IMG/VR virus record: IMGVR_UViG_3300012979_000027
Coordinates: 1-64,000 of that record
Length of the DNA stretch: 64,000 bases
Strand: one strand, 5' to 3'
Source: a virus
Lineage: Duplodnaviria > Caudoviricetes
Under the pieces are notes generated by a model, which worked only from the letters and a program-made list of their open reading frames with translations, did not search any database and was not told the origin of the DNA. Positions 1-64,000 of this stretch are shown one piece after another; the stretch's first letter is position 1; each line of letters begins with the position of its first letter. Position numbers and translations under genes: made by a program.

Positions 1-368
1 CATCAGGAATCTCACCTGAAACTCTTTGATGTGCTAGCCGATTTTTAGCGCGAGGACTAATCGACTAAACCTCGGGTCTCTTACACATTTCTGCCAGGTG
101 GAGCCCGACCTGTATTTCAACGTGCCACGTTCGCACGATTAGTTATTATGTTATTGGTCCTTCGACCTCACCAGCATAACGCGTCTTGGTGCGCCCTATT
201 TTAGACTTAGGAGACAGATAAAGAAATCACAGGTATAGGTTAGGATTTCCATGATTAATTTTTATCGCGCATATCCAGCGCTGTTCCGACGTGGTTTCTT
301 CCTTGCTCATTGTACTTCTGAGGAAGTGGTGGCCGGTCCCACCGATTTGTACCAGTTGCTTGGTACAG
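1..368 (-). ncRNA. Candidate large structured ncRNA (3' part runs off the window)
   Basis: No ORF, GC above flanks, many hairpins; CAGAAC-N5-TATTAT promoter-like motif at 372-389. Confidence 0.55.
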
Positions 369-434
369 TTTAATAATATCTTTGTTCTGATTCAGATGAC
401 AAGCATCCTTCATCTTTGACATATTTTCAGTAAT

Positions 435-465
435 AAAAAACAGCAGGATTTTTGGTCCTGCCGTT
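435..465 (-). terminator. Intrinsic terminator with a possible alternative pairing
   Basis: CGGCAGGAccaaaaaTCCTGCTG followed by a T-tract on the minus strand. Confidence 0.6.
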
Positions 466-578
466 AGTGTTATGAAAATCTACTAGATAAAAAGAATCAA
501 CTAAACGGCAGGGGCTGTCGCTTTAAAAACCATTTAATTGTTCTTTTTATTGTCATCAAATATATTTACTAACCGTAA

Positions 579-1151
579 TTAAAATAATCCGAAAAATCTT
601 TTCTTTTTCTTTGGTGTTTCCTTCTGAGTTACGACTTTTTCAGATTCAAAAGAATTATCATCTGCATCTTCACTTGGATTACAAGCATCAAAAAGCGCTT
701 GATTAAACCATTCGGTCTTCTCTTCATCATCACTTAAATTCGGACATTTAATACCAAGTTTTTTAAGTACATAATAAGCAATAGGTCCTGCTTCATCAAT
801 AGGGTCATCGCTCCACCATGGTGTTAAACCGCCTTTAGAAAATTCAGTCTTAAGTCGTTGAAGTGTGTCCTGATCTCTATCATAACTTTCTCCACCACAC
901 CAATATTTAAAAATAGCAGTAGCGAGAAGAGGGGCGATTTTTTCATTAGGTATATTATCTATTTCAGGAAAAGCTTCTTTTATATCATTAATATCATATT
1001 CACATCCACTAGAGTTAATATAAGAAGACTTTAACCACCCGCTACAAGATTCTTTACTTGGCGAATGATATGCTCTATCTGTCTCATCATAATCATAACC
1101 AAGATAAGATTCTTCTATCTGAGTTATTAATCTATCTATTTCTTTAGACAT
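579..1151 (-). CDS. Acidic hypothetical protein, possibly head-packaged
   Basis: 190-aa ORF; N-terminus IDRLITQIEE resembles VDRLITLILNE of the gene at 14133. Confidence 0.75.
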   Translation of the reverse strand: MSKEIDRLITQIEESYLGYDYDETDRAYHSPSKESCSGWLKSSYINSSGCEYDINDIKEAFPEIDNIPNEKIAPLLATAIFKYWCGGESYDRDQDTLQRLKTEFSKGGLTPWWSDDPIDEAGPIAYYVLKKLGIKCPNLSDDEEKTEWFNQALFDACNPSEDADDNSFESEKVVTQKETPKKKKRFFGLF

Positions 1152-1166
1152 ATAATTTATTTAAAC

Positions 1167-1200
1167 AAAAAATCACCAGCCAAAACTGGTGATTTTTTTT
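1167..1200. terminator. Bidirectional intrinsic terminator
   Basis: AAAAAATCACCAG-ccaaaa-CTGGTGATTTTTT. Confidence 0.8.
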
Positions 1201-1226
1201 AATTATGAAAATAAGAAAACTAAAAC

Positions 1227-1285
1227 ACGATACTTATTTTTGGATTCACTTTGCAGGTGAGTAAAAATTTTGCTGTATGTATCGT
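1227..1285 (-). ncRNA. CATACAGCAA-scaffold RNA with Cys-type anticodon loop
   Basis: Closing stem ACGATAC/GTATCGT; inner hairpin TCAC-CTGCAAA-GTGA. Confidence 0.65.
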
Positions 1286-1288
1286 TAG

Positions 1289-1363
1289 TACCCGCAGTTT
1301 GATTCGAACAAACGACCTCCATCTTGTAAGGATGGCACTCTAGGCCAACTGAGTTATACGGGC
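1289..1363 (-). tRNA. tRNA-Val(TAC)
   Basis: Cloverleaf; anticodon arm CCATC-CTTACAA-GATGG. Confidence 0.9.
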
Positions 1364-1370
1364 ATAAACT

Positions 1371-1428
1371 AGGCACCTTAACCATTCTGTTTAAAAGACA
1401 GGAGTTTATATAATTGCTGTATGTGCCT
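1371..1428 (-). ncRNA. CATACAGCAA-scaffold RNA with Lys-type anticodon loop
   Basis: Closing stem AGGCAC/GTGCCT; inner hairpin CTGT-CTTTTAA-ACAG. Confidence 0.65.
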
Positions 1429-1478
1429 TCTAACTTCAGCTTCCACTGTTTAATCGACAGGTGCTGTGTGTTAGTGAG

Positions 1479-1561
1479 TACGGAGAACAGGACTTGAACC
1501 TGCACGAAGTTTCCTTCATAACGTCCTTAGCGTTACGTGTCTACCATTCCACCATCTCCGC
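1479..1561 (-). tRNA. tRNA-Leu(AAG)
   Basis: Long variable arm; anticodon arm TAACG-CTAAGGA-CGTTA. Confidence 0.85.
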
Positions 1562-1571
1562 ATCTGAGTTA

Positions 1572-1748
1572 TTTATCGACCATACCCTATAACTAGTTTT
1601 ATCCGGTTATAAGACGCTCATTACTGTCGCCATGGACGTAATCAACGGATTACGCTCCCCATGGATATGTGTAGTTTTTCTAAACAATCATGTTCGCCTC
1701 AGCTACCAAAGCACCTGCATTCTCACAGGCTTAGTTGCAACACTGTAA
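1572..1748 (-). ncRNA. Candidate structured ncRNA, ~175 nt
   Basis: Hairpins (CCATGG..CGTAATC/GATTACG..CCATGG; TATAAC/GTTATA), no ORF, CAGAAC-N5-TAAATA motif at 1752-1769. Confidence 0.4.
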
Positions 1749-1785
1749 AATTTATTTAATGTTGTTCTGATTTAAATTTTAGTAG

Positions 1786-1858
1786 AGCCGTCGGCGGGAC
1801 TTGCACCCGCACAAGAGAGTCGGAATTCCTCTATTCTAACTACTTAAATTACAACGAC
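1786..1858 (-). tRNA. tRNA-Gly(TCC), atypical T-loop TGCAAGT
   Basis: Cloverleaf; anticodon loop ATTCCGA. Confidence 0.7.
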
Positions 1859-1865
1859 TTATGAA

Positions 1866-1938
1866 TACGGATGACTGGAATCGAACCAGCTAAATGCTCC
1901 TTGGAAGGGAGATGCAACAACCATTATGCGCCATCCGT
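1866..1938 (-). tRNA. tRNA-Gly(TCC)
   Basis: Cloverleaf; CTCC-CTTCCAA-GGAG; T-loop TTCGATT. Confidence 0.8.
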
Positions 1939-1965
1939 ATTATGCTAGTATTTACACTAGCATTT

Positions 1966-2187
1966 TTATTGAAGTTTATTACCGTCTGCATCATGCGTTA
2001 CGAAAATAGCTTCACACACATTAAGCACAAACATAAACCAACTAAGCCAACCAAAAGTAACAAGTGTCAATATAAGCTGACAAATACCTCTAAAATTATG
2101 GCCAGCATAGAAATTATGAATACCAATTTGCCCAAGCACAATAGCAAGAAGGACAAACAACCATCGCCTACGTTCTAAATTATCCAT
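1966..2187 (-). CDS. TM2-domain membrane protein
   Basis: LLAIVLGQIGIHNFYAG...GICQLILT matches the TM2 signature. Confidence 0.85.
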   Translation of the reverse strand: MDNLERRRWLFVLLAIVLGQIGIHNFYAGHNFRGICQLILTLVTFGWLSWFMFVLNVCEAIFVTHDADGNKLQ

Positions 2188-2641
2188 GATTTATATCTAA
2201 TTGTATATCCTTGTTCTGGGGATTATCTAAGTTAATTCTCATTTCAGTAGGCATTTCCTCTACTTTAACTCTATTATTGCAAGAGATTCCACAACAAATA
2301 GCTGAAGCAAAAAGCGCTATAAAAGCAGAAGCAGCAATACTAAAACCCAAATAATTATTAGAAGATTTATTTTCTCTTTCCGCTTTAAGATTTTCTACCT
2401 CTCTTTCTAAAGCATCATACTTATTTTGAAGACTAATAATATTATCTCCGTAAGAACCAATGGGATAACAATACTCACTAAGGTTATCTATTTTGTTCTT
2501 TAACTTTTTTTCTACATTTTCAATATCATCCTTTAATTTTTCAAAATGATATAACTTATCGTGAATTTTATCAACTGCTTCATAAAGCTTAGTCATATCA
2601 CCATAAAGGTTATAAACGCTATCATATAGGTCTTTATCCAT
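2180..2641 (-). CDS. Coiled-coil protein with C-terminal TM helix
   Basis: ORF; C-terminal DNPQNKDI shared with 2680..3495. Confidence 0.8.
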   Translation of the reverse strand: MDKDLYDSVYNLYGDMTKLYEAVDKIHDKLYHFEKLKDDIENVEKKLKNKIDNLSEYCYPIGSYGDNIISLQNKYDALEREVENLKAERENKSSNNYLGFSIAASAFIALFASAICCGISCNNRVKVEEMPTEMRINLDNPQNKDIQLDINHG

Positions 2642-2679
2642 AATTCTAATTTAAGTGTATTTTCTCTCGAAAATAATTT

Positions 2680-3495
2680 TTAATTATTAACTTGTAAATC
2701 TATATCTTTATTTTGTGGGTTATCAACAGTAATACCGACCTGTTCAACCGTTTCATGCGAAGATACACTATTAGTATTTCTAGTTGTTTCAGTAATAAAA
2801 AAACCTGTCATAATAACTGCCCAAGTTAAACATATAAAAACCAAAGGCAATAAAATTCCAATAACAGTCTTATCTCGCGGAATTCCTCGACATCTATCCT
2901 CAAGATGATTAATCTTTATTTTCAAAGCGTCAGTAAGAGATTCATAATAATCTTTAGCTCTCTTAGAATCTTTGATAGTTTTTTTAGTAGAATCCCACAC
3001 TGATTTTTCTACCCATACTAAATCAGGCTTATGAAGCTTATCTTTTTCCTCGCGTAACTTAAGAATTACTTCCTGATAAAAGAACATCGAAAAGCGTTCT
3101 TCAAGAGATGCACATTTAGATAAAAAGTCACAAACTGAAGGAAAATCAACCTTTTTTACATATTCCTTATATTCGTTACATATAGTAAAATCTATACTTT
3201 TACCCCAAATATACGGTTTTTTCGAAAGACATTGCCAAATTGCTTTAGTAACCGGACCAAATCTTGCATCATCTATTTCAATAAAATGAAGAGCAAAATT
3301 TACAAGTTCAGGCGAAGATTGAAAAAATGCTAAAAAATGTCGAGCTGTTGGTTTTGTCCAAAGTGAGTCTCCATTGTAATCTACAACAAACGGGTCACCG
3401 TTAGTCCATTTAATATAGGCATTCGCTATAATAGCACCGAGTTTATCATTTGATGTTTTATTTTCATCAAATGTATCATCAGAAAATACAATCAT
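2680..3495 (-). CDS. Membrane-anchored hypothetical protein
   Basis: 271-aa ORF, TM helix, DNPQNKDI tail. Confidence 0.8.
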   Translation of the reverse strand: MIVFSDDTFDENKTSNDKLGAIIANAYIKWTNGDPFVVDYNGDSLWTKPTARHFLAFFQSSPELVNFALHFIEIDDARFGPVTKAIWQCLSKKPYIWGKSIDFTICNEYKEYVKKVDFPSVCDFLSKCASLEERFSMFFYQEVILKLREEKDKLHKPDLVWVEKSVWDSTKKTIKDSKRAKDYYESLTDALKIKINHLEDRCRGIPRDKTVIGILLPLVFICLTWAVIMTGFFITETTRNTNSVSSHETVEQVGITVDNPQNKDIDLQVNN

Positions 3496-3501
3496 ATAAA
3501 A

Positions 3502-3792
3502 TTAAAAACAAATAATTATAATACAAAGAATAAGAGTAATAATAGTAACAGTGACTCCAAGTATAGGAATAATGGGTCTTTGAGTATAGCAATTCCAAAT
3601 ATAATTTAAACCAATATTAATTGCACTTAAAATGAATAAAATACTAATTATAATTTGAGATTTAACAAATGTAATTATTGCTAAAGAAAGAAAACATATT
3701 AATCCCAAAATTAGCATCGGAAGAGACTTTGGGTCTAAAATAAAGCTTAACCCATCAACAAATCCCTTTAAAAAAGCTTTAATATAATTCAT
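3502..3792 (-). CDS. Small multi-TM membrane protein
   Basis: Hydrophobic ORF directly behind an ACAGAAC promoter cassette (3793-3816). Confidence 0.75.
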   Translation of the reverse strand: MNYIKAFLKGFVDGLSFILDPKSLPMLILGLICFLSLAIITFVKSQIIISILFILSAINIGLNYIWNCYTQRPIIPILGVTVTIITLILCIIIICF

Positions 3793-3830
3793 AAAAATTA
3801 TATAAACTAGTTCTGTTTAATTTAAAGACA

Positions 3831-3916
3831 CGGGTCTCTGAGGTCCCGACCCCCATGCCATTGCTGGCACACGCCGCTTTCCAAGCGGGTATCGATGCCC
3901 ATCGATTTAAAGACCC
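3831..3916 (-). tRNA. tRNA-Ser(GGA), 8/4 fold
   Basis: 8-bp acceptor GGGTCTTT/AGAGACCC, 6-bp D stem with 4-nt loop, long variable arm, 4-bp T stem. Confidence 0.8.
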
Positions 3917-3922
3917 AAAATA

Positions 3923-4008
3923 CGGGTTGCTGAGGTGCCGCCCCCCAATGGTTTCACCCATCCACCTGTTTTCAAGACAGAGGTCGGAGCTGTCCGACGT
4001 AACAACCC
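3923..4008 (-). tRNA. tRNA-Ser(TGA), 8/4 fold
   Basis: 8-bp acceptor GGGTTGTT/AGCAACCC, D stem GTCGGA/TCCGAC, loop CTTGAAA. Confidence 0.8.
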
Positions 4009-4057
4009 AAAGTTAAGCTAGACTTAATTATCTGCTCTGCCACCTTTCCTAATTCCA

Positions 4058-4131
4058 AGGCTCGAGTTGGATTTGAACCAACGAATGTCGATTTTGCAAA
4101 CCGATGCCTTAAACCACTTGGCCATCGAGCC
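4058..4131 (-). tRNA. tRNA-Cys(GCA)
   Basis: Canonical cloverleaf, U73. Confidence 0.9.
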
Positions 4132-4242
4132 GTTAATACTTATTACTTACCTTAGTTCTGATTATAATAAAAGTAATTAACAATTCATGGAAAATGTATA
4201 ACTTAATATCATCTATCGTTCATTATGAATATATTTATTATT

Positions 4243-4278
4243 AAAAAAAAAAGATTCAGGAACCACCCTGAATCTTTA
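4243..4278 (-). terminator. Intrinsic terminator
   Basis: AAAGATTCAGG/CCTGAATCTTT plus T-tract. Confidence 0.75.
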
Positions 4279-4337
4279 ACAACCAAAAACCATGACGTTT
4301 CCGCCACAAATAACCAAAATATATTTATCAAAAATTT

Positions 4338-4943
4338 TTAATTATAACGATAATTTATTGTATTATCTACACCGACACCTGAAACGGAAGTATCAGATTT
4401 AATAGAATAAAGAGAAATATACTTATGATACTTTACTCTTGCTCTTTGTGTGGCAGCTTCTTTATCATCACCTTCAGCAAGTGCTTTCTTATATTCAATC
4501 TTAGCAGAACGATTAGCCATTTTTTTACAAACTTCTGCATATTCAGTTAAATCGCAATCTCTTGCACCAATTTCATTAATAATATTAGCTGAAGTTTTAT
4601 GCCAAGAAAAATTACTATCATCTCCTAATTCATTTTCAAGATAATCATGAACTTTATCAGAAGCATCTTGAAGATTTGCAGAAGAAGGAAGTTTTCCAAA
4701 AACTACATAACCATCTTCTTGAAGAATTGCAATAAAACGCATCGCTTTTTTAGCATGGCTAATTGGCGTAGTAAATGCATTTTCATTAGGAACTTTTATT
4801 TTTGCTCCAGTCTTGGGGTCTGTCTTTAACATCCAATATCCAGGACCACCAAAATTAGGAATACCGCCTGCAAGATAATCTCTCATAGCGATACCATTCA
4901 TATCCATCGCTTCTGTTAAAAAATATTCTTTAAAACTTTGCAT
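4338..4943 (-). CDS. Probable internal head protein
   Basis: N-terminus MQSFKEYFLTE resembles T4 capsid-targeting peptides; TAAATA upstream. Confidence 0.65.
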   Translation of the reverse strand: MQSFKEYFLTEAMDMNGIAMRDYLAGGIPNFGGPGYWMLKTDPKTGAKIKVPNENAFTTPISHAKKAMRFIAILQEDGYVVFGKLPSSANLQDASDKVHDYLENELGDDSNFSWHKTSANIINEIGARDCDLTEYAEVCKKMANRSAKIEYKKALAEGDDKEAATQRARVKYHKYISLYSIKSDTSVSGVGVDNTINYRYN

Positions 4944-4966
4944 AATATGAATTTATTTAACAAGAC

Positions 4967-5054
4967 CAGAGACTAATGGAGTCGAACCATTTCGGGTCTC
5001 TTAAACCCGCCTATCGGTTAGCAACCGAAGCCCTTACCGTTCGGGCAAGTCTCC
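4967..5054 (-). tRNA. tRNA-Ser(GCT)
   Basis: Long variable arm; TCGG-TTGCTAA-CCGA. Confidence 0.85.
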
Positions 5055-5060
5055 AAAAAC

Positions 5061-5169
5061 AAGATTCATTTATTGTCAGATTATAAGTCTGATGCTTAAC
5101 CATTAAGCGTAATAGTCAAATACTATTCTTGGAATCGAACCAAGTTCAATGGATTGCTGTAGGAATCTT
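5061..5169 (-). ncRNA. CCTACAGCAA-scaffold RNA enclosing a circularly permuted tRNA (anticodon TAT)
   Basis: Order is T arm, loop-closed acceptor stem, D arm, anticodon arm TCAGA-CTTATAA-TCTGA, inside stem AAGATTC/GAATCTT. Confidence 0.75.
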
Positions 5170-5205
5170 TTTAAATTATGTATAACTGCTTGATTATCAA
5201 GCATA

Positions 5206-5278
5206 TGGAGAAAATCGGACTTGAACCGACAGTCATCTGCTTGCAGGGCAGGTGCTTTACCAATTAAGCTATTTCCCC
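5206..5278 (-). tRNA. tRNA-Ala(TGC)
   Basis: G3:U70 pair; anticodon loop CCTGCAA (C33). Confidence 0.85.
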
Positions 5279-5284
5279 AAAATC

Positions 5285-5360
5285 TAGACGCGTATTTTAG
5301 TAGGCCATACCAAGCCCAAATATATGTTCAGTATATTATATAGTTTGCAGTATGCGTCTA
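5285..5360 (-). ncRNA. CATACTGCAA-scaffold RNA, inner hairpin ambiguous
   Basis: Stem TAGACGC/GCGTCTA; inner TGGGC-TTGGTATG-GCCTA. Confidence 0.55.
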
Positions 5361-5380
5361 AGAACTATTTACTTACTGCT

Positions 5381-5614
5381 TTATTTAGCAGTTGATGATT
5401 TTATATTATTAATGTTCTGATGCCAAGCAGAGTCAAATAAATGAGTATAACCTATTGTTGAACCTGCTAAAATACTTATTATTAAACAAAAAGGAATAAT
5501 AAGACTCGAATCTTTACATATTTCAATAATTCCCGCAATCAAAAATAAAATAAATCCTATCGCTGATATACAGGCCATCACTGCAAAAAGAAACATAAAA
5601 ATAAAACTTAACAT
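5381..5614 (-). CDS. Small membrane protein
   Basis: Hydrophobic ORF in an operon. Confidence 0.7.
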   Translation of the reverse strand: MLSFIFMFLFAVMACISAIGFILFLIAGIIEICKDSSLIIPFCLIISILAGSTIGYTHLFDSAWHQNINNIKSSTAK

Positions 5615-5615
5615 A

Positions 5616-6011
5616 TTAAGACTTTATCCTTTCTAAGAATTTATCATACTCATTATAGACATTAAAGTCATGCCATTCTTCACCATCCCAGTAGGAAATG
5701 TACTCAGGAAAATCAAAACACTTACCGCGAAGGTCCCCATAACTAAACTCCCAAGAATCTACTATATTACAGAAATAATCTTCGTCATACCAATTGATAG
5801 AAGGATTTATAGAATCATCCTCAAATGAACTGATGCCATGGCCCTGTCCATTATCACCACCTTCGGTCAAATACTTGAAAAAATCATGAACTTTTTCTTT
5901 TGAAAATAGATTTTCTCGAAGCCATTTAGTATTAGCATAACCATCATACTTACTTTGGCCATACTTAATCTTACTATCTACTTTACCTACAATAAGTGCT
6001 CGCGTACTCAT
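5616..6011 (-). CDS. Hypothetical phage protein
   Basis: 131-aa ORF, tightly packed. Confidence 0.8.
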   Translation of the reverse strand: MSTRALIVGKVDSKIKYGQSKYDGYANTKWLRENLFSKEKVHDFFKYLTEGGDNGQGHGISSFEDDSINPSINWYDEDYFCNIVDSWEFSYGDLRGKCFDFPEYISYWDGEEWHDFNVYNEYDKFLERIKS

Positions 6012-6389
6012 TTAATTGCTTTCTCTATGAATTATGTTATCATTATGAATAAAATCAGAATCGACACGAATTTCCTGAGGAACTTTATACTGAATAACCT
6101 TTGCTGGAGGTTCAGAATTTTTTGTATTTATACTCGTTTTATAAACATTCCCCATAAGTGGACCCCAAACCAGATACATAACCCCCGGAATACCTACAAT
6201 AATAAGTGTAGAAATCATTAATCCTGCTATAAAAACAAAATATGCAGAAAAATAATTTTTAAGGTCTAAATCACCCTTTATTTCCCTAACCCAAGAAGGA
6301 ACACAATTAATAATATAATAAAACCAAAATCCAATACCGAGTAGAGAAATAAAGAAAAATAAAATGCAGAATATAATAAAAATAGTCAT
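6012..6389 (-). CDS. Membrane protein with VP..V C-terminal motif
   Basis: Two TM segments; tail KVPQEIRVDSDFIHND resembles that of 15642..16004. Confidence 0.75.
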   Translation of the reverse strand: MTIFIIFCILFFFISLLGIGFWFYYIINCVPSWVREIKGDLDLKNYFSAYFVFIAGLMISTLIIVGIPGVMYLVWGPLMGNVYKTSINTKNSEPPAKVIQYKVPQEIRVDSDFIHNDNIIHRESN

Positions 6390-6390
6390 A

Positions 6391-6651
6391 TTATTTTGTA
6401 GGAACTATTTCAAAATTAGTAATAGCTGTATATGAACAAGAATTCTTAAAATAAAGAACGCCATCTACAATTTCAAATCCGTCTTTCATTACAAAAATAC
6501 GTTCTCTAGATTTTTCTCGAGGAATATAAATTTTATAATCATATTTTTCATTTAACATATTTTCATGTTGAATACTATCATATATCAGATAAGATATGCC
6601 AAGAACAATTAATCCCGCAATAACAATCCAAGTTTTTGTAAATATATCCAT
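6391..6651 (-). CDS. N-terminally anchored small protein
   Basis: ORF with TM N-terminus. Confidence 0.7.
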   Translation of the reverse strand: MDIFTKTWIVIAGLIVLGISYLIYDSIQHENMLNEKYDYKIYIPREKSRERIFVMKDGFEIVDGVLYFKNSCSYTAITNFEIVPTK

Positions 6652-6715
6652 TTTTAATTTCTAATATTATTATAAAATAATTTTTAAAATTGTTCTGTTA
6701 TCATTTAAAGTAAAA

Positions 6716-6750
6716 ATAAAAAGAGTAAGCTCTTTACGAACTTACTCTTT
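6716..6750 (-). terminator. Terminator after the major capsid gene
   Basis: AAAGAGTAAG/CTTACTCTTT plus T-tract. Confidence 0.7.
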
Positions 6751-6773
6751 GAAAATTAGTTAATTACGTTAAC

Positions 6774-8723
6774 TTAAGCCTGAGGGGCAGCTGCTGTCTG
6801 ATGAACAGGATAGCTGAACTGCTGAGTATCGGTAGGAGTCATATCCTTAGCGATAGCAGGAGTAATATAACCGGCCGGATATACTTTGCGAAGACCTTCT
6901 GGAATACCAGGCTGAGCAAGAGAATCAATGATGATGCAGTGATAATAAAGCTCTGCGCCGAAAATGTTGTCAAGTACACCATAACGGGTCATGAGACCAA
7001 CCTGAGGTGTGAAGTCAACTGGGTTAACGGCTTGCTGAACCATAATCGGAATGTATGGGCAATAGATGATACCAGCATCATAGGATTCAGCACCCTTATA
7101 ACCGAGCAAGCAGTAGTTAGGAAGCTGAGAATCAGACTTCTGGAACATACCTTCATAACCGTAACCATAGTCAGAACCGTCATAAACAGCTGTACGAGTA
7201 TCAACATATACGGAGAAACGAGAACCACCGAGAGTACCAACCTTAGCAGTAGCCATGTTAGCAGTAGAAACAGAAGACTGAGCAGGCATTACAGTGAATT
7301 CATCGAGAGTCTCAAGAAGAGCAGCAACGTCAGGAGTACATACGATGAAGTTAGCCGGACCACGACGGTTGCGAGTCTGCATACGGATGGACATCTTAAC
7401 AAGGTGCTGATAGAGGGCACGATTACGTTCACCCATCCAGCGAGCATCAGCGAGAGTAGCGTCCCAGAGAGACCACTCATTCTTGCTAAGGCAGCTGTAA
7501 AGCATGCGAACGGTCATTTCACGATCGATTTCAGCCTGAAGTTCATAGCTCATCTGCTGAGTAGCTTCCTGTTCGATGTCGATACCATTAGTATTCTTGA
7601 GGTCCTCTTCAGTCTCAAGTGTCCAGGAGGTGCTGAGACGACGAGTACCAGCTTCTACAGAGCACTTCTCGAAGCCGAAAGAAGTCTTAGCGATAGCGCC
7701 AGTGCCTTCATACTGCTGCATGAGAGTAGCGATACCAGTATCCTCTGGACGGAATCTCCAACGACCACCTGCAAGAGCCTCACCAAGGCGAGCGTCGGCG
7801 CGACCAGTGAAACGGGTATCAAGCTTCTGATAACCCATTTCGGCGGACTCCATTGTCTCAAAAAGGTTACGGTCCTTACCATCAACAAGTTGTTCGCTAT
7901 GGTTCCAAGAAGAAACACCAACAACAGAAGCAGTACCGCCAGCAATTGGGAACTTATAACCAAAAGGAACAGTTACGCAATCATTTGCAGAAACTGCAAT
8001 AAGTTCAACTGTCTGAGCAGTAGGATAGCCCTGACCATCAATAAGAGAAAGTGTACCCTTACCAGCAGTGCGCTTAGTAGCATCATCATTCCATACAGGA
8101 GCATCATCTACCTTAAGAGTAGCCTTAGTCTCAATACCCTTAATGCCATGAGCAGGATAAACCGTATCCTGATAACCCTTAGCATAACCTGGGAAATTAG
8201 GATTAGTGTTCTTAGTTGTCATATCATAACCACCATCAGGATGAAGAGTAGTCTTAGTGGCATCAGCTGCATGAACATGCTTAGTATCGGAATCACCAGC
8301 GTGAAGAGCACCCTTGAGGTACTTGTAACGAAGAGCAAAACCAAGAGCTACAGGACCCGGCATCGGCTGAACACCAACAACCTCATTGGACATAAGGGCC
8401 GGATAGATACGACGAACCATTGGGATAAGGATGCGAGGAAGGCGGTTGTCACCAGGAGCATAACCATCTGTAGCATTAAGAGCACCACCTTGAAGACCGT
8501 TCTGAGGTCCGAAGATGGAGGTATTAGTAGCAGCCTCCTTAAGGTAACGATACTGGTTCTCAAGGAGCATAGCGGTAGACTCCTTAGCAGCCTTAGTGCG
8601 AATAGCACCGAAGTCCTTAGTATTCTCAAGGAGACGCTTCCAGCGGAATACAGCCTTCTTGGTGCGTTCACCATTTTGCTGTGTCAACGTCTTTTTGAAA
8701 TTTTCTTTATCAATTAAAGCCAT
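6774..8723 (-). CDS. gp23: Major capsid protein, T4 gp23-like
   Basis: Motifs LLENQ, IPMVRR, VGVQPM, EIDRE, YKG..YDAGIIYCPYIP, F.P.VGLMTRYG. Confidence 0.97.
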   Translation of the reverse strand: MALIDKENFKKTLTQQNGERTKKAVFRWKRLLENTKDFGAIRTKAAKESTAMLLENQYRYLKEAATNTSIFGPQNGLQGGALNATDGYAPGDNRLPRILIPMVRRIYPALMSNEVVGVQPMPGPVALGFALRYKYLKGALHAGDSDTKHVHAADATKTTLHPDGGYDMTTKNTNPNFPGYAKGYQDTVYPAHGIKGIETKATLKVDDAPVWNDDATKRTAGKGTLSLIDGQGYPTAQTVELIAVSANDCVTVPFGYKFPIAGGTASVVGVSSWNHSEQLVDGKDRNLFETMESAEMGYQKLDTRFTGRADARLGEALAGGRWRFRPEDTGIATLMQQYEGTGAIAKTSFGFEKCSVEAGTRRLSTSWTLETEEDLKNTNGIDIEQEATQQMSYELQAEIDREMTVRMLYSCLSKNEWSLWDATLADARWMGERNRALYQHLVKMSIRMQTRNRRGPANFIVCTPDVAALLETLDEFTVMPAQSSVSTANMATAKVGTLGGSRFSVYVDTRTAVYDGSDYGYGYEGMFQKSDSQLPNYCLLGYKGAESYDAGIIYCPYIPIMVQQAVNPVDFTPQVGLMTRYGVLDNIFGAELYYHCIIIDSLAQPGIPEGLRKVYPAGYITPAIAKDMTPTDTQQFSYPVHQTAAAPQA

Positions 8724-8807
8724 AATATTAAAATGTTGTTTTAAATTTTGTGATTTTATAAACTCAAGTCAATTAAGACTTCATGTACTTGTTATAAAAA
8801 CTAATTG

Positions 8808-8815
8808 TATTTATA
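8808..8815 (-). promoter_or_regulatory. T4-type late promoter TATAAATA
   Basis: Exact consensus upstream of the capsid gene. Confidence 0.7.
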
Positions 8816-8826
8816 CTTAAAACTGA

Positions 8827-9762
8827 TTAATCTTGCCAATCGGCTTCGATTACATCAATTAAACTATTTAAATCTCTATCTTCTGTAAGCATCTGCGAAC
8901 GAGAGGAAGCAGTTTTCTCAGCTAAAGTACGGCGAGAAACATTTTGAAGCTTAGTGCGCTTACGGTTGTTCATTTCCTTAGCAGCAAGTTCCTTTCTCTC
9001 ATTGATGAGTTTCTTTTCATAAAGATTCGTGATATAAGCCATATTTTCGTTTACATAACCTACACCAGCCTTCTTAGCCATACGAATTGCAAAATTTTTC
9101 TGGTCTTCATCAAGCTGAGCAATGTTACGTTCGAAGGCATAAGATTCAGCCATCTCATCGAGCTGTTTTTGTGTATTAGCATGAGCAGCTTTCTCAGCTT
9201 CTGCAGCATTTTTAGCTTCTTGAAGCATTGTGTGGCCTTCTATGATTGCCTTACGAATGGAAGCATTAGAAGTAGCTTCATTTACATTAAGAATATGCTT
9301 AAAGCTTTCGAGAACCTTCATAGCAGAATCATTCTTAACTGCAGCCTTTACCTCAGCATAAGGAACGAGCTTATCAACACGAGCATCGATATACTTAGAT
9401 ACAGACTCAACAAGTTTGTTCTTAAATTTGAGAGCTTCACGGCCGAGCTGATTCTTGTAATAGTTGCGAACCTTAGCAATATTGGACTCATACTTTTCGT
9501 TAAGGTGAGAAACAACCTTTTCAAGACCAATCTTGTGCGCTTCTTCAATCTTATGAACAAGCTCGGTTGTCTGCTTATTAACCTCTTCGTCAAGAGAAGC
9601 CTCTGCAGCAGCAGTAGCAATAGACAAACGTTCAGCGACCTTAGATTCTACAAGTCTCTCAAATTCTTCCTTGAGGGCAGAAAGTGATTCCTCAGAAAGG
9701 TTCTTTACAAGAGCTTCTGGAAGCAATTCTGCGATATTATTTGTATTATCTTTCTTGGACAT
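8827..9762 (-). CDS. gp22: Prohead core scaffold protein, gp22-like
   Basis: Glu/Lys-rich helical protein between protease and capsid genes. Confidence 0.8.
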   Translation of the reverse strand: MSKKDNTNNIAELLPEALVKNLSEESLSALKEEFERLVESKVAERLSIATAAAEASLDEEVNKQTTELVHKIEEAHKIGLEKVVSHLNEKYESNIAKVRNYYKNQLGREALKFKNKLVESVSKYIDARVDKLVPYAEVKAAVKNDSAMKVLESFKHILNVNEATSNASIRKAIIEGHTMLQEAKNAAEAEKAAHANTQKQLDEMAESYAFERNIAQLDEDQKNFAIRMAKKAGVGYVNENMAYITNLYEKKLINERKELAAKEMNNRKRTKLQNVSRRTLAEKTASSRSQMLTEDRDLNSLIDVIEADWQD

Positions 9763-9777
9763 TGTGTTATAAAAAGT

Positions 9778-9957
9778 TTAAATTAAATCTTCGCTTTGTG
9801 CAACCTTTTTAATCTTAGCACTAATACGATTATTTACCATCTCTCTAAGGGCAGCAGTTGCCCCCTTCTTATCTTTAGACATAATAGAATCAATGAACTT
9901 AGTTGCAAGAAGTTTACTCTGCTCACTGATAATATTCTTTTTAGAAACTTTACTCAT
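9778..9957 (-). CDS. Small prohead core protein, gp67-like (absent from the ORF track)
   Basis: 59 aa: MSKVSKKNIISEQSKLLATKFIDSIMSKDKKGATAALREMVNNRISAKIKKVAQSEDLI; position in head operon. Confidence 0.6.
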   Translation of the reverse strand: MSKVSKKNIISEQSKLLATKFIDSIMSKDKKGATAALREMVNNRISAKIKKVAQSEDLI

Positions 9958-9961
9958 AAAA

Positions 9962-10627
9962 TTATTTTAAGTTACGCATGAAATTTAATATTTGTTCGCG
10001 AAGATACTTATCAAGGTCATGTTTAGGAAGTTTAATAAGAGAATCTTCAAGGTTTTCAAAAACTTCTTCAAATCGGTTATCTTTATCACAGTACCATTGT
10101 TTAGACTCTAAAATACCTTCTACGAAAGCAGATTGAGAGCTAGGGTCAGAAACAATATCAAAGGTACAAAGTTTGAGGTTTGATACAATACCACTCTTCG
10201 GGTCTACCTGCCCAAGAGAACGAGAAGAAACGCCGACCATGCCACCTGCTTCAATAATAATTTCTACAGTTTTACCTGTTTCAGTCGGAAGAATCTTGGA
10301 TTTACCATAAAAGATATTTCCATCCTGTTTTAATTCAGTAATCATGTGACAAGCGTTCTTGAGATTAATCTGCGGATACTCAGGATGTTCCAACTCACCA
10401 TATGCACGGTTACGAGTTACGTAGTTTTCATTGAACTCATTAATCTGTTGAGCAAGTTCATGAAGAGGATAGATACGATGATTGCGATTACGACGGTCCG
10501 CTTCAGTAAAGGGACCTTTAATGTAAAGAGTCTTAGGTGCGCCAGCATTCTCGGACTCTTTAATAAATTCATAGTCGCGAGTATCATATTGGCAGTTTTC
10601 ACCAATCAAATTTAATGCGATTGCCAT
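9962..10627 (-). CDS. gp21: Prohead protease, T4 gp21-like
   Basis: NRNHRIYP, GELEHP, GVSSRSLG, DIVSDPS. Confidence 0.95.
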   Translation of the reverse strand: MAIALNLIGENCQYDTRDYEFIKESENAGAPKTLYIKGPFTEADRRNRNHRIYPLHELAQQINEFNENYVTRNRAYGELEHPEYPQINLKNACHMITELKQDGNIFYGKSKILPTETGKTVEIIIEAGGMVGVSSRSLGQVDPKSGIVSNLKLCTFDIVSDPSSQSAFVEGILESKQWYCDKDNRFEEVFENLEDSLIKLPKHDLDKYLREQILNFMRNLK

Positions 10628-10629
10628 GT

Positions 10630-11094
10630 CTATTTTATATTTAAGTCCTTTTCTGTTAAAATATGAAACTCACAGCCCTTTGAAGCAGCAAATTTTCTGG
10701 CAGATTCCCATTTTGCTGTATTTTTAGCGAACTCACGACATTCATTCAGATAAGTGGATTGTTTACGACGTTTAGACCAAACCGGTTGAACCGTTTGCTT
10801 ATAGGGCTTGAGTTCTATAATAAATTTCTTAATATCATCACCATTTTTAAAGACAACGAAAATATCAATATAATATTTGTGCCATTTGTCTTCGAAATAA
10901 TAAGGAACAACTATTTCTTCAGAACCCCATCTCAAAACATTCGGATTGGAATCGAGAATTCGAAAATAATCCAATTCGAGTCCGGAACGATAATATGCAA
11001 ATCCATCTTTTCCTAAAAGTTTTTCAGGGTGCTTCGGTTTGAATACACCCTGCTTAAATTTTTTAGAACGCCCATTTAAAGCAAGTTGGCCCAT
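10630..11094 (-). CDS. gp4: Head completion nuclease, T4 gp4-like (TnsA-type fold)
   Basis: YRSGLE, WGSEE..VPY, YYIDI, IELKP, AKWESA, ILTE. Confidence 0.9.
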   Translation of the reverse strand: MGQLALNGRSKKFKQGVFKPKHPEKLLGKDGFAYYRSGLELDYFRILDSNPNVLRWGSEEIVVPYYFEDKWHKYYIDIFVVFKNGDDIKKFIIELKPYKQTVQPVWSKRRKQSTYLNECREFAKNTAKWESARKFAASKGCEFHILTEKDLNIK

Positions 11095-11435
11095 TACTTA
11101 GAAAGAGAGTTATTAACTATCTTTGACCAAGATTCAACTAATTGCTCTTCTTTAGTTGGTTTTTTAGTAAACTTATTTTTAAGTTTATTCATCCCAGAAG
11201 TAGCAAGATGTTTAGCACCTGCTCGTACTGCTTTATCTTTAGCAAGGTCTTTAGCTGTATTAACAGCTGCCCTTACCGCACTCTTACCGAATTTTTTAAT
11301 GCCTGCTTTTGCTGCTTTTTTAAAAAGTTTTTTACCGGCGTATTTAAGAAGAGGTTTACCAACAGTACGAAGAACTGCACCACCTGCAGCAGCAAGAGCC
11401 GGAGCTATTTCATTAAGCTGTTTATCTTTAGACAT
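11094..11435 (-). CDS. Basic Ala/Lys-rich protein, possibly head-packaged
   Basis: QLNE candidate gp21 cleavage site followed by a basic region. Confidence 0.65.
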   Translation of the reverse strand: MSKDKQLNEIAPALAAAGGAVLRTVGKPLLKYAGKKLFKKAAKAGIKKFGKSAVRAAVNTAKDLAKDKAVRAGAKHLATSGMNKLKNKFTKKPTKEEQLVESWSKIVNNSLSK

Positions 11436-11444
11436 ATATTTTAT

Positions 11445-13601
11445 TTAGGTGGGACGAACGAATGCGCGAAGAGAAGAGAGCCTCGGTTGAAGTTTCATTA
11501 CTTTTTTATAAGCAGACTCGATGAACTTTGCCTGTTGTTTTTTAGTTGCTCGGGGGATAGTATCATCATTATCAAACTCATTTTTAAGACGTTGCATGTC
11601 AGCAAGGAAACCCGGAAGCTCTTTAAGATAAGGTACTTCAAAGTGAATCTTAGCATCGGGCGCCTTGAGAAGTTGATATACTTTTTCACGTTTTTGAAAA
11701 CCGGTAATTAACTTCAAGAACTCTGCAATACGACTCATAAATGCATCCTGAGATTTCCAGTAGGCTTTCTTATTTTCTGCCCAGTTGAAATTAGTCGCTC
11801 CGTACTTATTACCATTAATTTCGAATACGATACCCTCTACCTCTGAATCCGGAAGACCGAGAACTGAGCCCTTCTTACAGATTTCTCTGGAAAATGCATC
11901 AGCGATTGCCTGACGAAGTTCCTTAAAGTGCGGCTTGCATTCCTTAGTAAGAAGAACTGATGGCTCCTGGAATATGCGATTCATCATTTCGGTATCATAA
12001 TCTATAAGAATGTCTATCTGACCCTTCCAGGCAAAATTAGTGTCATCATAAATCCTGAATTCCGGATTAGAAAGACCCTTGAATGACTTGATAATATCCT
12101 TCTTGACATTATCCTCTAATTTTATGAGTTGACCGTCCGGAGAGATACCAGAAACATCAAATATTACCATCGCCCCGATTCTTCCCATCTTTTTCGAGTC
12201 ATATTTAGTTGCTACGAATGTTACACCAGAATCATCGTCCACAATTTCGGGGTCATTCATATAAAAGAGCTCACCTGTAATCTTATACCAGGAATTGGCG
12301 CGTTTTGCAATGGATAAGAGATTAGATGATTCCTGATTCTGAAAATAAAGAAGCGTCTCTCTGAAGGATTCCTGACGCGTCGCCCCCGGATTGAATACTA
12401 CACCGGAATATGAAGATTCGATACCGATTTTACCATCATAACATATGATACGTACTCCCTGTCCGTCTGCCTTCTCGGAAGTATTAAATTCCGAAAGGTC
12501 AAACTTCTTAGAATCAATGACGCCTCTTTCCTTCAAAGCATTTAAGAACTCAATGAACTCATCCACCTTCATCTGATGAATCTTTGTCATCGACTTGCGC
12601 GGACTATCAAAAGTAGTCTGAGAACGCTCCCAGAGTAAAGAAGATTCATTTAACGGGGAATTAACAAACTCATCAAAGTACGGCGGATAATCTATACCGG
12701 ATTTCGTGAGAGACTTGATTGTATTTTGAACGATACGTTTACGCGCCTTCGGATAAGGAAATTCAGGAGCCATCATCGCATCCCAAATCTGCTTCGCCGA
12801 AATTAAATCATCCGGATTAACATCCTTACCGAAAAATAATTTTGCAATCGCCTCCGGATTAGATTCAATCAACTCACGACCGATTGTCCATTTATTCGCT
12901 TTACGTTTACCAGTCTTAGGACTGAGAAAAGACTGTTTAATACGATAAAGTCCCTTCATGCCATTAAAAATAGTACGTTCAAATTCCAAATCTTCAATTT
13001 CCCCGGTCAACTCATTCGCCTGCTGCTTCAGGGCCTTATAATCTATCTCATTCGCAATCCAATAAAGAAGTTCACCGCGAACCGCTCCTTTATACTGTTC
13101 AACAGACTGATGAGGAGAAGCCATCCCCCACGCAGTCATCTTTAAATTATCAGAAGGCATAATATCCAGCTGAACAGTTGCACCCTCCTGCTGACCATCA
13201 ATATTAGAAATCGGAAACCCGATAGAAACAATTCCGAGTCCCTTAAGATAATTGTACGGATAACCCAGACGCTCCGCACATTGTACCAGAAACTCATAAA
13301 GCTCTTTATTATCCTTCAGACGATTAACTCTCTTAATAACATTAGCATCCACTGCAAGGTCCATATCTCCCGAAGTACCGCCAGGAAGTTTCTTACCCGT
13401 AGAACCCAGAAGAGCAGTATTAGTCTTAGTAATACCCAAGAGAGGAAGAAGTTTCTTATAAACCTCATCCATCGTCGCTTTGACATTCTCTTGATTAATA
13501 CGAGAGACGCCTTCAACTGCATTTCCACCTTCTGTAATAAGAGAAATCTTCCCGCGTATCGGCGCGTGTGAAAGTATCTTATGAATTTCTGAGATTAACA
13601 T
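11445..13601 (-). CDS. Two-domain protein: pol-beta-family nucleotidyltransferase plus ligase-like (KxDG) domain
   Basis: LLGSTGK..SGDMDLAV, VQLDIM; SEKADG, TGELF, EGIV; ITE/GGN and LNE candidate cleavage sites. Confidence 0.7.
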   Translation of the reverse strand: MLISEIHKILSHAPIRGKISLITEGGNAVEGVSRINQENVKATMDEVYKKLLPLLGITKTNTALLGSTGKKLPGGTSGDMDLAVDANVIKRVNRLKDNKELYEFLVQCAERLGYPYNYLKGLGIVSIGFPISNIDGQQEGATVQLDIMPSDNLKMTAWGMASPHQSVEQYKGAVRGELLYWIANEIDYKALKQQANELTGEIEDLEFERTIFNGMKGLYRIKQSFLSPKTGKRKANKWTIGRELIESNPEAIAKLFFGKDVNPDDLISAKQIWDAMMAPEFPYPKARKRIVQNTIKSLTKSGIDYPPYFDEFVNSPLNESSLLWERSQTTFDSPRKSMTKIHQMKVDEFIEFLNALKERGVIDSKKFDLSEFNTSEKADGQGVRIICYDGKIGIESSYSGVVFNPGATRQESFRETLLYFQNQESSNLLSIAKRANSWYKITGELFYMNDPEIVDDDSGVTFVATKYDSKKMGRIGAMVIFDVSGISPDGQLIKLEDNVKKDIIKSFKGLSNPEFRIYDDTNFAWKGQIDILIDYDTEMMNRIFQEPSVLLTKECKPHFKELRQAIADAFSREICKKGSVLGLPDSEVEGIVFEINGNKYGATNFNWAENKKAYWKSQDAFMSRIAEFLKLITGFQKREKVYQLLKAPDAKIHFEVPYLKELPGFLADMQRLKNEFDNDDTIPRATKKQQAKFIESAYKKVMKLQPRLSSLRAFVRPT

Positions 13602-13628
13602 TTGAAAAATATTTAAAATACTTAATCG

Positions 13629-14133
13629 TTAATTAAAAGAAAACTTTTTCAAATAATCGAATATCTTTTTTGCATAGATATTCTTATCTATATTCAGGGC
13701 AGTTGCCCATCCCTTTTGAATATAATAATCACTCTTAGGATTATCTTCACTTCTCATGTGTAAAAATTTTATTTCCGGAATAGATACAAATATATTATCT
13801 TTCTTTTTAAGAATTTTAACGATAGCTTCATTGCGATATCCGCTTATCAACAGGAGAAGGAGCACTCTTATCAAACGGTGCAACTTCAATAATCTTATAA
13901 GTATTATCATCTATCTGCTCAACCCACTTCTTAGCATCACTTCTAACAGGTTTTCTTAAAATATGGGCGGCAAGAGCAAAACGGTCATTTGAGTTATGAG
14001 CTATTTTTCTGTCATAAAGTTTTGCATTATTCAGTCGTTCCTGAAAAAGAGATTTAATATCAGATTCATCAGTTTCAATGCCAGCAGCTTCATTTAGAAT
14101 TAAAGTTATTAACCTATCTACTTCGGTATTCAT
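13629..14133 (-). pseudogene. Gene split by a +1 frameshift; paralog of 20497..20922
   Basis: The two overlapping ORFs align consecutively with the intact paralog. Confidence 0.5.
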
Positions 14134-14194
14134 TGTAAAGATATTTATATTTTTCCAAAAATTACGATAGGGAAACTTTTTCGGAAAATGTGGT

Positions 14195-14480
14195 AGAGAA
14201 AATTTTGTAAAAATTATAAAAGAGAAAATTTTCGGAAATCGTAAAAGAGAAAATTTTCGGAAATTGCAACGGTCCCACCCGCGGCCTTCCTGAACTTTTT
14301 TCCTAACGGTTCCACACCTGTTGCATTTTCTAATACAGCTCCCCGGGGGCAGCAAATCCCCCACCCGTTCCCGGCAAATAGTCCCAATTCCCGGGAGAGT
14401 TCCATTTCCCGGAAAAACCCCGGCTCCTGGGAAAACCCCTGCTCCGGTCCTGACTCCTGCTCCCGAAATTTACCCAGCTC
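14195..14480. repeat. Direct repeats at a strand switch
   Basis: TAAAAGAGAAAATTTTCGGAAAT twice (25-bp period) plus a degenerate copy; then ~18-bp GCTCC-periodic C-rich tract. Confidence 0.7.
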
Positions 14481-14634
14481 CCAATAAAGCTTTACTCCAA
14501 TCTCCTCTCAGAACACCTGTAATCTATGTTCATGATTGCTGCGGTAATTGAGAAGCTACTGGGTTTTATTCTCTTCTACTCCTGTGCATCTGGTGCGCCT
14601 GTTCCGCAGCTTATGAACTCTACATTCGATTAAC

Positions 14635-15015
14635 ATGATTGCATACATTACAGTCCAGCCTACCTCCAATCCCGATACATTCCGTATCTCTCTGACAAAC
14701 CATACTGATACGCTCCGTATCGTTGAGTTGTATTCCCGAAACACCGGGATGGATGATACCAAGTACCCGGATTATCTTTCTGAGCATGAGATTATTTCCC
14801 AGGTGATTGCTGGGGTCAGTACCATCAAGGGTATCGTTGCCCAAGCTAAAGTCAGTTCCCGTGTTTACGATGAAGAGTCGGATGATTACCTGGATTCTTC
14901 GGGTTGGGAAGCTCACTTCAAATTGTATAACCAGATTCTTAAGTTTGTTTCCGTGGACCATCCCGAATCTTCTAATGATAATCCCGAAGAATCAGAGTCC
15001 CAATCCTCCTGCTAA
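14635..15015 (+). CDS. Hypothetical protein
   Basis: 126-aa ORF heading a plus-strand operon. Confidence 0.75.
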   Translation: MIAYITVQPTSNPDTFRISLTNHTDTLRIVELYSRNTGMDDTKYPDYLSEHEIISQVIAGVSTIKGIVAQAKVSSRVYDEESDDYLDSSGWEAHFKLYNQILKFVSVDHPESSNDNPEESESQSSC

Positions 15016-15037
15016 CCTTTAACTCCCAAACTTTCCG

Positions 15038-15334
15038 ATGTCTTTCCTTATCTTTCTCGGGATTCTGGGTGGCTCCTTTTTTATTACTGTCTCCCTCATT
15101 TCCCTGCTAATGGTATTCTTGGCCCTGAATGATAAAGATTTTGTTTCAGCCACTGAAGCTTTTATAGCCTTCGGGTTCTCAGCTTTATTCGGAGTCCTTA
15201 TTCTCTCCCAGACCCGAGAAGCTCTCAATCTTCAGCCGCCGACTCGAGACATTCACCTGACCGTTCCCAAAGATTCCTCAGTAAATGCCCAGGTGACCTC
15301 TGGCAGTAACACCGTAAACATCACTGACATATGA
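15038..15334 (+). CDS. Membrane protein, VPKDSSVNAQ family
   Basis: Two TM segments plus conserved tail. Confidence 0.8.
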   Translation: MSFLIFLGILGGSFFITVSLISLLMVFLALNDKDFVSATEAFIAFGFSALFGVLILSQTREALNLQPPTRDIHLTVPKDSSVNAQVTSGSNTVNITDI

Positions 15335-15645
15335 TAATTCTTTTTTATGTAATTATTTCTATTTTTCTGGGTATTTCAGGTTTTACTGGTCGCCCATTCT
15401 TTTTCCTTCTCTTACCGTTATCGATTCCTTTTTCCTTAGCCCTGATTGTTCTTAGTCCCAGTGAAGAAAAACCGCATTCAGACACACCTTCTGTTGTCCA
15501 GCACCATCATAAAGCTTGTAGGTGTCGTCATCACCAAGTCTTTGAACCTAGCCAACGTAAAGTTGAACTGCTAGTTCCCAAAGATTCCTCGGTAAATGCC
15601 CAGATAACTTCCGGGAATAACATCGTAAACATCACTGACCTATGA
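15331..15645 (+). CDS. Membrane protein, VPKDSSVNAQ family
   Basis: TM segments plus near-identical tail; ATGA overlaps. Confidence 0.8.
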   Translation: MIILFYVIISIFLGISGFTGRPFFFLLLPLSIPFSLALIVLSPSEEKPHSDTPSVVQHHHKACRCRHHQVFEPSQRKVELLVPKDSSVNAQITSGNNIVNITDL

Positions 15646-16004
15646 TAATCATCTCCGCATTCTTCTTAATTCTCCTGATTCTTATCTCAGCAGCCTGGTT
15701 CATTGTTCCTCTCTGCATGTTCATCACCGAACTTTACGATGACATTACCAGAAGTTTACGATGGGGTAAGCGTTTCCCGTTAGGTGCGACTATCGGATTT
15801 GCTCTGGCATTGATTCCTGCTTTCTTCATTTCTGCAGGTGCTGTTCTCGGTATCGGTTCTGAACTGTATTTCCTCTGGAATCCCGAGAAACGTCCGAAAG
15901 AACCTCAGAAACCCCGAAAGGTTCTCATCGAAGTTCCTGAAAAAGTCCAGGTTCACACCGAGTTCAGACTTCATGATACTGTAATTGGGAAGGAGGTTCT
16001 CTGA
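15642..16004 (+). CDS. Membrane protein, same family
   Basis: Two TM segments plus RKVLIEVPEKVQV tail. Confidence 0.8.
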   Translation: MIIISAFFLILLILISAAWFIVPLCMFITELYDDITRSLRWGKRFPLGATIGFALALIPAFFISAGAVLGIGSELYFLWNPEKRPKEPQKPRKVLIEVPEKVQVHTEFRLHDTVIGKEVL

Positions 16005-16255
16005 TGTCTCGAATCCCGAGTTCTTCAGGAGATTCTTCCCAAGTAAGTTTTGATTTTTTCGAAGCGTTCGTCCTTATTTTTCTGATGATTCTCCCTGGAA
16101 TTCTTGCTGCGTTCATCGCGTTCCTCCTTGCCAATATCCCAGAAGTCTCAGAATCTCCCAGGAATCGTCAGGTGATTCTGGACGTCCCCCAGACTTCCCG
16201 AGTGGATGCCCAGGTGACTTCTGAGAACACGACACTGAATCTCCAGAACCTTTAA
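16004..16255 (+). CDS. Membrane protein, same family
   Basis: TM segment plus RQVILDVPQTSRVDAQV tail. Confidence 0.8.
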   Translation: MSRIPSSSGDSSQVSFDFFEAFVLIFLMILPGILAAFIAFLLANIPEVSESPRNRQVILDVPQTSRVDAQVTSENTTLNLQNL

Positions 16256-16259
16256 CACT

Positions 16260-16577
16260 ATGAATCCCATTTCCATTATTACCGGTCTGGGTATCATCCT
16301 CCTGACAATCGGTGCTCTTTCTCTCTGTTTCTTTCCTCATCAGTGTTCCCCAGAAGACTGGGATACCGGTCCTCCTGCGAATCCATTTGAGATTGCCATG
16401 TTCTCATCTGGGATTTTGTTTCTTTTTCTGGGATTGTCGTTAGCGTATCTCAGTCCTCCTTATTCCCGAATACCGAATCCCAATCCCCGAAAGGTGGAAC
16501 TGGTGATTCCCGGTGATGTCCAGATGAATGCCGAAATTATCCGAGAAGATACCCGAATACACCTGAAAGATTTATGA
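16260..16577 (+). CDS. Membrane protein, same family
   Basis: Two TM segments plus RKVELVIPGDVQMNA tail. Confidence 0.8.
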   Translation: MNPISIITGLGIILLTIGALSLCFFPHQCSPEDWDTGPPANPFEIAMFSSGILFLFLGLSLAYLSPPYSRIPNPNPRKVELVIPGDVQMNAEIIREDTRIHLKDL

Positions 16578-16754
16578 CTAAATGCCAGCAACTCTCAAAA
16601 CGTAAACAGAAAGAACCCAGATACTTCCAGAAACTCGTGGAAATAGTCCAAGAAGCTATTTCTACTCCCGAGAAGTCGCAAATCATTCTGCTACCTCCCG
16701 ATAAGGAAAATCAAAAGAAACTGGGGAAATACAGAAAGACTGACCCGTGAAAAT

Positions 16755-16788
16755 AGAAAACCCGGATTGATTCCGGGTTTTTCTTTTT
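16755..16788. terminator. Bidirectional terminator between convergent genes
   Basis: AAAACCCGGA/TCCGGGTTTT. Confidence 0.8.
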
Positions 16789-16809
16789 CTCCATAAAATC
16801 TGTTCGGTG

Positions 16810-17193
16810 TCACTCTGCACACTCAACTAGACTAATCAGCTCTATCAATCTCTCAATCTTCTCAGGCTCATCACAAGTCAGTTCCTGATAATCGAACTTC
16901 ACGACATGAGAGAAGAAAAAACGTTCTTCATCGGTGTAATCCTTGAAGTAGCGTCCCGAGCAGTCTGCCAGACGGTTATTCAGAAAGTCTCGAGCAACTG
17001 TAAGGAGTTTGCAACAGCTCTTCAGTTCCCCGTTAATGACATAAATTTTCAAAAACTGGAGAATACCGTTGTTTATCATCTCGATGCAATCATCAGATTC
17101 TTCTTTGGTGTATCTGAGGTCTTTGATGTTCTTATTGTAAAGGTTCACAAAGTCCCAGAGTGATACTCGATAGGTGCCTTTCAAAACTTTCAT
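16810..17193 (-). CDS. Hypothetical protein
   Basis: 127-aa ORF. Confidence 0.7.
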   Translation of the reverse strand: MKVLKGTYRVSLWDFVNLYNKNIKDLRYTKEESDDCIEMINNGILQFLKIYVINGELKSCCKLLTVARDFLNNRLADCSGRYFKDYTDEERFFFSHVVKFDYQELTCDEPEKIERLIELISLVECAE

Positions 17194-17396
17194 AGTATCA
17201 TCTATTTAGTCCCAATGAGCATCCCAATCATCTGGGAAATAATCGTTATCATCTGACCATTGGCAATCTTCCCCGAAGTCTAAAAAAGAAAGGAGCAGGC
17301 CCCTGCTCCTTTCACACTAATTACTGGCGCTGCCGCCACTTTTCTAAGAAAATAGCACGGAAAGGGCTCGAAATTCCCAATTTCGAATAAATAATA

Positions 17397-18071
17397 GTGA
17401 TGTCATTTTCCAAGAAATATTTATTAATTTGTGATTATTGTAAAAAAGAATATGAAGTTTCTCGAACTGCTTTCAACTCAGCTAATTATAGAAAATCCCA
17501 TTTTCATTATAGACACTTTTGTTCTACTTCTTGCCAGCTTTCAGCCCGAGGGACTTCTGAGGTAACAGAAATTCCATGTGCTCATTGTGGAAAATTATTC
17601 AAACCTAAGGGCCACCCTAAAAAAGACGCTAAATCCAAAAGACGTTTTTGTTCTTGTTCTTGTGCTGCTTCTTATAATAATACCCATAAAACTACCGGTT
17701 CCACTCGTTCCAAATTAGAAAAATGGTTGGAAGAAAAACTTCTAAATCTTTATCCAAGCTTGGATTTTCAGTTTAATGATAAATCTGCTATCCAATCAGA
17801 GTTGGATATCTATATTCCATCATTAAAATTAGCATTTGAACTTAATGGAATTTATCATTATGAACCAATACATGGTCAAGAAAAATTGAATCAAATTCAA
17901 AATAACGACCTTAATAAATTCCAATCTTGCGCTTACTCCGGGATTTCTCTTTGTATAATTGATACCTCAGGTCAAATATATGTAACAGAAAAAACTTCTC
18001 AAAAGTATTTAGATATTATTACTTCTATTATTAATGAAAATTTATCTAGCTTCCCTAGGACTCGAACCTAG
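17397..18071 (+). CDS. Putative homing endonuclease (CxxC/FCS zinc fingers plus Vsr/DUF559-like nuclease domain)
   Basis: CDYC, FCS..C, CAHC; SKLE, ELDIYIP, AFELNG..H; AT-rich, antisense to neighbours, overlaps a tRNA. Confidence 0.75.
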   Translation: MMSFSKKYLLICDYCKKEYEVSRTAFNSANYRKSHFHYRHFCSTSCQLSARGTSEVTEIPCAHCGKLFKPKGHPKKDAKSKRRFCSCSCAASYNNTHKTTGSTRSKLEKWLEEKLLNLYPSLDFQFNDKSAIQSELDIYIPSLKLAFELNGIYHYEPIHGQEKLNQIQNNDLNKFQSCAYSGISLCIIDTSGQIYVTEKTSQKYLDIITSIINENLSSFPRTRT

Positions 18072-18120
18072 ACTCTCACACCGTATGAAAGTGGTGTTTT
18101 AACCATTAAACTAGGAAGCC
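18047..18120 (-). tRNA. tRNA(CAT), Ile2 or elongator Met
   Basis: Cloverleaf GGCTTCC/GGAAGCT, loop TTCATAC. Confidence 0.75.
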
Positions 18121-18345
18121 ATTCTGCAGAGTTATTTAACCCTCTGCTTCTCGATTTGGTTCATAGCGTTCACTCTGATGAACCTTTGTAAAACTCGTAA
18201 CTGCTTCTCCCTTACTCTTTCGAAAGAAATCAGCTGTGGAATACGTTCGAAAGATTCGAGTCTGTCCATCAGCTGTAGTCACAATAAAATCGAAGTTTCG
18301 TGTTTTCATGAGTTTATTATAGGTTTGTTCTGGATTTATTCTGGG

Positions 18346-18609
18346 TTAATCGATGATTGAAAGGATTTTGATACAGGGTTCACAATGTTTCTCAAATGTC
18401 AGCTTCTCATCAGCTCCAGACTTCCAGGAACCCCAGCAATAAGTTCCCAGTTCCACCTGAACACCGTCTGAGAAGTTCCCCAAGACACAATTGGACCTTC
18501 CCGAATCCATGACACCGATAACAATACGCTTCTCCAAATCTTCTGGAGACAGCTCTTGCAGTTTTTCCAACAGTTCTTTCCCTGTAATCCCTGGATATTC
18601 GATATTCAT
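18346..18609 (-). CDS. Hypothetical protein (start moved to MNIEY)
   Basis: ATGA overlap with the upstream gene. Confidence 0.65.
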   Translation of the reverse strand: MNIEYPGITGKELLEKLQELSPEDLEKRIVIGVMDSGRSNCVLGNFSDGVQVELGTYCWGSWKSGADEKLTFEKHCEPCIKILSIID

Positions 18610-18914
18610 TCCTGATCTCCTTTCAGTTCTTGCATTCTTTGCTCTTCCATTGTCATCGACTGTAACCAACACCTGTAGGTTTCGGCAGCAGCCTTCGAAT
18701 TCCACTTCATGTGGTCCCAGACTATCTGTCGATCAGACTCTTCCTGTGTTCCTGGGTATTTCCCATGATAACAGGTCTCGATAACCTTCTTGACAAAATC
18801 CGGTCCCAATCCCAGAGTTACCGTGGTGTTCAGCATTGCCTGTCGAATCTTCCAGTTCATTCTCCTGTAATGTTCCAGGACCTCATCTGACACACCGTAA
18901 ATGTTCTCTTCCAT
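18606..18914 (-). CDS. Hypothetical protein
   Basis: ATG at the fixed cassette position. Confidence 0.7.
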   Translation of the reverse strand: MEENIYGVSDEVLEHYRRMNWKIRQAMLNTTVTLGLGPDFVKKVIETCYHGKYPGTQEESDRQIVWDHMKWNSKAAAETYRCWLQSMTMEEQRMQELKGDQE

Positions 18915-18951
18915 GTTCGAATTATACATCAGTTCTGGACTGTGCCAAGAC

Positions 18952-19980
18952 TTACTTCATCTTGGCACAGTAATCATCGGACTTAGCCTTGTAGCTCCAG
19001 GACTCACCATTGAGCACCTTACCCTCACCCTCCGACACGGGCTTGGCAGAAAGCTCAAAGAGCAAATCCATGGTCACCACGGCTTCACCAATCACCGGGA
19101 CAGTGGGAATCGGGGCAAACCCAAGCTTCCCGAGCTTCTCATTCACATCCAGGAAATGCCAACCGGACTTGTAACGACCCTTGCGCTTGCGGTCATCATC
19201 GGCCTCAGGGAATCGTACACCGTACATGGCAAATCCCAGAGGCTGCTTGGCGTCCTGATTCACCTTGTGGCCATTGATACCGTTTCCGTAGATTTCACCA
19301 CGAATCGCGACAACCTCTCCCAGGTTCTTTGCCAGAGCCTTCACATGGGGAATGTACGGAGTAAGAGCCTTGATGTAGTTGTTCTCAATTGGCTGGCCCA
19401 TGTCATTCAGGGTCTTCAGGGTCAGGCTTCGAGAGCAGAACTCCAGCTTATCCTGATGTGGGTCGTAGTAGAGGACCGCAGAAGAACCATCGACCTTATG
19501 GGTGATAAGAGCAGTCTCACCGAGGTGAAGCTCGTGCTCCTTCATAGTCTGCCAGTTCTCCTCATCGGACTTCTCAATTCCCGGAGGAAGGTTCCCCTTT
19601 GCATCCTGGGCCTTGCAGGGTCGCTCGTAGTGGGTGATTCCCAGAGCCTCACAAACGGCTACAGAGTTCTCCAGGTCCACACCAGCAAGCTCCTTCTCCA
19701 GCTCCTTCAGAGACACCACCAGACCTCGGGACATAACACCACGGAGTCGGACGTTTTTCACACGGTCACCGTTACCGAGGTAGTTGCGGTATGGCTGCAC
19801 CCAATCACGGGTCACATCCAGCTTAGCATCCTCCTCAATCTTCAGGACTTTCTCAAATCGCTCGAAAACTCCCTTGGCGATTACACACTGGGAAGAACGC
19901 ACAAAGCAAATCTCCAGTCGGTCGGCATCAGGGTGCGGCTTAATAATTCCAATCTTATCTACAAAAGCGTCAGTTGCCAT
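18952..19980 (-). CDS. RNA ligase, DRB0094/Rnl5-like, with N-terminal OB domain
   Basis: HPDADRLE, RLRGVMSRG, KSDEE, THKVDGSS, RGEIYG.GI, EGKV, SYKAKS. Confidence 0.9.
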   Translation of the reverse strand: MATDAFVDKIGIIKPHPDADRLEICFVRSSQCVIAKGVFERFEKVLKIEEDAKLDVTRDWVQPYRNYLGNGDRVKNVRLRGVMSRGLVVSLKELEKELAGVDLENSVAVCEALGITHYERPCKAQDAKGNLPPGIEKSDEENWQTMKEHELHLGETALITHKVDGSSAVLYYDPHQDKLEFCSRSLTLKTLNDMGQPIENNYIKALTPYIPHVKALAKNLGEVVAIRGEIYGNGINGHKVNQDAKQPLGFAMYGVRFPEADDDRKRKGRYKSGWHFLDVNEKLGKLGFAPIPTVPVIGEAVVTMDLLFELSAKPVSEGEGKVLNGESWSYKAKSDDYCAKMK

Positions 19981-20132
19981 AATTCGTAAAAGGTTTGTTT
20001 GTTACAAATATTTGTTTACTTCAGTTCTGTCTGGTGTTGCAGGTGACTTTACTTGTCACCAAACAACCACTCATAGTACCAATCATCGTTCATACACTTA
20101 TTATATTTGAGTTCTGTTAATACCAAATGACA

Positions 20133-20297
20133 TTACTTCTCATCCATCTTCTGCTTTACATACTGAGTCATCAAATCCACGAAAACTTGTTTCTCGGGCA
20201 TTCCGAAGAGTCGAGCCGTGTCTTTTGCCATACGCTTGAAGTCGTTGATGATTTCGGGAGTAATCCCATACTTTTGCATAATCTCATCCGTTTTCAT
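20133..20297 (-). CDS. Hypothetical protein
   Basis: Cassette-led ATG. Confidence 0.65.
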   Translation of the reverse strand: MKTDEIMQKYGITPEIINDFKRMAKDTARLFGMPEKQVFVDLMTQYVKQKMDEK

Positions 20298-20496
20298 ACA
20301 CTTATTATATAGAAGCTCTGTTAGACAGCGATGCAAATAACCAAAATCGTAAAGAGGTAAATCAGCAGGAGGTTAAGAAGAAGGTCGGCTTTAGGATGGT
20401 CGGCACCGTAGAGACCGGCTACAACAACAAAGGGAAGAATCACAAAGAGACCAAAGAGAAGCATCGTTATCATGAATATATTATAACGAAGTTCTG

Positions 20497-20922
20497 TTAC
20501 ATACTCGCGTCTTCAAGTTTTTTCAGAATCCTTTCGAAGATTGGTGTCGAATCCAGAGCCATACCAGTGTTCCACACCTTCTCAATGTAATAGTCCTTGG
20601 CAGGGTCTTCGGTGTGAGGGAAGAAGATAGATTTTCTTACCAGGTTTACATACTTCTTACCCCTACGTTCATAGGTTCGAATCGTAGCCTTCACCGCCAT
20701 ACCCTTTAGGAAGCCAACAGTGTGGGGAGCTTCAGAGTACATCTCATAGACTCCAGGTTCTACCTGTTCCACGACTACCTCGAAATCCTTTCGAAGGGGT
20801 TCAAGACCACAGGTCAGTATGCTATGTACAAGTGCTGAGATTTTGTCACAGGGACGACTCAGGAGCTGTCGATTTATACACCTGGTGCAATTGTCCCAAC
20901 GTTCTTTCCAAATGTTCTTCAT
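20497..20922 (-). CDS. Hypothetical protein, paralog of 13629..14133
   Basis: Cassette-led; DYYIEKVW motif. Confidence 0.8.
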   Translation of the reverse strand: MKNIWKERWDNCTRCINRQLLSRPCDKISALVHSILTCGLEPLRKDFEVVVEQVEPGVYEMYSEAPHTVGFLKGMAVKATIRTYERRGKKYVNLVRKSIFFPHTEDPAKDYYIEKVWNTGMALDSTPIFERILKKLEDASM

Positions 20923-20962
20923 GACTATATTATATGCGAGTTCTGTTTCCAGTTAGCATCAA

Positions 20963-21202
20963 TTAATCTGCATAGAAGCTGCAGATTTTTCCTTTGCCCG
21001 GGTCGGTCCAGAAATTAACAAATCCTCCAACCTCCAAGGTTTCAAACATCTTTTCATCTAATTCAAATCCTTGACCCATTCCCGGCTGAAACCAATAGCT
21101 TCCATCTGTAAGCTTTTCAATTTTTCCACGTTTCAAATTAACTGATATTTCAATATTCAAATTGCAAAGAGCATTGAAAAGCTGTTTCATGTTGTCTTTC
21201 AT
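20963..21202 (-). CDS. Hypothetical protein
   Basis: Cassette-led ATG. Confidence 0.75.
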   Translation of the reverse strand: MKDNMKQLFNALCNLNIEISVNLKRGKIEKLTDGSYWFQPGMGQGFELDEKMFETLEVGGFVNFWTDPGKGKICSFYAD

Positions 21203-21229
21203 GACTATATTATAGCGGAATTCTGTCGC

Positions 21230-21574
21230 TTAGATAAGTCTTTCAAAGGGAGTATAGGTAGTCTCCACTCTCAGTTCTCGGTCTTTCAGCTGTGACCAGT
21301 CTCCTCTTTCCCCTTTATGAAAATCAACCGAAGCCTTCCAGATAGAACGCAAAGATTCACTGTTAAGGACCTCACTCATGATTTTGTTCTTCAAATCTCC
21401 TGTTAGATGAATCATTCCGAAGTCCTTTACTTCACCCATTTTCATCTTGTTGGCTATGAAGTCTCGCATATTGTTCATACCAACCTTTCGGTGTCTACAC
21501 AAAATCATTATAGAGGGCAGAAGCTCTTCGTTCTCCCATTCTATATCGTAAAGACAATAGGTAACCGTTTGCAT
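21230..21574 (-). CDS. Hypothetical protein
   Basis: Cassette-led ATG. Confidence 0.75.
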   Translation of the reverse strand: MQTVTYCLYDIEWENEELLPSIMILCRHRKVGMNNMRDFIANKMKMGEVKDFGMIHLTGDLKNKIMSEVLNSESLRSIWKASVDFHKGERGDWSQLKDRELRVETTYTPFERLI

Positions 21575-21576
21575 GA

Positions 21577-21861
21577 CTATATTTTATGCGAGTTCTGTTT
21601 TTTCACGGTTTTGAATCTGAACTCTTTTTTGTCAGTGTAAACAATCCAGGTATCTCCTGCCCAAAGGTCATTTTCTTTTTCTGGTTCAGTAAGGATTGCT
21701 TCTTCCACATTCATCCAGTTAAAATATTCACCCCACAAAATACTTCCAACCATAACACCTTCATCGCTGATAAACACCTCTTCACCATTCTCTGTTACCA
21801 TTTTATAATCCTTCATGGGAAGATAGAAGCAATATCTCTTAAATCTTTTCCAGTCTTTCAT
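21577..21861 (-). CDS. Hypothetical protein
   Basis: ORF behind a cassette with a short AC-rich leader. Confidence 0.7.
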   Translation of the reverse strand: MKDWKRFKRYCFYLPMKDYKMVTENGEEVFISDEGVMVGSILWGEYFNWMNVEEAILTEPEKENDLWAGDTWIVYTDKKEFRFKTVKKQNSHKI

Positions 21862-21904
21862 GAATTATTTTGGTTGGTGATGGTTATATCTTAGCGGAGT
21901 TCTG

Positions 21905-22075
21905 TTAGAAGTTCAGGACATCAATCGGAGCACTCATCACGGCTTCTTCATAAAAAACAGTGAACTTTGCCCCTATTTGATATTCACTCACATGAATTCC
22001 CTTAGCTGCCATCTGCTGTACCCATTCATGTGTCTGCTGAGAAGCAATCTCAAAAGCTGTATCGAAGATATTCAT
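21905..22075 (-). CDS. Hypothetical protein
   Basis: Cassette-led ATG (MNIFD). Confidence 0.65.
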   Translation of the reverse strand: MNIFDTAFEIASQQTHEWVQQMAAKGIHVSEYQIGAKFTVFYEEAVMSAPIDVLNF

Positions 22076-22082
22076 GATTGTA

Positions 22083-22646
22083 TCATAGAGTAGTTCTGTC
22101 GAGGATAGCAGCGATGAGTTGTTGATGTGCATCTGTAAGGCTCTTGTCTCCGAGCTCAGAGAAACAACGCACGGCTCTGCGATAACGCTTCTCCTGACTC
22201 TTCCTTGTACCTTTGCTCTCGCGGATGTTCGCAAGCATATCGCAAAGCTTTACGAGCAACAAATCACTGGAAGCAGTAAGGAGCAGTTTCGCAAGATAGA
22301 CAACCTTCCCACGTTCCTTGATTTCCATCTGGTCCGTGTCCCAGTGGTCCGAAATCTTTGCAAGATCGAAGACCACCCCTGCCCAGCCCTCACGACCCTT
22401 CATATCGATGATGAAACGTGCCTTCGAATCAATCCTATCGAGTCCCAGAAGCTTTCGAGTACCCTCTGCATTCTCTTCCATAATATCGTGGAGCCATGCC
22501 ACACATACGCTCTTCTCGGAGCCACCATACTCCTTCACGAGTTCCGCAACAGCCTTTGGGTGTTCGATGTAAGGTGTAACTCCATCAGCTCGGAACTGGC
22601 CTTCGTGGAGCTGTCGAGCAATCTTCTCTGCGGTTTCGATATTCAT
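22083..22646 (-). CDS. Stand-alone HD-domain protein, SpoT/Mesh1-like alarmone hydrolase family
   Basis: H.GQ.R..G.TPYIEHP..VA, AWLHDIME, VKLCD..AN. Confidence 0.85.
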   Translation of the reverse strand: MNIETAEKIARQLHEGQFRADGVTPYIEHPKAVAELVKEYGGSEKSVCVAWLHDIMEENAEGTRKLLGLDRIDSKARFIIDMKGREGWAGVVFDLAKISDHWDTDQMEIKERGKVVYLAKLLLTASSDLLLVKLCDMLANIRESKGTRKSQEKRYRRAVRCFSELGDKSLTDAHQQLIAAILDRTTL

Positions 22647-22672
22647 GAGTATATTGTGCAGGGGTTCTGTTC

Positions 22673-22903
22673 TCAACCTAAGAACTCCACCTCGGTGATT
22701 TCCCACAACTCCATCTCCTCTCTCCACTCTGCCCTATGGATGAACATCCACGAAGAACTCTTTCGAGCATGTAAATCCCAACCATTGTTATAGGGTCTCG
22801 TGTCTCTCTTAACCCAGTAGTCTACTCCATTCAAGTTCACAGTTGCTTTTTGCTCTGCAGCATCGTCGAGAATCTCGGCAAGGTTCACATACTTGATATT
22901 CAT
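22673..22903 (-). CDS. Hypothetical protein
   Basis: Cassette-led ATG. Confidence 0.75.
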   Translation of the reverse strand: MNIKYVNLAEILDDAAEQKATVNLNGVDYWVKRDTRPYNNGWDLHARKSSSWMFIHRAEWREEMELWEITEVEFLG

Positions 22904-22944
22904 GACTATATTATGCAGAAGTTCTGTTAGTGGGAAAGATGAGG

Positions 22945-23193
22945 TTATTCCTCATCCTTCCAAGTATGGTCACAATCAGATTCTACCACCTCATAAGTAC
23001 AGTTAACATTATAATGTAACTCACTCAGACCTAATACTTTACACATAGTATCACCTATCAATTGTTCTCTTTCCTCAAAGGTAGTATTGGAATCATCCAC
23101 TAAGATTATAACTTCTTTAGTATCAACTACTACTTCTTTAACTTTATTATTAAAAGAATCAACTTCTATATTAGTAATCTTGTAGGTTGTCAT
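22945..23193 (-). CDS. Hypothetical protein
   Basis: Cassette-led ATG. Confidence 0.75.
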   Translation of the reverse strand: MTTYKITNIEVDSFNNKVKEVVVDTKEVIILVDDSNTTFEEREQLIGDTMCKVLGLSELHYNVNCTYEVVESDCDHTWKDEE

Positions 23194-23272
23194 GATTATA
23201 TTATAGTTGAGTTCTGTTTTAGTGAGAGTTGAATTGAAATTTTAATTAAAGTTTCGAATCGTCTGGACGCGT

Positions 23273-23473
23273 TCAATCGAGAAAGCTCAGATCGATGCCG
23301 ATGATTTCCTGCTCCTCCTTTGTAAAGAGCTTGTGTCCTACCTGCCAAGAAGCTTTAGGATTGAACCAGCCTACAACCGTCACAATCGCGCGTTTCACTT
23401 GCATCTTCGTGGTCCAGCCTTCGGTAAGGTTCAGAGGATACTTGGTCTGAATTCGTTTGTTGTTGCTCTTCAT
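23273..23473 (-). CDS. Hypothetical protein
   Basis: Cassette-led ATG. Confidence 0.7.
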   Translation of the reverse strand: MKSNNKRIQTKYPLNLTEGWTTKMQVKRAIVTVVGWFNPKASWQVGHKLFTKEEQEIIGIDLSFLD

Positions 23474-23497
23474 GCTTATATTATAGCGAGGTTCTGT

Positions 23498-23722
23498 TTA
23501 TTCAAAGGTAACACAATGAGTCTTGTTTGTTACCGGTGGCAACGGTCTCTGCCGAGTCCAGTCAAGGTAAGCACAGCTCTCCCATATAGGAGTAACCACT
23601 GCCTTTTGTACCGGCAGCTGTTCACTCCAACCAGAGTCTGATACTTCCACATGCATTACAATCATATCCTGAGGTAACTGCTTCAGCTGCTCAATCAGCT
23701 CTGCTACCGTTATACCATTCAT
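23498..23722 (-). CDS. Hypothetical protein
   Basis: Cassette-led; TVAELIEQL..LP.D start. Confidence 0.75.
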   Translation of the reverse strand: MNGITVAELIEQLKQLPQDMIVMHVEVSDSGWSEQLPVQKAVVTPIWESCAYLDWTRQRPLPPVTNKTHCVTFE

Positions 23723-23809
23723 GCTTTTATTATGATAAGGTTCTGTTCAACAAAAAAGCCCCTTAACGTTTCACAACGTGAGGGGCTCGAGATTCCAAGA
23801 CAAAATCTT

Positions 23810-24280
23810 TTACTTCTTAAACTTAGGAAGGTAGGTGGACCAGAGCATACGTGCATCCTCTTCAGTATCAACGATTGAGGAGACAATCTTCTTCTCATTA
23901 GAGCCAATCACCTGATGCTCAACCCAGAACTTACCACCCTGGTCAATAAGGAACAACCCTTCCTTCTCACCAATCGGCTCAGCCACTACCACGTAACGGC
24001 GATTATCAACAGGCTTATCCTCGGCTACCTGCACAACAGCCTGTGCCTTCTTAGTCTTCTTAGCAGTCTTCTTTTCCTTCTTGATTTCAAGCTCAGGGTG
24101 AATACCTGCCTCAATCAACACTCGACACACATATCCATCGCTCTTGTCTTTACGATTCGCAAAGAGGTTCGAGCTCTTTTTGATTTGTGTCTTTGTAAAA
24201 GTACCATTCTCGATGAGCTCAGCAATCTTAGCTTTGGCCTCATCCACGGGAATCCAAGAAGTCATATCAACGAATGCCAT
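23810..24280 (-). CDS. Hypothetical protein, GY.CRV family
   Basis: Paralog of 25756..26106 and 28315..28788. Confidence 0.8.
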   Translation of the reverse strand: MAFVDMTSWIPVDEAKAKIAELIENGTFTKTQIKKSSNLFANRKDKSDGYVCRVLIEAGIHPELEIKKEKKTAKKTKKAQAVVQVAEDKPVDNRRYVVVAEPIGEKEGLFLIDQGGKFWVEHQVIGSNEKKIVSSIVDTEEDARMLWSTYLPKFKK

Positions 24281-24318
24281 AATCTTAAAAGTGTTTGTTT
24301 GTTGTTTACAGTTTAATT

Positions 24319-24609
24319 TTATGCAAGTTCTGTTTGCTTGTCCTGCAGAGCATCGAACAGATAGAAAGCATGGACAGCCAGACTATTCTTTTCATCTTCA
24401 CGAGCAGCAAGATAAGCTTTACCTATAAAGTGCACAGCTATATAATCAGAAGCGACGACTTTCAAAAACTCTTCCTTTGAAATGGTATCGAAAGTATCAG
24501 TAATTGCTTCGTAAGCTGCATTTATCGTTTCGAGTGCAACGTTCAAAAGGTAGCTAGGGAAATCAGCTTTAACTTTTTTCAAATCGTCAAGTGTTACTTT
24601 GCTCTTCAT
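24319..24609 (-). CDS. Hypothetical protein
   Basis: Cassette-led ATG. Confidence 0.75.
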   Translation of the reverse strand: MKSKVTLDDLKKVKADFPSYLLNVALETINAAYEAITDTFDTISKEEFLKVVASDYIAVHFIGKAYLAAREDEKNSLAVHAFYLFDALQDKQTELA

Positions 24610-24649
24610 GACTATATTATATGCGAGTTCTGAGTTACGAGTGGCAGTT

Positions 24650-24916
24650 TTATCGAGTGAAGATATAAGTTGTTATGGTAGCATCGGAATCGTCATCGCA
24701 AGTAGTAATAACAATCTGAGAATCGGTCTCAAGGATTCGTACGTCCACGATTCGTGCAGAGCCAGACCATTCAAGAGGAAGGAGAATCCAAGAGCTATGG
24801 AAGGTAGAACTCTCAAACTCAGGAGCACAGGGACGATAGGTGCTCATGGTGGAGGTGAGGCAGGTGTGGCCTTCGAGGGATTCAATCAGTTCGCGGTGTG
24901 TATCAGAAAGTGTCAT
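24650..24916 (-). CDS. Hypothetical protein
   Basis: Cassette plus AC-rich leader. Confidence 0.7.
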   Translation of the reverse strand: MTLSDTHRELIESLEGHTCLTSTMSTYRPCAPEFESSTFHSSWILLPLEWSGSARIVDVRILETDSQIVITTCDDDSDATITTYIFTR

Positions 24917-24969
24917 ATTCGTGTTGTGTTGTTGCTTATTACTCTTTTATTATAGCGAGGTTCTGTTTG

Positions 24970-25152
24970 TTACTTGGTGCTCAGTTTCCAGGTCCACCAG
25001 GCTCTCGGAGTTGAACTTTCGCATTCAGGTTTCCCCACATTGCACTCCAGTTGACCTTCAGAGTACTCAGTCACCAACTCTTCAATTCTCGAAACCAGTT
25101 CCTGATACCGACCTGACTTTACCATTGCCTCTATAACTTCTCGGGTGTTCAT
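24970..25152 (-). CDS. Hypothetical protein
   Basis: Cassette-led ATG. Confidence 0.6.
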   Translation of the reverse strand: MNTREVIEAMVKSGRYQELVSRIEELVTEYSEGQLECNVGKPECESSTPRAWWTWKLSTK

Positions 25153-25196
25153 ACACATATTATAGCGAGGTTCTGTTTTTACTAAGAAGTGGAGGG

Positions 25197-25430
25197 TTAA
25201 CCCTCCACTACACTAGAGGCGAAAACGCCTTCAACTTCCTTAAAGGTTGCACCCCAATAACTTACGTTCCTCTTAAAGAAGAAGGCCTCACTTCCACCAT
25301 ACTCGGTTGTTACTTTATACTTTGCTCCATTTTTTAATGTAACAAAACACTTTGTTCTTTTAATAATTGTATAGGTACCATAAGAGCCTTTATACTTTTT
25401 ACCAACCTCAAAGAGTGTTACGTTGTTCAT
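25197..25430 (-). CDS. Hypothetical protein
   Basis: Cassette-led ATG. Confidence 0.75.
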   Translation of the reverse strand: MNNVTLFEVGKKYKGSYGTYTIIKRTKCFVTLKNGAKYKVTTEYGGSEAFFFKRNVSYWGATFKEVEGVFASSVVEG

Positions 25431-25755
25431 GTCTTTATTATAGGCATGTTCTGTCTCGTTTAAGAGCTAAGCTTATCCAACAATTTTCGAGCTCTTTCAG
25501 GTTCATCCTTATTCCAGGACCTGGCTCCTCCTGAACACAGCCATTCACGCAGCGCCAGCCTCAAAGTCTTCAATTCAGCTTCGGTCAGAAAAACAGGCAT
25601 TGAATATCAATCAGTTAGGTTTCAATTTTTGGCCAGAATCGCACGGTTGGTTCCTGGCTGCTATTACTCAAGGTTCAACCTAAATATCGCGGCCACAACT
25701 AATTCTGGCTCCGTAACTTCCTTATATTCAGTCAGTTACGGAGCCAGTTTCCTGC

Positions 25756-26106
25756 TTAGGCAGTTTGAGTAGATTCTACTTCAGGCAGATAAGGAGCATA
25801 AGTCATTGTATGAGAATCAGTTACGCTATTACCTGTGTTGCAATCAGTTACGAAGGAAGCAACCTTAGACTTCTTAACTCGCTTAGTACCAGTCACTTCC
25901 ATCTCAGGACGTAAGCCTTTAACAACCAGCACACGGCAAATATAGCCTTCGTCATGATTCTTAACATTCTTCCAACGATAGGAACTAAGCTTAACCTGCT
26001 TCTTATCCAAGCCATTAGCAATTAGTTCCTTACGCTTAGCCTTAGCATCAGCGATTGCAATCCAAGTAGTTACGGCAGCGAATTCAGTAGTATTAGTAGC
26101 GTTCAT
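25756..26106 (-). CDS. Hypothetical protein, GY.CRV family
   Basis: KLSSYRW..GYICRV. Confidence 0.8.
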   Translation of the reverse strand: MNATNTTEFAAVTTWIAIADAKAKRKELIANGLDKKQVKLSSYRWKNVKNHDEGYICRVLVVKGLRPEMEVTGTKRVKKSKVASFVTDCNTGNSVTDSHTMTYAPYLPEVESTQTA

Positions 26107-26301
26107 AGTCTTTATTTGTTTGCTTGTTACGTTTTCATTATAGTTGTGTTCTGTATTAGTGAAAGTGAAATTAGATATTCTTCAGACGGATGAGAACGTC
26201 CTTGTTGTCGTTCAAGATTTCCTCAAAGGCAACGGCCAGGAGCTTGCAGTTAGTCAGTGTCACGTTGTTCATGATTATATTATAGTGAGGTTCTGTTTTA
26301 A

Positions 26302-26565
26302 TTAGTAGCGAAGAAGCATTTGCTTGATTTGTTCGGCCGAGCATGTATTAAGTCGATGTTCAGGAATTGATTGAAGCAAAGCATTCTGTTGGCATGAAGT
26401 TGTCTTGGAAAACTTGTCCATAGTCAGGAAAATCTTGCCTTCATGATTAATTGCAATAGGAGTTGAATATGAATAGAATACACCATCTTCAACTCGAGCA
26501 GTTGCAGCATAGGCATTAGAACCGTTAAGGAAGGAACGAACAAGGTCAATCATGTACTTACGCAT
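26302..26565 (-). CDS. Hypothetical phage protein
   Basis: YSYSTPIA...S.TTS.QQ; cassette plus leader. Confidence 0.75.
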   Translation of the reverse strand: MRKYMIDLVRSFLNGSNAYAATARVEDGVFYSYSTPIAINHEGKIFLTMDKFSKTTSCQQNALLQSIPEHRLNTCSAEQIKQMLLRY

Positions 26566-27031
26566 AGTCTTTGTTGTGTTGCTGTTTACACTTTTATTAT
26601 AGGCGAGTTCTGTTCCGCTTTATTAGCACTCAAAGAAGTTCTGACCAATACAAATCCCTACCACTGAGGCAATGATTGCAGGAACAACCATGAACATAGC
26701 AATGGCAAACAAGGCCATATCCTCAGGATTAAAGCACTGAAGAAAAGCGATGAAACCAGTAGCAAGGGCAGCAAGAAGAATCGTTACGTTGTTCATGACT
26801 ATATTATGTGCGAGTTCTGTGAGAGATTAAGGCAAGCCGATATACCACATCTTGTTAGGAAGTAATACCCACATACAACCATATTTGTCCTTCTCGGCTC
26901 GAATAATAGTCTCCCCTTCGAAATAACCTGGGATAGTCAATTTATTATCGTGAATATATCCCTTGACCAGGGCCCCATCTTCCATTTCAAATTCGTAACT
27001 CATACCTAAAATATATTGTCGTTCTGTTTCG

Positions 27032-27307
27032 TTAGATGGTCTTCACTAAGGAAGGACCATCCTCACCCTCAGGACCATCCAAGACCGGATAACCATAATC
27101 TAAGATTTGGTCCCATGTTGTTATGTTATTAAGGTTCAAGAACTTACCACATTCCTCAGGAGTGTTAAATAACTTCCAACCTCGATAAACCTTCCAATTA
27201 AGACATACATTTCCACATGAATAAAATTGTTTAATAATTTCAAAGGATTTTTTACCACCAAGAGAAAAAACGTAATCGTCGGAGAAGTGATTCATGATGT
27301 CGTTCAT
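27032..27307 (-). CDS. Hypothetical protein
   Basis: Cassette-led ATG. Confidence 0.75.
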   Translation of the reverse strand: MNDIMNHFSDDYVFSLGGKKSFEIIKQFYSCGNVCLNWKVYRGWKLFNTPEECGKFLNLNNITTWDQILDYGYPVLDGPEGEDGPSLVKTI

Positions 27308-27702
27308 GACTTTATTATAGTGAAGTTCTGTTACTTCCTAAAAGCGAAACGGTGACAAACATAAGTGACAAGAAGCCAAAAACCAAGACCCATCAAATCA
27401 CCGCCAAGAAGGGCACAAAGGGCAAAGAGACCGCTAAGGATAAAAGCAAGGACAAAAAAGAAGGTTTTCATACGTTTATTATAATTAAGTTCTGTTTTTC
27501 ACCATGCACTCTTAAGTGCCAACTTAAGAGCCTGACGTGAGTTCTGTTTGTCTTTTTTAGACTTTATAATCCTTGTTCCTGTGTTACCTTTTACAACCAC
27601 ACGAGGACGATATTCTTTCACTTTGTTCTTCATGCCTTTAATATACTTAAGTTCTGTCGTTTCGTTAAGTTTTACTGGTAAGGAACAGGTCCACCAATTT
27701 GC

Positions 27703-27963
27703 TTAGTTTTCGCTAAGCAAATTGATTTCAATAATACGATAGTTTTTATAATCGTGAAACGCAATGAATTGATTATCAAAGAGATAGATACTATTTGTAT
27801 CTTTTTCCGTTATAGTTCCATGTTTATAACGTATTGAGTTCGAATCGATTACGATATTACTTTTATCCTTAAAGCTTCGACTTTTCGAATTGCTTTTATA
27901 AAATAAATCGAAATTATTATTTTTTAACAACTTGAGCAATGTTTGAAACTTAATGCTTTTCAT
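27703..27963 (-). CDS. Hypothetical protein
   Basis: Cassette-led ATG (MKSIK). Confidence 0.65.
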   Translation of the reverse strand: MKSIKFQTLLKLLKNNNFDLFYKSNSKSRSFKDKSNIVIDSNSIRYKHGTITEKDTNSIYLFDNQFIAFHDYKNYRIIEINLLSEN

Positions 27964-28064
27964 GCTTTTATTATAATCAAGTTCTGTATTAAGCGAAGTA
28001 AAATCTATTTTATAAAATTGTCTTTTCACTTTCACTAAAAACAGAACACAACTATAATAAAAGC

Positions 28065-28244
28065 ATGAACGCGACCAATAAAAAGTTGATGCTTAATAAG
28101 CTTAATGATATTAAAGATTCTTTTTCTTATATTCTTCCCGATGATGACTACTTTTGGGAAAATTATCGCGAGGATGTGCAAGAGGTTTATACTCATATTA
28201 ATATGCTTAAAGAGCTTATAATCAAGGCCACAAGTGAAGCCTAA
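28065..28244 (+). CDS. Hypothetical protein, 59 aa (absent from the ORF track)
   Basis: Plus-strand cassette at 28041-28067; begins MNATNKKLML. Confidence 0.65.
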   Translation: MNATNKKLMLNKLNDIKDSFSYILPDDDYFWENYREDVQEVYTHINMLKELIIKATSEA

Positions 28245-28314
28245 AAAGCTCACTTTCACTAAAACAGAACTTCATTATAATAAAAAAGTAATCAACCAAA
28301 CAACACAACATATT

Positions 28315-28788
28315 ATGTCCTATTCCTATATTACTAATTGGCTCCCTAAGAGTGAGGCTCAGTCCATGGTTAAGTCCCTTATCTCCGAGGGCAAGTTCAA
28401 GAAGGGTGAAATTAAGCTCAGTTCCTACCGTTGGGCCGACCTTAAGGACCACTCCAAGGGTTATGTGGCTCGAGTTCATGTCCTGACAGGTCTTCATCCT
28501 GATATGGAGCTTGGCCTCTGTGGTCGAAAGAAGAAGGCTCAGAAGGCTGAAGCTGAACCTGTAGAGGAAGTTGAGTCTGAAATGAAAACTTATACCATTA
28601 AGCTCTTCAATGCCATTGATATCAATGGTGATACAGTAAAGGAAACTTCTTTCACTCATGAGCTTTCAGATGAACAGGTTAAGTTTATCACAGAGAGCGA
28701 TGATTCCTACGGTCAGTACCAAATGATTCTGAGTTATGCCGAAGACCATGGCTTCGACGAGTTCGATGAGTTCGAACTCGTCGCCTAA
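28315..28788 (+). CDS. Hypothetical protein, GY.CRV family, acidic C-terminus
   Basis: Cassette plus AACAACACAACA leader; KLSSYRW..GYVARV. Confidence 0.8.
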   Translation: MSYSYITNWLPKSEAQSMVKSLISEGKFKKGEIKLSSYRWADLKDHSKGYVARVHVLTGLHPDMELGLCGRKKKAQKAEAEPVEEVESEMKTYTIKLFNAIDINGDTVKETSFTHELSDEQVKFITESDDSYGQYQMILSYAEDHGFDEFDEFELVA

Positions 28789-29044
28789 GTCAAAAGGATT
28801 CTAATATGAAAAAAGTTTAACAGGAAATCCCCTCCGGTTAGAGGGGATTTCTTTTTTATTATCTAAGATTGTTTGGGGTTAGTGAAGTTGTTTCAGGCAA
28901 CCGAGTTTAATTTGTACCCAGGACTTCCTATACGGCCTTGCAACTTTCAACTAGATAAAGTTGCTTCTAACCAAATAAAAAAGCCGTGTGCAATAGCCAC
29001 GGCTTAAAATAGAAGCAAATTTGTTTCAAGTTGAGTTAGCCATT

Positions 29045-29374
29045 TTAGATAGGCTGAACTAATTTGAAGTCTTGAACCCACGTATACCACGGATATTTTT
29101 TAGCGAATGAAATTGCAGACTGACTTTCGCCTTTAGAATATTCTTTATAATAAACTATATAACCGTCTTTCGTGGGGCCTGGTTCCAAATGGTCTAACCT
29201 GCCCAAACCAGATCCATCCAACCATTCTCGTATAAGTTCTGTATGAATAGGACAATAAAGCCAAGTGCTTTCTCCACTGTTTTTAGAACGAGTCTTCTGA
29301 TATTTCCTTTTCATCGCAGTCAAGTTTATTTTGGTCAGGTGAAACGATTTCAGATAAAGATTCGGTGCATTCAT
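29045..29374 (-). CDS. Hypothetical protein
   Basis: Cassette-led ATG (MNAPN). Confidence 0.7.
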   Translation of the reverse strand: MNAPNLYLKSFHLTKINLTAMKRKYQKTRSKNSGESTWLYCPIHTELIREWLDGSGLGRLDHLEPGPTKDGYIVYYKEYSKGESQSAISFAKKYPWYTWVQDFKLVQPI

Positions 29375-29490
29375 GCTTATAATATAGCGATGTTCTGTTC
29401 TACTTAAAGATAAGTTTTTGCCTAAAATAAAGTAACGGCTTAACCCACTAAAAGTTAAGCCGTTACGCATGAACAACACAACAAATAAAA

Positions 29491-29564
29491 TAGTCTCTGG
29501 GAGATTCGAACTCAGCCATTGCCCGAGTCAAAGTCGGGAGTCTTAACCATTGGACGAAGAGACT
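29491..29564 (-). tRNA. tRNA-Gln(TTG)
   Basis: CCCGA-CTTTGAC-TCGGG. Confidence 0.8.
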
Positions 29565-29569
29565 CTTAA

Positions 29570-29642
29570 GGTATAGTCGGGGAATTGAACCCACTCTCTT
29601 CGGAACCACAATCCGAGGTTTTACCACTAAACTACCTACACC
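29570..29642 (-). tRNA. tRNA-His(GTG)
   Basis: TCGGA-TTGTGGT-TCCGA; G-1 encoded. Confidence 0.85.
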
Positions 29643-29811
29643 GTTTATTATTACTTACCGCATGGAATCACTTCCGTAGCATCACAATCTTCAACCATCT
29701 CAAGTTCCCAATCTTCGGGAATAGGATACAAGTCAGGTACCTGAATGATACAGTAACAACAGGAATTAAGAACCAGTGCAGTACAAGCTAGTGTAATATA
29801 TTTAAGCATAA

Positions 29812-29885
29812 TAGCGAAGGTGGGATTCGAACCCACAACATTCCGATTTTGAGTCGGACACCTCTGCCAATTGGATTACTTCGCC
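29812..29885 (-). tRNA. tRNA-Leu(CAA) lacking a long variable arm
   Basis: TCCGA-CTCAAAA-TCGGA, short variable loop. Confidence 0.8.
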
Positions 29886-30047
29886 AGATTAAAAAGGGCC
29901 GACTTACTGGCCCTGAATCCCTTACTTAACAGGGAGAATCTTAACAGGAGCCTGCTTCTCAGTCTGAACCTGCTGCTGTTGCTGGCAAGATACCATAGCA
30001 AGGCAACCAATTGTCATTAGTGCGATTGTCTTCATCATAAAGTTTTC

Positions 30048-30125
30048 TTAATTAAGCTATTAATTAATACGCGAATAGTTTATTTCGGTTAATTGAGTTT
30101 GTTTCAGTTGAACAAGTTTATTCAA
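30048..30125. repeat. TTAATTAA tract plus 19-bp iteron-like repeats, copy 1
   Basis: TTTCGGTTAATTGAGTTTG, TTTCAGTTGAACAAGTTTA. Confidence 0.65.
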
Positions 30126-30141
30126 GATTCATGAATGAATT

Positions 30142-30345
30142 TTAGTTAAGCTCTGACTGATTAGAAGCATCCTTATTCATAGAAGCCTCCATGAATTCCT
30201 CATTAACATAATTCATTGCCTCGGTTACGAGGTCATTGTCGTGTGCTGCTGCAAGGATTACCTTCATCACAAGGTCCTTAGCCTTCTCAAAAGAATTGGC
30301 AGACATTGCCTCCATCGCGAACTCATAGATTGTTTTGTTAGTCAT
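30142..30345 (-). CDS. Hypothetical protein
   Basis: Cassette-led ATG. Confidence 0.7.
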   Translation of the reverse strand: MTNKTIYEFAMEAMSANSFEKAKDLVMKVILAAAHDNDLVTEAMNYVNEEFMEASMNKDASNQSELN

Positions 30346-30683
30346 GATTATTTTATATCTTTGTTCTGTTTGTTCTTAATTGCTTCTTCCCATGCTTCAT
30401 CTGCTTCCTTTGCATTCTGAAAGAGTGCTAGAGCACAGACTCCTGCAAGAGTTACAATAAATCCTCCAATAATAATAAGTGATGTCAAATCCATAATGTT
30501 ACAATTGTGTATGCACTAAAAAGAAAAATCCATTGAAAGTCATTCAGGCCTCAATGGATGTTATAATTTCCCAAGTCGGTGGTAGCGTATTCTCCGGTGT
30601 TGGCGGAAGAGAATTACCAAAGACCGCGGGAATCATTGTCAATGTTAGTGCGATCGTTTTCATAAATTATTGATAATAAATAA

Positions 30684-30760
30684 TCTGGACTGCAGGATTT
30701 GAACCTGCGATGAATACGAGTACCCAAAACTCGCGTGTTCGACCACTCCACCAAGTCCAG
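30684..30760 (-). tRNA. tRNA-Pro(TGG)
   Basis: CGAGT-TTTGGGT-ACTCG. Confidence 0.85.
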
Positions 30761-30796
30761 CTCTATTTTGATATTTATATAGTATCGATGTTCTGA

Positions 30797-30883
30797 TGGG
30801 TTGTTGAGGTAACGCTCCACTCGTCCGACTTCCTCTCTGTTTTTGGACAAAGGTTTTACAGACCTCCGAGAGGGAAACAACCC
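30797..30883 (-). tRNA. Non-canonical tRNA-Tyr(GTA)-like RNA without a D hairpin
   Basis: 8-bp acceptor GGGTTGTT/AACAACCC; AGGT-CTGTAAA-ACCT. Confidence 0.6.
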
Positions 30884-30899
30884 TTAATATATTTTTATT

Positions 30900-31982
30900 T
30901 TACTCTTGTTCTGAATAACCACAAAGTTTTCTAAGGGCTTTTATGGAACGTCTTTTAGACCCCATTCTAAAGTGAGGTAATTTATCCTCATCTTTGTTTT
31001 GTAAAGAGCAGCGAAGATATTTACCATCTTTACGTTTAACTCTGTTAGAAAATAATTGATTATTTTCAGCAAACCAATATCCTTCAAATCCAGGCACAGG
31101 TTTAGCACAACTTTTTACAAATGATTCATCTACTAAATCTTTATTAGCCGGCCTACCATAAGAACCTGCACAGGATTGAGAGCAAAACTTTAACTTAGTT
31201 TTTACTTCATGGTCTCGCTCATATTCTTTACCACACTTGGAACAGGTATAGATGAATTTTGGTTTGTACCCATCAAAGAGGGTTTGATAATTGTTTACTT
31301 TACCTTTATGATAAGTGCCATATTTAGAATCCACATAATCCATCATTGGTTCTAAATCTTCAATTGTAAGAATCTGAATACCTTCGGGAACAGCTGCAGC
31401 CTTTGCGTATACTAATGAAGTTGTATAACCTTTGATTTCTACTAGCTTTCCTTCTACGGTATAATCCGGAAGATATGTATGTTTTTTACCTTCAAAGATA
31501 TAAGGATAACGTTTAGTGTTACGCTCGATTGCTATATTATGGTCTTTGCAATAAATCCAATAAACAAGCTCATAGGTTGAACCGCAAAAATCACCTTTCC
31601 AATAACCCGATTTAGAACGGCCTGAGCCTTCGCGATAACCGCCACAACGAGAATACAACCCATTCTCTCGATTTTTCTGAACACTTAAAATACGCCTGCA
31701 TTCATCCGAACAAGTCTGCCTCATTCGTTTTTCCCAGGGAATCGGATTATTACATATAGGGCAAATCTTAGGTGATTTCAAATAATTCTCATATACTGGA
31801 ATCTTTCCGCCTTTGTTTGTATCCATTCCCTTCAATATTTTGGAAACTTTAGCATTTATTTCTTTTCGTTTTGCTGCAGTAGAATACGCCCTAGCACATT
31901 CTCTGGAACAAAAAGGAGATTCGACAGTTTTCGCCCAATTTCCAAAATACTCTTTATGGCAATGTTTACAAATCTTTTTCAC
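30900..31982 (-). CDS. Putative homing endonuclease (zinc fingers plus PD-(D/E)xK domain)
   Basis: Several CxxC/FCS motifs; STYE, YLPDY, VEIKG; inserted in the tRNA cluster. Confidence 0.75.
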   Translation of the reverse strand: MKKICKHCHKEYFGNWAKTVESPFCSRECARAYSTAAKRKEINAKVSKILKGMDTNKGGKIPVYENYLKSPKICPICNNPIPWEKRMRQTCSDECRRILSVQKNRENGLYSRCGGYREGSGRSKSGYWKGDFCGSTYELVYWIYCKDHNIAIERNTKRYPYIFEGKKHTYLPDYTVEGKLVEIKGYTTSLVYAKAAAVPEGIQILTIEDLEPMMDYVDSKYGTYHKGKVNNYQTLFDGYKPKFIYTCSKCGKEYERDHEVKTKLKFCSQSCAGSYGRPANKDLVDESFVKSCAKPVPGFEGYWFAENNQLFSNRVKRKDGKYLRCSLQNKDEDKLPHFRMGSKRRSIKALRKLCGYSEQE

Positions 31983-32025
31983 AATTTTATTTATATCGAA
32001 CCCTTACTTTTGGATTGATTTTTTA

Positions 32026-32099
32026 CATCCCCAGCCGGATGTGCGCCGAGCGTCTGCGGATTGAAAGTCCGCTATTCTGACTGTCTAAACTATGGGGAC
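32026..32099 (-). tRNA. tRNA-Glu(TTC), degenerate T arm
   Basis: GCGGA-CTTTCAA-TCCGC. Confidence 0.7.
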
Positions 32100-32106
32100 T
32101 TTATAC

Positions 32107-32164
32107 TAGATTCATTTATTCAGTAACCACAATACTTTATAATATAATTTGCTGTATGAATCTA
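32107..32164 (-). ncRNA. CATACAGCAA-scaffold RNA with His-type anticodon loop
   Basis: Stem TAGATTCAT/ATGAATCTA; inner AGTA-TTGTGGT-TACT. Confidence 0.65.
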
Positions 32165-32238
32165 TAAAAAATTATACTTAAGTTCTGATTTGATTGACAA
32201 GCAATCTTCATCTCTGAGTTAATACTCAGTGTTCTTTA

Positions 32239-32310
32239 CGAGCCATCCCGGAATCGAACCGAGCTATCTGCAGGGACAGTGCAGCGTACTAACCGATGTA
32301 CTAATGGCCC
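32239..32310 (-). tRNA. tRNA-Asp(GTC)
   Basis: CTGCA-CTGTCCC-TGCAG. Confidence 0.85.
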
Positions 32311-32487
32311 AACAAAAATGTCCGGTTCCTAGAGGAACCGGCTCTATTTAGCGGAACACTTCCTCCCTTACTGGATTATCCGCTGCGATTTAGAAAGATG
32401 TTCAACCGACTGAGCTACAGCCCCTTATATATTTTTGCACCGCTGAGATTATTACGTTTCGCGACCCGTACTCAGTTGATGACTTAT

Positions 32488-32565
32488 CAAGTAAGGATGG
32501 ATTCGAACCACCGACTACCAAGAGCATCACCTCTCTTCAGCCCTGACCGCTGGACGACTTACTTG
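32488..32565 (-). tRNA. tRNA-like RNA with an 8-nt anticodon loop, identity undetermined
   Basis: Good acceptor, D and T arms; AAGAG-AGGTGATG-CTCTT. Confidence 0.55.
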
Positions 32566-32576
32566 ATTGATTAAAA

Positions 32577-32648
32577 AGGCTCCGCACGGTACCGCCCCGT
32601 GTTTCTCGGGTTACAAATCCGACGTAATGACTTTTATACTACAGAGCC
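32577..32648 (-). tRNA. tRNA-Thr(TGT), atypical T-loop GGCGGTA
   Basis: TCGGA-TTTGTAA-CCCGA. Confidence 0.75.
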
Positions 32649-32649
32649 A

Positions 32650-33395
32650 GGAACTGCGAACGAATCCGCACGAGTTCTACGACCTTCCGTACGCATAAGT
32701 TCGGCTCGAATGTGTGAGCTGATTAGACTCTTCCGTAGATGGACGCCGGCGACATTCTGAACGCCGTGAGGTTCCGTGTATCAGTCCCACGGTGGCGGTT
32801 TCTAGGGCTCACCTCCATTTACCAATGTGCCCCGAGCTGGCTTCTAGTCAACTCAATAGCTGAGTTAACCTAAAGTCTTCCAGCAAACTATCTAGCCTCG
32901 ATTTCTACATCTAAGACCCTCCGGACCTTCCACATTGCTTTGCAACCGGCTAGACTAATCCTTGCAAAGTTCAGAAGTTAATCAGGCTTCTGTATGTGTT
33001 TAATTTGGAATGTGGTTGATAAGACCTGCCAATTTATTATGGGAGTTAGGCTCTCCCCTCTTAGCGCCATTCCAAAGCACCTCACGAATGGCCCGCTTCG
33101 TCCATTCGTACCGATATTAGTTTTCCTCTGGCCGCCTCGGGTGGGCACCGCTCCGGTGTGTGGGAGCGTTTGGTCTGATACGGAAACCGGAGTCGTATCA
33201 CATCATGAGCCGTTATCAAGTGGCTACTCCCTCCCGATGCATTACACATCGTGGCTACTGGCCTGCTACATATTGCAGCTTTACACCCTGATGCGCATAG
33301 ATTATCATGTCACAAGACTATGGTATACAATGCAGCCTCGTTCGATAAGCTCTTCCAGGACTCCCAGAAGGTTCTGCGGGGTGGACCATCGTGAA
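32650..33395 (-). ncRNA. Candidate large structured ncRNA (one ~750 nt or two ~350 nt)
   Basis: GC-rich, dense hairpins, no credible ORF, flanked by tRNAs. Confidence 0.6.
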
Positions 33396-33399
33396 AAGA

Positions 33400-33480
33400 T
33401 TGCGGAAGGCAGAGTTGAACTGCTGGAAGGGGTGGCTTATGAGACCACTGAGGCTACCCTGCCTCTGAACCTCCTCCGCG
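33400..33480 (-). tRNA. tRNA-Met(CAT), initiator-like with enlarged D region
   Basis: C1:A72 mismatch; GTGGT-CTCATAA-GCCAC. Confidence 0.7.
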
Positions 33481-33487
33481 ATTTGAG

Positions 33488-33559
33488 CTCGGGTGGTTGG
33501 GGTCGAACCAACGACCTAGTGATTAACAGTCACCCGCTCTTCCACTGAGCTACACCCGA
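33488..33559 (-). tRNA. tRNA-Asn(GTT)
   Basis: GTGA-CTGTTAA-TCAC, canonical arms. Confidence 0.9.
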
Positions 33560-33743
33560 ATTATCTTTTAACAATCACACTACTTTCAAAGTTCTTCACC
33601 CGCAAGCGACTTTATGACAGCCGCTTTTGGGTGCCGCCGTTGAGAGGCGATTTTGATATATTTATCAGCAGTTGTTGCTGATTACCTTTTTATTTTAGTC
33701 AAGTTCTGAATTATTTTTAAGTATCTTCAGAACTTGACTTTTA

Positions 33744-34049
33744 TTAAAGTAGTTCCTCAAGAGAGGTAGGACGATGAAACTTGATGCGGTATTTCATACC
33801 ATCTACCACCATAATTGTAGAAGTTCCTTGCTGGTAATTCTCCCACTTACCCTCATCAACCATTCTCTCGATAGTTTCCCATTCAAGATGCAGGTCGCAA
33901 CCAGGTGCCTCGATACCCCACTCATCGTCCACAAATAACGTGTGCTTGTGAGGGATTGCAACCGTGTCAATATTGTCTTCAATAGTAATCATTGCATCTT
34001 GAATCCAGATTGCACGGCAGAGACTCTTCTTAAACTCAGCGTAATTCAT
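33744..34049 (-). CDS. Hypothetical protein
   Basis: Cassette-led ATG. Confidence 0.75.
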   Translation of the reverse strand: MNYAEFKKSLCRAIWIQDAMITIEDNIDTVAIPHKHTLFVDDEWGIEAPGCDLHLEWETIERMVDEGKWENYQQGTSTIMVVDGMKYRIKFHRPTSLEELL

Positions 34050-34098
34050 GACTATATTATAGTAGCGTTCTGTCTCAGTTGAAAGCAGTTACTTTCAA

Positions 34099-34347
34099 TC
34101 AATAATCCTTGCGACTATTTTTAACAAGGCGAGAAACGATACTTTCATATACGGCCTCAGTCTCGTTGATACATTCCTCAAGAGTCACGTTTACGAGCTT
34201 CTTCTTTTTAGAACCGTAAATCTTTCGGCCGTTCACATACTCGTTATAATACTGAACAAAGGAAACTATACCAAGGTCATTGCAAGTGAAGCCAATGTTA
34301 TAACCCTTAGACTTAAGCTCAAGAATGTAATCGAAGATGTTACTCAT
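34099..34347 (-). CDS. Hypothetical protein
   Basis: Cassette-led ATG. Confidence 0.75.
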   Translation of the reverse strand: MSNIFDYILELKSKGYNIGFTCNDLGIVSFVQYYNEYVNGRKIYGSKKKKLVNVTLEECINETEAVYESIVSRLVKNSRKDY

Positions 34348-34378
34348 GCTTATGATATATTAGTGTTCTGTTGTTCTA

Positions 34379-34660
34379 TTAGTGAATATCAACTACCTCA
34401 AAATAATCTTCTACACCTTTACAAAGAATGAAGAACTCATTTGAACCATGTGCCACAAGGCGCTTGATGGGAAGAATAAACCCTGTTGGCTCAGCACCGA
34501 ACTCGTCATCTTCGGGCGCTTGTGCGTCATTAGAAACAAGGTGGAAGTCACCAGGTTTGCCCTCAATATGGCATTCAACTTCGCTATAATCAGTAGGGTC
34601 CACAACGGTAAGGTTCATGTTGTCCTTCACCATCTGCATTAAAATGTTTTCGTTTTCCAT
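34379..34660 (-). CDS. Acidic hypothetical protein
   Basis: ORF with TAAATA immediately upstream. Confidence 0.7.
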   Translation of the reverse strand: MENENILMQMVKDNMNLTVVDPTDYSEVECHIEGKPGDFHLVSNDAQAPEDDEFGAEPTGFILPIKRLVAHGSNEFFILCKGVEDYFEVVDIH

Positions 34661-34675
34661 ATAGCTTTATTTAGG

Positions 34676-34888
34676 TTAAGCTTCCTCACAGGTCCATGAC
34701 ATTCTTTCACCATTATCATCTTCTACCACGACAAGGTAACCATTAATTGTCTCGCTTTGAAAGAGTACCTTCATATCTACAGGCTGTCCGTGAACGAAAA
34801 AATAGTCATTACCATTAGGACTATGATAGATTTCACAATCATATTGAATACCATCAATATATGTCGTAAGAGTCTTGATTGTCTTCAT
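34676..34888 (-). CDS. Hypothetical protein
   Basis: Cassette-led ATG. Confidence 0.75.
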   Translation of the reverse strand: MKTIKTLTTYIDGIQYDCEIYHSPNGNDYFFVHGQPVDMKVLFQSETINGYLVVVEDDNGERMSWTCEEA

Positions 34889-34913
34889 GCTTATATTATA
34901 ATTGTGTTCTGTG

Positions 34914-35192
34914 TTAGTCTATGGCTACTAAGATACCACCATCTTCCAACGGATTGAATACGGGGAAATATTCTGTCACATCCTCCCACGTATGACAATC
35001 GGTCAAACCTTGCTTTTCAACGCACTCTTCAAGAGAATAATACTTGCGCCACCCTTCGAACATATCGGGCTCAATCTCATCAAAAGCGGCTTCATCTTTA
35101 TAGAAGTTATAAATGGCTTCAATACCATCGCGACCAAGCTCTTCTAAAATTATGGTAGGAACTTCATTAAGGATTGTTTCAAGCGTTTTCAT
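34914..35192 (-). CDS. Acidic protein, paralog of 47369..47728
   Basis: LGRDGIEAIYNFY; cassette-led. Confidence 0.75.
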   Translation of the reverse strand: MKTLETILNEVPTIILEELGRDGIEAIYNFYKDEAAFDEIEPDMFEGWRKYYSLEECVEKQGLTDCHTWEDVTEYFPVFNPLEDGGILVAID

Positions 35193-35221
35193 GCTCTTAT
35201 TATAATTGTGTTCTGTTATGC

Positions 35222-35581
35222 TTAAGGTAGAATCCCAGGTGTGTCGGTAATAACACAACCATCTACTGTCAGGACGCGAACGAGGTGGAAGGTTTTGCCC
35301 TCGTCGAAGCTGACAAACAACTTGCGGCTATTATCCTCCAGCCAACGCATTTTCACGTCAGTTACCTCTGAGCAAAAGCCCGTCATGCCCGTCTGTTCAG
35401 TCTCGTTGCTTCTCTCGTTATCCTGTTTAATAAAATTGGGGCAGATACTGGAGCGGAAATATATGCCAGTAAACGTGCCAAAATTGTCAGCGAAAAAGGT
35501 TCCAATAATGGGCTCACCTTCCAGCCAAAGGTAACAAACAGTAGACTTGCGGATAACTGAGTAGAGATTCATACCTTTCAT
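35222..35581 (-). CDS. Hypothetical protein
   Basis: Cassette-led ATG. Confidence 0.7.
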   Translation of the reverse strand: MKGMNLYSVIRKSTVCYLWLEGEPIIGTFFADNFGTFTGIYFRSSICPNFIKQDNERSNETEQTGMTGFCSEVTDVKMRWLEDNSRKLFVSFDEGKTFHLVRVLTVDGCVITDTPGILP

Positions 35582-35606
35582 GCTTTTATTATAGCTATGT
35601 TCTGTT

Positions 35607-35948
35607 TTAGTCCTCAAGCAGGTGGATGGTATTAACAGTAGTATAAACGTCGAACGAGTATCCCGCCTCCATTGCTCCCACCTTATAGCCAATGCTAATT
35701 GACGGACAGAAGCCATCTTCCACGCCAACCAGTTCCCACTCAGTCATAGCGCTAATATCCACATTAAGAGCGGACGCTAACAGATGCTTTGCTGCCTCTA
35801 AAGAGATAGCGAAGATAGGCTCAAGGCGAGGAAGGTCAATATAGTTGTGCTTACCATCCTTATCTACTACCTCAGCGAAGGCATTATAGTTGATAAGGCA
35901 GAAGGAGCGGCAATCAGAAGGAACATTAAGCATATTGATGTTGTTCAT
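35607..35948 (-). CDS. Hypothetical protein
   Basis: Cassette-led ATG. Confidence 0.75.
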   Translation of the reverse strand: MNNINMLNVPSDCRSFCLINYNAFAEVVDKDGKHNYIDLPRLEPIFAISLEAAKHLLASALNVDISAMTEWELVGVEDGFCPSISIGYKVGAMEAGYSFDVYTTVNTIHLLED

Positions 35949-35984
35949 GACTATATTATAACTGTGTTCTGTTTTAGCTAAAGC

Positions 35985-54229: not shown

Positions 54230-54856
54230 TTATTGAATTTCAAATTTAATTTTCTCAACTTCATCAACGGTTGTAGCAGCGTTAATTATATCTTCTAACT
54301 TTTGTTGATAACCAACGAGACGATATGCATGTTTATTCATCATATTGGAAGCATAAGTAATTTTCTCCATTTGTTCTTCCAAAGAAATGCCGCGAACGGT
54401 TGCCAAAGCTTTTACCCATTGCGCATCATATTCCTGAGAATCGATATTTTCTATAAGAAGTTTTACTCCGTTTTCCTGTCTTGCCCATGTTTCCATTTCA
54501 GCATCAGAGAAACCTGTTTTTAATTGTTTCATGTAAGAGTTTGTAGCATTACGGATTTCATTCAACTTTTGTTCCTTTGCAACCTCTAACTTAATTGTCC
54601 AATTTTCAGTTGTACTATCCCAAACATAATCTGAGCCAGGATATGTATTTTCTGTATAAAATGTTTTATATTGTCCCCATTTAGCGGGGTCTATATATTT
54701 CAATGTTCCATCGGATTTCTTCCAAGCTTTGATTCTTTCTTCAAATCCATGTTTCTTCATCATAGAAGGAAACTTATTGAAGTTAGAAATGTTTTTATAA
54801 TTCTTTGGAGCTTCAACGATTCTACCATCTTCTAATTCTTTAACAAATATACTCAT
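54230..54856 (-). CDS. Tail fibre assembly/chaperone-like protein
   Basis: E.ETW..QE, LA..RGI, G.QQKLED.I.AATT..EV..I; next to fibre genes. Confidence 0.7.
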   Translation of the reverse strand: MSIFVKELEDGRIVEAPKNYKNISNFNKFPSMMKKHGFEERIKAWKKSDGTLKYIDPAKWGQYKTFYTENTYPGSDYVWDSTTENWTIKLEVAKEQKLNEIRNATNSYMKQLKTGFSDAEMETWARQENGVKLLIENIDSQEYDAQWVKALATVRGISLEEQMEKITYASNMMNKHAYRLVGYQQKLEDIINAATTVDEVEKIKFEIQ

Positions 54857-54859
54857 AAC

Positions 54860-55417
54860 TTATCCTTCTATTTTTACTGCCACATTGCCAATAATTAAAT
54901 CCTTTGCAAATCGTTGGAAAGCTAATACGTAGAAATATCCGGCCTGGATATCCGGAATTCCATAAAGCCATTTAATTGGTTGGGTTGGCCAAATAATACC
55001 AACATTTACTGTATCATCTAATTCTCTCAAATCAACAACCAGATAACGACAAACCAATTTAGAACCCATCTCATTTGGAATATCAAATTTTATTTCTAGA
55101 ACCTTGCCATCTTCATTTGAAACCAAATCGTTGTGAGATGAGATAAGATATCTGTTGTTATAGTTATCAGCAAAACTCAATGTAATATCATTGAATTCTA
55201 CTTCGTCATAAGATTCCGAACCAGCGTCAGTTCCTTCTACTTCTTCATCCAGTACGGTGAGTTCTTTAATAGTAAGGTTTTCAATATATCCTGTCTTTGC
55301 CTGAATATTATCTATATTGTCTAATGATAGACTTTTAAGTTTTACTTCATTTGCTATTAGAAGCGGGGTGGAAACCTGCGCCTGATTAATAACTGTTTGT
55401 GTTATCGGATCAATCAT
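54860..55417 (-). CDS. Tail-associated small protein
   Basis: WP...KW..G.P tail related to 59764, 61276 and 62923. Confidence 0.65.
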   Translation of the reverse strand: MIDPITQTVINQAQVSTPLLIANEVKLKSLSLDNIDNIQAKTGYIENLTIKELTVLDEEVEGTDAGSESYDEVEFNDITLSFADNYNNRYLISSHNDLVSNEDGKVLEIKFDIPNEMGSKLVCRYLVVDLRELDDTVNVGIIWPTQPIKWLYGIPDIQAGYFYVLAFQRFAKDLIIGNVAVKIEG

Positions 55418-55593
55418 TTTTGTAATAATTATTTAAGGAAAATAATAAGGATTAAAAAGATAAAAATTAAATATAAAGTAATCATTAAATTAAACAAATA
55501 TGGATTGATTTCCAGTCGATTAATTGAACCAGAAAATACCTTTGTGGATGAAGGAGGTACATCCAAATAACTTGCCACATTGAGTTTTTTAAT

Positions 55594-58077
55594 TTATTCT
55601 TTTATATCTTCGTTAGTGTAAGAGCCCAACTTATTGCCAATTATTGCGAAAGTTCCGAATCCTTCATAAGTTCCTTCAAAATCATTATTATACAGGAACT
55701 CTCCTTCACCATCATTATAATATGCAACATTGTTGATGAGGTCGTACATACAAGGTTTTAATTTAAGTTCATCAAATGCTGGAACGTAATCTCTCATTAT
55801 TTCTTCTCCTTCGGAAATCTTGGCACGATAAATTCTCCACGAACCATCTGGTAAGAGAGATTTATCATAAACGGGATTTATATTAAACAAATATAAATCT
55901 TCTGTTGGTGTAAATGATAAGGATGTAGTTATATTTGCTGTTTTATCTGCAAAGAGGGGAGAAGCGACCAAAACTTTTTTAGAATTAAGCCAATTCATCC
56001 ATCCTTCATATTTGGTATTAAATGTTCCGCCTAAATCTGGAGTATTGTTCCATCCATAACACACAGTATAAAAAGTAGTAACTCTTGGAGCAGCAAAATA
56101 AGTATTATCTGCATTTGTTTGTCGAAGACCCAAACATATTCCACCCTTTCCTATAATTTTTCCAGTCTGATATGCCTCTACATAAAGACCTGTATTTTCA
56201 GTAGGAATGTGACCAGTTTTGATATATTGTTTTCCGAATGATTCGAGATATTTTAATTTAACAAAATCACTGGGCAAAGAATGTTCAACACAATATGTAA
56301 AATCATTTCCAGTTCCTTGATTATAAAACGGTGTTTGTGATACCAAATCGAACATACACGGTTTTTTATTCTCATCTAAACAAGGAACAAAATCTCTTAC
56401 TAATGTGTCTCCTTGTGTAATTTGAGCACGGAATATTTTTCCTTGCCAATTGCCATAGTCATTATTATATGAGCCTCTACTATTATAAGTGAACAACCAA
56501 ATAGGCTGGACAAAATTACCCAATGTTTTAGTTAATGTATTGAGATAATTTATATGTTTTGATGAATAATAAACATATCTATTATTATAAAGATTTAATG
56601 ATGAATAAAATTCTCTATCGGGAGTTCTATTATATAATATTGTTCCAGAATCTGTATTCCAACTATAATACATTTGGCCATTAGTTGTATTTCTAAAAGT
56701 GAGAGGTGCATATCTGCAACCCGCAGTATCTTCTATAGAACCCGCATACTTCGTCTCACCTGAGCCAAGGCTTGTCAATTCTCCTTTTATAGATAAACCA
56801 GTCTCATCATTTGGAACAATTCCCGTATTGATATATTGTTTATCATCGCTTTGAAGATAGACACATCTTGTATATCCTGCAGGAAGATTATAATCTTTAT
56901 TAATATAAGGAATTTCTATATTTTTTGGAATAATGAAATTATTAGAGAGATTATTCGTATAATGAGCTTTCTTTTCAATAATATCATACATCATAGGTCT
57001 TCCGATGGGGTCAATCATTGGAATATAATCATGTATAATTTTATCTCCTTCAGAAATTTTTGCTCGATAAATTTTACCAATCCATGGTGAACTATTACTT
57101 CCATTATTATTTGAACCAAAAAGATATACAGAATACGAGGGAATTGCTTTAAATTCCGTTAAATCTTTAGAAGTAACAAGTGAATTATCAATATAGATAT
57201 TAGCTTTTAAATTATTAAGGAAATTGGTTTCTGCTATATAACGTCTTCCAGCTCCGAGAGTTTCAAATGATATCCAGCTATTCCAATAACATCCTGTGGT
57301 GTTTCCATTTGTTCCTGGAAGACGAATAGCTGTCATTGAATTGTTATTTCCATTTGGGCCACTACCCATTACATGTCTATCGCCTTCATATAACGCCTGT
57401 GCTTCTACCCAGAAACCTGTATTTTTATTAGGGATATAGCCGGTATCTATACGTTGATTTCCATTACTAATAAGATAAGGGATTGGTTTATAATCTTCTT
57501 CAGAATATGGCCATAAGAAACTCCCTGTTCCAGCGTTATAAAATGGTTTTTGAGAAACCAAATCATACATACATGGAACGTTGTAGTTATCTACACACGG
57601 AATTAAATCATACACAAGTTCATCATTGACATATAATTTCCAATTCTTTTTTAGTGATTTTTGATAATGATTAGTATTATATGTTCTATATGCATTTATA
57701 GTTCCATTCAATACTATTGAAGATGAATTATAAGTCTGTGATTGAATTTTGGTATCATCAATATATAGACCCGTATCATTTTGGCTATGTATCAATCTAA
57801 AATTGTGCCATTCTGTATCAGCAGTTGTCGAAGATGTACTAAAACTGCCAGCACCACAATACCATTTTCCGTCTCTAATACCATAAAAGAAATATGGATT
57901 ACCATTTTTACCTTCTGACTGATTTGAAGTATCTGAAAATTTGCTTTCGGTTTCTAAAACTATTTTATCACCCACATTTGTCGTAATTGGCAAATTTAGC
58001 CATTGACTTCCAGAACTTTCTAAATATTCAATTCGTCTAAATCCTCCTGGTAAAATAATCTGTTCCTCTTCGCTCAT
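55594..58077 (-). CDS. Tail fibre/receptor-binding-like protein with four tandem beta-sandwich-like repeats
   Basis: Four copies of YL.S.G.Q.I.TG..P...IYRAKI...RD..P..D...PCMYD...YN.G.G.F. Confidence 0.75.
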   Translation of the reverse strand: MSEEEQIILPGGFRRIEYLESSGSQWLNLPITTNVGDKIVLETESKFSDTSNQSEGKNGNPYFFYGIRDGKWYCGAGSFSTSSTTADTEWHNFRLIHSQNDTGLYIDDTKIQSQTYNSSSIVLNGTINAYRTYNTNHYQKSLKKNWKLYVNDELVYDLIPCVDNYNVPCMYDLVSQKPFYNAGTGSFLWPYSEEDYKPIPYLISNGNQRIDTGYIPNKNTGFWVEAQALYEGDRHVMGSGPNGNNNSMTAIRLPGTNGNTTGCYWNSWISFETLGAGRRYIAETNFLNNLKANIYIDNSLVTSKDLTEFKAIPSYSVYLFGSNNNGSNSSPWIGKIYRAKISEGDKIIHDYIPMIDPIGRPMMYDIIEKKAHYTNNLSNNFIIPKNIEIPYINKDYNLPAGYTRCVYLQSDDKQYINTGIVPNDETGLSIKGELTSLGSGETKYAGSIEDTAGCRYAPLTFRNTTNGQMYYSWNTDSGTILYNRTPDREFYSSLNLYNNRYVYYSSKHINYLNTLTKTLGNFVQPIWLFTYNSRGSYNNDYGNWQGKIFRAQITQGDTLVRDFVPCLDENKKPCMFDLVSQTPFYNQGTGNDFTYCVEHSLPSDFVKLKYLESFGKQYIKTGHIPTENTGLYVEAYQTGKIIGKGGICLGLRQTNADNTYFAAPRVTTFYTVCYGWNNTPDLGGTFNTKYEGWMNWLNSKKVLVASPLFADKTANITTSLSFTPTEDLYLFNINPVYDKSLLPDGSWRIYRAKISEGEEIMRDYVPAFDELKLKPCMYDLINNVAYYNDGEGEFLYNNDFEGTYEGFGTFAIIGNKLGSYTNEDIKE

Positions 58078-58145
58078 CGTTAAGATTATTTAAAAGAAAA
58101 AGACATCCTTTTGGATGTCTTAATTTTTAATTATAAAATGAAATT

Positions 58146-59762
58146 TTAAGATTCAGGCATTACATAATCCTCATAAACCTTATATAAGAAATCATCACCA
58201 TCCGTAGCTGCGTTATAATATGGCTTACCCTCTATCATTTCATACATACAAGGTTTACCATCTGGGTCCAAAGTGGGAATGAAGTCTCTGATGATTTGGT
58301 CTCCTTCTGAGATTTTAGCGCGATAAATGCGCCCATACCATTGACGTTCCGTATTTCCATTGCGTTTGAAAAGAGTAATTGGATTGGTAATTGTTAATTC
58401 TTCATTGGATAAATCTGATGAAATTATATCATTTTCTCCAAGATTTATTATTGCTTTTTTATCATTGAGCCAATTTAAAGAAGATAACGCGGTAGAACCA
58501 GAACCTCTATAGCCAGATAAGTTTATACTTGTTTTCCATCCATAATATGGATTATATTTGTAAGTTGGCCATCTTGGAACATACCAATGTTGATTATTTC
58601 CTTGTGCACCAAATGAAACGCCGTCTTTATTAAGTTCAATTTGTTGAATAATATTCCACCCGCCTATATTATTAGATGGCAATATTTCAGTATTTATAAA
58701 CTGTGTTCCATTGTCTTCTAAATATATACATCTTTCATATCCATAAGGAAGTTTGATAATGTCTAATTCTAATTCATTTTTAATTTCTTCGCATAAAGTT
58801 TCATTTTCAGGAAACTCTGTAGGAGGTGCAATAGACGATGCAATATTAAAAGCATATGTCACTTCCCAGCCTTTTGCTTTAATATCTTCAAATGCTTGAA
58901 ATATTTCAGGGTCATGTTTATATCCTGCATATATACCAAAATATATTTTATGTGTTCCGCTGGTCCATTCTTTTACAGTATCTCTAAAATTTAAAACTGT
59001 AGATTTGTCTACCTTACAATGCATAAACATATTATTCCCTTCAGATAAATTTTTAAAGTTTCCTATTAAATGAGTCAGACCCATACATCCTGAGAATGCA
59101 CCGGATAATATTGTTGCATTTCCTAAGTCTAAATTATATTCTCCTGCTAACCCAGTTTCTGTATATGGCCACGTATTTAAGAATAATCCATCTGCATTTG
59201 TTACATTGGGAAATGTATATTTCGAATCTAATTTTGTTTGTCTAAACCAATGCGTTTGACCAACATATGAACCATAGAAAACGGCTGATAATTTTGTAGC
59301 TTTATCTATAGATTCATTATACGGAATCGTAACAGGTTGAGATGAAGTTCCTGACACATATCCGACCGCCCCTTCTCTAAAAATACTACTAAGCTTAGTT
59401 GTGTTGGGAGAAAAATCTTTTGGCCAGTCAGGCATAATACATTTTGAAAAGATTCCATCGACATTTGTAAAATCTTTATAATTTGTATTTGCTTCTTTAA
59501 GAGATCTACAATTATAGAAAAAATTTTTTGCATTTGTAGTTTTTGGCATTTCACTATTAAACGAAACCATCGTAGAACCACTTAAAAAGTTTGTTGAACC
59601 ATCATGCACAAAATTATCTAAATTCCAATTCCAATTTTTTTCGTTATTGGCATAATCTTCTTTAAAATTAGAATTTATATTTTTTATATCAGCAATATTA
59701 GTACAATGAGCGTACTTATAATGATGATTTTCGCGTTTTACTGAATTAAATCCTCCGAGCAT
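58146..59762 (-). CDS. Tail-associated protein: LRR-like (BspA/DUF285-type) region plus one beta-sandwich-like repeat
   Basis: N...F..C..L repeats, AKGW motif, C-terminal repeat as in 55594. Confidence 0.7.
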   Translation of the reverse strand: MLGGFNSVKRENHHYKYAHCTNIADIKNINSNFKEDYANNEKNWNWNLDNFVHDGSTNFLSGSTMVSFNSEMPKTTNAKNFFYNCRSLKEANTNYKDFTNVDGIFSKCIMPDWPKDFSPNTTKLSSIFREGAVGYVSGTSSQPVTIPYNESIDKATKLSAVFYGSYVGQTHWFRQTKLDSKYTFPNVTNADGLFLNTWPYTETGLAGEYNLDLGNATILSGAFSGCMGLTHLIGNFKNLSEGNNMFMHCKVDKSTVLNFRDTVKEWTSGTHKIYFGIYAGYKHDPEIFQAFEDIKAKGWEVTYAFNIASSIAPPTEFPENETLCEEIKNELELDIIKLPYGYERCIYLEDNGTQFINTEILPSNNIGGWNIIQQIELNKDGVSFGAQGNNQHWYVPRWPTYKYNPYYGWKTSINLSGYRGSGSTALSSLNWLNDKKAIINLGENDIISSDLSNEELTITNPITLFKRNGNTERQWYGRIYRAKISEGDQIIRDFIPTLDPDGKPCMYEMIEGKPYYNAATDGDDFLYKVYEDYVMPES

Positions 59763-59763
59763 T

Positions 59764-60261
59764 TTAGTACATGTAGGCTATTGAAGCAATAATTTTTTTA
59801 GGTTCCTGACGGAAAACAATACGATAATTTTTAGAAGGCAAAAGTATGGGGGCAGCGCCTGTTGCACTGTCAATCCAATAGGTATTATCTGGCCATTGAT
59901 GATTAATAGGAGCAGGAGCGGGTGTAGTAAACCACAATTCACAAGTCTGAATTAAACGCCCATTAGCAGAAAAAGTAATATTCTTTAAATTAGTAGTATC
60001 AGAAATTTCACCAATGTCATAACAGACTCCATTGTTAAAAACACTTGGAATACCTTCGGTATAATAATATCCACTCGCCATCGGATTTTCTGTGTCAAAA
60101 ACAGTTCCATTGACTGAATCTGTAACTATTAAAGAACCATTTCCATTGGCTGAATCTGTAAATGTTAAAGAACCATTTCCTTCAACAAAGATATTATTAG
60201 TATTAACTTGTGGAGTTTCTATTTTCTGTTTGTATAAAATACTTTTGGATATTAAACTCAT
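59764..60261 (-). CDS. Small tail-associated protein, family A
   Basis: QTCELWF...WP....WID...YRIV.R.E....ASI. Confidence 0.75.
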   Translation of the reverse strand: MSLISKSILYKQKIETPQVNTNNIFVEGNGSLTFTDSANGNGSLIVTDSVNGTVFDTENPMASGYYYTEGIPSVFNNGVCYDIGEISDTTNLKNITFSANGRLIQTCELWFTTPAPAPINHQWPDNTYWIDSATGAAPILLPSKNYRIVFRQEPKKIIASIAYMY

Positions 60262-60274
60262 AGTCGTAAATTAT

Positions 60275-61270
60275 TTAGATTTCAATTTCTTCCTTTGGTA
60301 TCTCTAATCCAAAATACTCATATGCTTCTTCTAATGATGAGAATTCTTGATAACCACTTTCTTCCCAATTAGTAACATAATGTCCCCAATCTAAAAGATG
60401 TTCCTTTTCTCCTATTCTAGCATAAATAAGAGATTTTCTTAAAGAAAAAGTAGATGTAGTAGTTGTTGTAGGTGTTCCATTCCATCCAACTGTCATTTTC
60501 CAGCCTTTACTCTCTGCATTAGAAATAGCCGTTGTTACCTCATTATCAAATTTATGATCGATATGAATAAAGATTTTTAAACGGTGAGTCCCGCTTGAAT
60601 AAGTAGGGATACTGTCCAAAATGCGTAACGCTGATTCTTTGCTAAGCTGCGAAGAACCAAACATGTAATATCCGTCTTCTAAAGAATTAAAAGTTGCATC
60701 AACTTCCCTGAGTTTAGGTGTTTCCCAAAACATGTCAGTCGTGTTGGTAATATGTGAGCAATCTGCTTTGAAACTTTCAAGAAAGCGTGCTCCTTGACAC
60801 ATATTTTGAGGTTTTATACATAGTGGAATAGAAGTATTTAAATATTTTACATTTGAAAAAGTAAAAATACCCATCGAGGCTTCAGCATTAGTATTTGTTA
60901 AAGAGTCCAATGGATAAATCCATCCACCGTCTGTTGTTAAGTCTTTTCTGTAATCAGGATTAACTATTTTCAAATCAGCCCAATTTTTTGACTTTATATA
61001 TTTGTTAATATCATGGAAGCTGACTTCAATATGATGATTATAATATTGTTCCTTTACAATTACATTTGTTTCTAACTTTATAAAGGCGTTCTTAATAGCT
61101 TCCAACTTTTCATTATCTACTCTATCAGTATGAATAATTACTTTTCTCTGGCCATTAATATAATCCAACTTATAAGGAGTTTCACCCATTAACTCCTTAA
61201 TCTTAGGCTCAAGGAATCTCATAAAATAAGTAGATTCGCCTAAACTTCTCATTTTACACCCAATGCTCAT
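60275..61270 (-). CDS. LRR-like variable protein, family B
   Basis: GESTY, IHTDR, DWGHYVTNWEE shared with 61745. Confidence 0.75.
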   Translation of the reverse strand: MSIGCKMRSLGESTYFMRFLEPKIKELMGETPYKLDYINGQRKVIIHTDRVDNEKLEAIKNAFIKLETNVIVKEQYYNHHIEVSFHDINKYIKSKNWADLKIVNPDYRKDLTTDGGWIYPLDSLTNTNAEASMGIFTFSNVKYLNTSIPLCIKPQNMCQGARFLESFKADCSHITNTTDMFWETPKLREVDATFNSLEDGYYMFGSSQLSKESALRILDSIPTYSSGTHRLKIFIHIDHKFDNEVTTAISNAESKGWKMTVGWNGTPTTTTTSTFSLRKSLIYARIGEKEHLLDWGHYVTNWEESGYQEFSSLEEAYEYFGLEIPKEEIEI

Positions 61271-61275
61271 AATAC

Positions 61276-61731
61276 TTAAACAGCGTTATAACAATAAGAA
61301 ATAGAAGCAACAAGGTTATCAATCTCTTTACGAATTACGATACGATAATTTAATAAAGGAAGCCATGTAGGTTCTGAACCGTCTGCATTATCAATCCAAA
61401 TGAGATTAGAGGGCCAAGTAATAGTGTAAACAGTGGAATCAGTAGTAAACCACAATTCACAAGTCTGTATAATTGATTCATCGCCGCTAAATGTCATTTC
61501 ACTTAAATCTGTATCAGAAGTAATTTTACCAATACCATAAATCGTACTATTGTCCAGTCTTGAAGGAATACCTTGTACATAAGGAAATCCTGAAATTCCT
61601 TCTTCAATTATTATTTCACCATCATCTACGAATGTTATTGCTCCATTATTATCTATAAAAATATTATTACAATTAACTTGCGGTGTCTCTACTCTATTAT
61701 AAGAAATATTGCTTACGGATGCTAAACTCAT
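61276..61731 (-). CDS. Small tail-associated protein, family A
   Basis: Same motifs as 59764. Confidence 0.75.
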   Translation of the reverse strand: MSLASVSNISYNRVETPQVNCNNIFIDNNGAITFVDDGEIIIEEGISGFPYVQGIPSRLDNSTIYGIGKITSDTDLSEMTFSGDESIIQTCELWFTTDSTVYTITWPSNLIWIDNADGSEPTWLPLLNYRIVIRKEIDNLVASISYCYNAV

Positions 61732-61744
61732 AGTCGTAAATTAT

Positions 61745-62920
61745 TTAGATTTCAATTTCTTCCTTTGGTACCTCTAATCCGAAATATTCATAAGCGGATT
61801 CCAGTGAGCGGAACTGCTCATATTCGCGCTCTTCCCAATTGGTCACATAATGGCCCCAATCGAGATATTGCTCAGTAGTACCGTCAGGGTGTTCCAGTTC
61901 GCCTATCTTGGCGTAAATGAGCGTCCCCATAGCAAACGTACTGGTAGTAGGTGTAGTATAAGTTGGTCCGCCCGGTAACCATCGCACGGTCAGTTTCCAG
62001 CCCTTAGCTTCAGCATTGGAGATAGCTGTCAACACTTCCTCATCGAATTGGTGGTCAATATGAATACCCATGGAGAGCTTTTGTCTCAAGCCTCGTGGCA
62101 CATTTGTTGAAGAATAAACAGTTTCCACGTAATCACAATAAGCAGAATCTGGAAGAGAATTAAGTATTCTTAAGCTGCTTGTTTTATTCAACTTTGAATT
62201 ACTAAATCCTAGTCCTGCACCATATAAAGACGGCAATTCAAGGTATACTTCTTCTAAGGCATAGGCTTCGTGAAACGGTTGATAAAAAACAATTATATGA
62301 CTCCAATCGCTGCTGAATTTTTTTAATGATGACGGACTAAAATGTGCAATAGTTTTCGTGTTATATGCTAAAGCTGAAAGCATGGGCATTTTTGCATGCA
62401 TCTCTACAAAGCGTCTAGTATGAGTCCAGCAATAAGCCATAGCCTGCACTTTCGGCAGGTCTACGCTCCATTTCTTTAACTTATCTGATTTCCAAACAGG
62501 AGAAGACCATGATAAGCCATCATTTGTATGATAAGTCGCAGCACTCATATCAACCATTTTGAGTAGAGGGTAAATCCACTCCCCTTCGCTAGTGACATCA
62601 TCCATGAAATTCGGATCAACTGCCTCCATTTCTCGCAGCGTTGTGCAAGCCGCATATTTGTTAATGTCTCGCCATGAAATTTCTATATTATGATTATATT
62701 GTTTTAGACCAACATTTTTCAATCCATTTTGATTAATTACATTTTTCACTTGTTCTAACTTTTCATCATCAATTCTATCAGTATGAACGATTAATCGTTT
62801 TTTACCAACTTCGTGTGCAATTTCATATGCAGTGCCTCCTGTTGCTTCTTCCAAATTTGGTAAAAACTTAGTATAATATGTCGATTCGCCCATAGGACGA
62901 AATTTACCCATCATTGCCAT
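61745..62920 (-). CDS. LRR-like variable protein, family B
   Basis: Conserved ends, divergent middle relative to 60275. Confidence 0.75.
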   Translation of the reverse strand: MAMMGKFRPMGESTYYTKFLPNLEEATGGTAYEIAHEVGKKRLIVHTDRIDDEKLEQVKNVINQNGLKNVGLKQYNHNIEISWRDINKYAACTTLREMEAVDPNFMDDVTSEGEWIYPLLKMVDMSAATYHTNDGLSWSSPVWKSDKLKKWSVDLPKVQAMAYCWTHTRRFVEMHAKMPMLSALAYNTKTIAHFSPSSLKKFSSDWSHIIVFYQPFHEAYALEEVYLELPSLYGAGLGFSNSKLNKTSSLRILNSLPDSAYCDYVETVYSSTNVPRGLRQKLSMGIHIDHQFDEEVLTAISNAEAKGWKLTVRWLPGGPTYTTPTTSTFAMGTLIYAKIGELEHPDGTTEQYLDWGHYVTNWEEREYEQFRSLESAYEYFGLEVPKEEIEI

Positions 62921-62922
62921 AA

Positions 62923-63522
62923 TTAAGAAATAGAATAATAGTGAGAAATAGAAGCGATTAGTGTATCAATCTCTTTACGAATAATGATACGATATTTCAT
63001 TTTAGAAAGTAATTGAGGCATATTACCATCCTCATAGTCAATCCATATCAAATTAGGAGGAAAAGTGATATTATATAATGTTAAACCCGTATTAAACCAT
63101 AATTCACATGATTGTACAATTGTTTCATCTCCATCAAATGTCATACCACTTAAATCTGTATCAGCATTTATATCTCCTATATTATAGATAGCACCGTTAG
63201 CAACTACAGTAGGAATACCATTAAAGATGGGGTATCCATTTGCACCACTCGTAATAGTTACTTCTCCATCATTGAGGAACGAAATCTGGCTACCCTTTGC
63301 AATATAGATATTACCATCAGTCTTAATTCCCTGTGAAGTTGTTACTTGTTTTGAAAAGACATTTACTTCAGTGAATTCGTTTTCACCCATTCTTTTTGCT
63401 ATATTTTCATCTGACGAATGGAGGTAACGAGAATCAATATTTTCGCCATTTAAAATATATGACTCTGAACCGATTTTTTTAGCTTTAATAGAATGGACAT
63501 GATTAGTATAAACTTCGCTCAT
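62923..63522 (-). CDS. Small tail-associated protein, family A
   Basis: QSCELWF...P.NLIWID...YRIIIRKE. Confidence 0.75.
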   Translation of the reverse strand: MSEVYTNHVHSIKAKKIGSESYILNGENIDSRYLHSSDENIAKRMGENEFTEVNVFSKQVTTSQGIKTDGNIYIAKGSQISFLNDGEVTITSGANGYPIFNGIPTVVANGAIYNIGDINADTDLSGMTFDGDETIVQSCELWFNTGLTLYNITFPPNLIWIDYEDGNMPQLLSKMKYRIIIRKEIDTLIASISHYYSIS

Positions 63523-63526
63523 AATA

Positions 63527-63973
63527 TTACATTAAAGTTGAAGTAACGTGCCCTTGAGTACGATTCTTTTCAAATTCCTCTAAATCAGCAGGTTGTGCTG
63601 TCTTGGAGAATTTTTCATCATAATTTACCTTCATATTTGCAGGAACGGTAGAAGGAAGATTAACACCATTATCGATACGTTTCACATAAGCAAGAAGATG
63701 TCCTGGAATTGTAACGGGGTCATAATAACGTCCGCCGCCTAAACTATATGCGATAGTAATAGTGGAAGGAGTAGCAGTATCAGCGATAAGTGGCTCAAGA
63801 GAAACGTTTGCAACCATGATAATTGCATCGCCATTTGTCTGAGCTTCGACCATATCTTTTACTTTACCGGCCATTTCAGGTTGTAATTGTTTGAAACAAG
63901 GGTCATTAAGGATTTTCTTATCAAATTCGAGTGTATCGCCTACACAAAAACATCCTGCAGTGTAACGAGACAT
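63527..63973 (-). CDS. Hypothetical protein
   Basis: 148-aa ORF; may extend upstream. Confidence 0.65.
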   Translation of the reverse strand: MSRYTAGCFCVGDTLEFDKKILNDPCFKQLQPEMAGKVKDMVEAQTNGDAIIMVANVSLEPLIADTATPSTITIAYSLGGGRYYDPVTIPGHLLAYVKRIDNGVNLPSTVPANMKVNYDEKFSKTAQPADLEEFEKNRTQGHVTSTLM

Positions 63974-64000
63974 ATAATGCTCAAAAACATTCTTGAAAGA

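What the first reader, a model, noticed from the sequence alone, without database searches (positions are those of the whole stretch)
1227..32164. Five small RNAs with a shared scaffold that display different tRNA anticodon loops
Seen: five minus-strand elements inside tRNA clusters (1227-1285, 1371-1428, 5061-5169, 5285-5360, 32107-32164). Each has a 6-9-bp closing stem whose sequence differs between copies while pairing is kept, then a conserved unpaired C(A/C)TAC(A/T)GCAA, an AT-rich linker, an inner hairpin and an AATAA-like 3' strand. Four inner hairpins have 7-nt loops with the tRNA anticodon-loop pattern: CTGCAAA (Cys), CTTTTAA (Lys), CTTATAA (Ile-UAU), TTGTGGT (His). The His loop is identical to that of this phage's own tRNA-His. 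Known: bacterial Y-like RNAs (YrlA) join a Ro60-binding stem to a tRNA-mimic domain, and host anticodon nucleases such as PrrC cut anticodon loops. Inference: a protein-bound scaffold carrying swappable anticodon decoys that titrate tRNA-targeting defence nucleases or modification enzymes, possibly recycled by the phage RNA ligase. No partner gene is visible in this window.
Basis: partly seen in the sequence, partly recalled or inferred. Interest (0 to 1): 0.92.

Follow-up and report, generated by a model that had tools for sequence, protein, structure and literature searches.

The report
Phage Y-like RNAs for Ro60-like protein
The five small RNAs are real members of a widespread, uncatalogued RNA family whose shared "handle" always travels with a gene for a Ro60-shaped protein (DUF2828), so they most likely form a new kind of Y-RNA-like particle that presents tRNA pieces during phage infection.

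Summary
Observation confirmed. All five minus-strand elements share a 7-bp terminal stem (strong covariation), an unpaired (A/C)UAC(A/U)GCAA bulge, an AU-rich second helix, a variable insert and an invariant 3' G. A covariance model finds exactly these five in the 208-kb phage. The same handle occurs in many unrelated phage contigs, usually in tRNA clusters, and in bacterial chromosomes.

The missing partner exists outside the window. Handle RNAs co-occur with a DUF2828+vWA gene (G000:155071-156663). It was present in 9 of 11 handle-bearing records. Starting from the protein, 7 of 8 contigs had handles beside it, including rtcB-[handles]-DUF2828 loci. Its predicted fold matches Ro60 (Z 22.8). 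The elements are therefore best read as Y-RNA analogues of a Ro60 paralogue.

Inserts are modular: AU hairpins, anticodon-like hairpins (11 observed against 0.5 expected), YrlA-like tRNA domains, a permuted tRNA (E3), even a whole tRNA.

The decoy function is untested. The Lys-like loop is conserved with compensatory stem changes, but the His and Cys loops are not conserved in relatives.

The handle motif equals that of Dictyostelium Class I RNAs. No Rfam family reaches threshold. This scan has already noted the same pairing on other DNA (at least 22 genomes). New here are handles dispersed about 150 kb from the protein gene and the anticodon-arm displays.

The parts
1226..1285 (-). E1 handle RNA: P1 ACGATAC/GTATCGT, bulge ATACAGCAA, P2 ATTTTT/AAAAAT, inner hairpin TCAC-CTGCAAA-GTGA (Cys-like loop), 3' G. 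It starts 2 nt after tRNA-Val.
   Evidence: (29.3 bits, E 5e-4, not in the model seed)
1369..1429 (-). E2 handle RNA: P1 AAGGCAC/GTGCCTA (outer A.A mismatch), bulge ATACAGCAA, inner hairpin CTGT-CTTTTAA-ACAG (Lys-UUU-like loop), 3' G. It ends 5 nt before tRNA-Val.
   Evidence: 42.1 bits; the loop is conserved with a changed stem (TCGT/ACGA) in relatives L222 6825-6895 and L181 3329-3399
5060..5169 (-). E3 handle RNA: P1 AAGATTC/GAATCTT, bulge CTACAGCAA, P2 ATTG/CAAT. The insert is a T arm, a closed acceptor hairpin, a D arm and an anticodon arm TCAGA-CTTATAA-TCTGA, that is, a tRNA-Ile(UAU)-like body opened at the variable region. It ends 4 nt before tRNA-Ser.
   Evidence: Rfam tRNA partial match 5076-5108, 26.4 bits; 30.1 bits, not in seed
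5284..5360 (-). E4 handle RNA: P1 TAGACGC/GCGTCTA, bulge ATACTGCAA, two inner hairpins with no clear anticodon-type loop, 3' G. It ends 4 nt before tRNA-Ala.
   Evidence: (30.2 bits, not in seed)
32106..32164 (-). E5 handle RNA: P1 TAGATTC/GAATCTA, bulge ATACAGCAA, inner hairpin AGTA-TTGTGGT-TACT (same loop as the phage tRNA-His), 3' G. It ends 6 nt before a tRNA-Glu-like gene (32026-32099).
   Evidence: 58.2 bits, E 4e-11; the orthologue in L223 12692-12751 has the 8-nt loop TTGTTGGT
32171..32187 (-). Promoter-like CAGAAC-N5-TATAAT, with 6 nt between the TATAAT box and the first base of E5's P1. This predicts a transcript that starts at or next to the handle.
Evidence: Inference only; no transcript ends were mapped.
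18952..19980 (-). Rnl2-type RNA ligase gene (PF09414, 41.5 bits). This is context only: an RNA-repair enzyme in the same phage, not shown to act on the handle RNAs.
   Evidence: RNA ligase genes also lie 1-4 kb from the DUF2828 gene in phage contigs L248 and L249

Best explanation
E1-E5 are the cognate small RNAs of a phage-encoded Ro60-like ring protein. That protein has a DUF2828 helical-repeat domain plus a vWA domain with an intact MIDAS motif, and is encoded at G000:155071-156663 on the minus strand. The system is an analogue of the Ro60/Y-RNA particle.

Proposed mechanism:
1. Transcription and processing (inferred). The RNAs are transcribed with the tRNA clusters, and E5 appears to have its own promoter. 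They are released by the ordinary tRNA-processing enzymes, because four of the five end 4-6 nt before a tRNA 5' end.
2. Handle (shown by covariation and conservation). This is the 7-bp terminal stem with conserved A2-U71 and G3-C70, the single-stranded bulge (A/C)UAC(A/U)GCAA, an AU-rich helix stacked on it, and a 3' G.
3. Binding (inferred from gene linkage and from the Ro60 precedent). The handle is the protein-binding site.
4. Variable insert (inferred). It is an exchangeable adaptor: anticodon-arm-like hairpins in E1, E2 and E5, a tRNA body with a closed acceptor stem in E3, and YrlA-like T/acceptor/D domains in relatives. It brings tRNA-recognising enzymes or damaged tRNA to the ring, or occupies them.
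5. Role (inferred). In bacteria the gene pair sits next to the RNA ligase gene rtcB, and in phages near Rnl2-type ligases. The most likely role is handling of damaged or cleaved tRNA during infection, either repair, quality control or interception of tRNA-targeting defence.
For: 1. Family and structure.
- Model R1 finds only the five copies in G000.
- It finds dozens of copies in unrelated phage contigs, on the same strand as neighbouring tRNAs.
- P1 covariation is strong.

2. Linkage, starting from the RNA.
- The one protein family shared by the 14-kb surroundings of four independent handle loci is DUF2828+DUF7788, encoded directly downstream of handles.
- PF11443 is present in 9 of 11 handle-bearing records, including G000 and complete G008. 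It is missing from two fragments of 16 and 22 kb, and in a third fragment (G004, 20 kb) the match is below the family cut-off (17 bits).
- It is absent from 14 control genomes. Phage T4 has no DUF2828, and its tRNA region has no handles.

3. Linkage, starting from the protein.
- In 6 of them the handles lie directly upstream of the gene.
- Two chromosomal loci read rtcB-[2-8 handles]-DUF2828.

4. The protein is Ro60-like.
- The AlphaFold model has pLDDT 90.7.
- The top 12 Foldseek hits are all Ro60.
- VIA-align gives Z 22.8, rmsd 4.2 A over 413 residues against Xenopus Ro60. All Ro60 structures score Z 13-22, and vWA-only hits score 11 or less.
- MIDAS residues D-x-S-x-S...T...D are invariant in 54 homologues.

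5. Y-RNA logic.
- Known Y RNAs have a 5'/3' stem flanking a bulge that holds a short conserved motif, plus a tRNA-like module ordered V-T-AS-D (PMC4201824; PMC12135203).
- Long family members have exactly that order and give sub-threshold YrlA matches.
Against: - No binding or expression data exist. The RNA-library contigs that overlap the region come from relatives and cannot exclude DNA.
- In G000 the protein gene is about 150 kb from the RNAs, so the link for this phage rests on co-occurrence rather than adjacency.
- The handle motif is not the Ro60-binding GNCGAA/CGAA motif.
- The protein matches no TROVE profile and no PDB sequence, so the homology is structural only.
- One of the eight protein-first contigs (L249) had only a weak match (E 0.3).
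- Sub-threshold YrlA scores of this size are also reached by adjacent ordinary tRNAs.
Confidence: 0.72

Rival explanations
1. Anticodon decoys. The displayed anticodon-like loops act as bait for host anticodon nucleases or anticodon-modifying enzymes, with or without the Ro60-like protein, and so spare real tRNAs.
For: - Hairpins with 7-nt loops of the form CU-NNN-A(A/C) are strongly enriched: 11 in 55 non-redundant elements against 0.48 in dinucleotide shuffles (0 of 1000), with 2 in the reversed control.
- The Lys-UUU-like loop of E2 is kept in two relatives while its stem changes in a compensatory way. By my own recollection, not checked here, tRNA-Lys(UUU) is a classic anticodon-nuclease target.
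- U-G-U loops (Asn, Asp and His types) recur independently in L066, L248, L251, L083, L250 and E5.
- E5's loop equals the phage tRNA-His loop.
Against: - Only about a fifth to a quarter of the elements carry such a loop. Many have plain AU hairpins or T/acceptor/D domains.
- The E5 orthologue has an 8-nt loop, and the E1 orthologue lacks the Cys loop.
- Stems are only 4-5 bp.
- No nuclease, cleavage or protection data exist.
- Bacterial chromosomal copies beside rtcB argue for a housekeeping or repair role rather than a purely anti-defence one.
Confidence: 0.2
2. Protein-independent tRNA-like processing or stability cassettes. P1 plus P2 imitates the acceptor/T minihelix, with a continuous 3' strand, a 5' bulge and a discriminator-like G. 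RNase P, 3' trimming and CCA-adding enzymes would then release and stabilise whatever is inserted, and the linkage to DUF2828 would be incidental.
For: - P1 is 7 bp and is followed by an unpaired G.
- The bulge sits on the 5' strand, as positions 8-48 do in tRNA.
- The elements lie 2-6 nt from tRNAs on the same strand.
- One relative nests a complete tRNA-Arg(ACG) inside a handle (L083 6763-6876).
Against: - This does not explain the invariant ACAGCAA bulge or the conserved A2-U71/G3-C70 pairs.
- It does not explain the repeated adjacency to DUF2828 genes in loci without any tRNA (L250, L251, L253, L254).
- It does not explain the occurrence of the same motif in Dictyostelium Class I RNAs.
Confidence: 0.06
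3. Decayed tRNA genes or a DNA-level repeat (a promoter variant or a recombination site) with no RNA function.
For: - Inserts are clearly tRNA-derived.
- The CAGCAA plus AT-rich stretch superficially resembles the phage's CAGAAC-N5-TATAAT promoter.
Against: - Compensatory changes in P1 across 39 copies.
- Conservation of the handle across unrelated phages and bacteria.
- Strand-specific linkage to one protein family.
Confidence: 0.02

Closest known systems
Ro60 (Rsr) with Y RNAs: bacterial and phage YrlA/YrlB/Yrn1 (Chen et al. 2014, PMC4201824; Rfam RF02553) and Thermus phage phiLo Ro60 with Yrl1/Yrl2 (PMC12135203)
   Same: - A ring-shaped helical-repeat plus vWA protein (Z 22.8 to Ro60).
- Small RNAs whose 5' and 3' ends pair, with a short conserved unpaired motif next to the 5' strand.
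- Short and long forms of the RNA.
- Long forms carry a tRNA-like domain in the order V-T-closed acceptor-D.
- The RNA genes lie next to the protein gene and, in bacteria, next to rtcB.
- Occurrence in large phages.
   Different: - The protein belongs to Pfam DUF2828/DUF7788, not TROVE. Identity to Ro60 is 10-15%, with no sequence-level match.
- The RNA motif is ACAGCAA, not GNCGAA/CGAA.
- Rfam YrlA scores are 28-37 bits against a gathering score of 69.
- There are many copies per genome, often arrayed or scattered in tRNA clusters far from the protein gene.
- Inserts include isolated anticodon-arm-like hairpins, a tRNA body opened at the variable region, and a whole tRNA.
Class I RNAs of dictyostelid social amoebae (Rfam RF01414; Aspegren 2004; Kjellin et al. 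2021, PMC7919456)
   Same: - About 42-65 nt long.
- A short stem joins the 5' and 3' ends, with structure conserved but not sequence.
- A conserved single-stranded motif lies directly after the 5' stem strand, and the rest is variable.
- The published search pattern GTTGR-CCTTACAGCAA...GTCAACTG (PMC5054030) contains the same UACAGCAA as E1, E2, E3 and E5.
- There are many gene copies.
   Different: - The RF01414 model does not match E1-E5 (best 11.3 bits on E2, gathering score 41.5).
- The amoebal RNAs start with an invariant G, end in CUGU and have a 5-6-bp stem.
- They have a eukaryotic promoter (DUSE).
- Their reported binding protein is the RRM protein Rnp1A.
- They were reported as unique to Dictyostelia.
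- No link to DUF2828 was tested here.
T4 species 1 and 2 RNAs (rnaC, rnaD)
   Same: Stable small RNAs of unknown function, encoded in a T4-type phage tRNA cluster and co-processed with tRNAs (annotation).
   Different: They have no handle. Model R1 finds nothing in the T4 tRNA region (best 11.4 bits), and T4 has no DUF2828 gene.
Circularly permuted tRNA genes of the red alga Cyanidioschyzon merolae (from my own recollection; not checked here)
   Same: E3 and the V-T-AS-D relatives have tRNA arms in a permuted order, with the acceptor stem closed by a loop.
   Different: - Acceptor loops are 3-6 nt and contain no CCA.
- Breakpoints differ between copies: at the variable region in E3, and between the D arm and the anticodon arm in L083a and L007.
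- Most family members have no tRNA body.
- Nothing suggests maturation into a chargeable tRNA.

Membership tests
Y RNA / YrlA (RF02553) | 5' and 3' ends pair in a terminal stem | tested here: met
   7-bp P1, 92.7% paired, compensatory changes at 6 of 7 pairs
Y RNA / YrlA (RF02553) | Ro60-binding motif GNCGAA(N)G / CGAA near the 5' end | tested here: not met
   The motif is (A/C)UAC(A/U)GCAA. The YrlA consensus acggCgaAU aligns to ACAGCAAAU with two G-to-A differences.
Y RNA / YrlA (RF02553) | tRNA-like domain in the order V, T arm, closed acceptor stem, D arm | tested here: inconclusive
   Present in relatives (L007, L024a, L051b, L083a/b, L222a/d, L223b, L251, L254). E3 has T, closed acceptor, D and anticodon arms. 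E1, E2, E4 and E5 lack it, as YrlB does.
Y RNA / YrlA (RF02553) | Reaches the Rfam gathering score | tested here: not met
   No hit on the window. Relatives score 28-37 bits against 69, a level that tandem tRNAs also reach.
Y RNA / YrlA (RF02553) | Encoded with a TROVE-domain Ro60 gene | tested here: not met
   PF05731 is absent from G000 and from 7 other handle-bearing phage records. The linked gene is instead the Ro60 structural homologue DUF2828.
Dictyostelid Class I RNA (RF01414) | Short terminal stem plus an adjacent conserved motif CCUUACAGCAA, a variable remainder, about 60 nt | tested here: inconclusive
   The architecture and 8-9 of the 11 motif letters are shared. The invariant 5' G and the CUGU 3' end are not.
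Dictyostelid Class I RNA (RF01414) | Reaches the Rfam gathering score | tested here: not met
   The best match on any of the five is 11.3 bits (E2) against 41.5.
tRNA (RF00005) | Cloverleaf with a free acceptor end, found by tRNA finders | tested here: not met
   ARAGORN calls none of the five. Rfam tRNA matches only positions 10-42 inside E3, at 26.4 bits against a gathering score of 29.
Ro60 (TROVE + vWA), for the partner protein | Helical-repeat ring plus a vWA domain with MIDAS | tested here: met
   Whole-length structural match, Z 22.8, rmsd 4.2 A over 413 residues to 1yvp_A. The top 10 hits are all Ro60. D338, S340, S342, T410 and D442 are invariant.
Ro60 (TROVE + vWA), for the partner protein | Matches the TROVE sequence family (PF05731) | tested here: not met
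   No PF05731 match. Pfam assigns DUF2828 and DUF7788 to the four homologues scanned, PF11443 matches the G000 gene itself, and its nearest database homologues carry both families. A profile search against PDB sequences finds no Ro60.
Ro60 (TROVE + vWA), for the partner protein | Binds its small RNAs | not testable with these tools
   No protein-RNA prediction or experiment was available.

The most novel reading that the evidence does not exclude
The helix-plus-ACAGCAA handle is the universal ligand of DUF2828 Ro60-like proteins across phages, giant viruses, bacteria and eukaryotes. On this reading the long-unexplained Class I RNAs of Dictyostelium are Y-RNA equivalents of this second Ro family. 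In large phages the handle has been turned into a display platform that presents anticodon arms and tRNA bodies, in order to intercept or repair attacks by tRNA-cleaving defence systems.
Probability: 0.3. Interest if true: 0.92.

Novelty: new variant of a known kind. Interest (0 to 1): 0.8.

Why it matters
- It gives a testable function to a very large orphan protein family. DUF2828 has more than 5,800 database relatives at E 1e-5 or better, and none of the five papers in the held library that mention it assigns a function.
- It defines an RNA family absent from Rfam 15.
- It extends the Ro60/Y-RNA principle to a second, sequence-unrelated-looking protein clade with its own RNA code.
- It offers a concrete candidate partner for the Dictyostelium Class I RNAs, whose mechanism has been open since 2004.
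- For phage biology, it shows that tRNA clusters of large gut phages hide modular tRNA-mimic RNAs. These probably belong to the contest over tRNA integrity between phages and bacterial defence.
- The 7-bp stem plus 9-nt bulge is also a compact natural scaffold for displaying RNA modules.

Tried and rejected
- Rfam at gathering and at E up to 5: nothing but tRNAs. The weak RAGATH-36 match (27 bits against 70) is tRNA-driven.
- blastn of the region or of E5 against 50,697 phage records: no true match. The phage is only a distant T4-type relative, with gp23 about 31% identical.
- TROVE and RtcB genes in the phage: none.
- T4 rnaC and rnaD: not related.
- R1 in 150 sampled Bacteroidota genomes: only the phage-like contig already known (strict filters, so weak evidence).
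- YrlA model in the same genomes: many sub-threshold hits, partly tandem tRNAs. The 28-bit hits on our family are therefore not specific. The likely true Bacteroidota YrlA copies carry GUUACUUCG, not ACAGCAA.
- RF01414: no significant match.
- Profile search of the DUF2828 alignment against PDB sequences: no Ro60.
- Sequencing runs: only low-share holders, all kept as contigs. One RNA-library contig from a 90-95% relative spans E3, tRNA-Ala and part of E4. It cannot show ends, strand or even transcription.
- The crude count of anticodon-type loops against the reversed pattern over all possible hairpins (12 against 7) was inconclusive. The stricter shuffle test replaced it.
- A self-cleaving ribozyme, an integron attC site, a CRISPR-repeat mimic and a promoter were considered by eye and dropped for lack of any matching consensus.
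- Burroughs and Aravind 2016 (PMC5062991), which may already class DUF2828 with TROVE, is not held and could not be checked.

Full report
**What is in the window.** The window is the first 64 kb of a 208-kb, about 99% complete IMG/VR phage record. The phage is a distant T4-type relative; its major head protein is about 31% identical to gp23 of cyanophages. On the minus strand, inside tRNA clusters, the five reported elements are present.

Each element reads N-A-G-N4, then (A/C)TAC(A/T)GCAA, then an AT-rich stretch, a variable insert, an A-rich stretch, N4-C-T-N, and finally G. Including the invariant 3' G, the coordinates are 1226-1285 (E1), 1369-1429 (E2), 5060-5169 (E3), 5284-5360 (E4) and 32106-32164 (E5).

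The reported loops are correct: CTGCAAA, CTTTTAA, CTTATAA and TTGTGGT. The last is identical to the anticodon loop of the phage's own tRNA-His. E3's insert is a T arm, an acceptor stem closed by a loop, a D arm and an anticodon arm. Rfam's tRNA model matches its D and anticodon arms at 26.4 bits.

**Is it more than chance?** I built covariance model R1 from 12 short copies, of which only E2 and E5 came from this phage. It recovers all five elements in the 208-kb genome (E 4e-11 to 5e-4), and the next best match has E about 1.

On 39 copies from 15 sources the 7-bp closing stem is 92.7% paired. Six of seven pairs show changes on both sides, in 51 cells. The covariation score is 0.51 against 0.16 in shuffles (0 of 500), and 0.09 or less when partners are slid by one to three columns. 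That alignment was fitted to the model. G3-C70 is invariant and A2-U71 nearly so.

The AT-rich 5' linker pairs with the "AATAA-like" 3' strand to form a second helix. This is clearest in the minimal members L045 10151-10195 and L024 1149-1197. The handle is therefore P1, a 9-nt 5' bulge, and P2.

**How widespread is it?**
- A 70%-identical head-protein relative (L007) carries a copy.
- A 15-nt pattern scan of viral contigs, followed by a stem filter, found true copies in about ten unrelated contigs.
- R1 then found further copies with other stems in the same records, up to seven in a row (L083) and five in tandem (L024).
- A 17-nt scan of prokaryote assemblies found copies only on phage-like contigs of MAGs. 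One is a 238-kb close relative of this phage (G009:C44).
- The elements lie in or beside tRNA clusters on the tRNA strand.
- In this window, four of the five end 4-6 nt before a tRNA 5' end, and E1 starts 2 nt after tRNA-Val. E5 has a CAGAAC-N5-TATAAT box 6 nt upstream.

**What the inserts are.** They are modular:
- plain AU hairpins;
- hairpins with anticodon-type loops;
- a V hairpin, T arm, closed acceptor and D arm, in the order described for YrlA (PMC4201824);
- a tRNA body opened at the variable region (E3);
- in L083 6763-6876, a complete tRNA-Arg(ACG) that ARAGORN calls.

I tested loop enrichment on 55 non-redundant elements. Close relatives of this phage, near-identical tandem copies and the two elements with true anticodon arms were left out. 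Eleven hairpins with stems of at least 4 bp have 7-nt loops of the form CU-NNN-A(A/C). Dinucleotide shuffles give 0.48 on average, and none of 1000 reaches 11. The reversed-sequence control gives 2.

The Lys-like loop of E2 is retained in two relatives with a different, still complementary stem (CTGT/ACAG against TCGT/ACGA). Loops containing U-G-U (Asn, Asp and His types) recur in independent lineages. However, E5's orthologue has an 8-nt loop and E1's orthologue has no Cys-like loop. Most family members display no anticodon-type loop at all.

**The partner.** The phage has no TROVE or RtcB gene, and neither do seven other handle-bearing phage records.

I compared all ORFs from the surroundings of the handles in independent contigs. 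One family was shared by four of them, each time immediately downstream of handles: a 480-530-aa protein with Pfam DUF2828 and DUF7788, the latter a weak vWA match.

PF11443 is present in 9 of 11 handle-bearing records. In this phage it is at G000:155071-156663, minus strand, 530 aa. It is missing only from two fragments of 16 and 22 kb. None of 14 control genomes has it. T4 has no DUF2828, and its tRNA region has no handle.

I then reversed the test and took eight diverse homologues from a database search that returned more than 5,800 relatives. Seven of the eight contigs have R1 matches with E below 1e-3 on the gene's strand within a few kb. In six, the handles lie directly upstream of the gene.
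- Two are phage contigs with Rnl2-type RNA ligase genes nearby.
- Four look chromosomal (Ruminococcus and Akkermansia MAGs and two spore-former-like contigs).
- Two of those chromosomal loci read rtcB-[2-8 handle RNAs]-DUF2828. This echoes the rsr-yrlBA-rtcBA operon of Salmonella (operon structure from my own recollection; one search lists papers on it, which I did not read).

**The protein is Ro60-shaped.** An AlphaFold model built on 54 homologues has mean pLDDT 90.7 and pTM 0.89. Foldseek's 12 best PDB matches are all Ro60: Xenopus, human, Deinococcus Rsr and Thermus phage phiLo, with E from 2e-7 to 2e-4. VIA-align gives Z 22.8, rmsd 4.2 A over 413 residues spanning residues 11-511, against Xenopus Ro60. 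All Ro60 entries score Z 13-22, and vWA-only proteins score 11 or less. The MIDAS residues are invariant in the family. Sequence methods do not see the relationship.

**Interpretation.** The features match what defines Y RNAs:
- a terminal stem;
- a short conserved single-stranded motif beside the 5' strand;
- short and long forms;
- tRNA-like modules;
- genetic linkage to a Ro60-shaped protein and to RNA ligases.

The best explanation is therefore that E1-E5 are Y-RNA analogues that bind the phage's DUF2828 protein through the handle and use the variable insert as an adaptor.

Steps that are shown: the family, its structure, the linkage and the protein fold. Steps that are inferred: binding, processing by tRNA enzymes, and a role in dealing with damaged tRNA. 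This phage has an Rnl2-type ligase at 18952-19980 and weaker ligase-like matches at 12141-12488 and G000:159784-160143.

The loop statistics and the conserved Lys-like loop favour selection on these loops. Nothing shows decoy action, and much of the family lacks such loops.

**Relation to known things.**
- Membership in YrlA fails on four counts: the motif (ACAGCAA, not GNCGAA), the Rfam score (28-37 bits against 69 for the long relatives, none for the window), the absence of a TROVE gene, and the specificity of those sub-threshold scores, which tandem tRNAs also reach.
- T4's rnaC and rnaD are analogous in location only.
- Earlier notes of this scan record the same handle-plus-DUF2828 pairing in at least 22 other genomes, both phages and giant viruses. 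They also suggested a likeness to Dictyostelium Class I RNAs. I reached the pairing independently before reading those notes.
- I then checked the Class I lead. The published pattern is GTTGR-CCTTACAGCAA...GTCAACTG (PMC5054030). The described architecture is a short terminal stem, an adjacent conserved 11-nt motif and a variable remainder, 42-65 nt in all (PMC7919456). That is the same design and the same UACAGCAA core. Rfam's Class I model nevertheless does not match E1-E5 (11.3 bits at best). The amoebal 5' G and CUGU end are absent, and no DUF2828 link in amoebae was tested.
- I found no paper assigning a function to DUF2828. Iyer et al. 2021 (PMC7824862) mention ROT/TROVE proteins with a tRNA-like partner in a few jumbo phages. 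Burroughs and Aravind 2016 could not be read.

**Verdict.** The thing is a new variant of the Ro60/Y-RNA kind: a second protein clade with its own RNA handle, not in Rfam. In this phage the RNAs are dispersed through tRNA clusters about 150 kb from the protein gene and display tRNA parts.

Noticed in passing
G000:156664-156700 (outside the window; L241 about 1876-1912, minus strand): The leader of the DUF2828 gene contains AAACAGCAA 13 nt before the ATG. A 4-bp ACAT/ATGT stem includes the start codon, giving a miniature of the handle. The same arrangement is in relatives L242 and L243 (R1 17.8 bits, E 0.16). This may be autoregulation of the protein by binding its own mRNA.
   Followed up: partly
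window 1785-1858 (minus): The tRNA that ARAGORN calls Arg(CCG) appears to have an enlarged anticodon loop containing UCCG. Earlier notes on this genome report systematic +1 recoding at CGG(A/T), so this may be a quadruplet-reading tRNA.
   Followed up: no
window 32487-32565 (minus): ARAGORN reports a tRNA of unknown identity with a 4-nt anticodon (gtga). Rfam scores it at only 33.7 bits.
   Followed up: no
window about 3830-4050 (minus); L007 10575-10652: A GC-rich, ORF-free structured stretch lies after tRNA-Cys and holds two similar units (GGGxCGGxACCTCAGxxACCCG). It is conserved in the relative L007 directly after its handle RNA. There is no Rfam match.
   Followed up: no
window about 32650-33480 (minus): About 800 nt of GC-rich, ORF-free sequence lie between tRNAs, with no Rfam match at E up to 5. 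This was also noted earlier as e1-5707441.
   Followed up: no
window about 32390-32430 (minus): GGGGCTGTAGCTCAGTCGGTTGAAC looks like the acceptor strand and D arm of a tRNA, but no recognisable 3' half follows it.
   Followed up: no
L083 6763-6876 (minus): A complete, normally ordered tRNA-Arg(ACG), called by ARAGORN at 6778-6848, is nested inside a handle (P1 AAGATAC/GTATCTT, bulge GAACAGCAA).
   Followed up: partly
L253 5190-6005 and L254 5140-5970: Chromosomal loci of spore-forming Firmicutes carry rtcB, then an array of 2-8 handle RNAs (short ones and T/acceptor/D ones), then DUF2828. This is a bacterial operon parallel to rsr-yrlBA-rtcBA.
   Followed up: partly
L251 1-10000: In an Akkermansia MAG, the handle array and the DUF2828 gene lie directly after a Cas12b-Cas4/1-Cas2 locus and its presumed array.
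   Followed up: no
L066 10904-10965, L248 9372-9461, L251 9733-9824, L083 5699-5820, L250 9743-9799, window 32106-32164: Inner loops with U33-G34-U35 (CUGUUAA, CUGUCAA, UUGUGGU) recur in independent lineages. By my own recollection, this is the recognition triplet of tRNA-guanine transglycosylase and of colicin E5-type nucleases.
   Followed up: partly

What the first reader, a model, noticed from the sequence alone, without database searches (positions are those of the whole stretch)
32650..33395. ~750 nt of GC-rich structured non-coding sequence between two tRNAs
Seen: many hairpins, e.g. TGATACG/CGTATCA, CGCTCC/GGAGCG, ACGAATGG/CCATTCGT, TTTGGAATG/CATTCCAAA, GTTAACTCA/TGAGTTGAC and CAGAAG/CTTCTG, with no credible ORF. 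Known: giant RNAs such as GOLLD and ROOL occur in phage tRNA clusters. I cannot match this sequence to either by eye, nor to RNase P RNA or tmRNA, so it may be a new class. An AT-rich break near 32995-33003 may divide it into two RNAs.
Basis: partly seen in the sequence, partly recalled or inferred. Interest (0 to 1): 0.75.

Follow-up and report, generated by a model that had tools for sequence, protein, structure and literature searches.

The report
New large knotted RNA in phage tRNA island
The 750-base gene-free stretch between two tRNA genes of this gut T4-like phage encodes a large, intricately folded RNA with two domains that matches no catalogued RNA family. It sits in the same genomic niche as the enigmatic GOLLD and ROOL RNAs, and its function is unknown.

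Summary
Window 32649-33399 has no conserved ORF, is about 50% G+C in a 38% genome, and is read on the minus strand like the 16 surrounding tRNA genes. I found about 25 homologous loci in gut and rumen metagenome contigs of related T4-like phages. The element always lies between a tRNA(CAU) and tRNA-Thr(UGU) and is 617-784 nt long.

Comparative analysis supports two self-closing domains, A (about 395 nt) and B (about 345 nt), joined by an AU-rich linker. Of the modelled pairs, 98% are standard pairs, against 31-49% when partners are slid. Thirty-two pairs show changes on both sides. At least four loop-to-strand or loop-to-loop pseudoknots are proposed, and one of them has a compensatory change. 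Invariant runs reach 22 nt.

No Rfam 15 family matches, even at E<=10, in the window or in four divergent homologues. The ROOL and GOLLD models find nothing. Models built from this RNA give only noise on a genuine ROOL locus and on phage T4's rnaC/rnaD. The tmRNA, RNase P, intron and decayed-tRNA readings were rejected.

Best reading: a new family of large "ornate" phage RNA, transcribed with the tRNAs and freed by tRNA processing. Function is unknown. Whether A and B stay joined is open, and expression could not be tested. This scan noted another new large RNA in a different rumen phage's tRNA island, on other DNA; I saw no sequence of it, so any relationship is untested.

The parts
32649..33399 (-). 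Whole element: a 751-nt non-coding RNA region read on the minus strand, running from just after the tRNA(CAU)-like gene to just before tRNA-Thr.
   Evidence: Homologous over its full length in 16 aligned loci. No Rfam match. No conserved ORF.
33005..33399 (-). Domain A (about 395 nt). It is closed by helix H1 (UGGU 33385-33388 with ACCA 33013-33016). It contains H2, H3, H5-H10 and two proposed pseudoknots.
   Evidence: 63 pairs, 98.1% standard pairs versus 37-45% when slid, and 10 pairs changed on both sides.
33300..33349 (-). Optional about 50-nt hairpin module inside helix H2. It is present in 10 of the 16 aligned members and cleanly absent in 6.
   Evidence: Alignments (absent in L015, L021, L022, L024, L025, L026).
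33149..33266 (-). Domain A core. It comprises the H7 hairpin (invariant loop GUAAU), H8 (GGGAGU/GCUCCC), the H9 hairpin (invariant 10-nt loop ACUUGAUAAC) and the H10 hairpin (11-nt loop ACUCCGGUUUC). 72 of 119 columns are invariant.
   Evidence: Alignment A4; 98.5% paired versus 31-49% slid, 9 pairs changed on both sides. Model R1 scores 136 bits here.
33213..33219 (-). PK1 5' strand (UUGAUAA, in the H9 loop). It is proposed to pair with UUAUCAA at 33016-33022, the strand lying between helices H6 and H1.
   Evidence: Complementary in 16 of 16 members; the only variation is A/G opposite U. The six pairs counted never vary, so the sequences are consistent with the pairing but do not prove it.
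33016..33022 (-). PK1 3' strand (UUAUCAA).
33186..33191 (-). PK2 5' strand (UCCGGU, in the H10 loop). It is proposed to pair with ACCGGA at 33152-33157.
   Evidence: 100% pairable; the only changes are to G-U wobbles. No compensatory change.
32993..33003 (-). AU-rich linker between domains A and B. It is the site of a 514-nt insertion carrying a 149-aa ORF in relative L003.
32649..32992 (-). Domain B (about 345 nt). It comprises hairpins B1 and B2, a variable middle, a knotted core (helix X crossing B4, then B5-B8) and the long terminal hairpin B9 (32658-32702).
   Evidence: 52 pairs, 98.2% standard pairs versus 33-37% slid, 22 pairs changed on both sides.
32699..32835 (-). Domain B core. It holds B4 (GAGGU/ACCUC), hairpin B5, hairpin B6 (invariant loop UUCAGAAUGU, 32747-32766), B7, and B8 (loop CUAAUCA, 32716-32730).
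   Evidence: Alignment A5. Model R2 scores 164 bits. Clade-specific compensatory changes in B4 and B5 were read.
32752..32757 (-). PK3: GAAUGU in the B6 loop pairs with ACAUUC at 32708-32713.
   Evidence: Pairable in all members. L022 has the compensatory GAAUGA/UCAUUC.
32979..32984 (-). PK4: UGAUUA in the B1 loop is proposed to kiss UAAUCA in the B8 loop (32720-32725).
   Evidence: Invariant and complementary in all members. A possible seventh pair varies C-G, U-G, U-A.
33400..33477 (-). Upstream tRNA(CAU)-like gene with an aberrant D arm. It ends 0-3 nt before the RNA and is a likely processing signal for the RNA's 5' end.
   Evidence: ARAGORN finds it only at a relaxed threshold, and the Rfam tRNA model misses it. 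A homologous tRNA(CAU) is present in all members.
32577..32648 (-). Downstream tRNA-Thr(UGU). RNase P cleavage at its 5' end would create the RNA's 3' end (inference).
   Evidence: Rfam tRNA 38.4 bits. tRNA-Thr follows the RNA in every locus.
33560..33589 (-). Sigma-70-like promoter match (TTGAAA, 18 nt, GATAAT) directly upstream of tRNA-Asn. It is a candidate start of the transcript that carries the RNA.
   Evidence: This is a consensus match only.

Best explanation
Window 33399-32649 (minus strand) is the gene for a member of a previously uncatalogued family of large (617-784 nt) structured non-coding RNAs. The family is carried by a clade of T4-like phages from ruminant and other gut metagenomes.

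Shown:
- The element is conserved.
- It always lies between a tRNA(CAU) and tRNA-Thr(UGU), in the tRNA orientation.
- It has no conserved ORF.
- It folds into two domains (A and B), each closed on itself. The helices are kept by compensatory substitutions, and G-U pairs fix the strand.
- It has long invariant loops and junctions, with swappable peripheral hairpin modules.

Supported but less firmly: four tertiary pairings, namely PK1-PK3 (loop to strand) and PK4 (loop to loop). Only PK3 has a clean compensatory change.

Inferred:
- The RNA is transcribed as part of the tRNA precursor from a promoter upstream of tRNA-Asn.
- Host tRNA-processing enzymes free it: RNase P at the 5' end of tRNA-Thr, and 3' trimming of the tRNA(CAU).
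- It accumulates as a stable, compact RNA that acts in trans during infection.

Most likely mode of action: like GOLLD and ROOL, it is a self-contained RNA architecture, either a scaffold or assembly possibly made of several copies, or the RNA core of a particle with an unknown partner. It is unlikely to be a regulator of a neighbouring gene. I put about 40% on this functional part. I put about 60:40 on the two domains staying on one molecule rather than being separated at the linker.
For: Homologues: the neighbouring 101-aa protein has 29 relatives. Their contigs, plus motif scans of metagenome and genome collections, gave about 25 loci.

Constant context: tRNA(CAU), then the RNA, then tRNA-Thr.

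Structure:
- Alifold gives 13 and 25 pairs with compensatory changes.
- Named structures give 98.5%, 98.2% and 98.1% standard pairs, against 31-49% when partners are slid. Pairs changed on both sides number 9, 22 and 10. At most 3 of 500 shuffles reach the observed values for percentage paired, number of pairs changed on both sides, cells changed and covariation score.
- G-U pairs invariant in all rows, such as UG:14 at several positions, would be A-C on the other strand, so the minus strand is the functional one.
- PK3 has a compensatory change in L022.

Conservation: 72 of 119 and 59 of 138 core columns are invariant, while the peripheral modules cannot be aligned.

Not coding: there are 1-nt indels in the core, and the longest stop-free runs differ in strand and frame between members.

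Not a known family:
- Rfam 15 gives nothing at E<=10.
- The ROOL and GOLLD models give nothing. The ROOL model does find a true ROOL at 358 bits in the same bacterial family.
- Models R1 and R2 give only noise on that ROOL locus and on the T4 tRNA island.

Copy number: one A core and one B core, in that order, in every locus long enough, and a single copy in the 208-kb genome.
Against:
- The family is narrow (about 25 contigs, 61-98% pairwise identity). Part of the invariance could therefore reflect limited divergence, and many counted changes are inherited rather than independent.
- PK1, PK2 and PK4 never vary, so the sequences do not prove them.
- The single-sequence fold is only marginally better than shuffles (z = -2.2).
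- Nothing here points to a partner or an activity, so the functional statement rests on analogy with GOLLD and ROOL, whose own functions are unknown.
- The L003 insertion shows that the two domains tolerate being 514 nt apart, which weakens the one-molecule picture.
Confidence: 0.75

Rival explanations
1. Two independent stable RNAs (A of about 395 nt and B of about 345 nt) that are merely adjacent genes in the tRNA operon. They would be separated by cleavage in the AU-rich linker, as phage T4's rnaC and rnaD lie side by side after tRNA-Arg.
For: Each domain closes on itself. My column scan found no credible covarying pairing between A and B. L003 carries a 514-nt ORF-bearing insertion exactly in the linker. 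T4 provides a precedent for two small stable RNAs in a row in a tRNA island.
Against: A and B always occur together, in the same order, 14-25 nt apart, in every locus long enough. No tRNA, promoter-like or terminator-like site separates them. GOLLD also has two regions joined by a variable linker that can hold a tRNA (paper read).
Confidence: 0.35
2. A very divergent member of the GOLLD or ROOL families that the Rfam models fail to recognise.
For: The niche is the same: phage tRNA islands and rumen or gut habitats. One studied GOLLD lies downstream of a tRNA-Met (paper; ROOL description). Size, pseudoknots and a variable linker are similar.
Against: No match to the ROOL (574 positions) or GOLLD (416 positions) models at E<=10 in the own genome, nor to any Rfam family in four divergent homologues. 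The ROOL model works on a positive control in the same search that misses the L025 copy. Models of this RNA score at most 3 bits within the true ROOL, and at most 11 bits anywhere on that locus.
Confidence: 0.05
3. A ribozyme of a known type in disguise. Candidates are an RNase P-like RNA (H1, H6 and PK1 have the same nesting as P1, P2 and P4), a two-piece tmRNA, or a group I or II intron remnant.
For: The topology of H1, H6 and PK1 resembles P1, P2 and P4 of RNase P RNA (my reading). ARAGORN calls a permuted tmRNA at 80% of its threshold. An ORF inserted in a loop-like position in L003 recalls intron ORFs.
Against: No RNase P, tmRNA or intron model of Rfam matches at E<=10 on a 771-nt search with lax filters. 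The conserved CR-I to CR-V sequences of RNase P are absent. The tmRNA call appears in only 2 of 16 members, with different tag peptides, and never at 90% of the threshold or at the default. There are no exons, because complete tRNAs flank the element in all members. The group-II-D1D4-1 model gives no hit.
Confidence: 0.05
4. Non-functional spacer: decayed tRNA genes or hitch-hiking sequence in a recombination-prone island.
For: The island is mosaic and full of homing-endonuclease ORFs. The two flanking tRNAs of the window copy are themselves aberrant.
Against: Invariant runs of up to 22 nt persist alongside modules that cannot be aligned. Compensatory changes occur in more than 30 pairs. No tRNA-like hit lies inside on the RNA strand, even at a relaxed threshold.
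Confidence: 0.02

Closest known systems
GOLLD RNA (Rfam RF02032)
   Same: Large (about 800 nt) phage or prophage RNA near tRNA islands, and one studied example lies downstream of a tRNA-Met. It has two regions joined by a variable linker that can hold extra genes (tRNAs there, an ORF here in L003). It has many pseudoknots, and its function is unknown. (Paper read.)
   Different: There is no sequence or structure match to the GOLLD model. Here both domain cores are conserved, whereas GOLLD has a conserved 3' region and a poorly conserved 5' region. The known range here is a narrow clade of gut T4-like phages.
ROOL RNA (Rfam RF03087)
   Same: Rumen-derived, large (about 580 nt), with multistem junctions and pseudoknots. 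It is often found in phages and prophages near tRNAs and has a poorly conserved internal linker. (Papers read.)
   Different: There is no match in either direction. This RNA has many invariant nucleotides (72 of 119 in the A core), whereas ROOL is described as having only about 10 highly conserved ones. It was not found in 150 bacterial genomes of the family in which a true ROOL was found.
Phage T4 stable RNAs rnaC and rnaD (species 1 and 2)
   Same: Stable RNAs of unknown function encoded inside the tRNA island of a T4-type phage, next to a homing-endonuclease gene, in the tRNA orientation and directly abutting a tRNA.
   Different: They are 139 and 119 nt, against about 395 and 345 nt for the two domains here. 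Models R1 and R2 score only noise on them.

Membership tests
GOLLD (RF02032) | Match to the covariance model of the conserved 3' region (gathering score 150 bits). | tested here: not met
   No match at E<=10 in the 208-kb genome. No Rfam match at E<=10 in the region or in L010, L015, L021, L022.
GOLLD (RF02032) | Location in phage or prophage DNA next to tRNA genes. | tested here: met
   The element lies between tRNA(CAU) and tRNA-Thr in all loci.
ROOL (RF03087) | Match to the 574-position covariance model (gathering score 99.1 bits). | tested here: not met
   No match at E<=10 in the own genome. No match in G001, which holds the L025 copy, while a true ROOL scores 358 bits in the same run.
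ROOL (RF03087) | Reciprocal recognition by models of this RNA. | tested here: not met
   With filters off, R1 and R2 score at most 3 bits within the true ROOL and at most 11 bits anywhere on that locus.
tmRNA (including permuted two-piece forms) | tRNA-like domain plus a conserved tag reading frame. | tested here: not met
   ARAGORN makes no call at the default or 90% threshold. At 80% it calls only 2 of 16 members, with unrelated tags. Rfam tmRNA families are silent.
RNase P RNA | Conserved regions CR-I to CR-V forming the P4 pseudoknot, and a match to the Rfam RNase P models. | tested here: not met
   No Rfam match at E<=10. Only the nesting of H1, H6 and PK1 resembles P1, P2 and P4, and the sequences differ.
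Group I / group II introns | Intron core models and flanking exons of an interrupted gene. | tested here: not met
   No Rfam intron match. The group-II-D1D4-1 model gives none. The flanks are complete, separate tRNA genes.
tRNA / tRNA-like array | Cloverleaf recognised by tRNA models on the transcribed strand. | tested here: not met
   Nothing inside 32649-33399 on the minus strand with Rfam tRNA at E<=10 or with ARAGORN at 80% threshold. The only call is one low-grade plus-strand 'tRNA-Ala'.
T4 rnaC / rnaD | Sequence or structure similarity to the T4 species 1 and 2 RNAs. | tested here: not met
   R1 and R2, with filters off, give no hit on the rnaC/rnaD genes (L030 2909-3172) and at most 7 bits anywhere in the locus. 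A blastn search of the phage collection finds only the tRNA-Asn.

The most novel reading that the evidence does not exclude
The RNA is a new kind of RNA machine. One form would be an RNA-only multimeric assembly built through its invariant complementary loops (UUGAUAA/UUAUCAA, UCCGGU/ACCGGA, UGAUUA/UAAUCA) acting between copies, as in the ROOL and GOLLD nanocages. The other would be a new ribozyme that acts on the phage's own unusual tRNAs, given that domain A has a P1/P2/P4-like knot and sits between two aberrant tRNAs.
Probability: 0.12. Interest if true: 0.9.

Novelty: new variant of a known kind. Interest (0 to 1): 0.62.

Why it matters
Very large, highly knotted bacterial and phage RNAs are rare: rRNAs, group II introns, RNase P, tmRNA, OLE, GOLLD, ROOL and raiA. 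Each has either turned out to be a machine or remains an open puzzle. A further unrelated family in the same niche as GOLLD and ROOL (phage tRNA islands) would show that this niche repeatedly breeds large RNAs. It would also offer a compact, highly conserved, two-domain target for cryo-EM and biochemistry. It could help answer what such RNAs do for phages, because here the carrier is a lytic T4-like phage rather than a prophage.

Tried and rejected
- **Phage collection.** blastn and megablast of the region and its 10-kb surroundings found only the tRNA-Asn.
- **IMG/VR.** Scans with two neighbouring proteins and with two RNA motifs found nothing. The capsid protein gave only one 10-kb relative without the island.
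- **tmRNA.** Rejected.
- **RNase P-like motifs.** The motifs I first thought I saw (GGGAGUCCUGG as CR-I) turned out to be a plain hairpin loop.
- **Group II domain V look-alike.** The look-alike near the 3' end is a long irregular hairpin with a variable tip (B9), not a 34-nt domain V.
- **Wrong accession.** I first used RF01998 for GOLLD from memory; it is group-II-D1D4-1. I repeated the search with RF02032.
- **A-B pairings.** Candidates from my column scan (for example CGGCUC/GAGCCG and UUCCA/UGGAA) fell apart on inspection.
- **Antisense ORF.** The 184-aa plus-strand ORF at 32994-33548 overlaps a tRNA and is not conserved.
- **Structural realignment.** CM alignment of the B core did not resolve a 1-nt register difference between clades in B4 and B5, so those helices were judged clade by clade.
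- **Literature.** Searches found no description of this RNA.
- **L003 ORF.** The 149-aa ORF has no Pfam or PHROG match.

Full report
**Setting.** The window is the first 64 kb of a 208-kb IMG/VR virus record. It has a T4-type major capsid protein (Pfam Gp23) that is only about 31% identical to those of cyanophages and pelagiphages. Sixteen tRNA genes, all on the minus strand, are scattered through the window. The finding lies in the densest island. On the minus strand the order is: a promoter-like site (33589-33560), tRNA-Asn (33559-33487), a tRNA(CAU)-like gene (33477-33400, seen only at a relaxed ARAGORN threshold), the 751-nt element (33399-32649), tRNA-Thr(UGU) (32648-32577), and a tRNA-like gene with an 8-nt anticodon loop (32565-32487).

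**The observation.** The stretch is about 50% G+C in a genome that is 30-40% over most of its length, and it has no credible ORF. On its own, the minus strand folds only slightly better than shuffles (z = -2.2), and the plus strand not at all. Single-sequence folding would therefore not have settled the matter.

**Homologues.** The phage collection and IMG/VR held no relative of the region. The 101-aa protein encoded just upstream has 29 relatives at 60-96% identity in metagenome assemblies. The contigs encoding eight of them carry the element. An invariant 19-mer found four more contigs in JGI metagenomes. A two-part motif found two more in genome collections: a 238-kb contig binned with a goat-colon Lachnospiraceae MAG and a 30-kb contig binned with an Oscillospiraceae MAG. 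In every locus the element lies between a tRNA(CAU) and tRNA-Thr(UGU). Lengths run from 617 to 784 nt, and pairwise identities from 61 to 98%.

**Anatomy.** The alignment shows blocks that are invariant, including a 22-nt run. These alternate with modules that are swapped, deleted or impossible to align, in a mosaic pattern that suggests recombination between phages.

- **Domain A** (window 33399 to about 33005) is closed by H1, which pairs its 5' and 3' ends.
  - It contains H2 (with hairpin H3 and an optional 50-nt hairpin inside), a variable hairpin H5, and the long-range helix H6.
  - Its core consists of H7 (loop GUAAU), H8, H9 (10-nt invariant loop) and H10 (11-nt loop).
  - A variable arm region follows the core.
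- **The linker** is AU-rich and 14-25 nt long (32993-33003).
- **Domain B** (32992-32649) has hairpins B1 and B2 and a variable middle.
  - In its knotted core, helix X crosses helix B4. The core also holds hairpins B5-B8.
  - It ends in a long terminal hairpin, B9, whose tip varies; two clades carry a 40-nt extension there.

**Statistics.**

| Region (call) | Pairs | Standard pairs | Same, partners slid 1-3 columns | Pairs changed on both sides |
|---|---|---|---|---|
| A core (73) | 34 | 98.5% | 31-49% | 9 |
| Whole domain A (94) | 63 | 98.1% | 37-45% | 10 |
| Domain B (74) | 52 | 98.2% | 33-37% | 22 |

At most 3 of 500 shuffles reached the observed values for percentage paired, number of pairs changed on both sides, cells changed and covariation score. 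The count of further pair types was less distinct: 0, 9 and 101 of 500 shuffles reached it for whole domain A, the A core and domain B. Several G-U pairs are invariant in all rows. They would be A-C mismatches on the other strand, so the minus strand, the strand of the tRNAs, is the functional one.

The sequences are related, so the shuffle counts are not probabilities. Many changes separate just two or three clades. The slid controls, and the independent compensations seen within clades, make the case. Examples within clades are H7 with five pair types at one position, B2 with five covarying pairs, and B4 and B5 read.

**Tertiary pairings.** Four are proposed:
- PK1: the H9 loop UUGAUAA pairs with UUAUCAA, the strand between H6 and H1.
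- PK2: the H10 loop UCCGGU pairs with ACCGGA.
- PK3: the B6 loop GAAUGU pairs with ACAUUC.
- PK4: the B1 loop UGAUUA pairs with the B8 loop UAAUCA.

All four are complementary in every member. PK3 has a clean compensatory change in L022 (GAAUGA/UCAUUC). The other three never vary, so the data allow them but do not prove them. They could equally be contacts between copies of the RNA.

**One RNA or two.**
- For two: each domain closes on itself, I found no credible covarying pairing between A and B, and relative L003 carries a 514-nt AT-rich insertion with a 149-aa ORF of unknown family exactly in the linker.
- For one: models of the two cores each hit once, in the order A then B, in every locus long enough (23 and 21 hits of 100-164 bits). 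Nothing resembling a promoter, terminator or tRNA separates the domains.
- I lean 60:40 to a single two-domain RNA. GOLLD is organised in a similar way.

**Not coding, not debris.** The A core has 1-nt indels and a paired 1-nt deletion on both strands of H10. The longest stop-free stretches differ in strand and frame from member to member. No tRNA-like hit lies inside on the RNA strand.

**Comparison with known families.**
- Rfam 15 (4227 families) gives nothing at the gathering thresholds or at E<=10. This holds for the 1.5-kb and 771-nt searches of the window and for four divergent homologous loci.
- The ROOL and GOLLD models find nothing in the whole phage genome at E<=10.
- As a positive control, the ROOL model found a true ROOL (358 bits) in a genome of the bacterial family of the MAG that carries L025. 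In the same run it found nothing in that MAG.
- Models R1 and R2 give only noise on the ROOL locus and on phage T4's tRNA island with its rnaC and rnaD genes.
- ARAGORN's permuted-tmRNA call appears only at 80% of threshold, in 2 of 16 members, with different tags.
- The nesting of H1, H6 and PK1 recalls P1, P2 and P4 of RNase P RNA, but none of the conserved RNase P sequences is present and no RNase P model matches.
- R1 found no copy in 150 other genomes of that bacterial family. As far as I searched, the RNA belongs to this phage clade, not to prophages at large.
- Full-text searches found no description of it.

**How it most likely works.**
- Shown: a conserved, strand-specific, multiply knotted fold embedded in a tRNA operon.
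- Inferred from established tRNA biology: the element is transcribed with the tRNAs. RNase P cleavage at the 5' end of tRNA-Thr makes its 3' end, and 3' processing of the tRNA(CAU) makes its 5' end.
- In the window copy both flanking tRNAs are aberrant. The CAU one is missed by the Rfam tRNA model, and the Thr one scores only 38 bits against 57-70 in the four relatives scored. This is consistent with their serving mainly as processing signals there.
- The density of invariant loop and junction nucleotides points to a specific tertiary fold and a conserved partner or activity. By analogy with GOLLD and ROOL I favour a trans-acting structural RNA or RNA assembly. This part is analogy, not evidence.

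**Novelty and score.** This is a new family within a known kind: large ornate RNAs of phage tRNA islands. The scan's notes record another new large RNA in a different rumen phage (e1-3634529). The word look-ups starting from my stretch returned no other genome. I saw no sequence of that RNA, so whether the two are related is untested. I score interest at 0.62. The fold is striking and well supported. The family is narrow, expression is untested and the function is unknown.

Noticed in passing
window 32487-32565 (-); also L018:8664-8742 and L005:7534-7612: A tRNA-like gene with an 8-nt anticodon loop, which ARAGORN reads as anticodon 'gtga'. It is conserved in relatives, as 'gtga' in L018 and 'gcga' in L005, always shortly after tRNA-Thr. 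It may be a four-base decoder or a non-decoding tRNA-like RNA.
   Followed up: partly
window 33400-33477 (-); L016:7415-7505, L015:8124-8215, L003:7835-7925, L022:3837-3927: The tRNA(CAU) upstream of the RNA is unusual. In several relatives it is 89-91 nt with a long variable arm (class-II-like, odd for a CAU tRNA). In the window it has a 5-bp D-like stem and escapes the Rfam tRNA model. The anticodon loop CUCAUAA is invariant in all members.
   Followed up: partly
window 32577-32648 (-): The window's tRNA-Thr(UGU) has a non-canonical T loop and scores only 38 bits, whereas the tRNA-Thr of relatives scores 57-70 bits.
   Followed up: no
window 30900-31982 (-); L006:5941-6507; L018:6938-7654; L010:7252-7893 (-): Different nuclease-type and zinc-finger ORFs sit at different places between the tRNA genes in different phages: HNH-type, a DUF559/NUMOD3 type, and a zf-FCS zinc-finger ORF with no nuclease hit. 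The island is a mosaic hot spot for such mobile-looking ORFs, much as segB sits in T4's tRNA island.
   Followed up: partly
L003:8313-8826: A 514-nt AT-rich insertion with a 149-aa ORF that has no Pfam or PHROG match. It lies exactly in the linker between the two RNA domains.
   Followed up: partly
window 32322-32486 (-): About 145 nt with no ORF and no tRNA call after the 8-nt-loop tRNA. It ends in a perfect 8-bp GC-rich hairpin (32322-32341) that scores as a terminator on both strands. It may hold another small RNA or the end of this transcription unit.
   Followed up: no
L025 (JAFQOW010000041.1, 238.7 kb) and L026 (JAZSCN010000019.1): Phage-like contigs carrying this RNA are binned inside a Lachnospiraceae MAG (goat colon) and an Oscillospiraceae MAG. 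This is either mis-binning or a hint that the hosts are Firmicutes of the gut, which would be unusual for T4-like phages.
   Followed up: no
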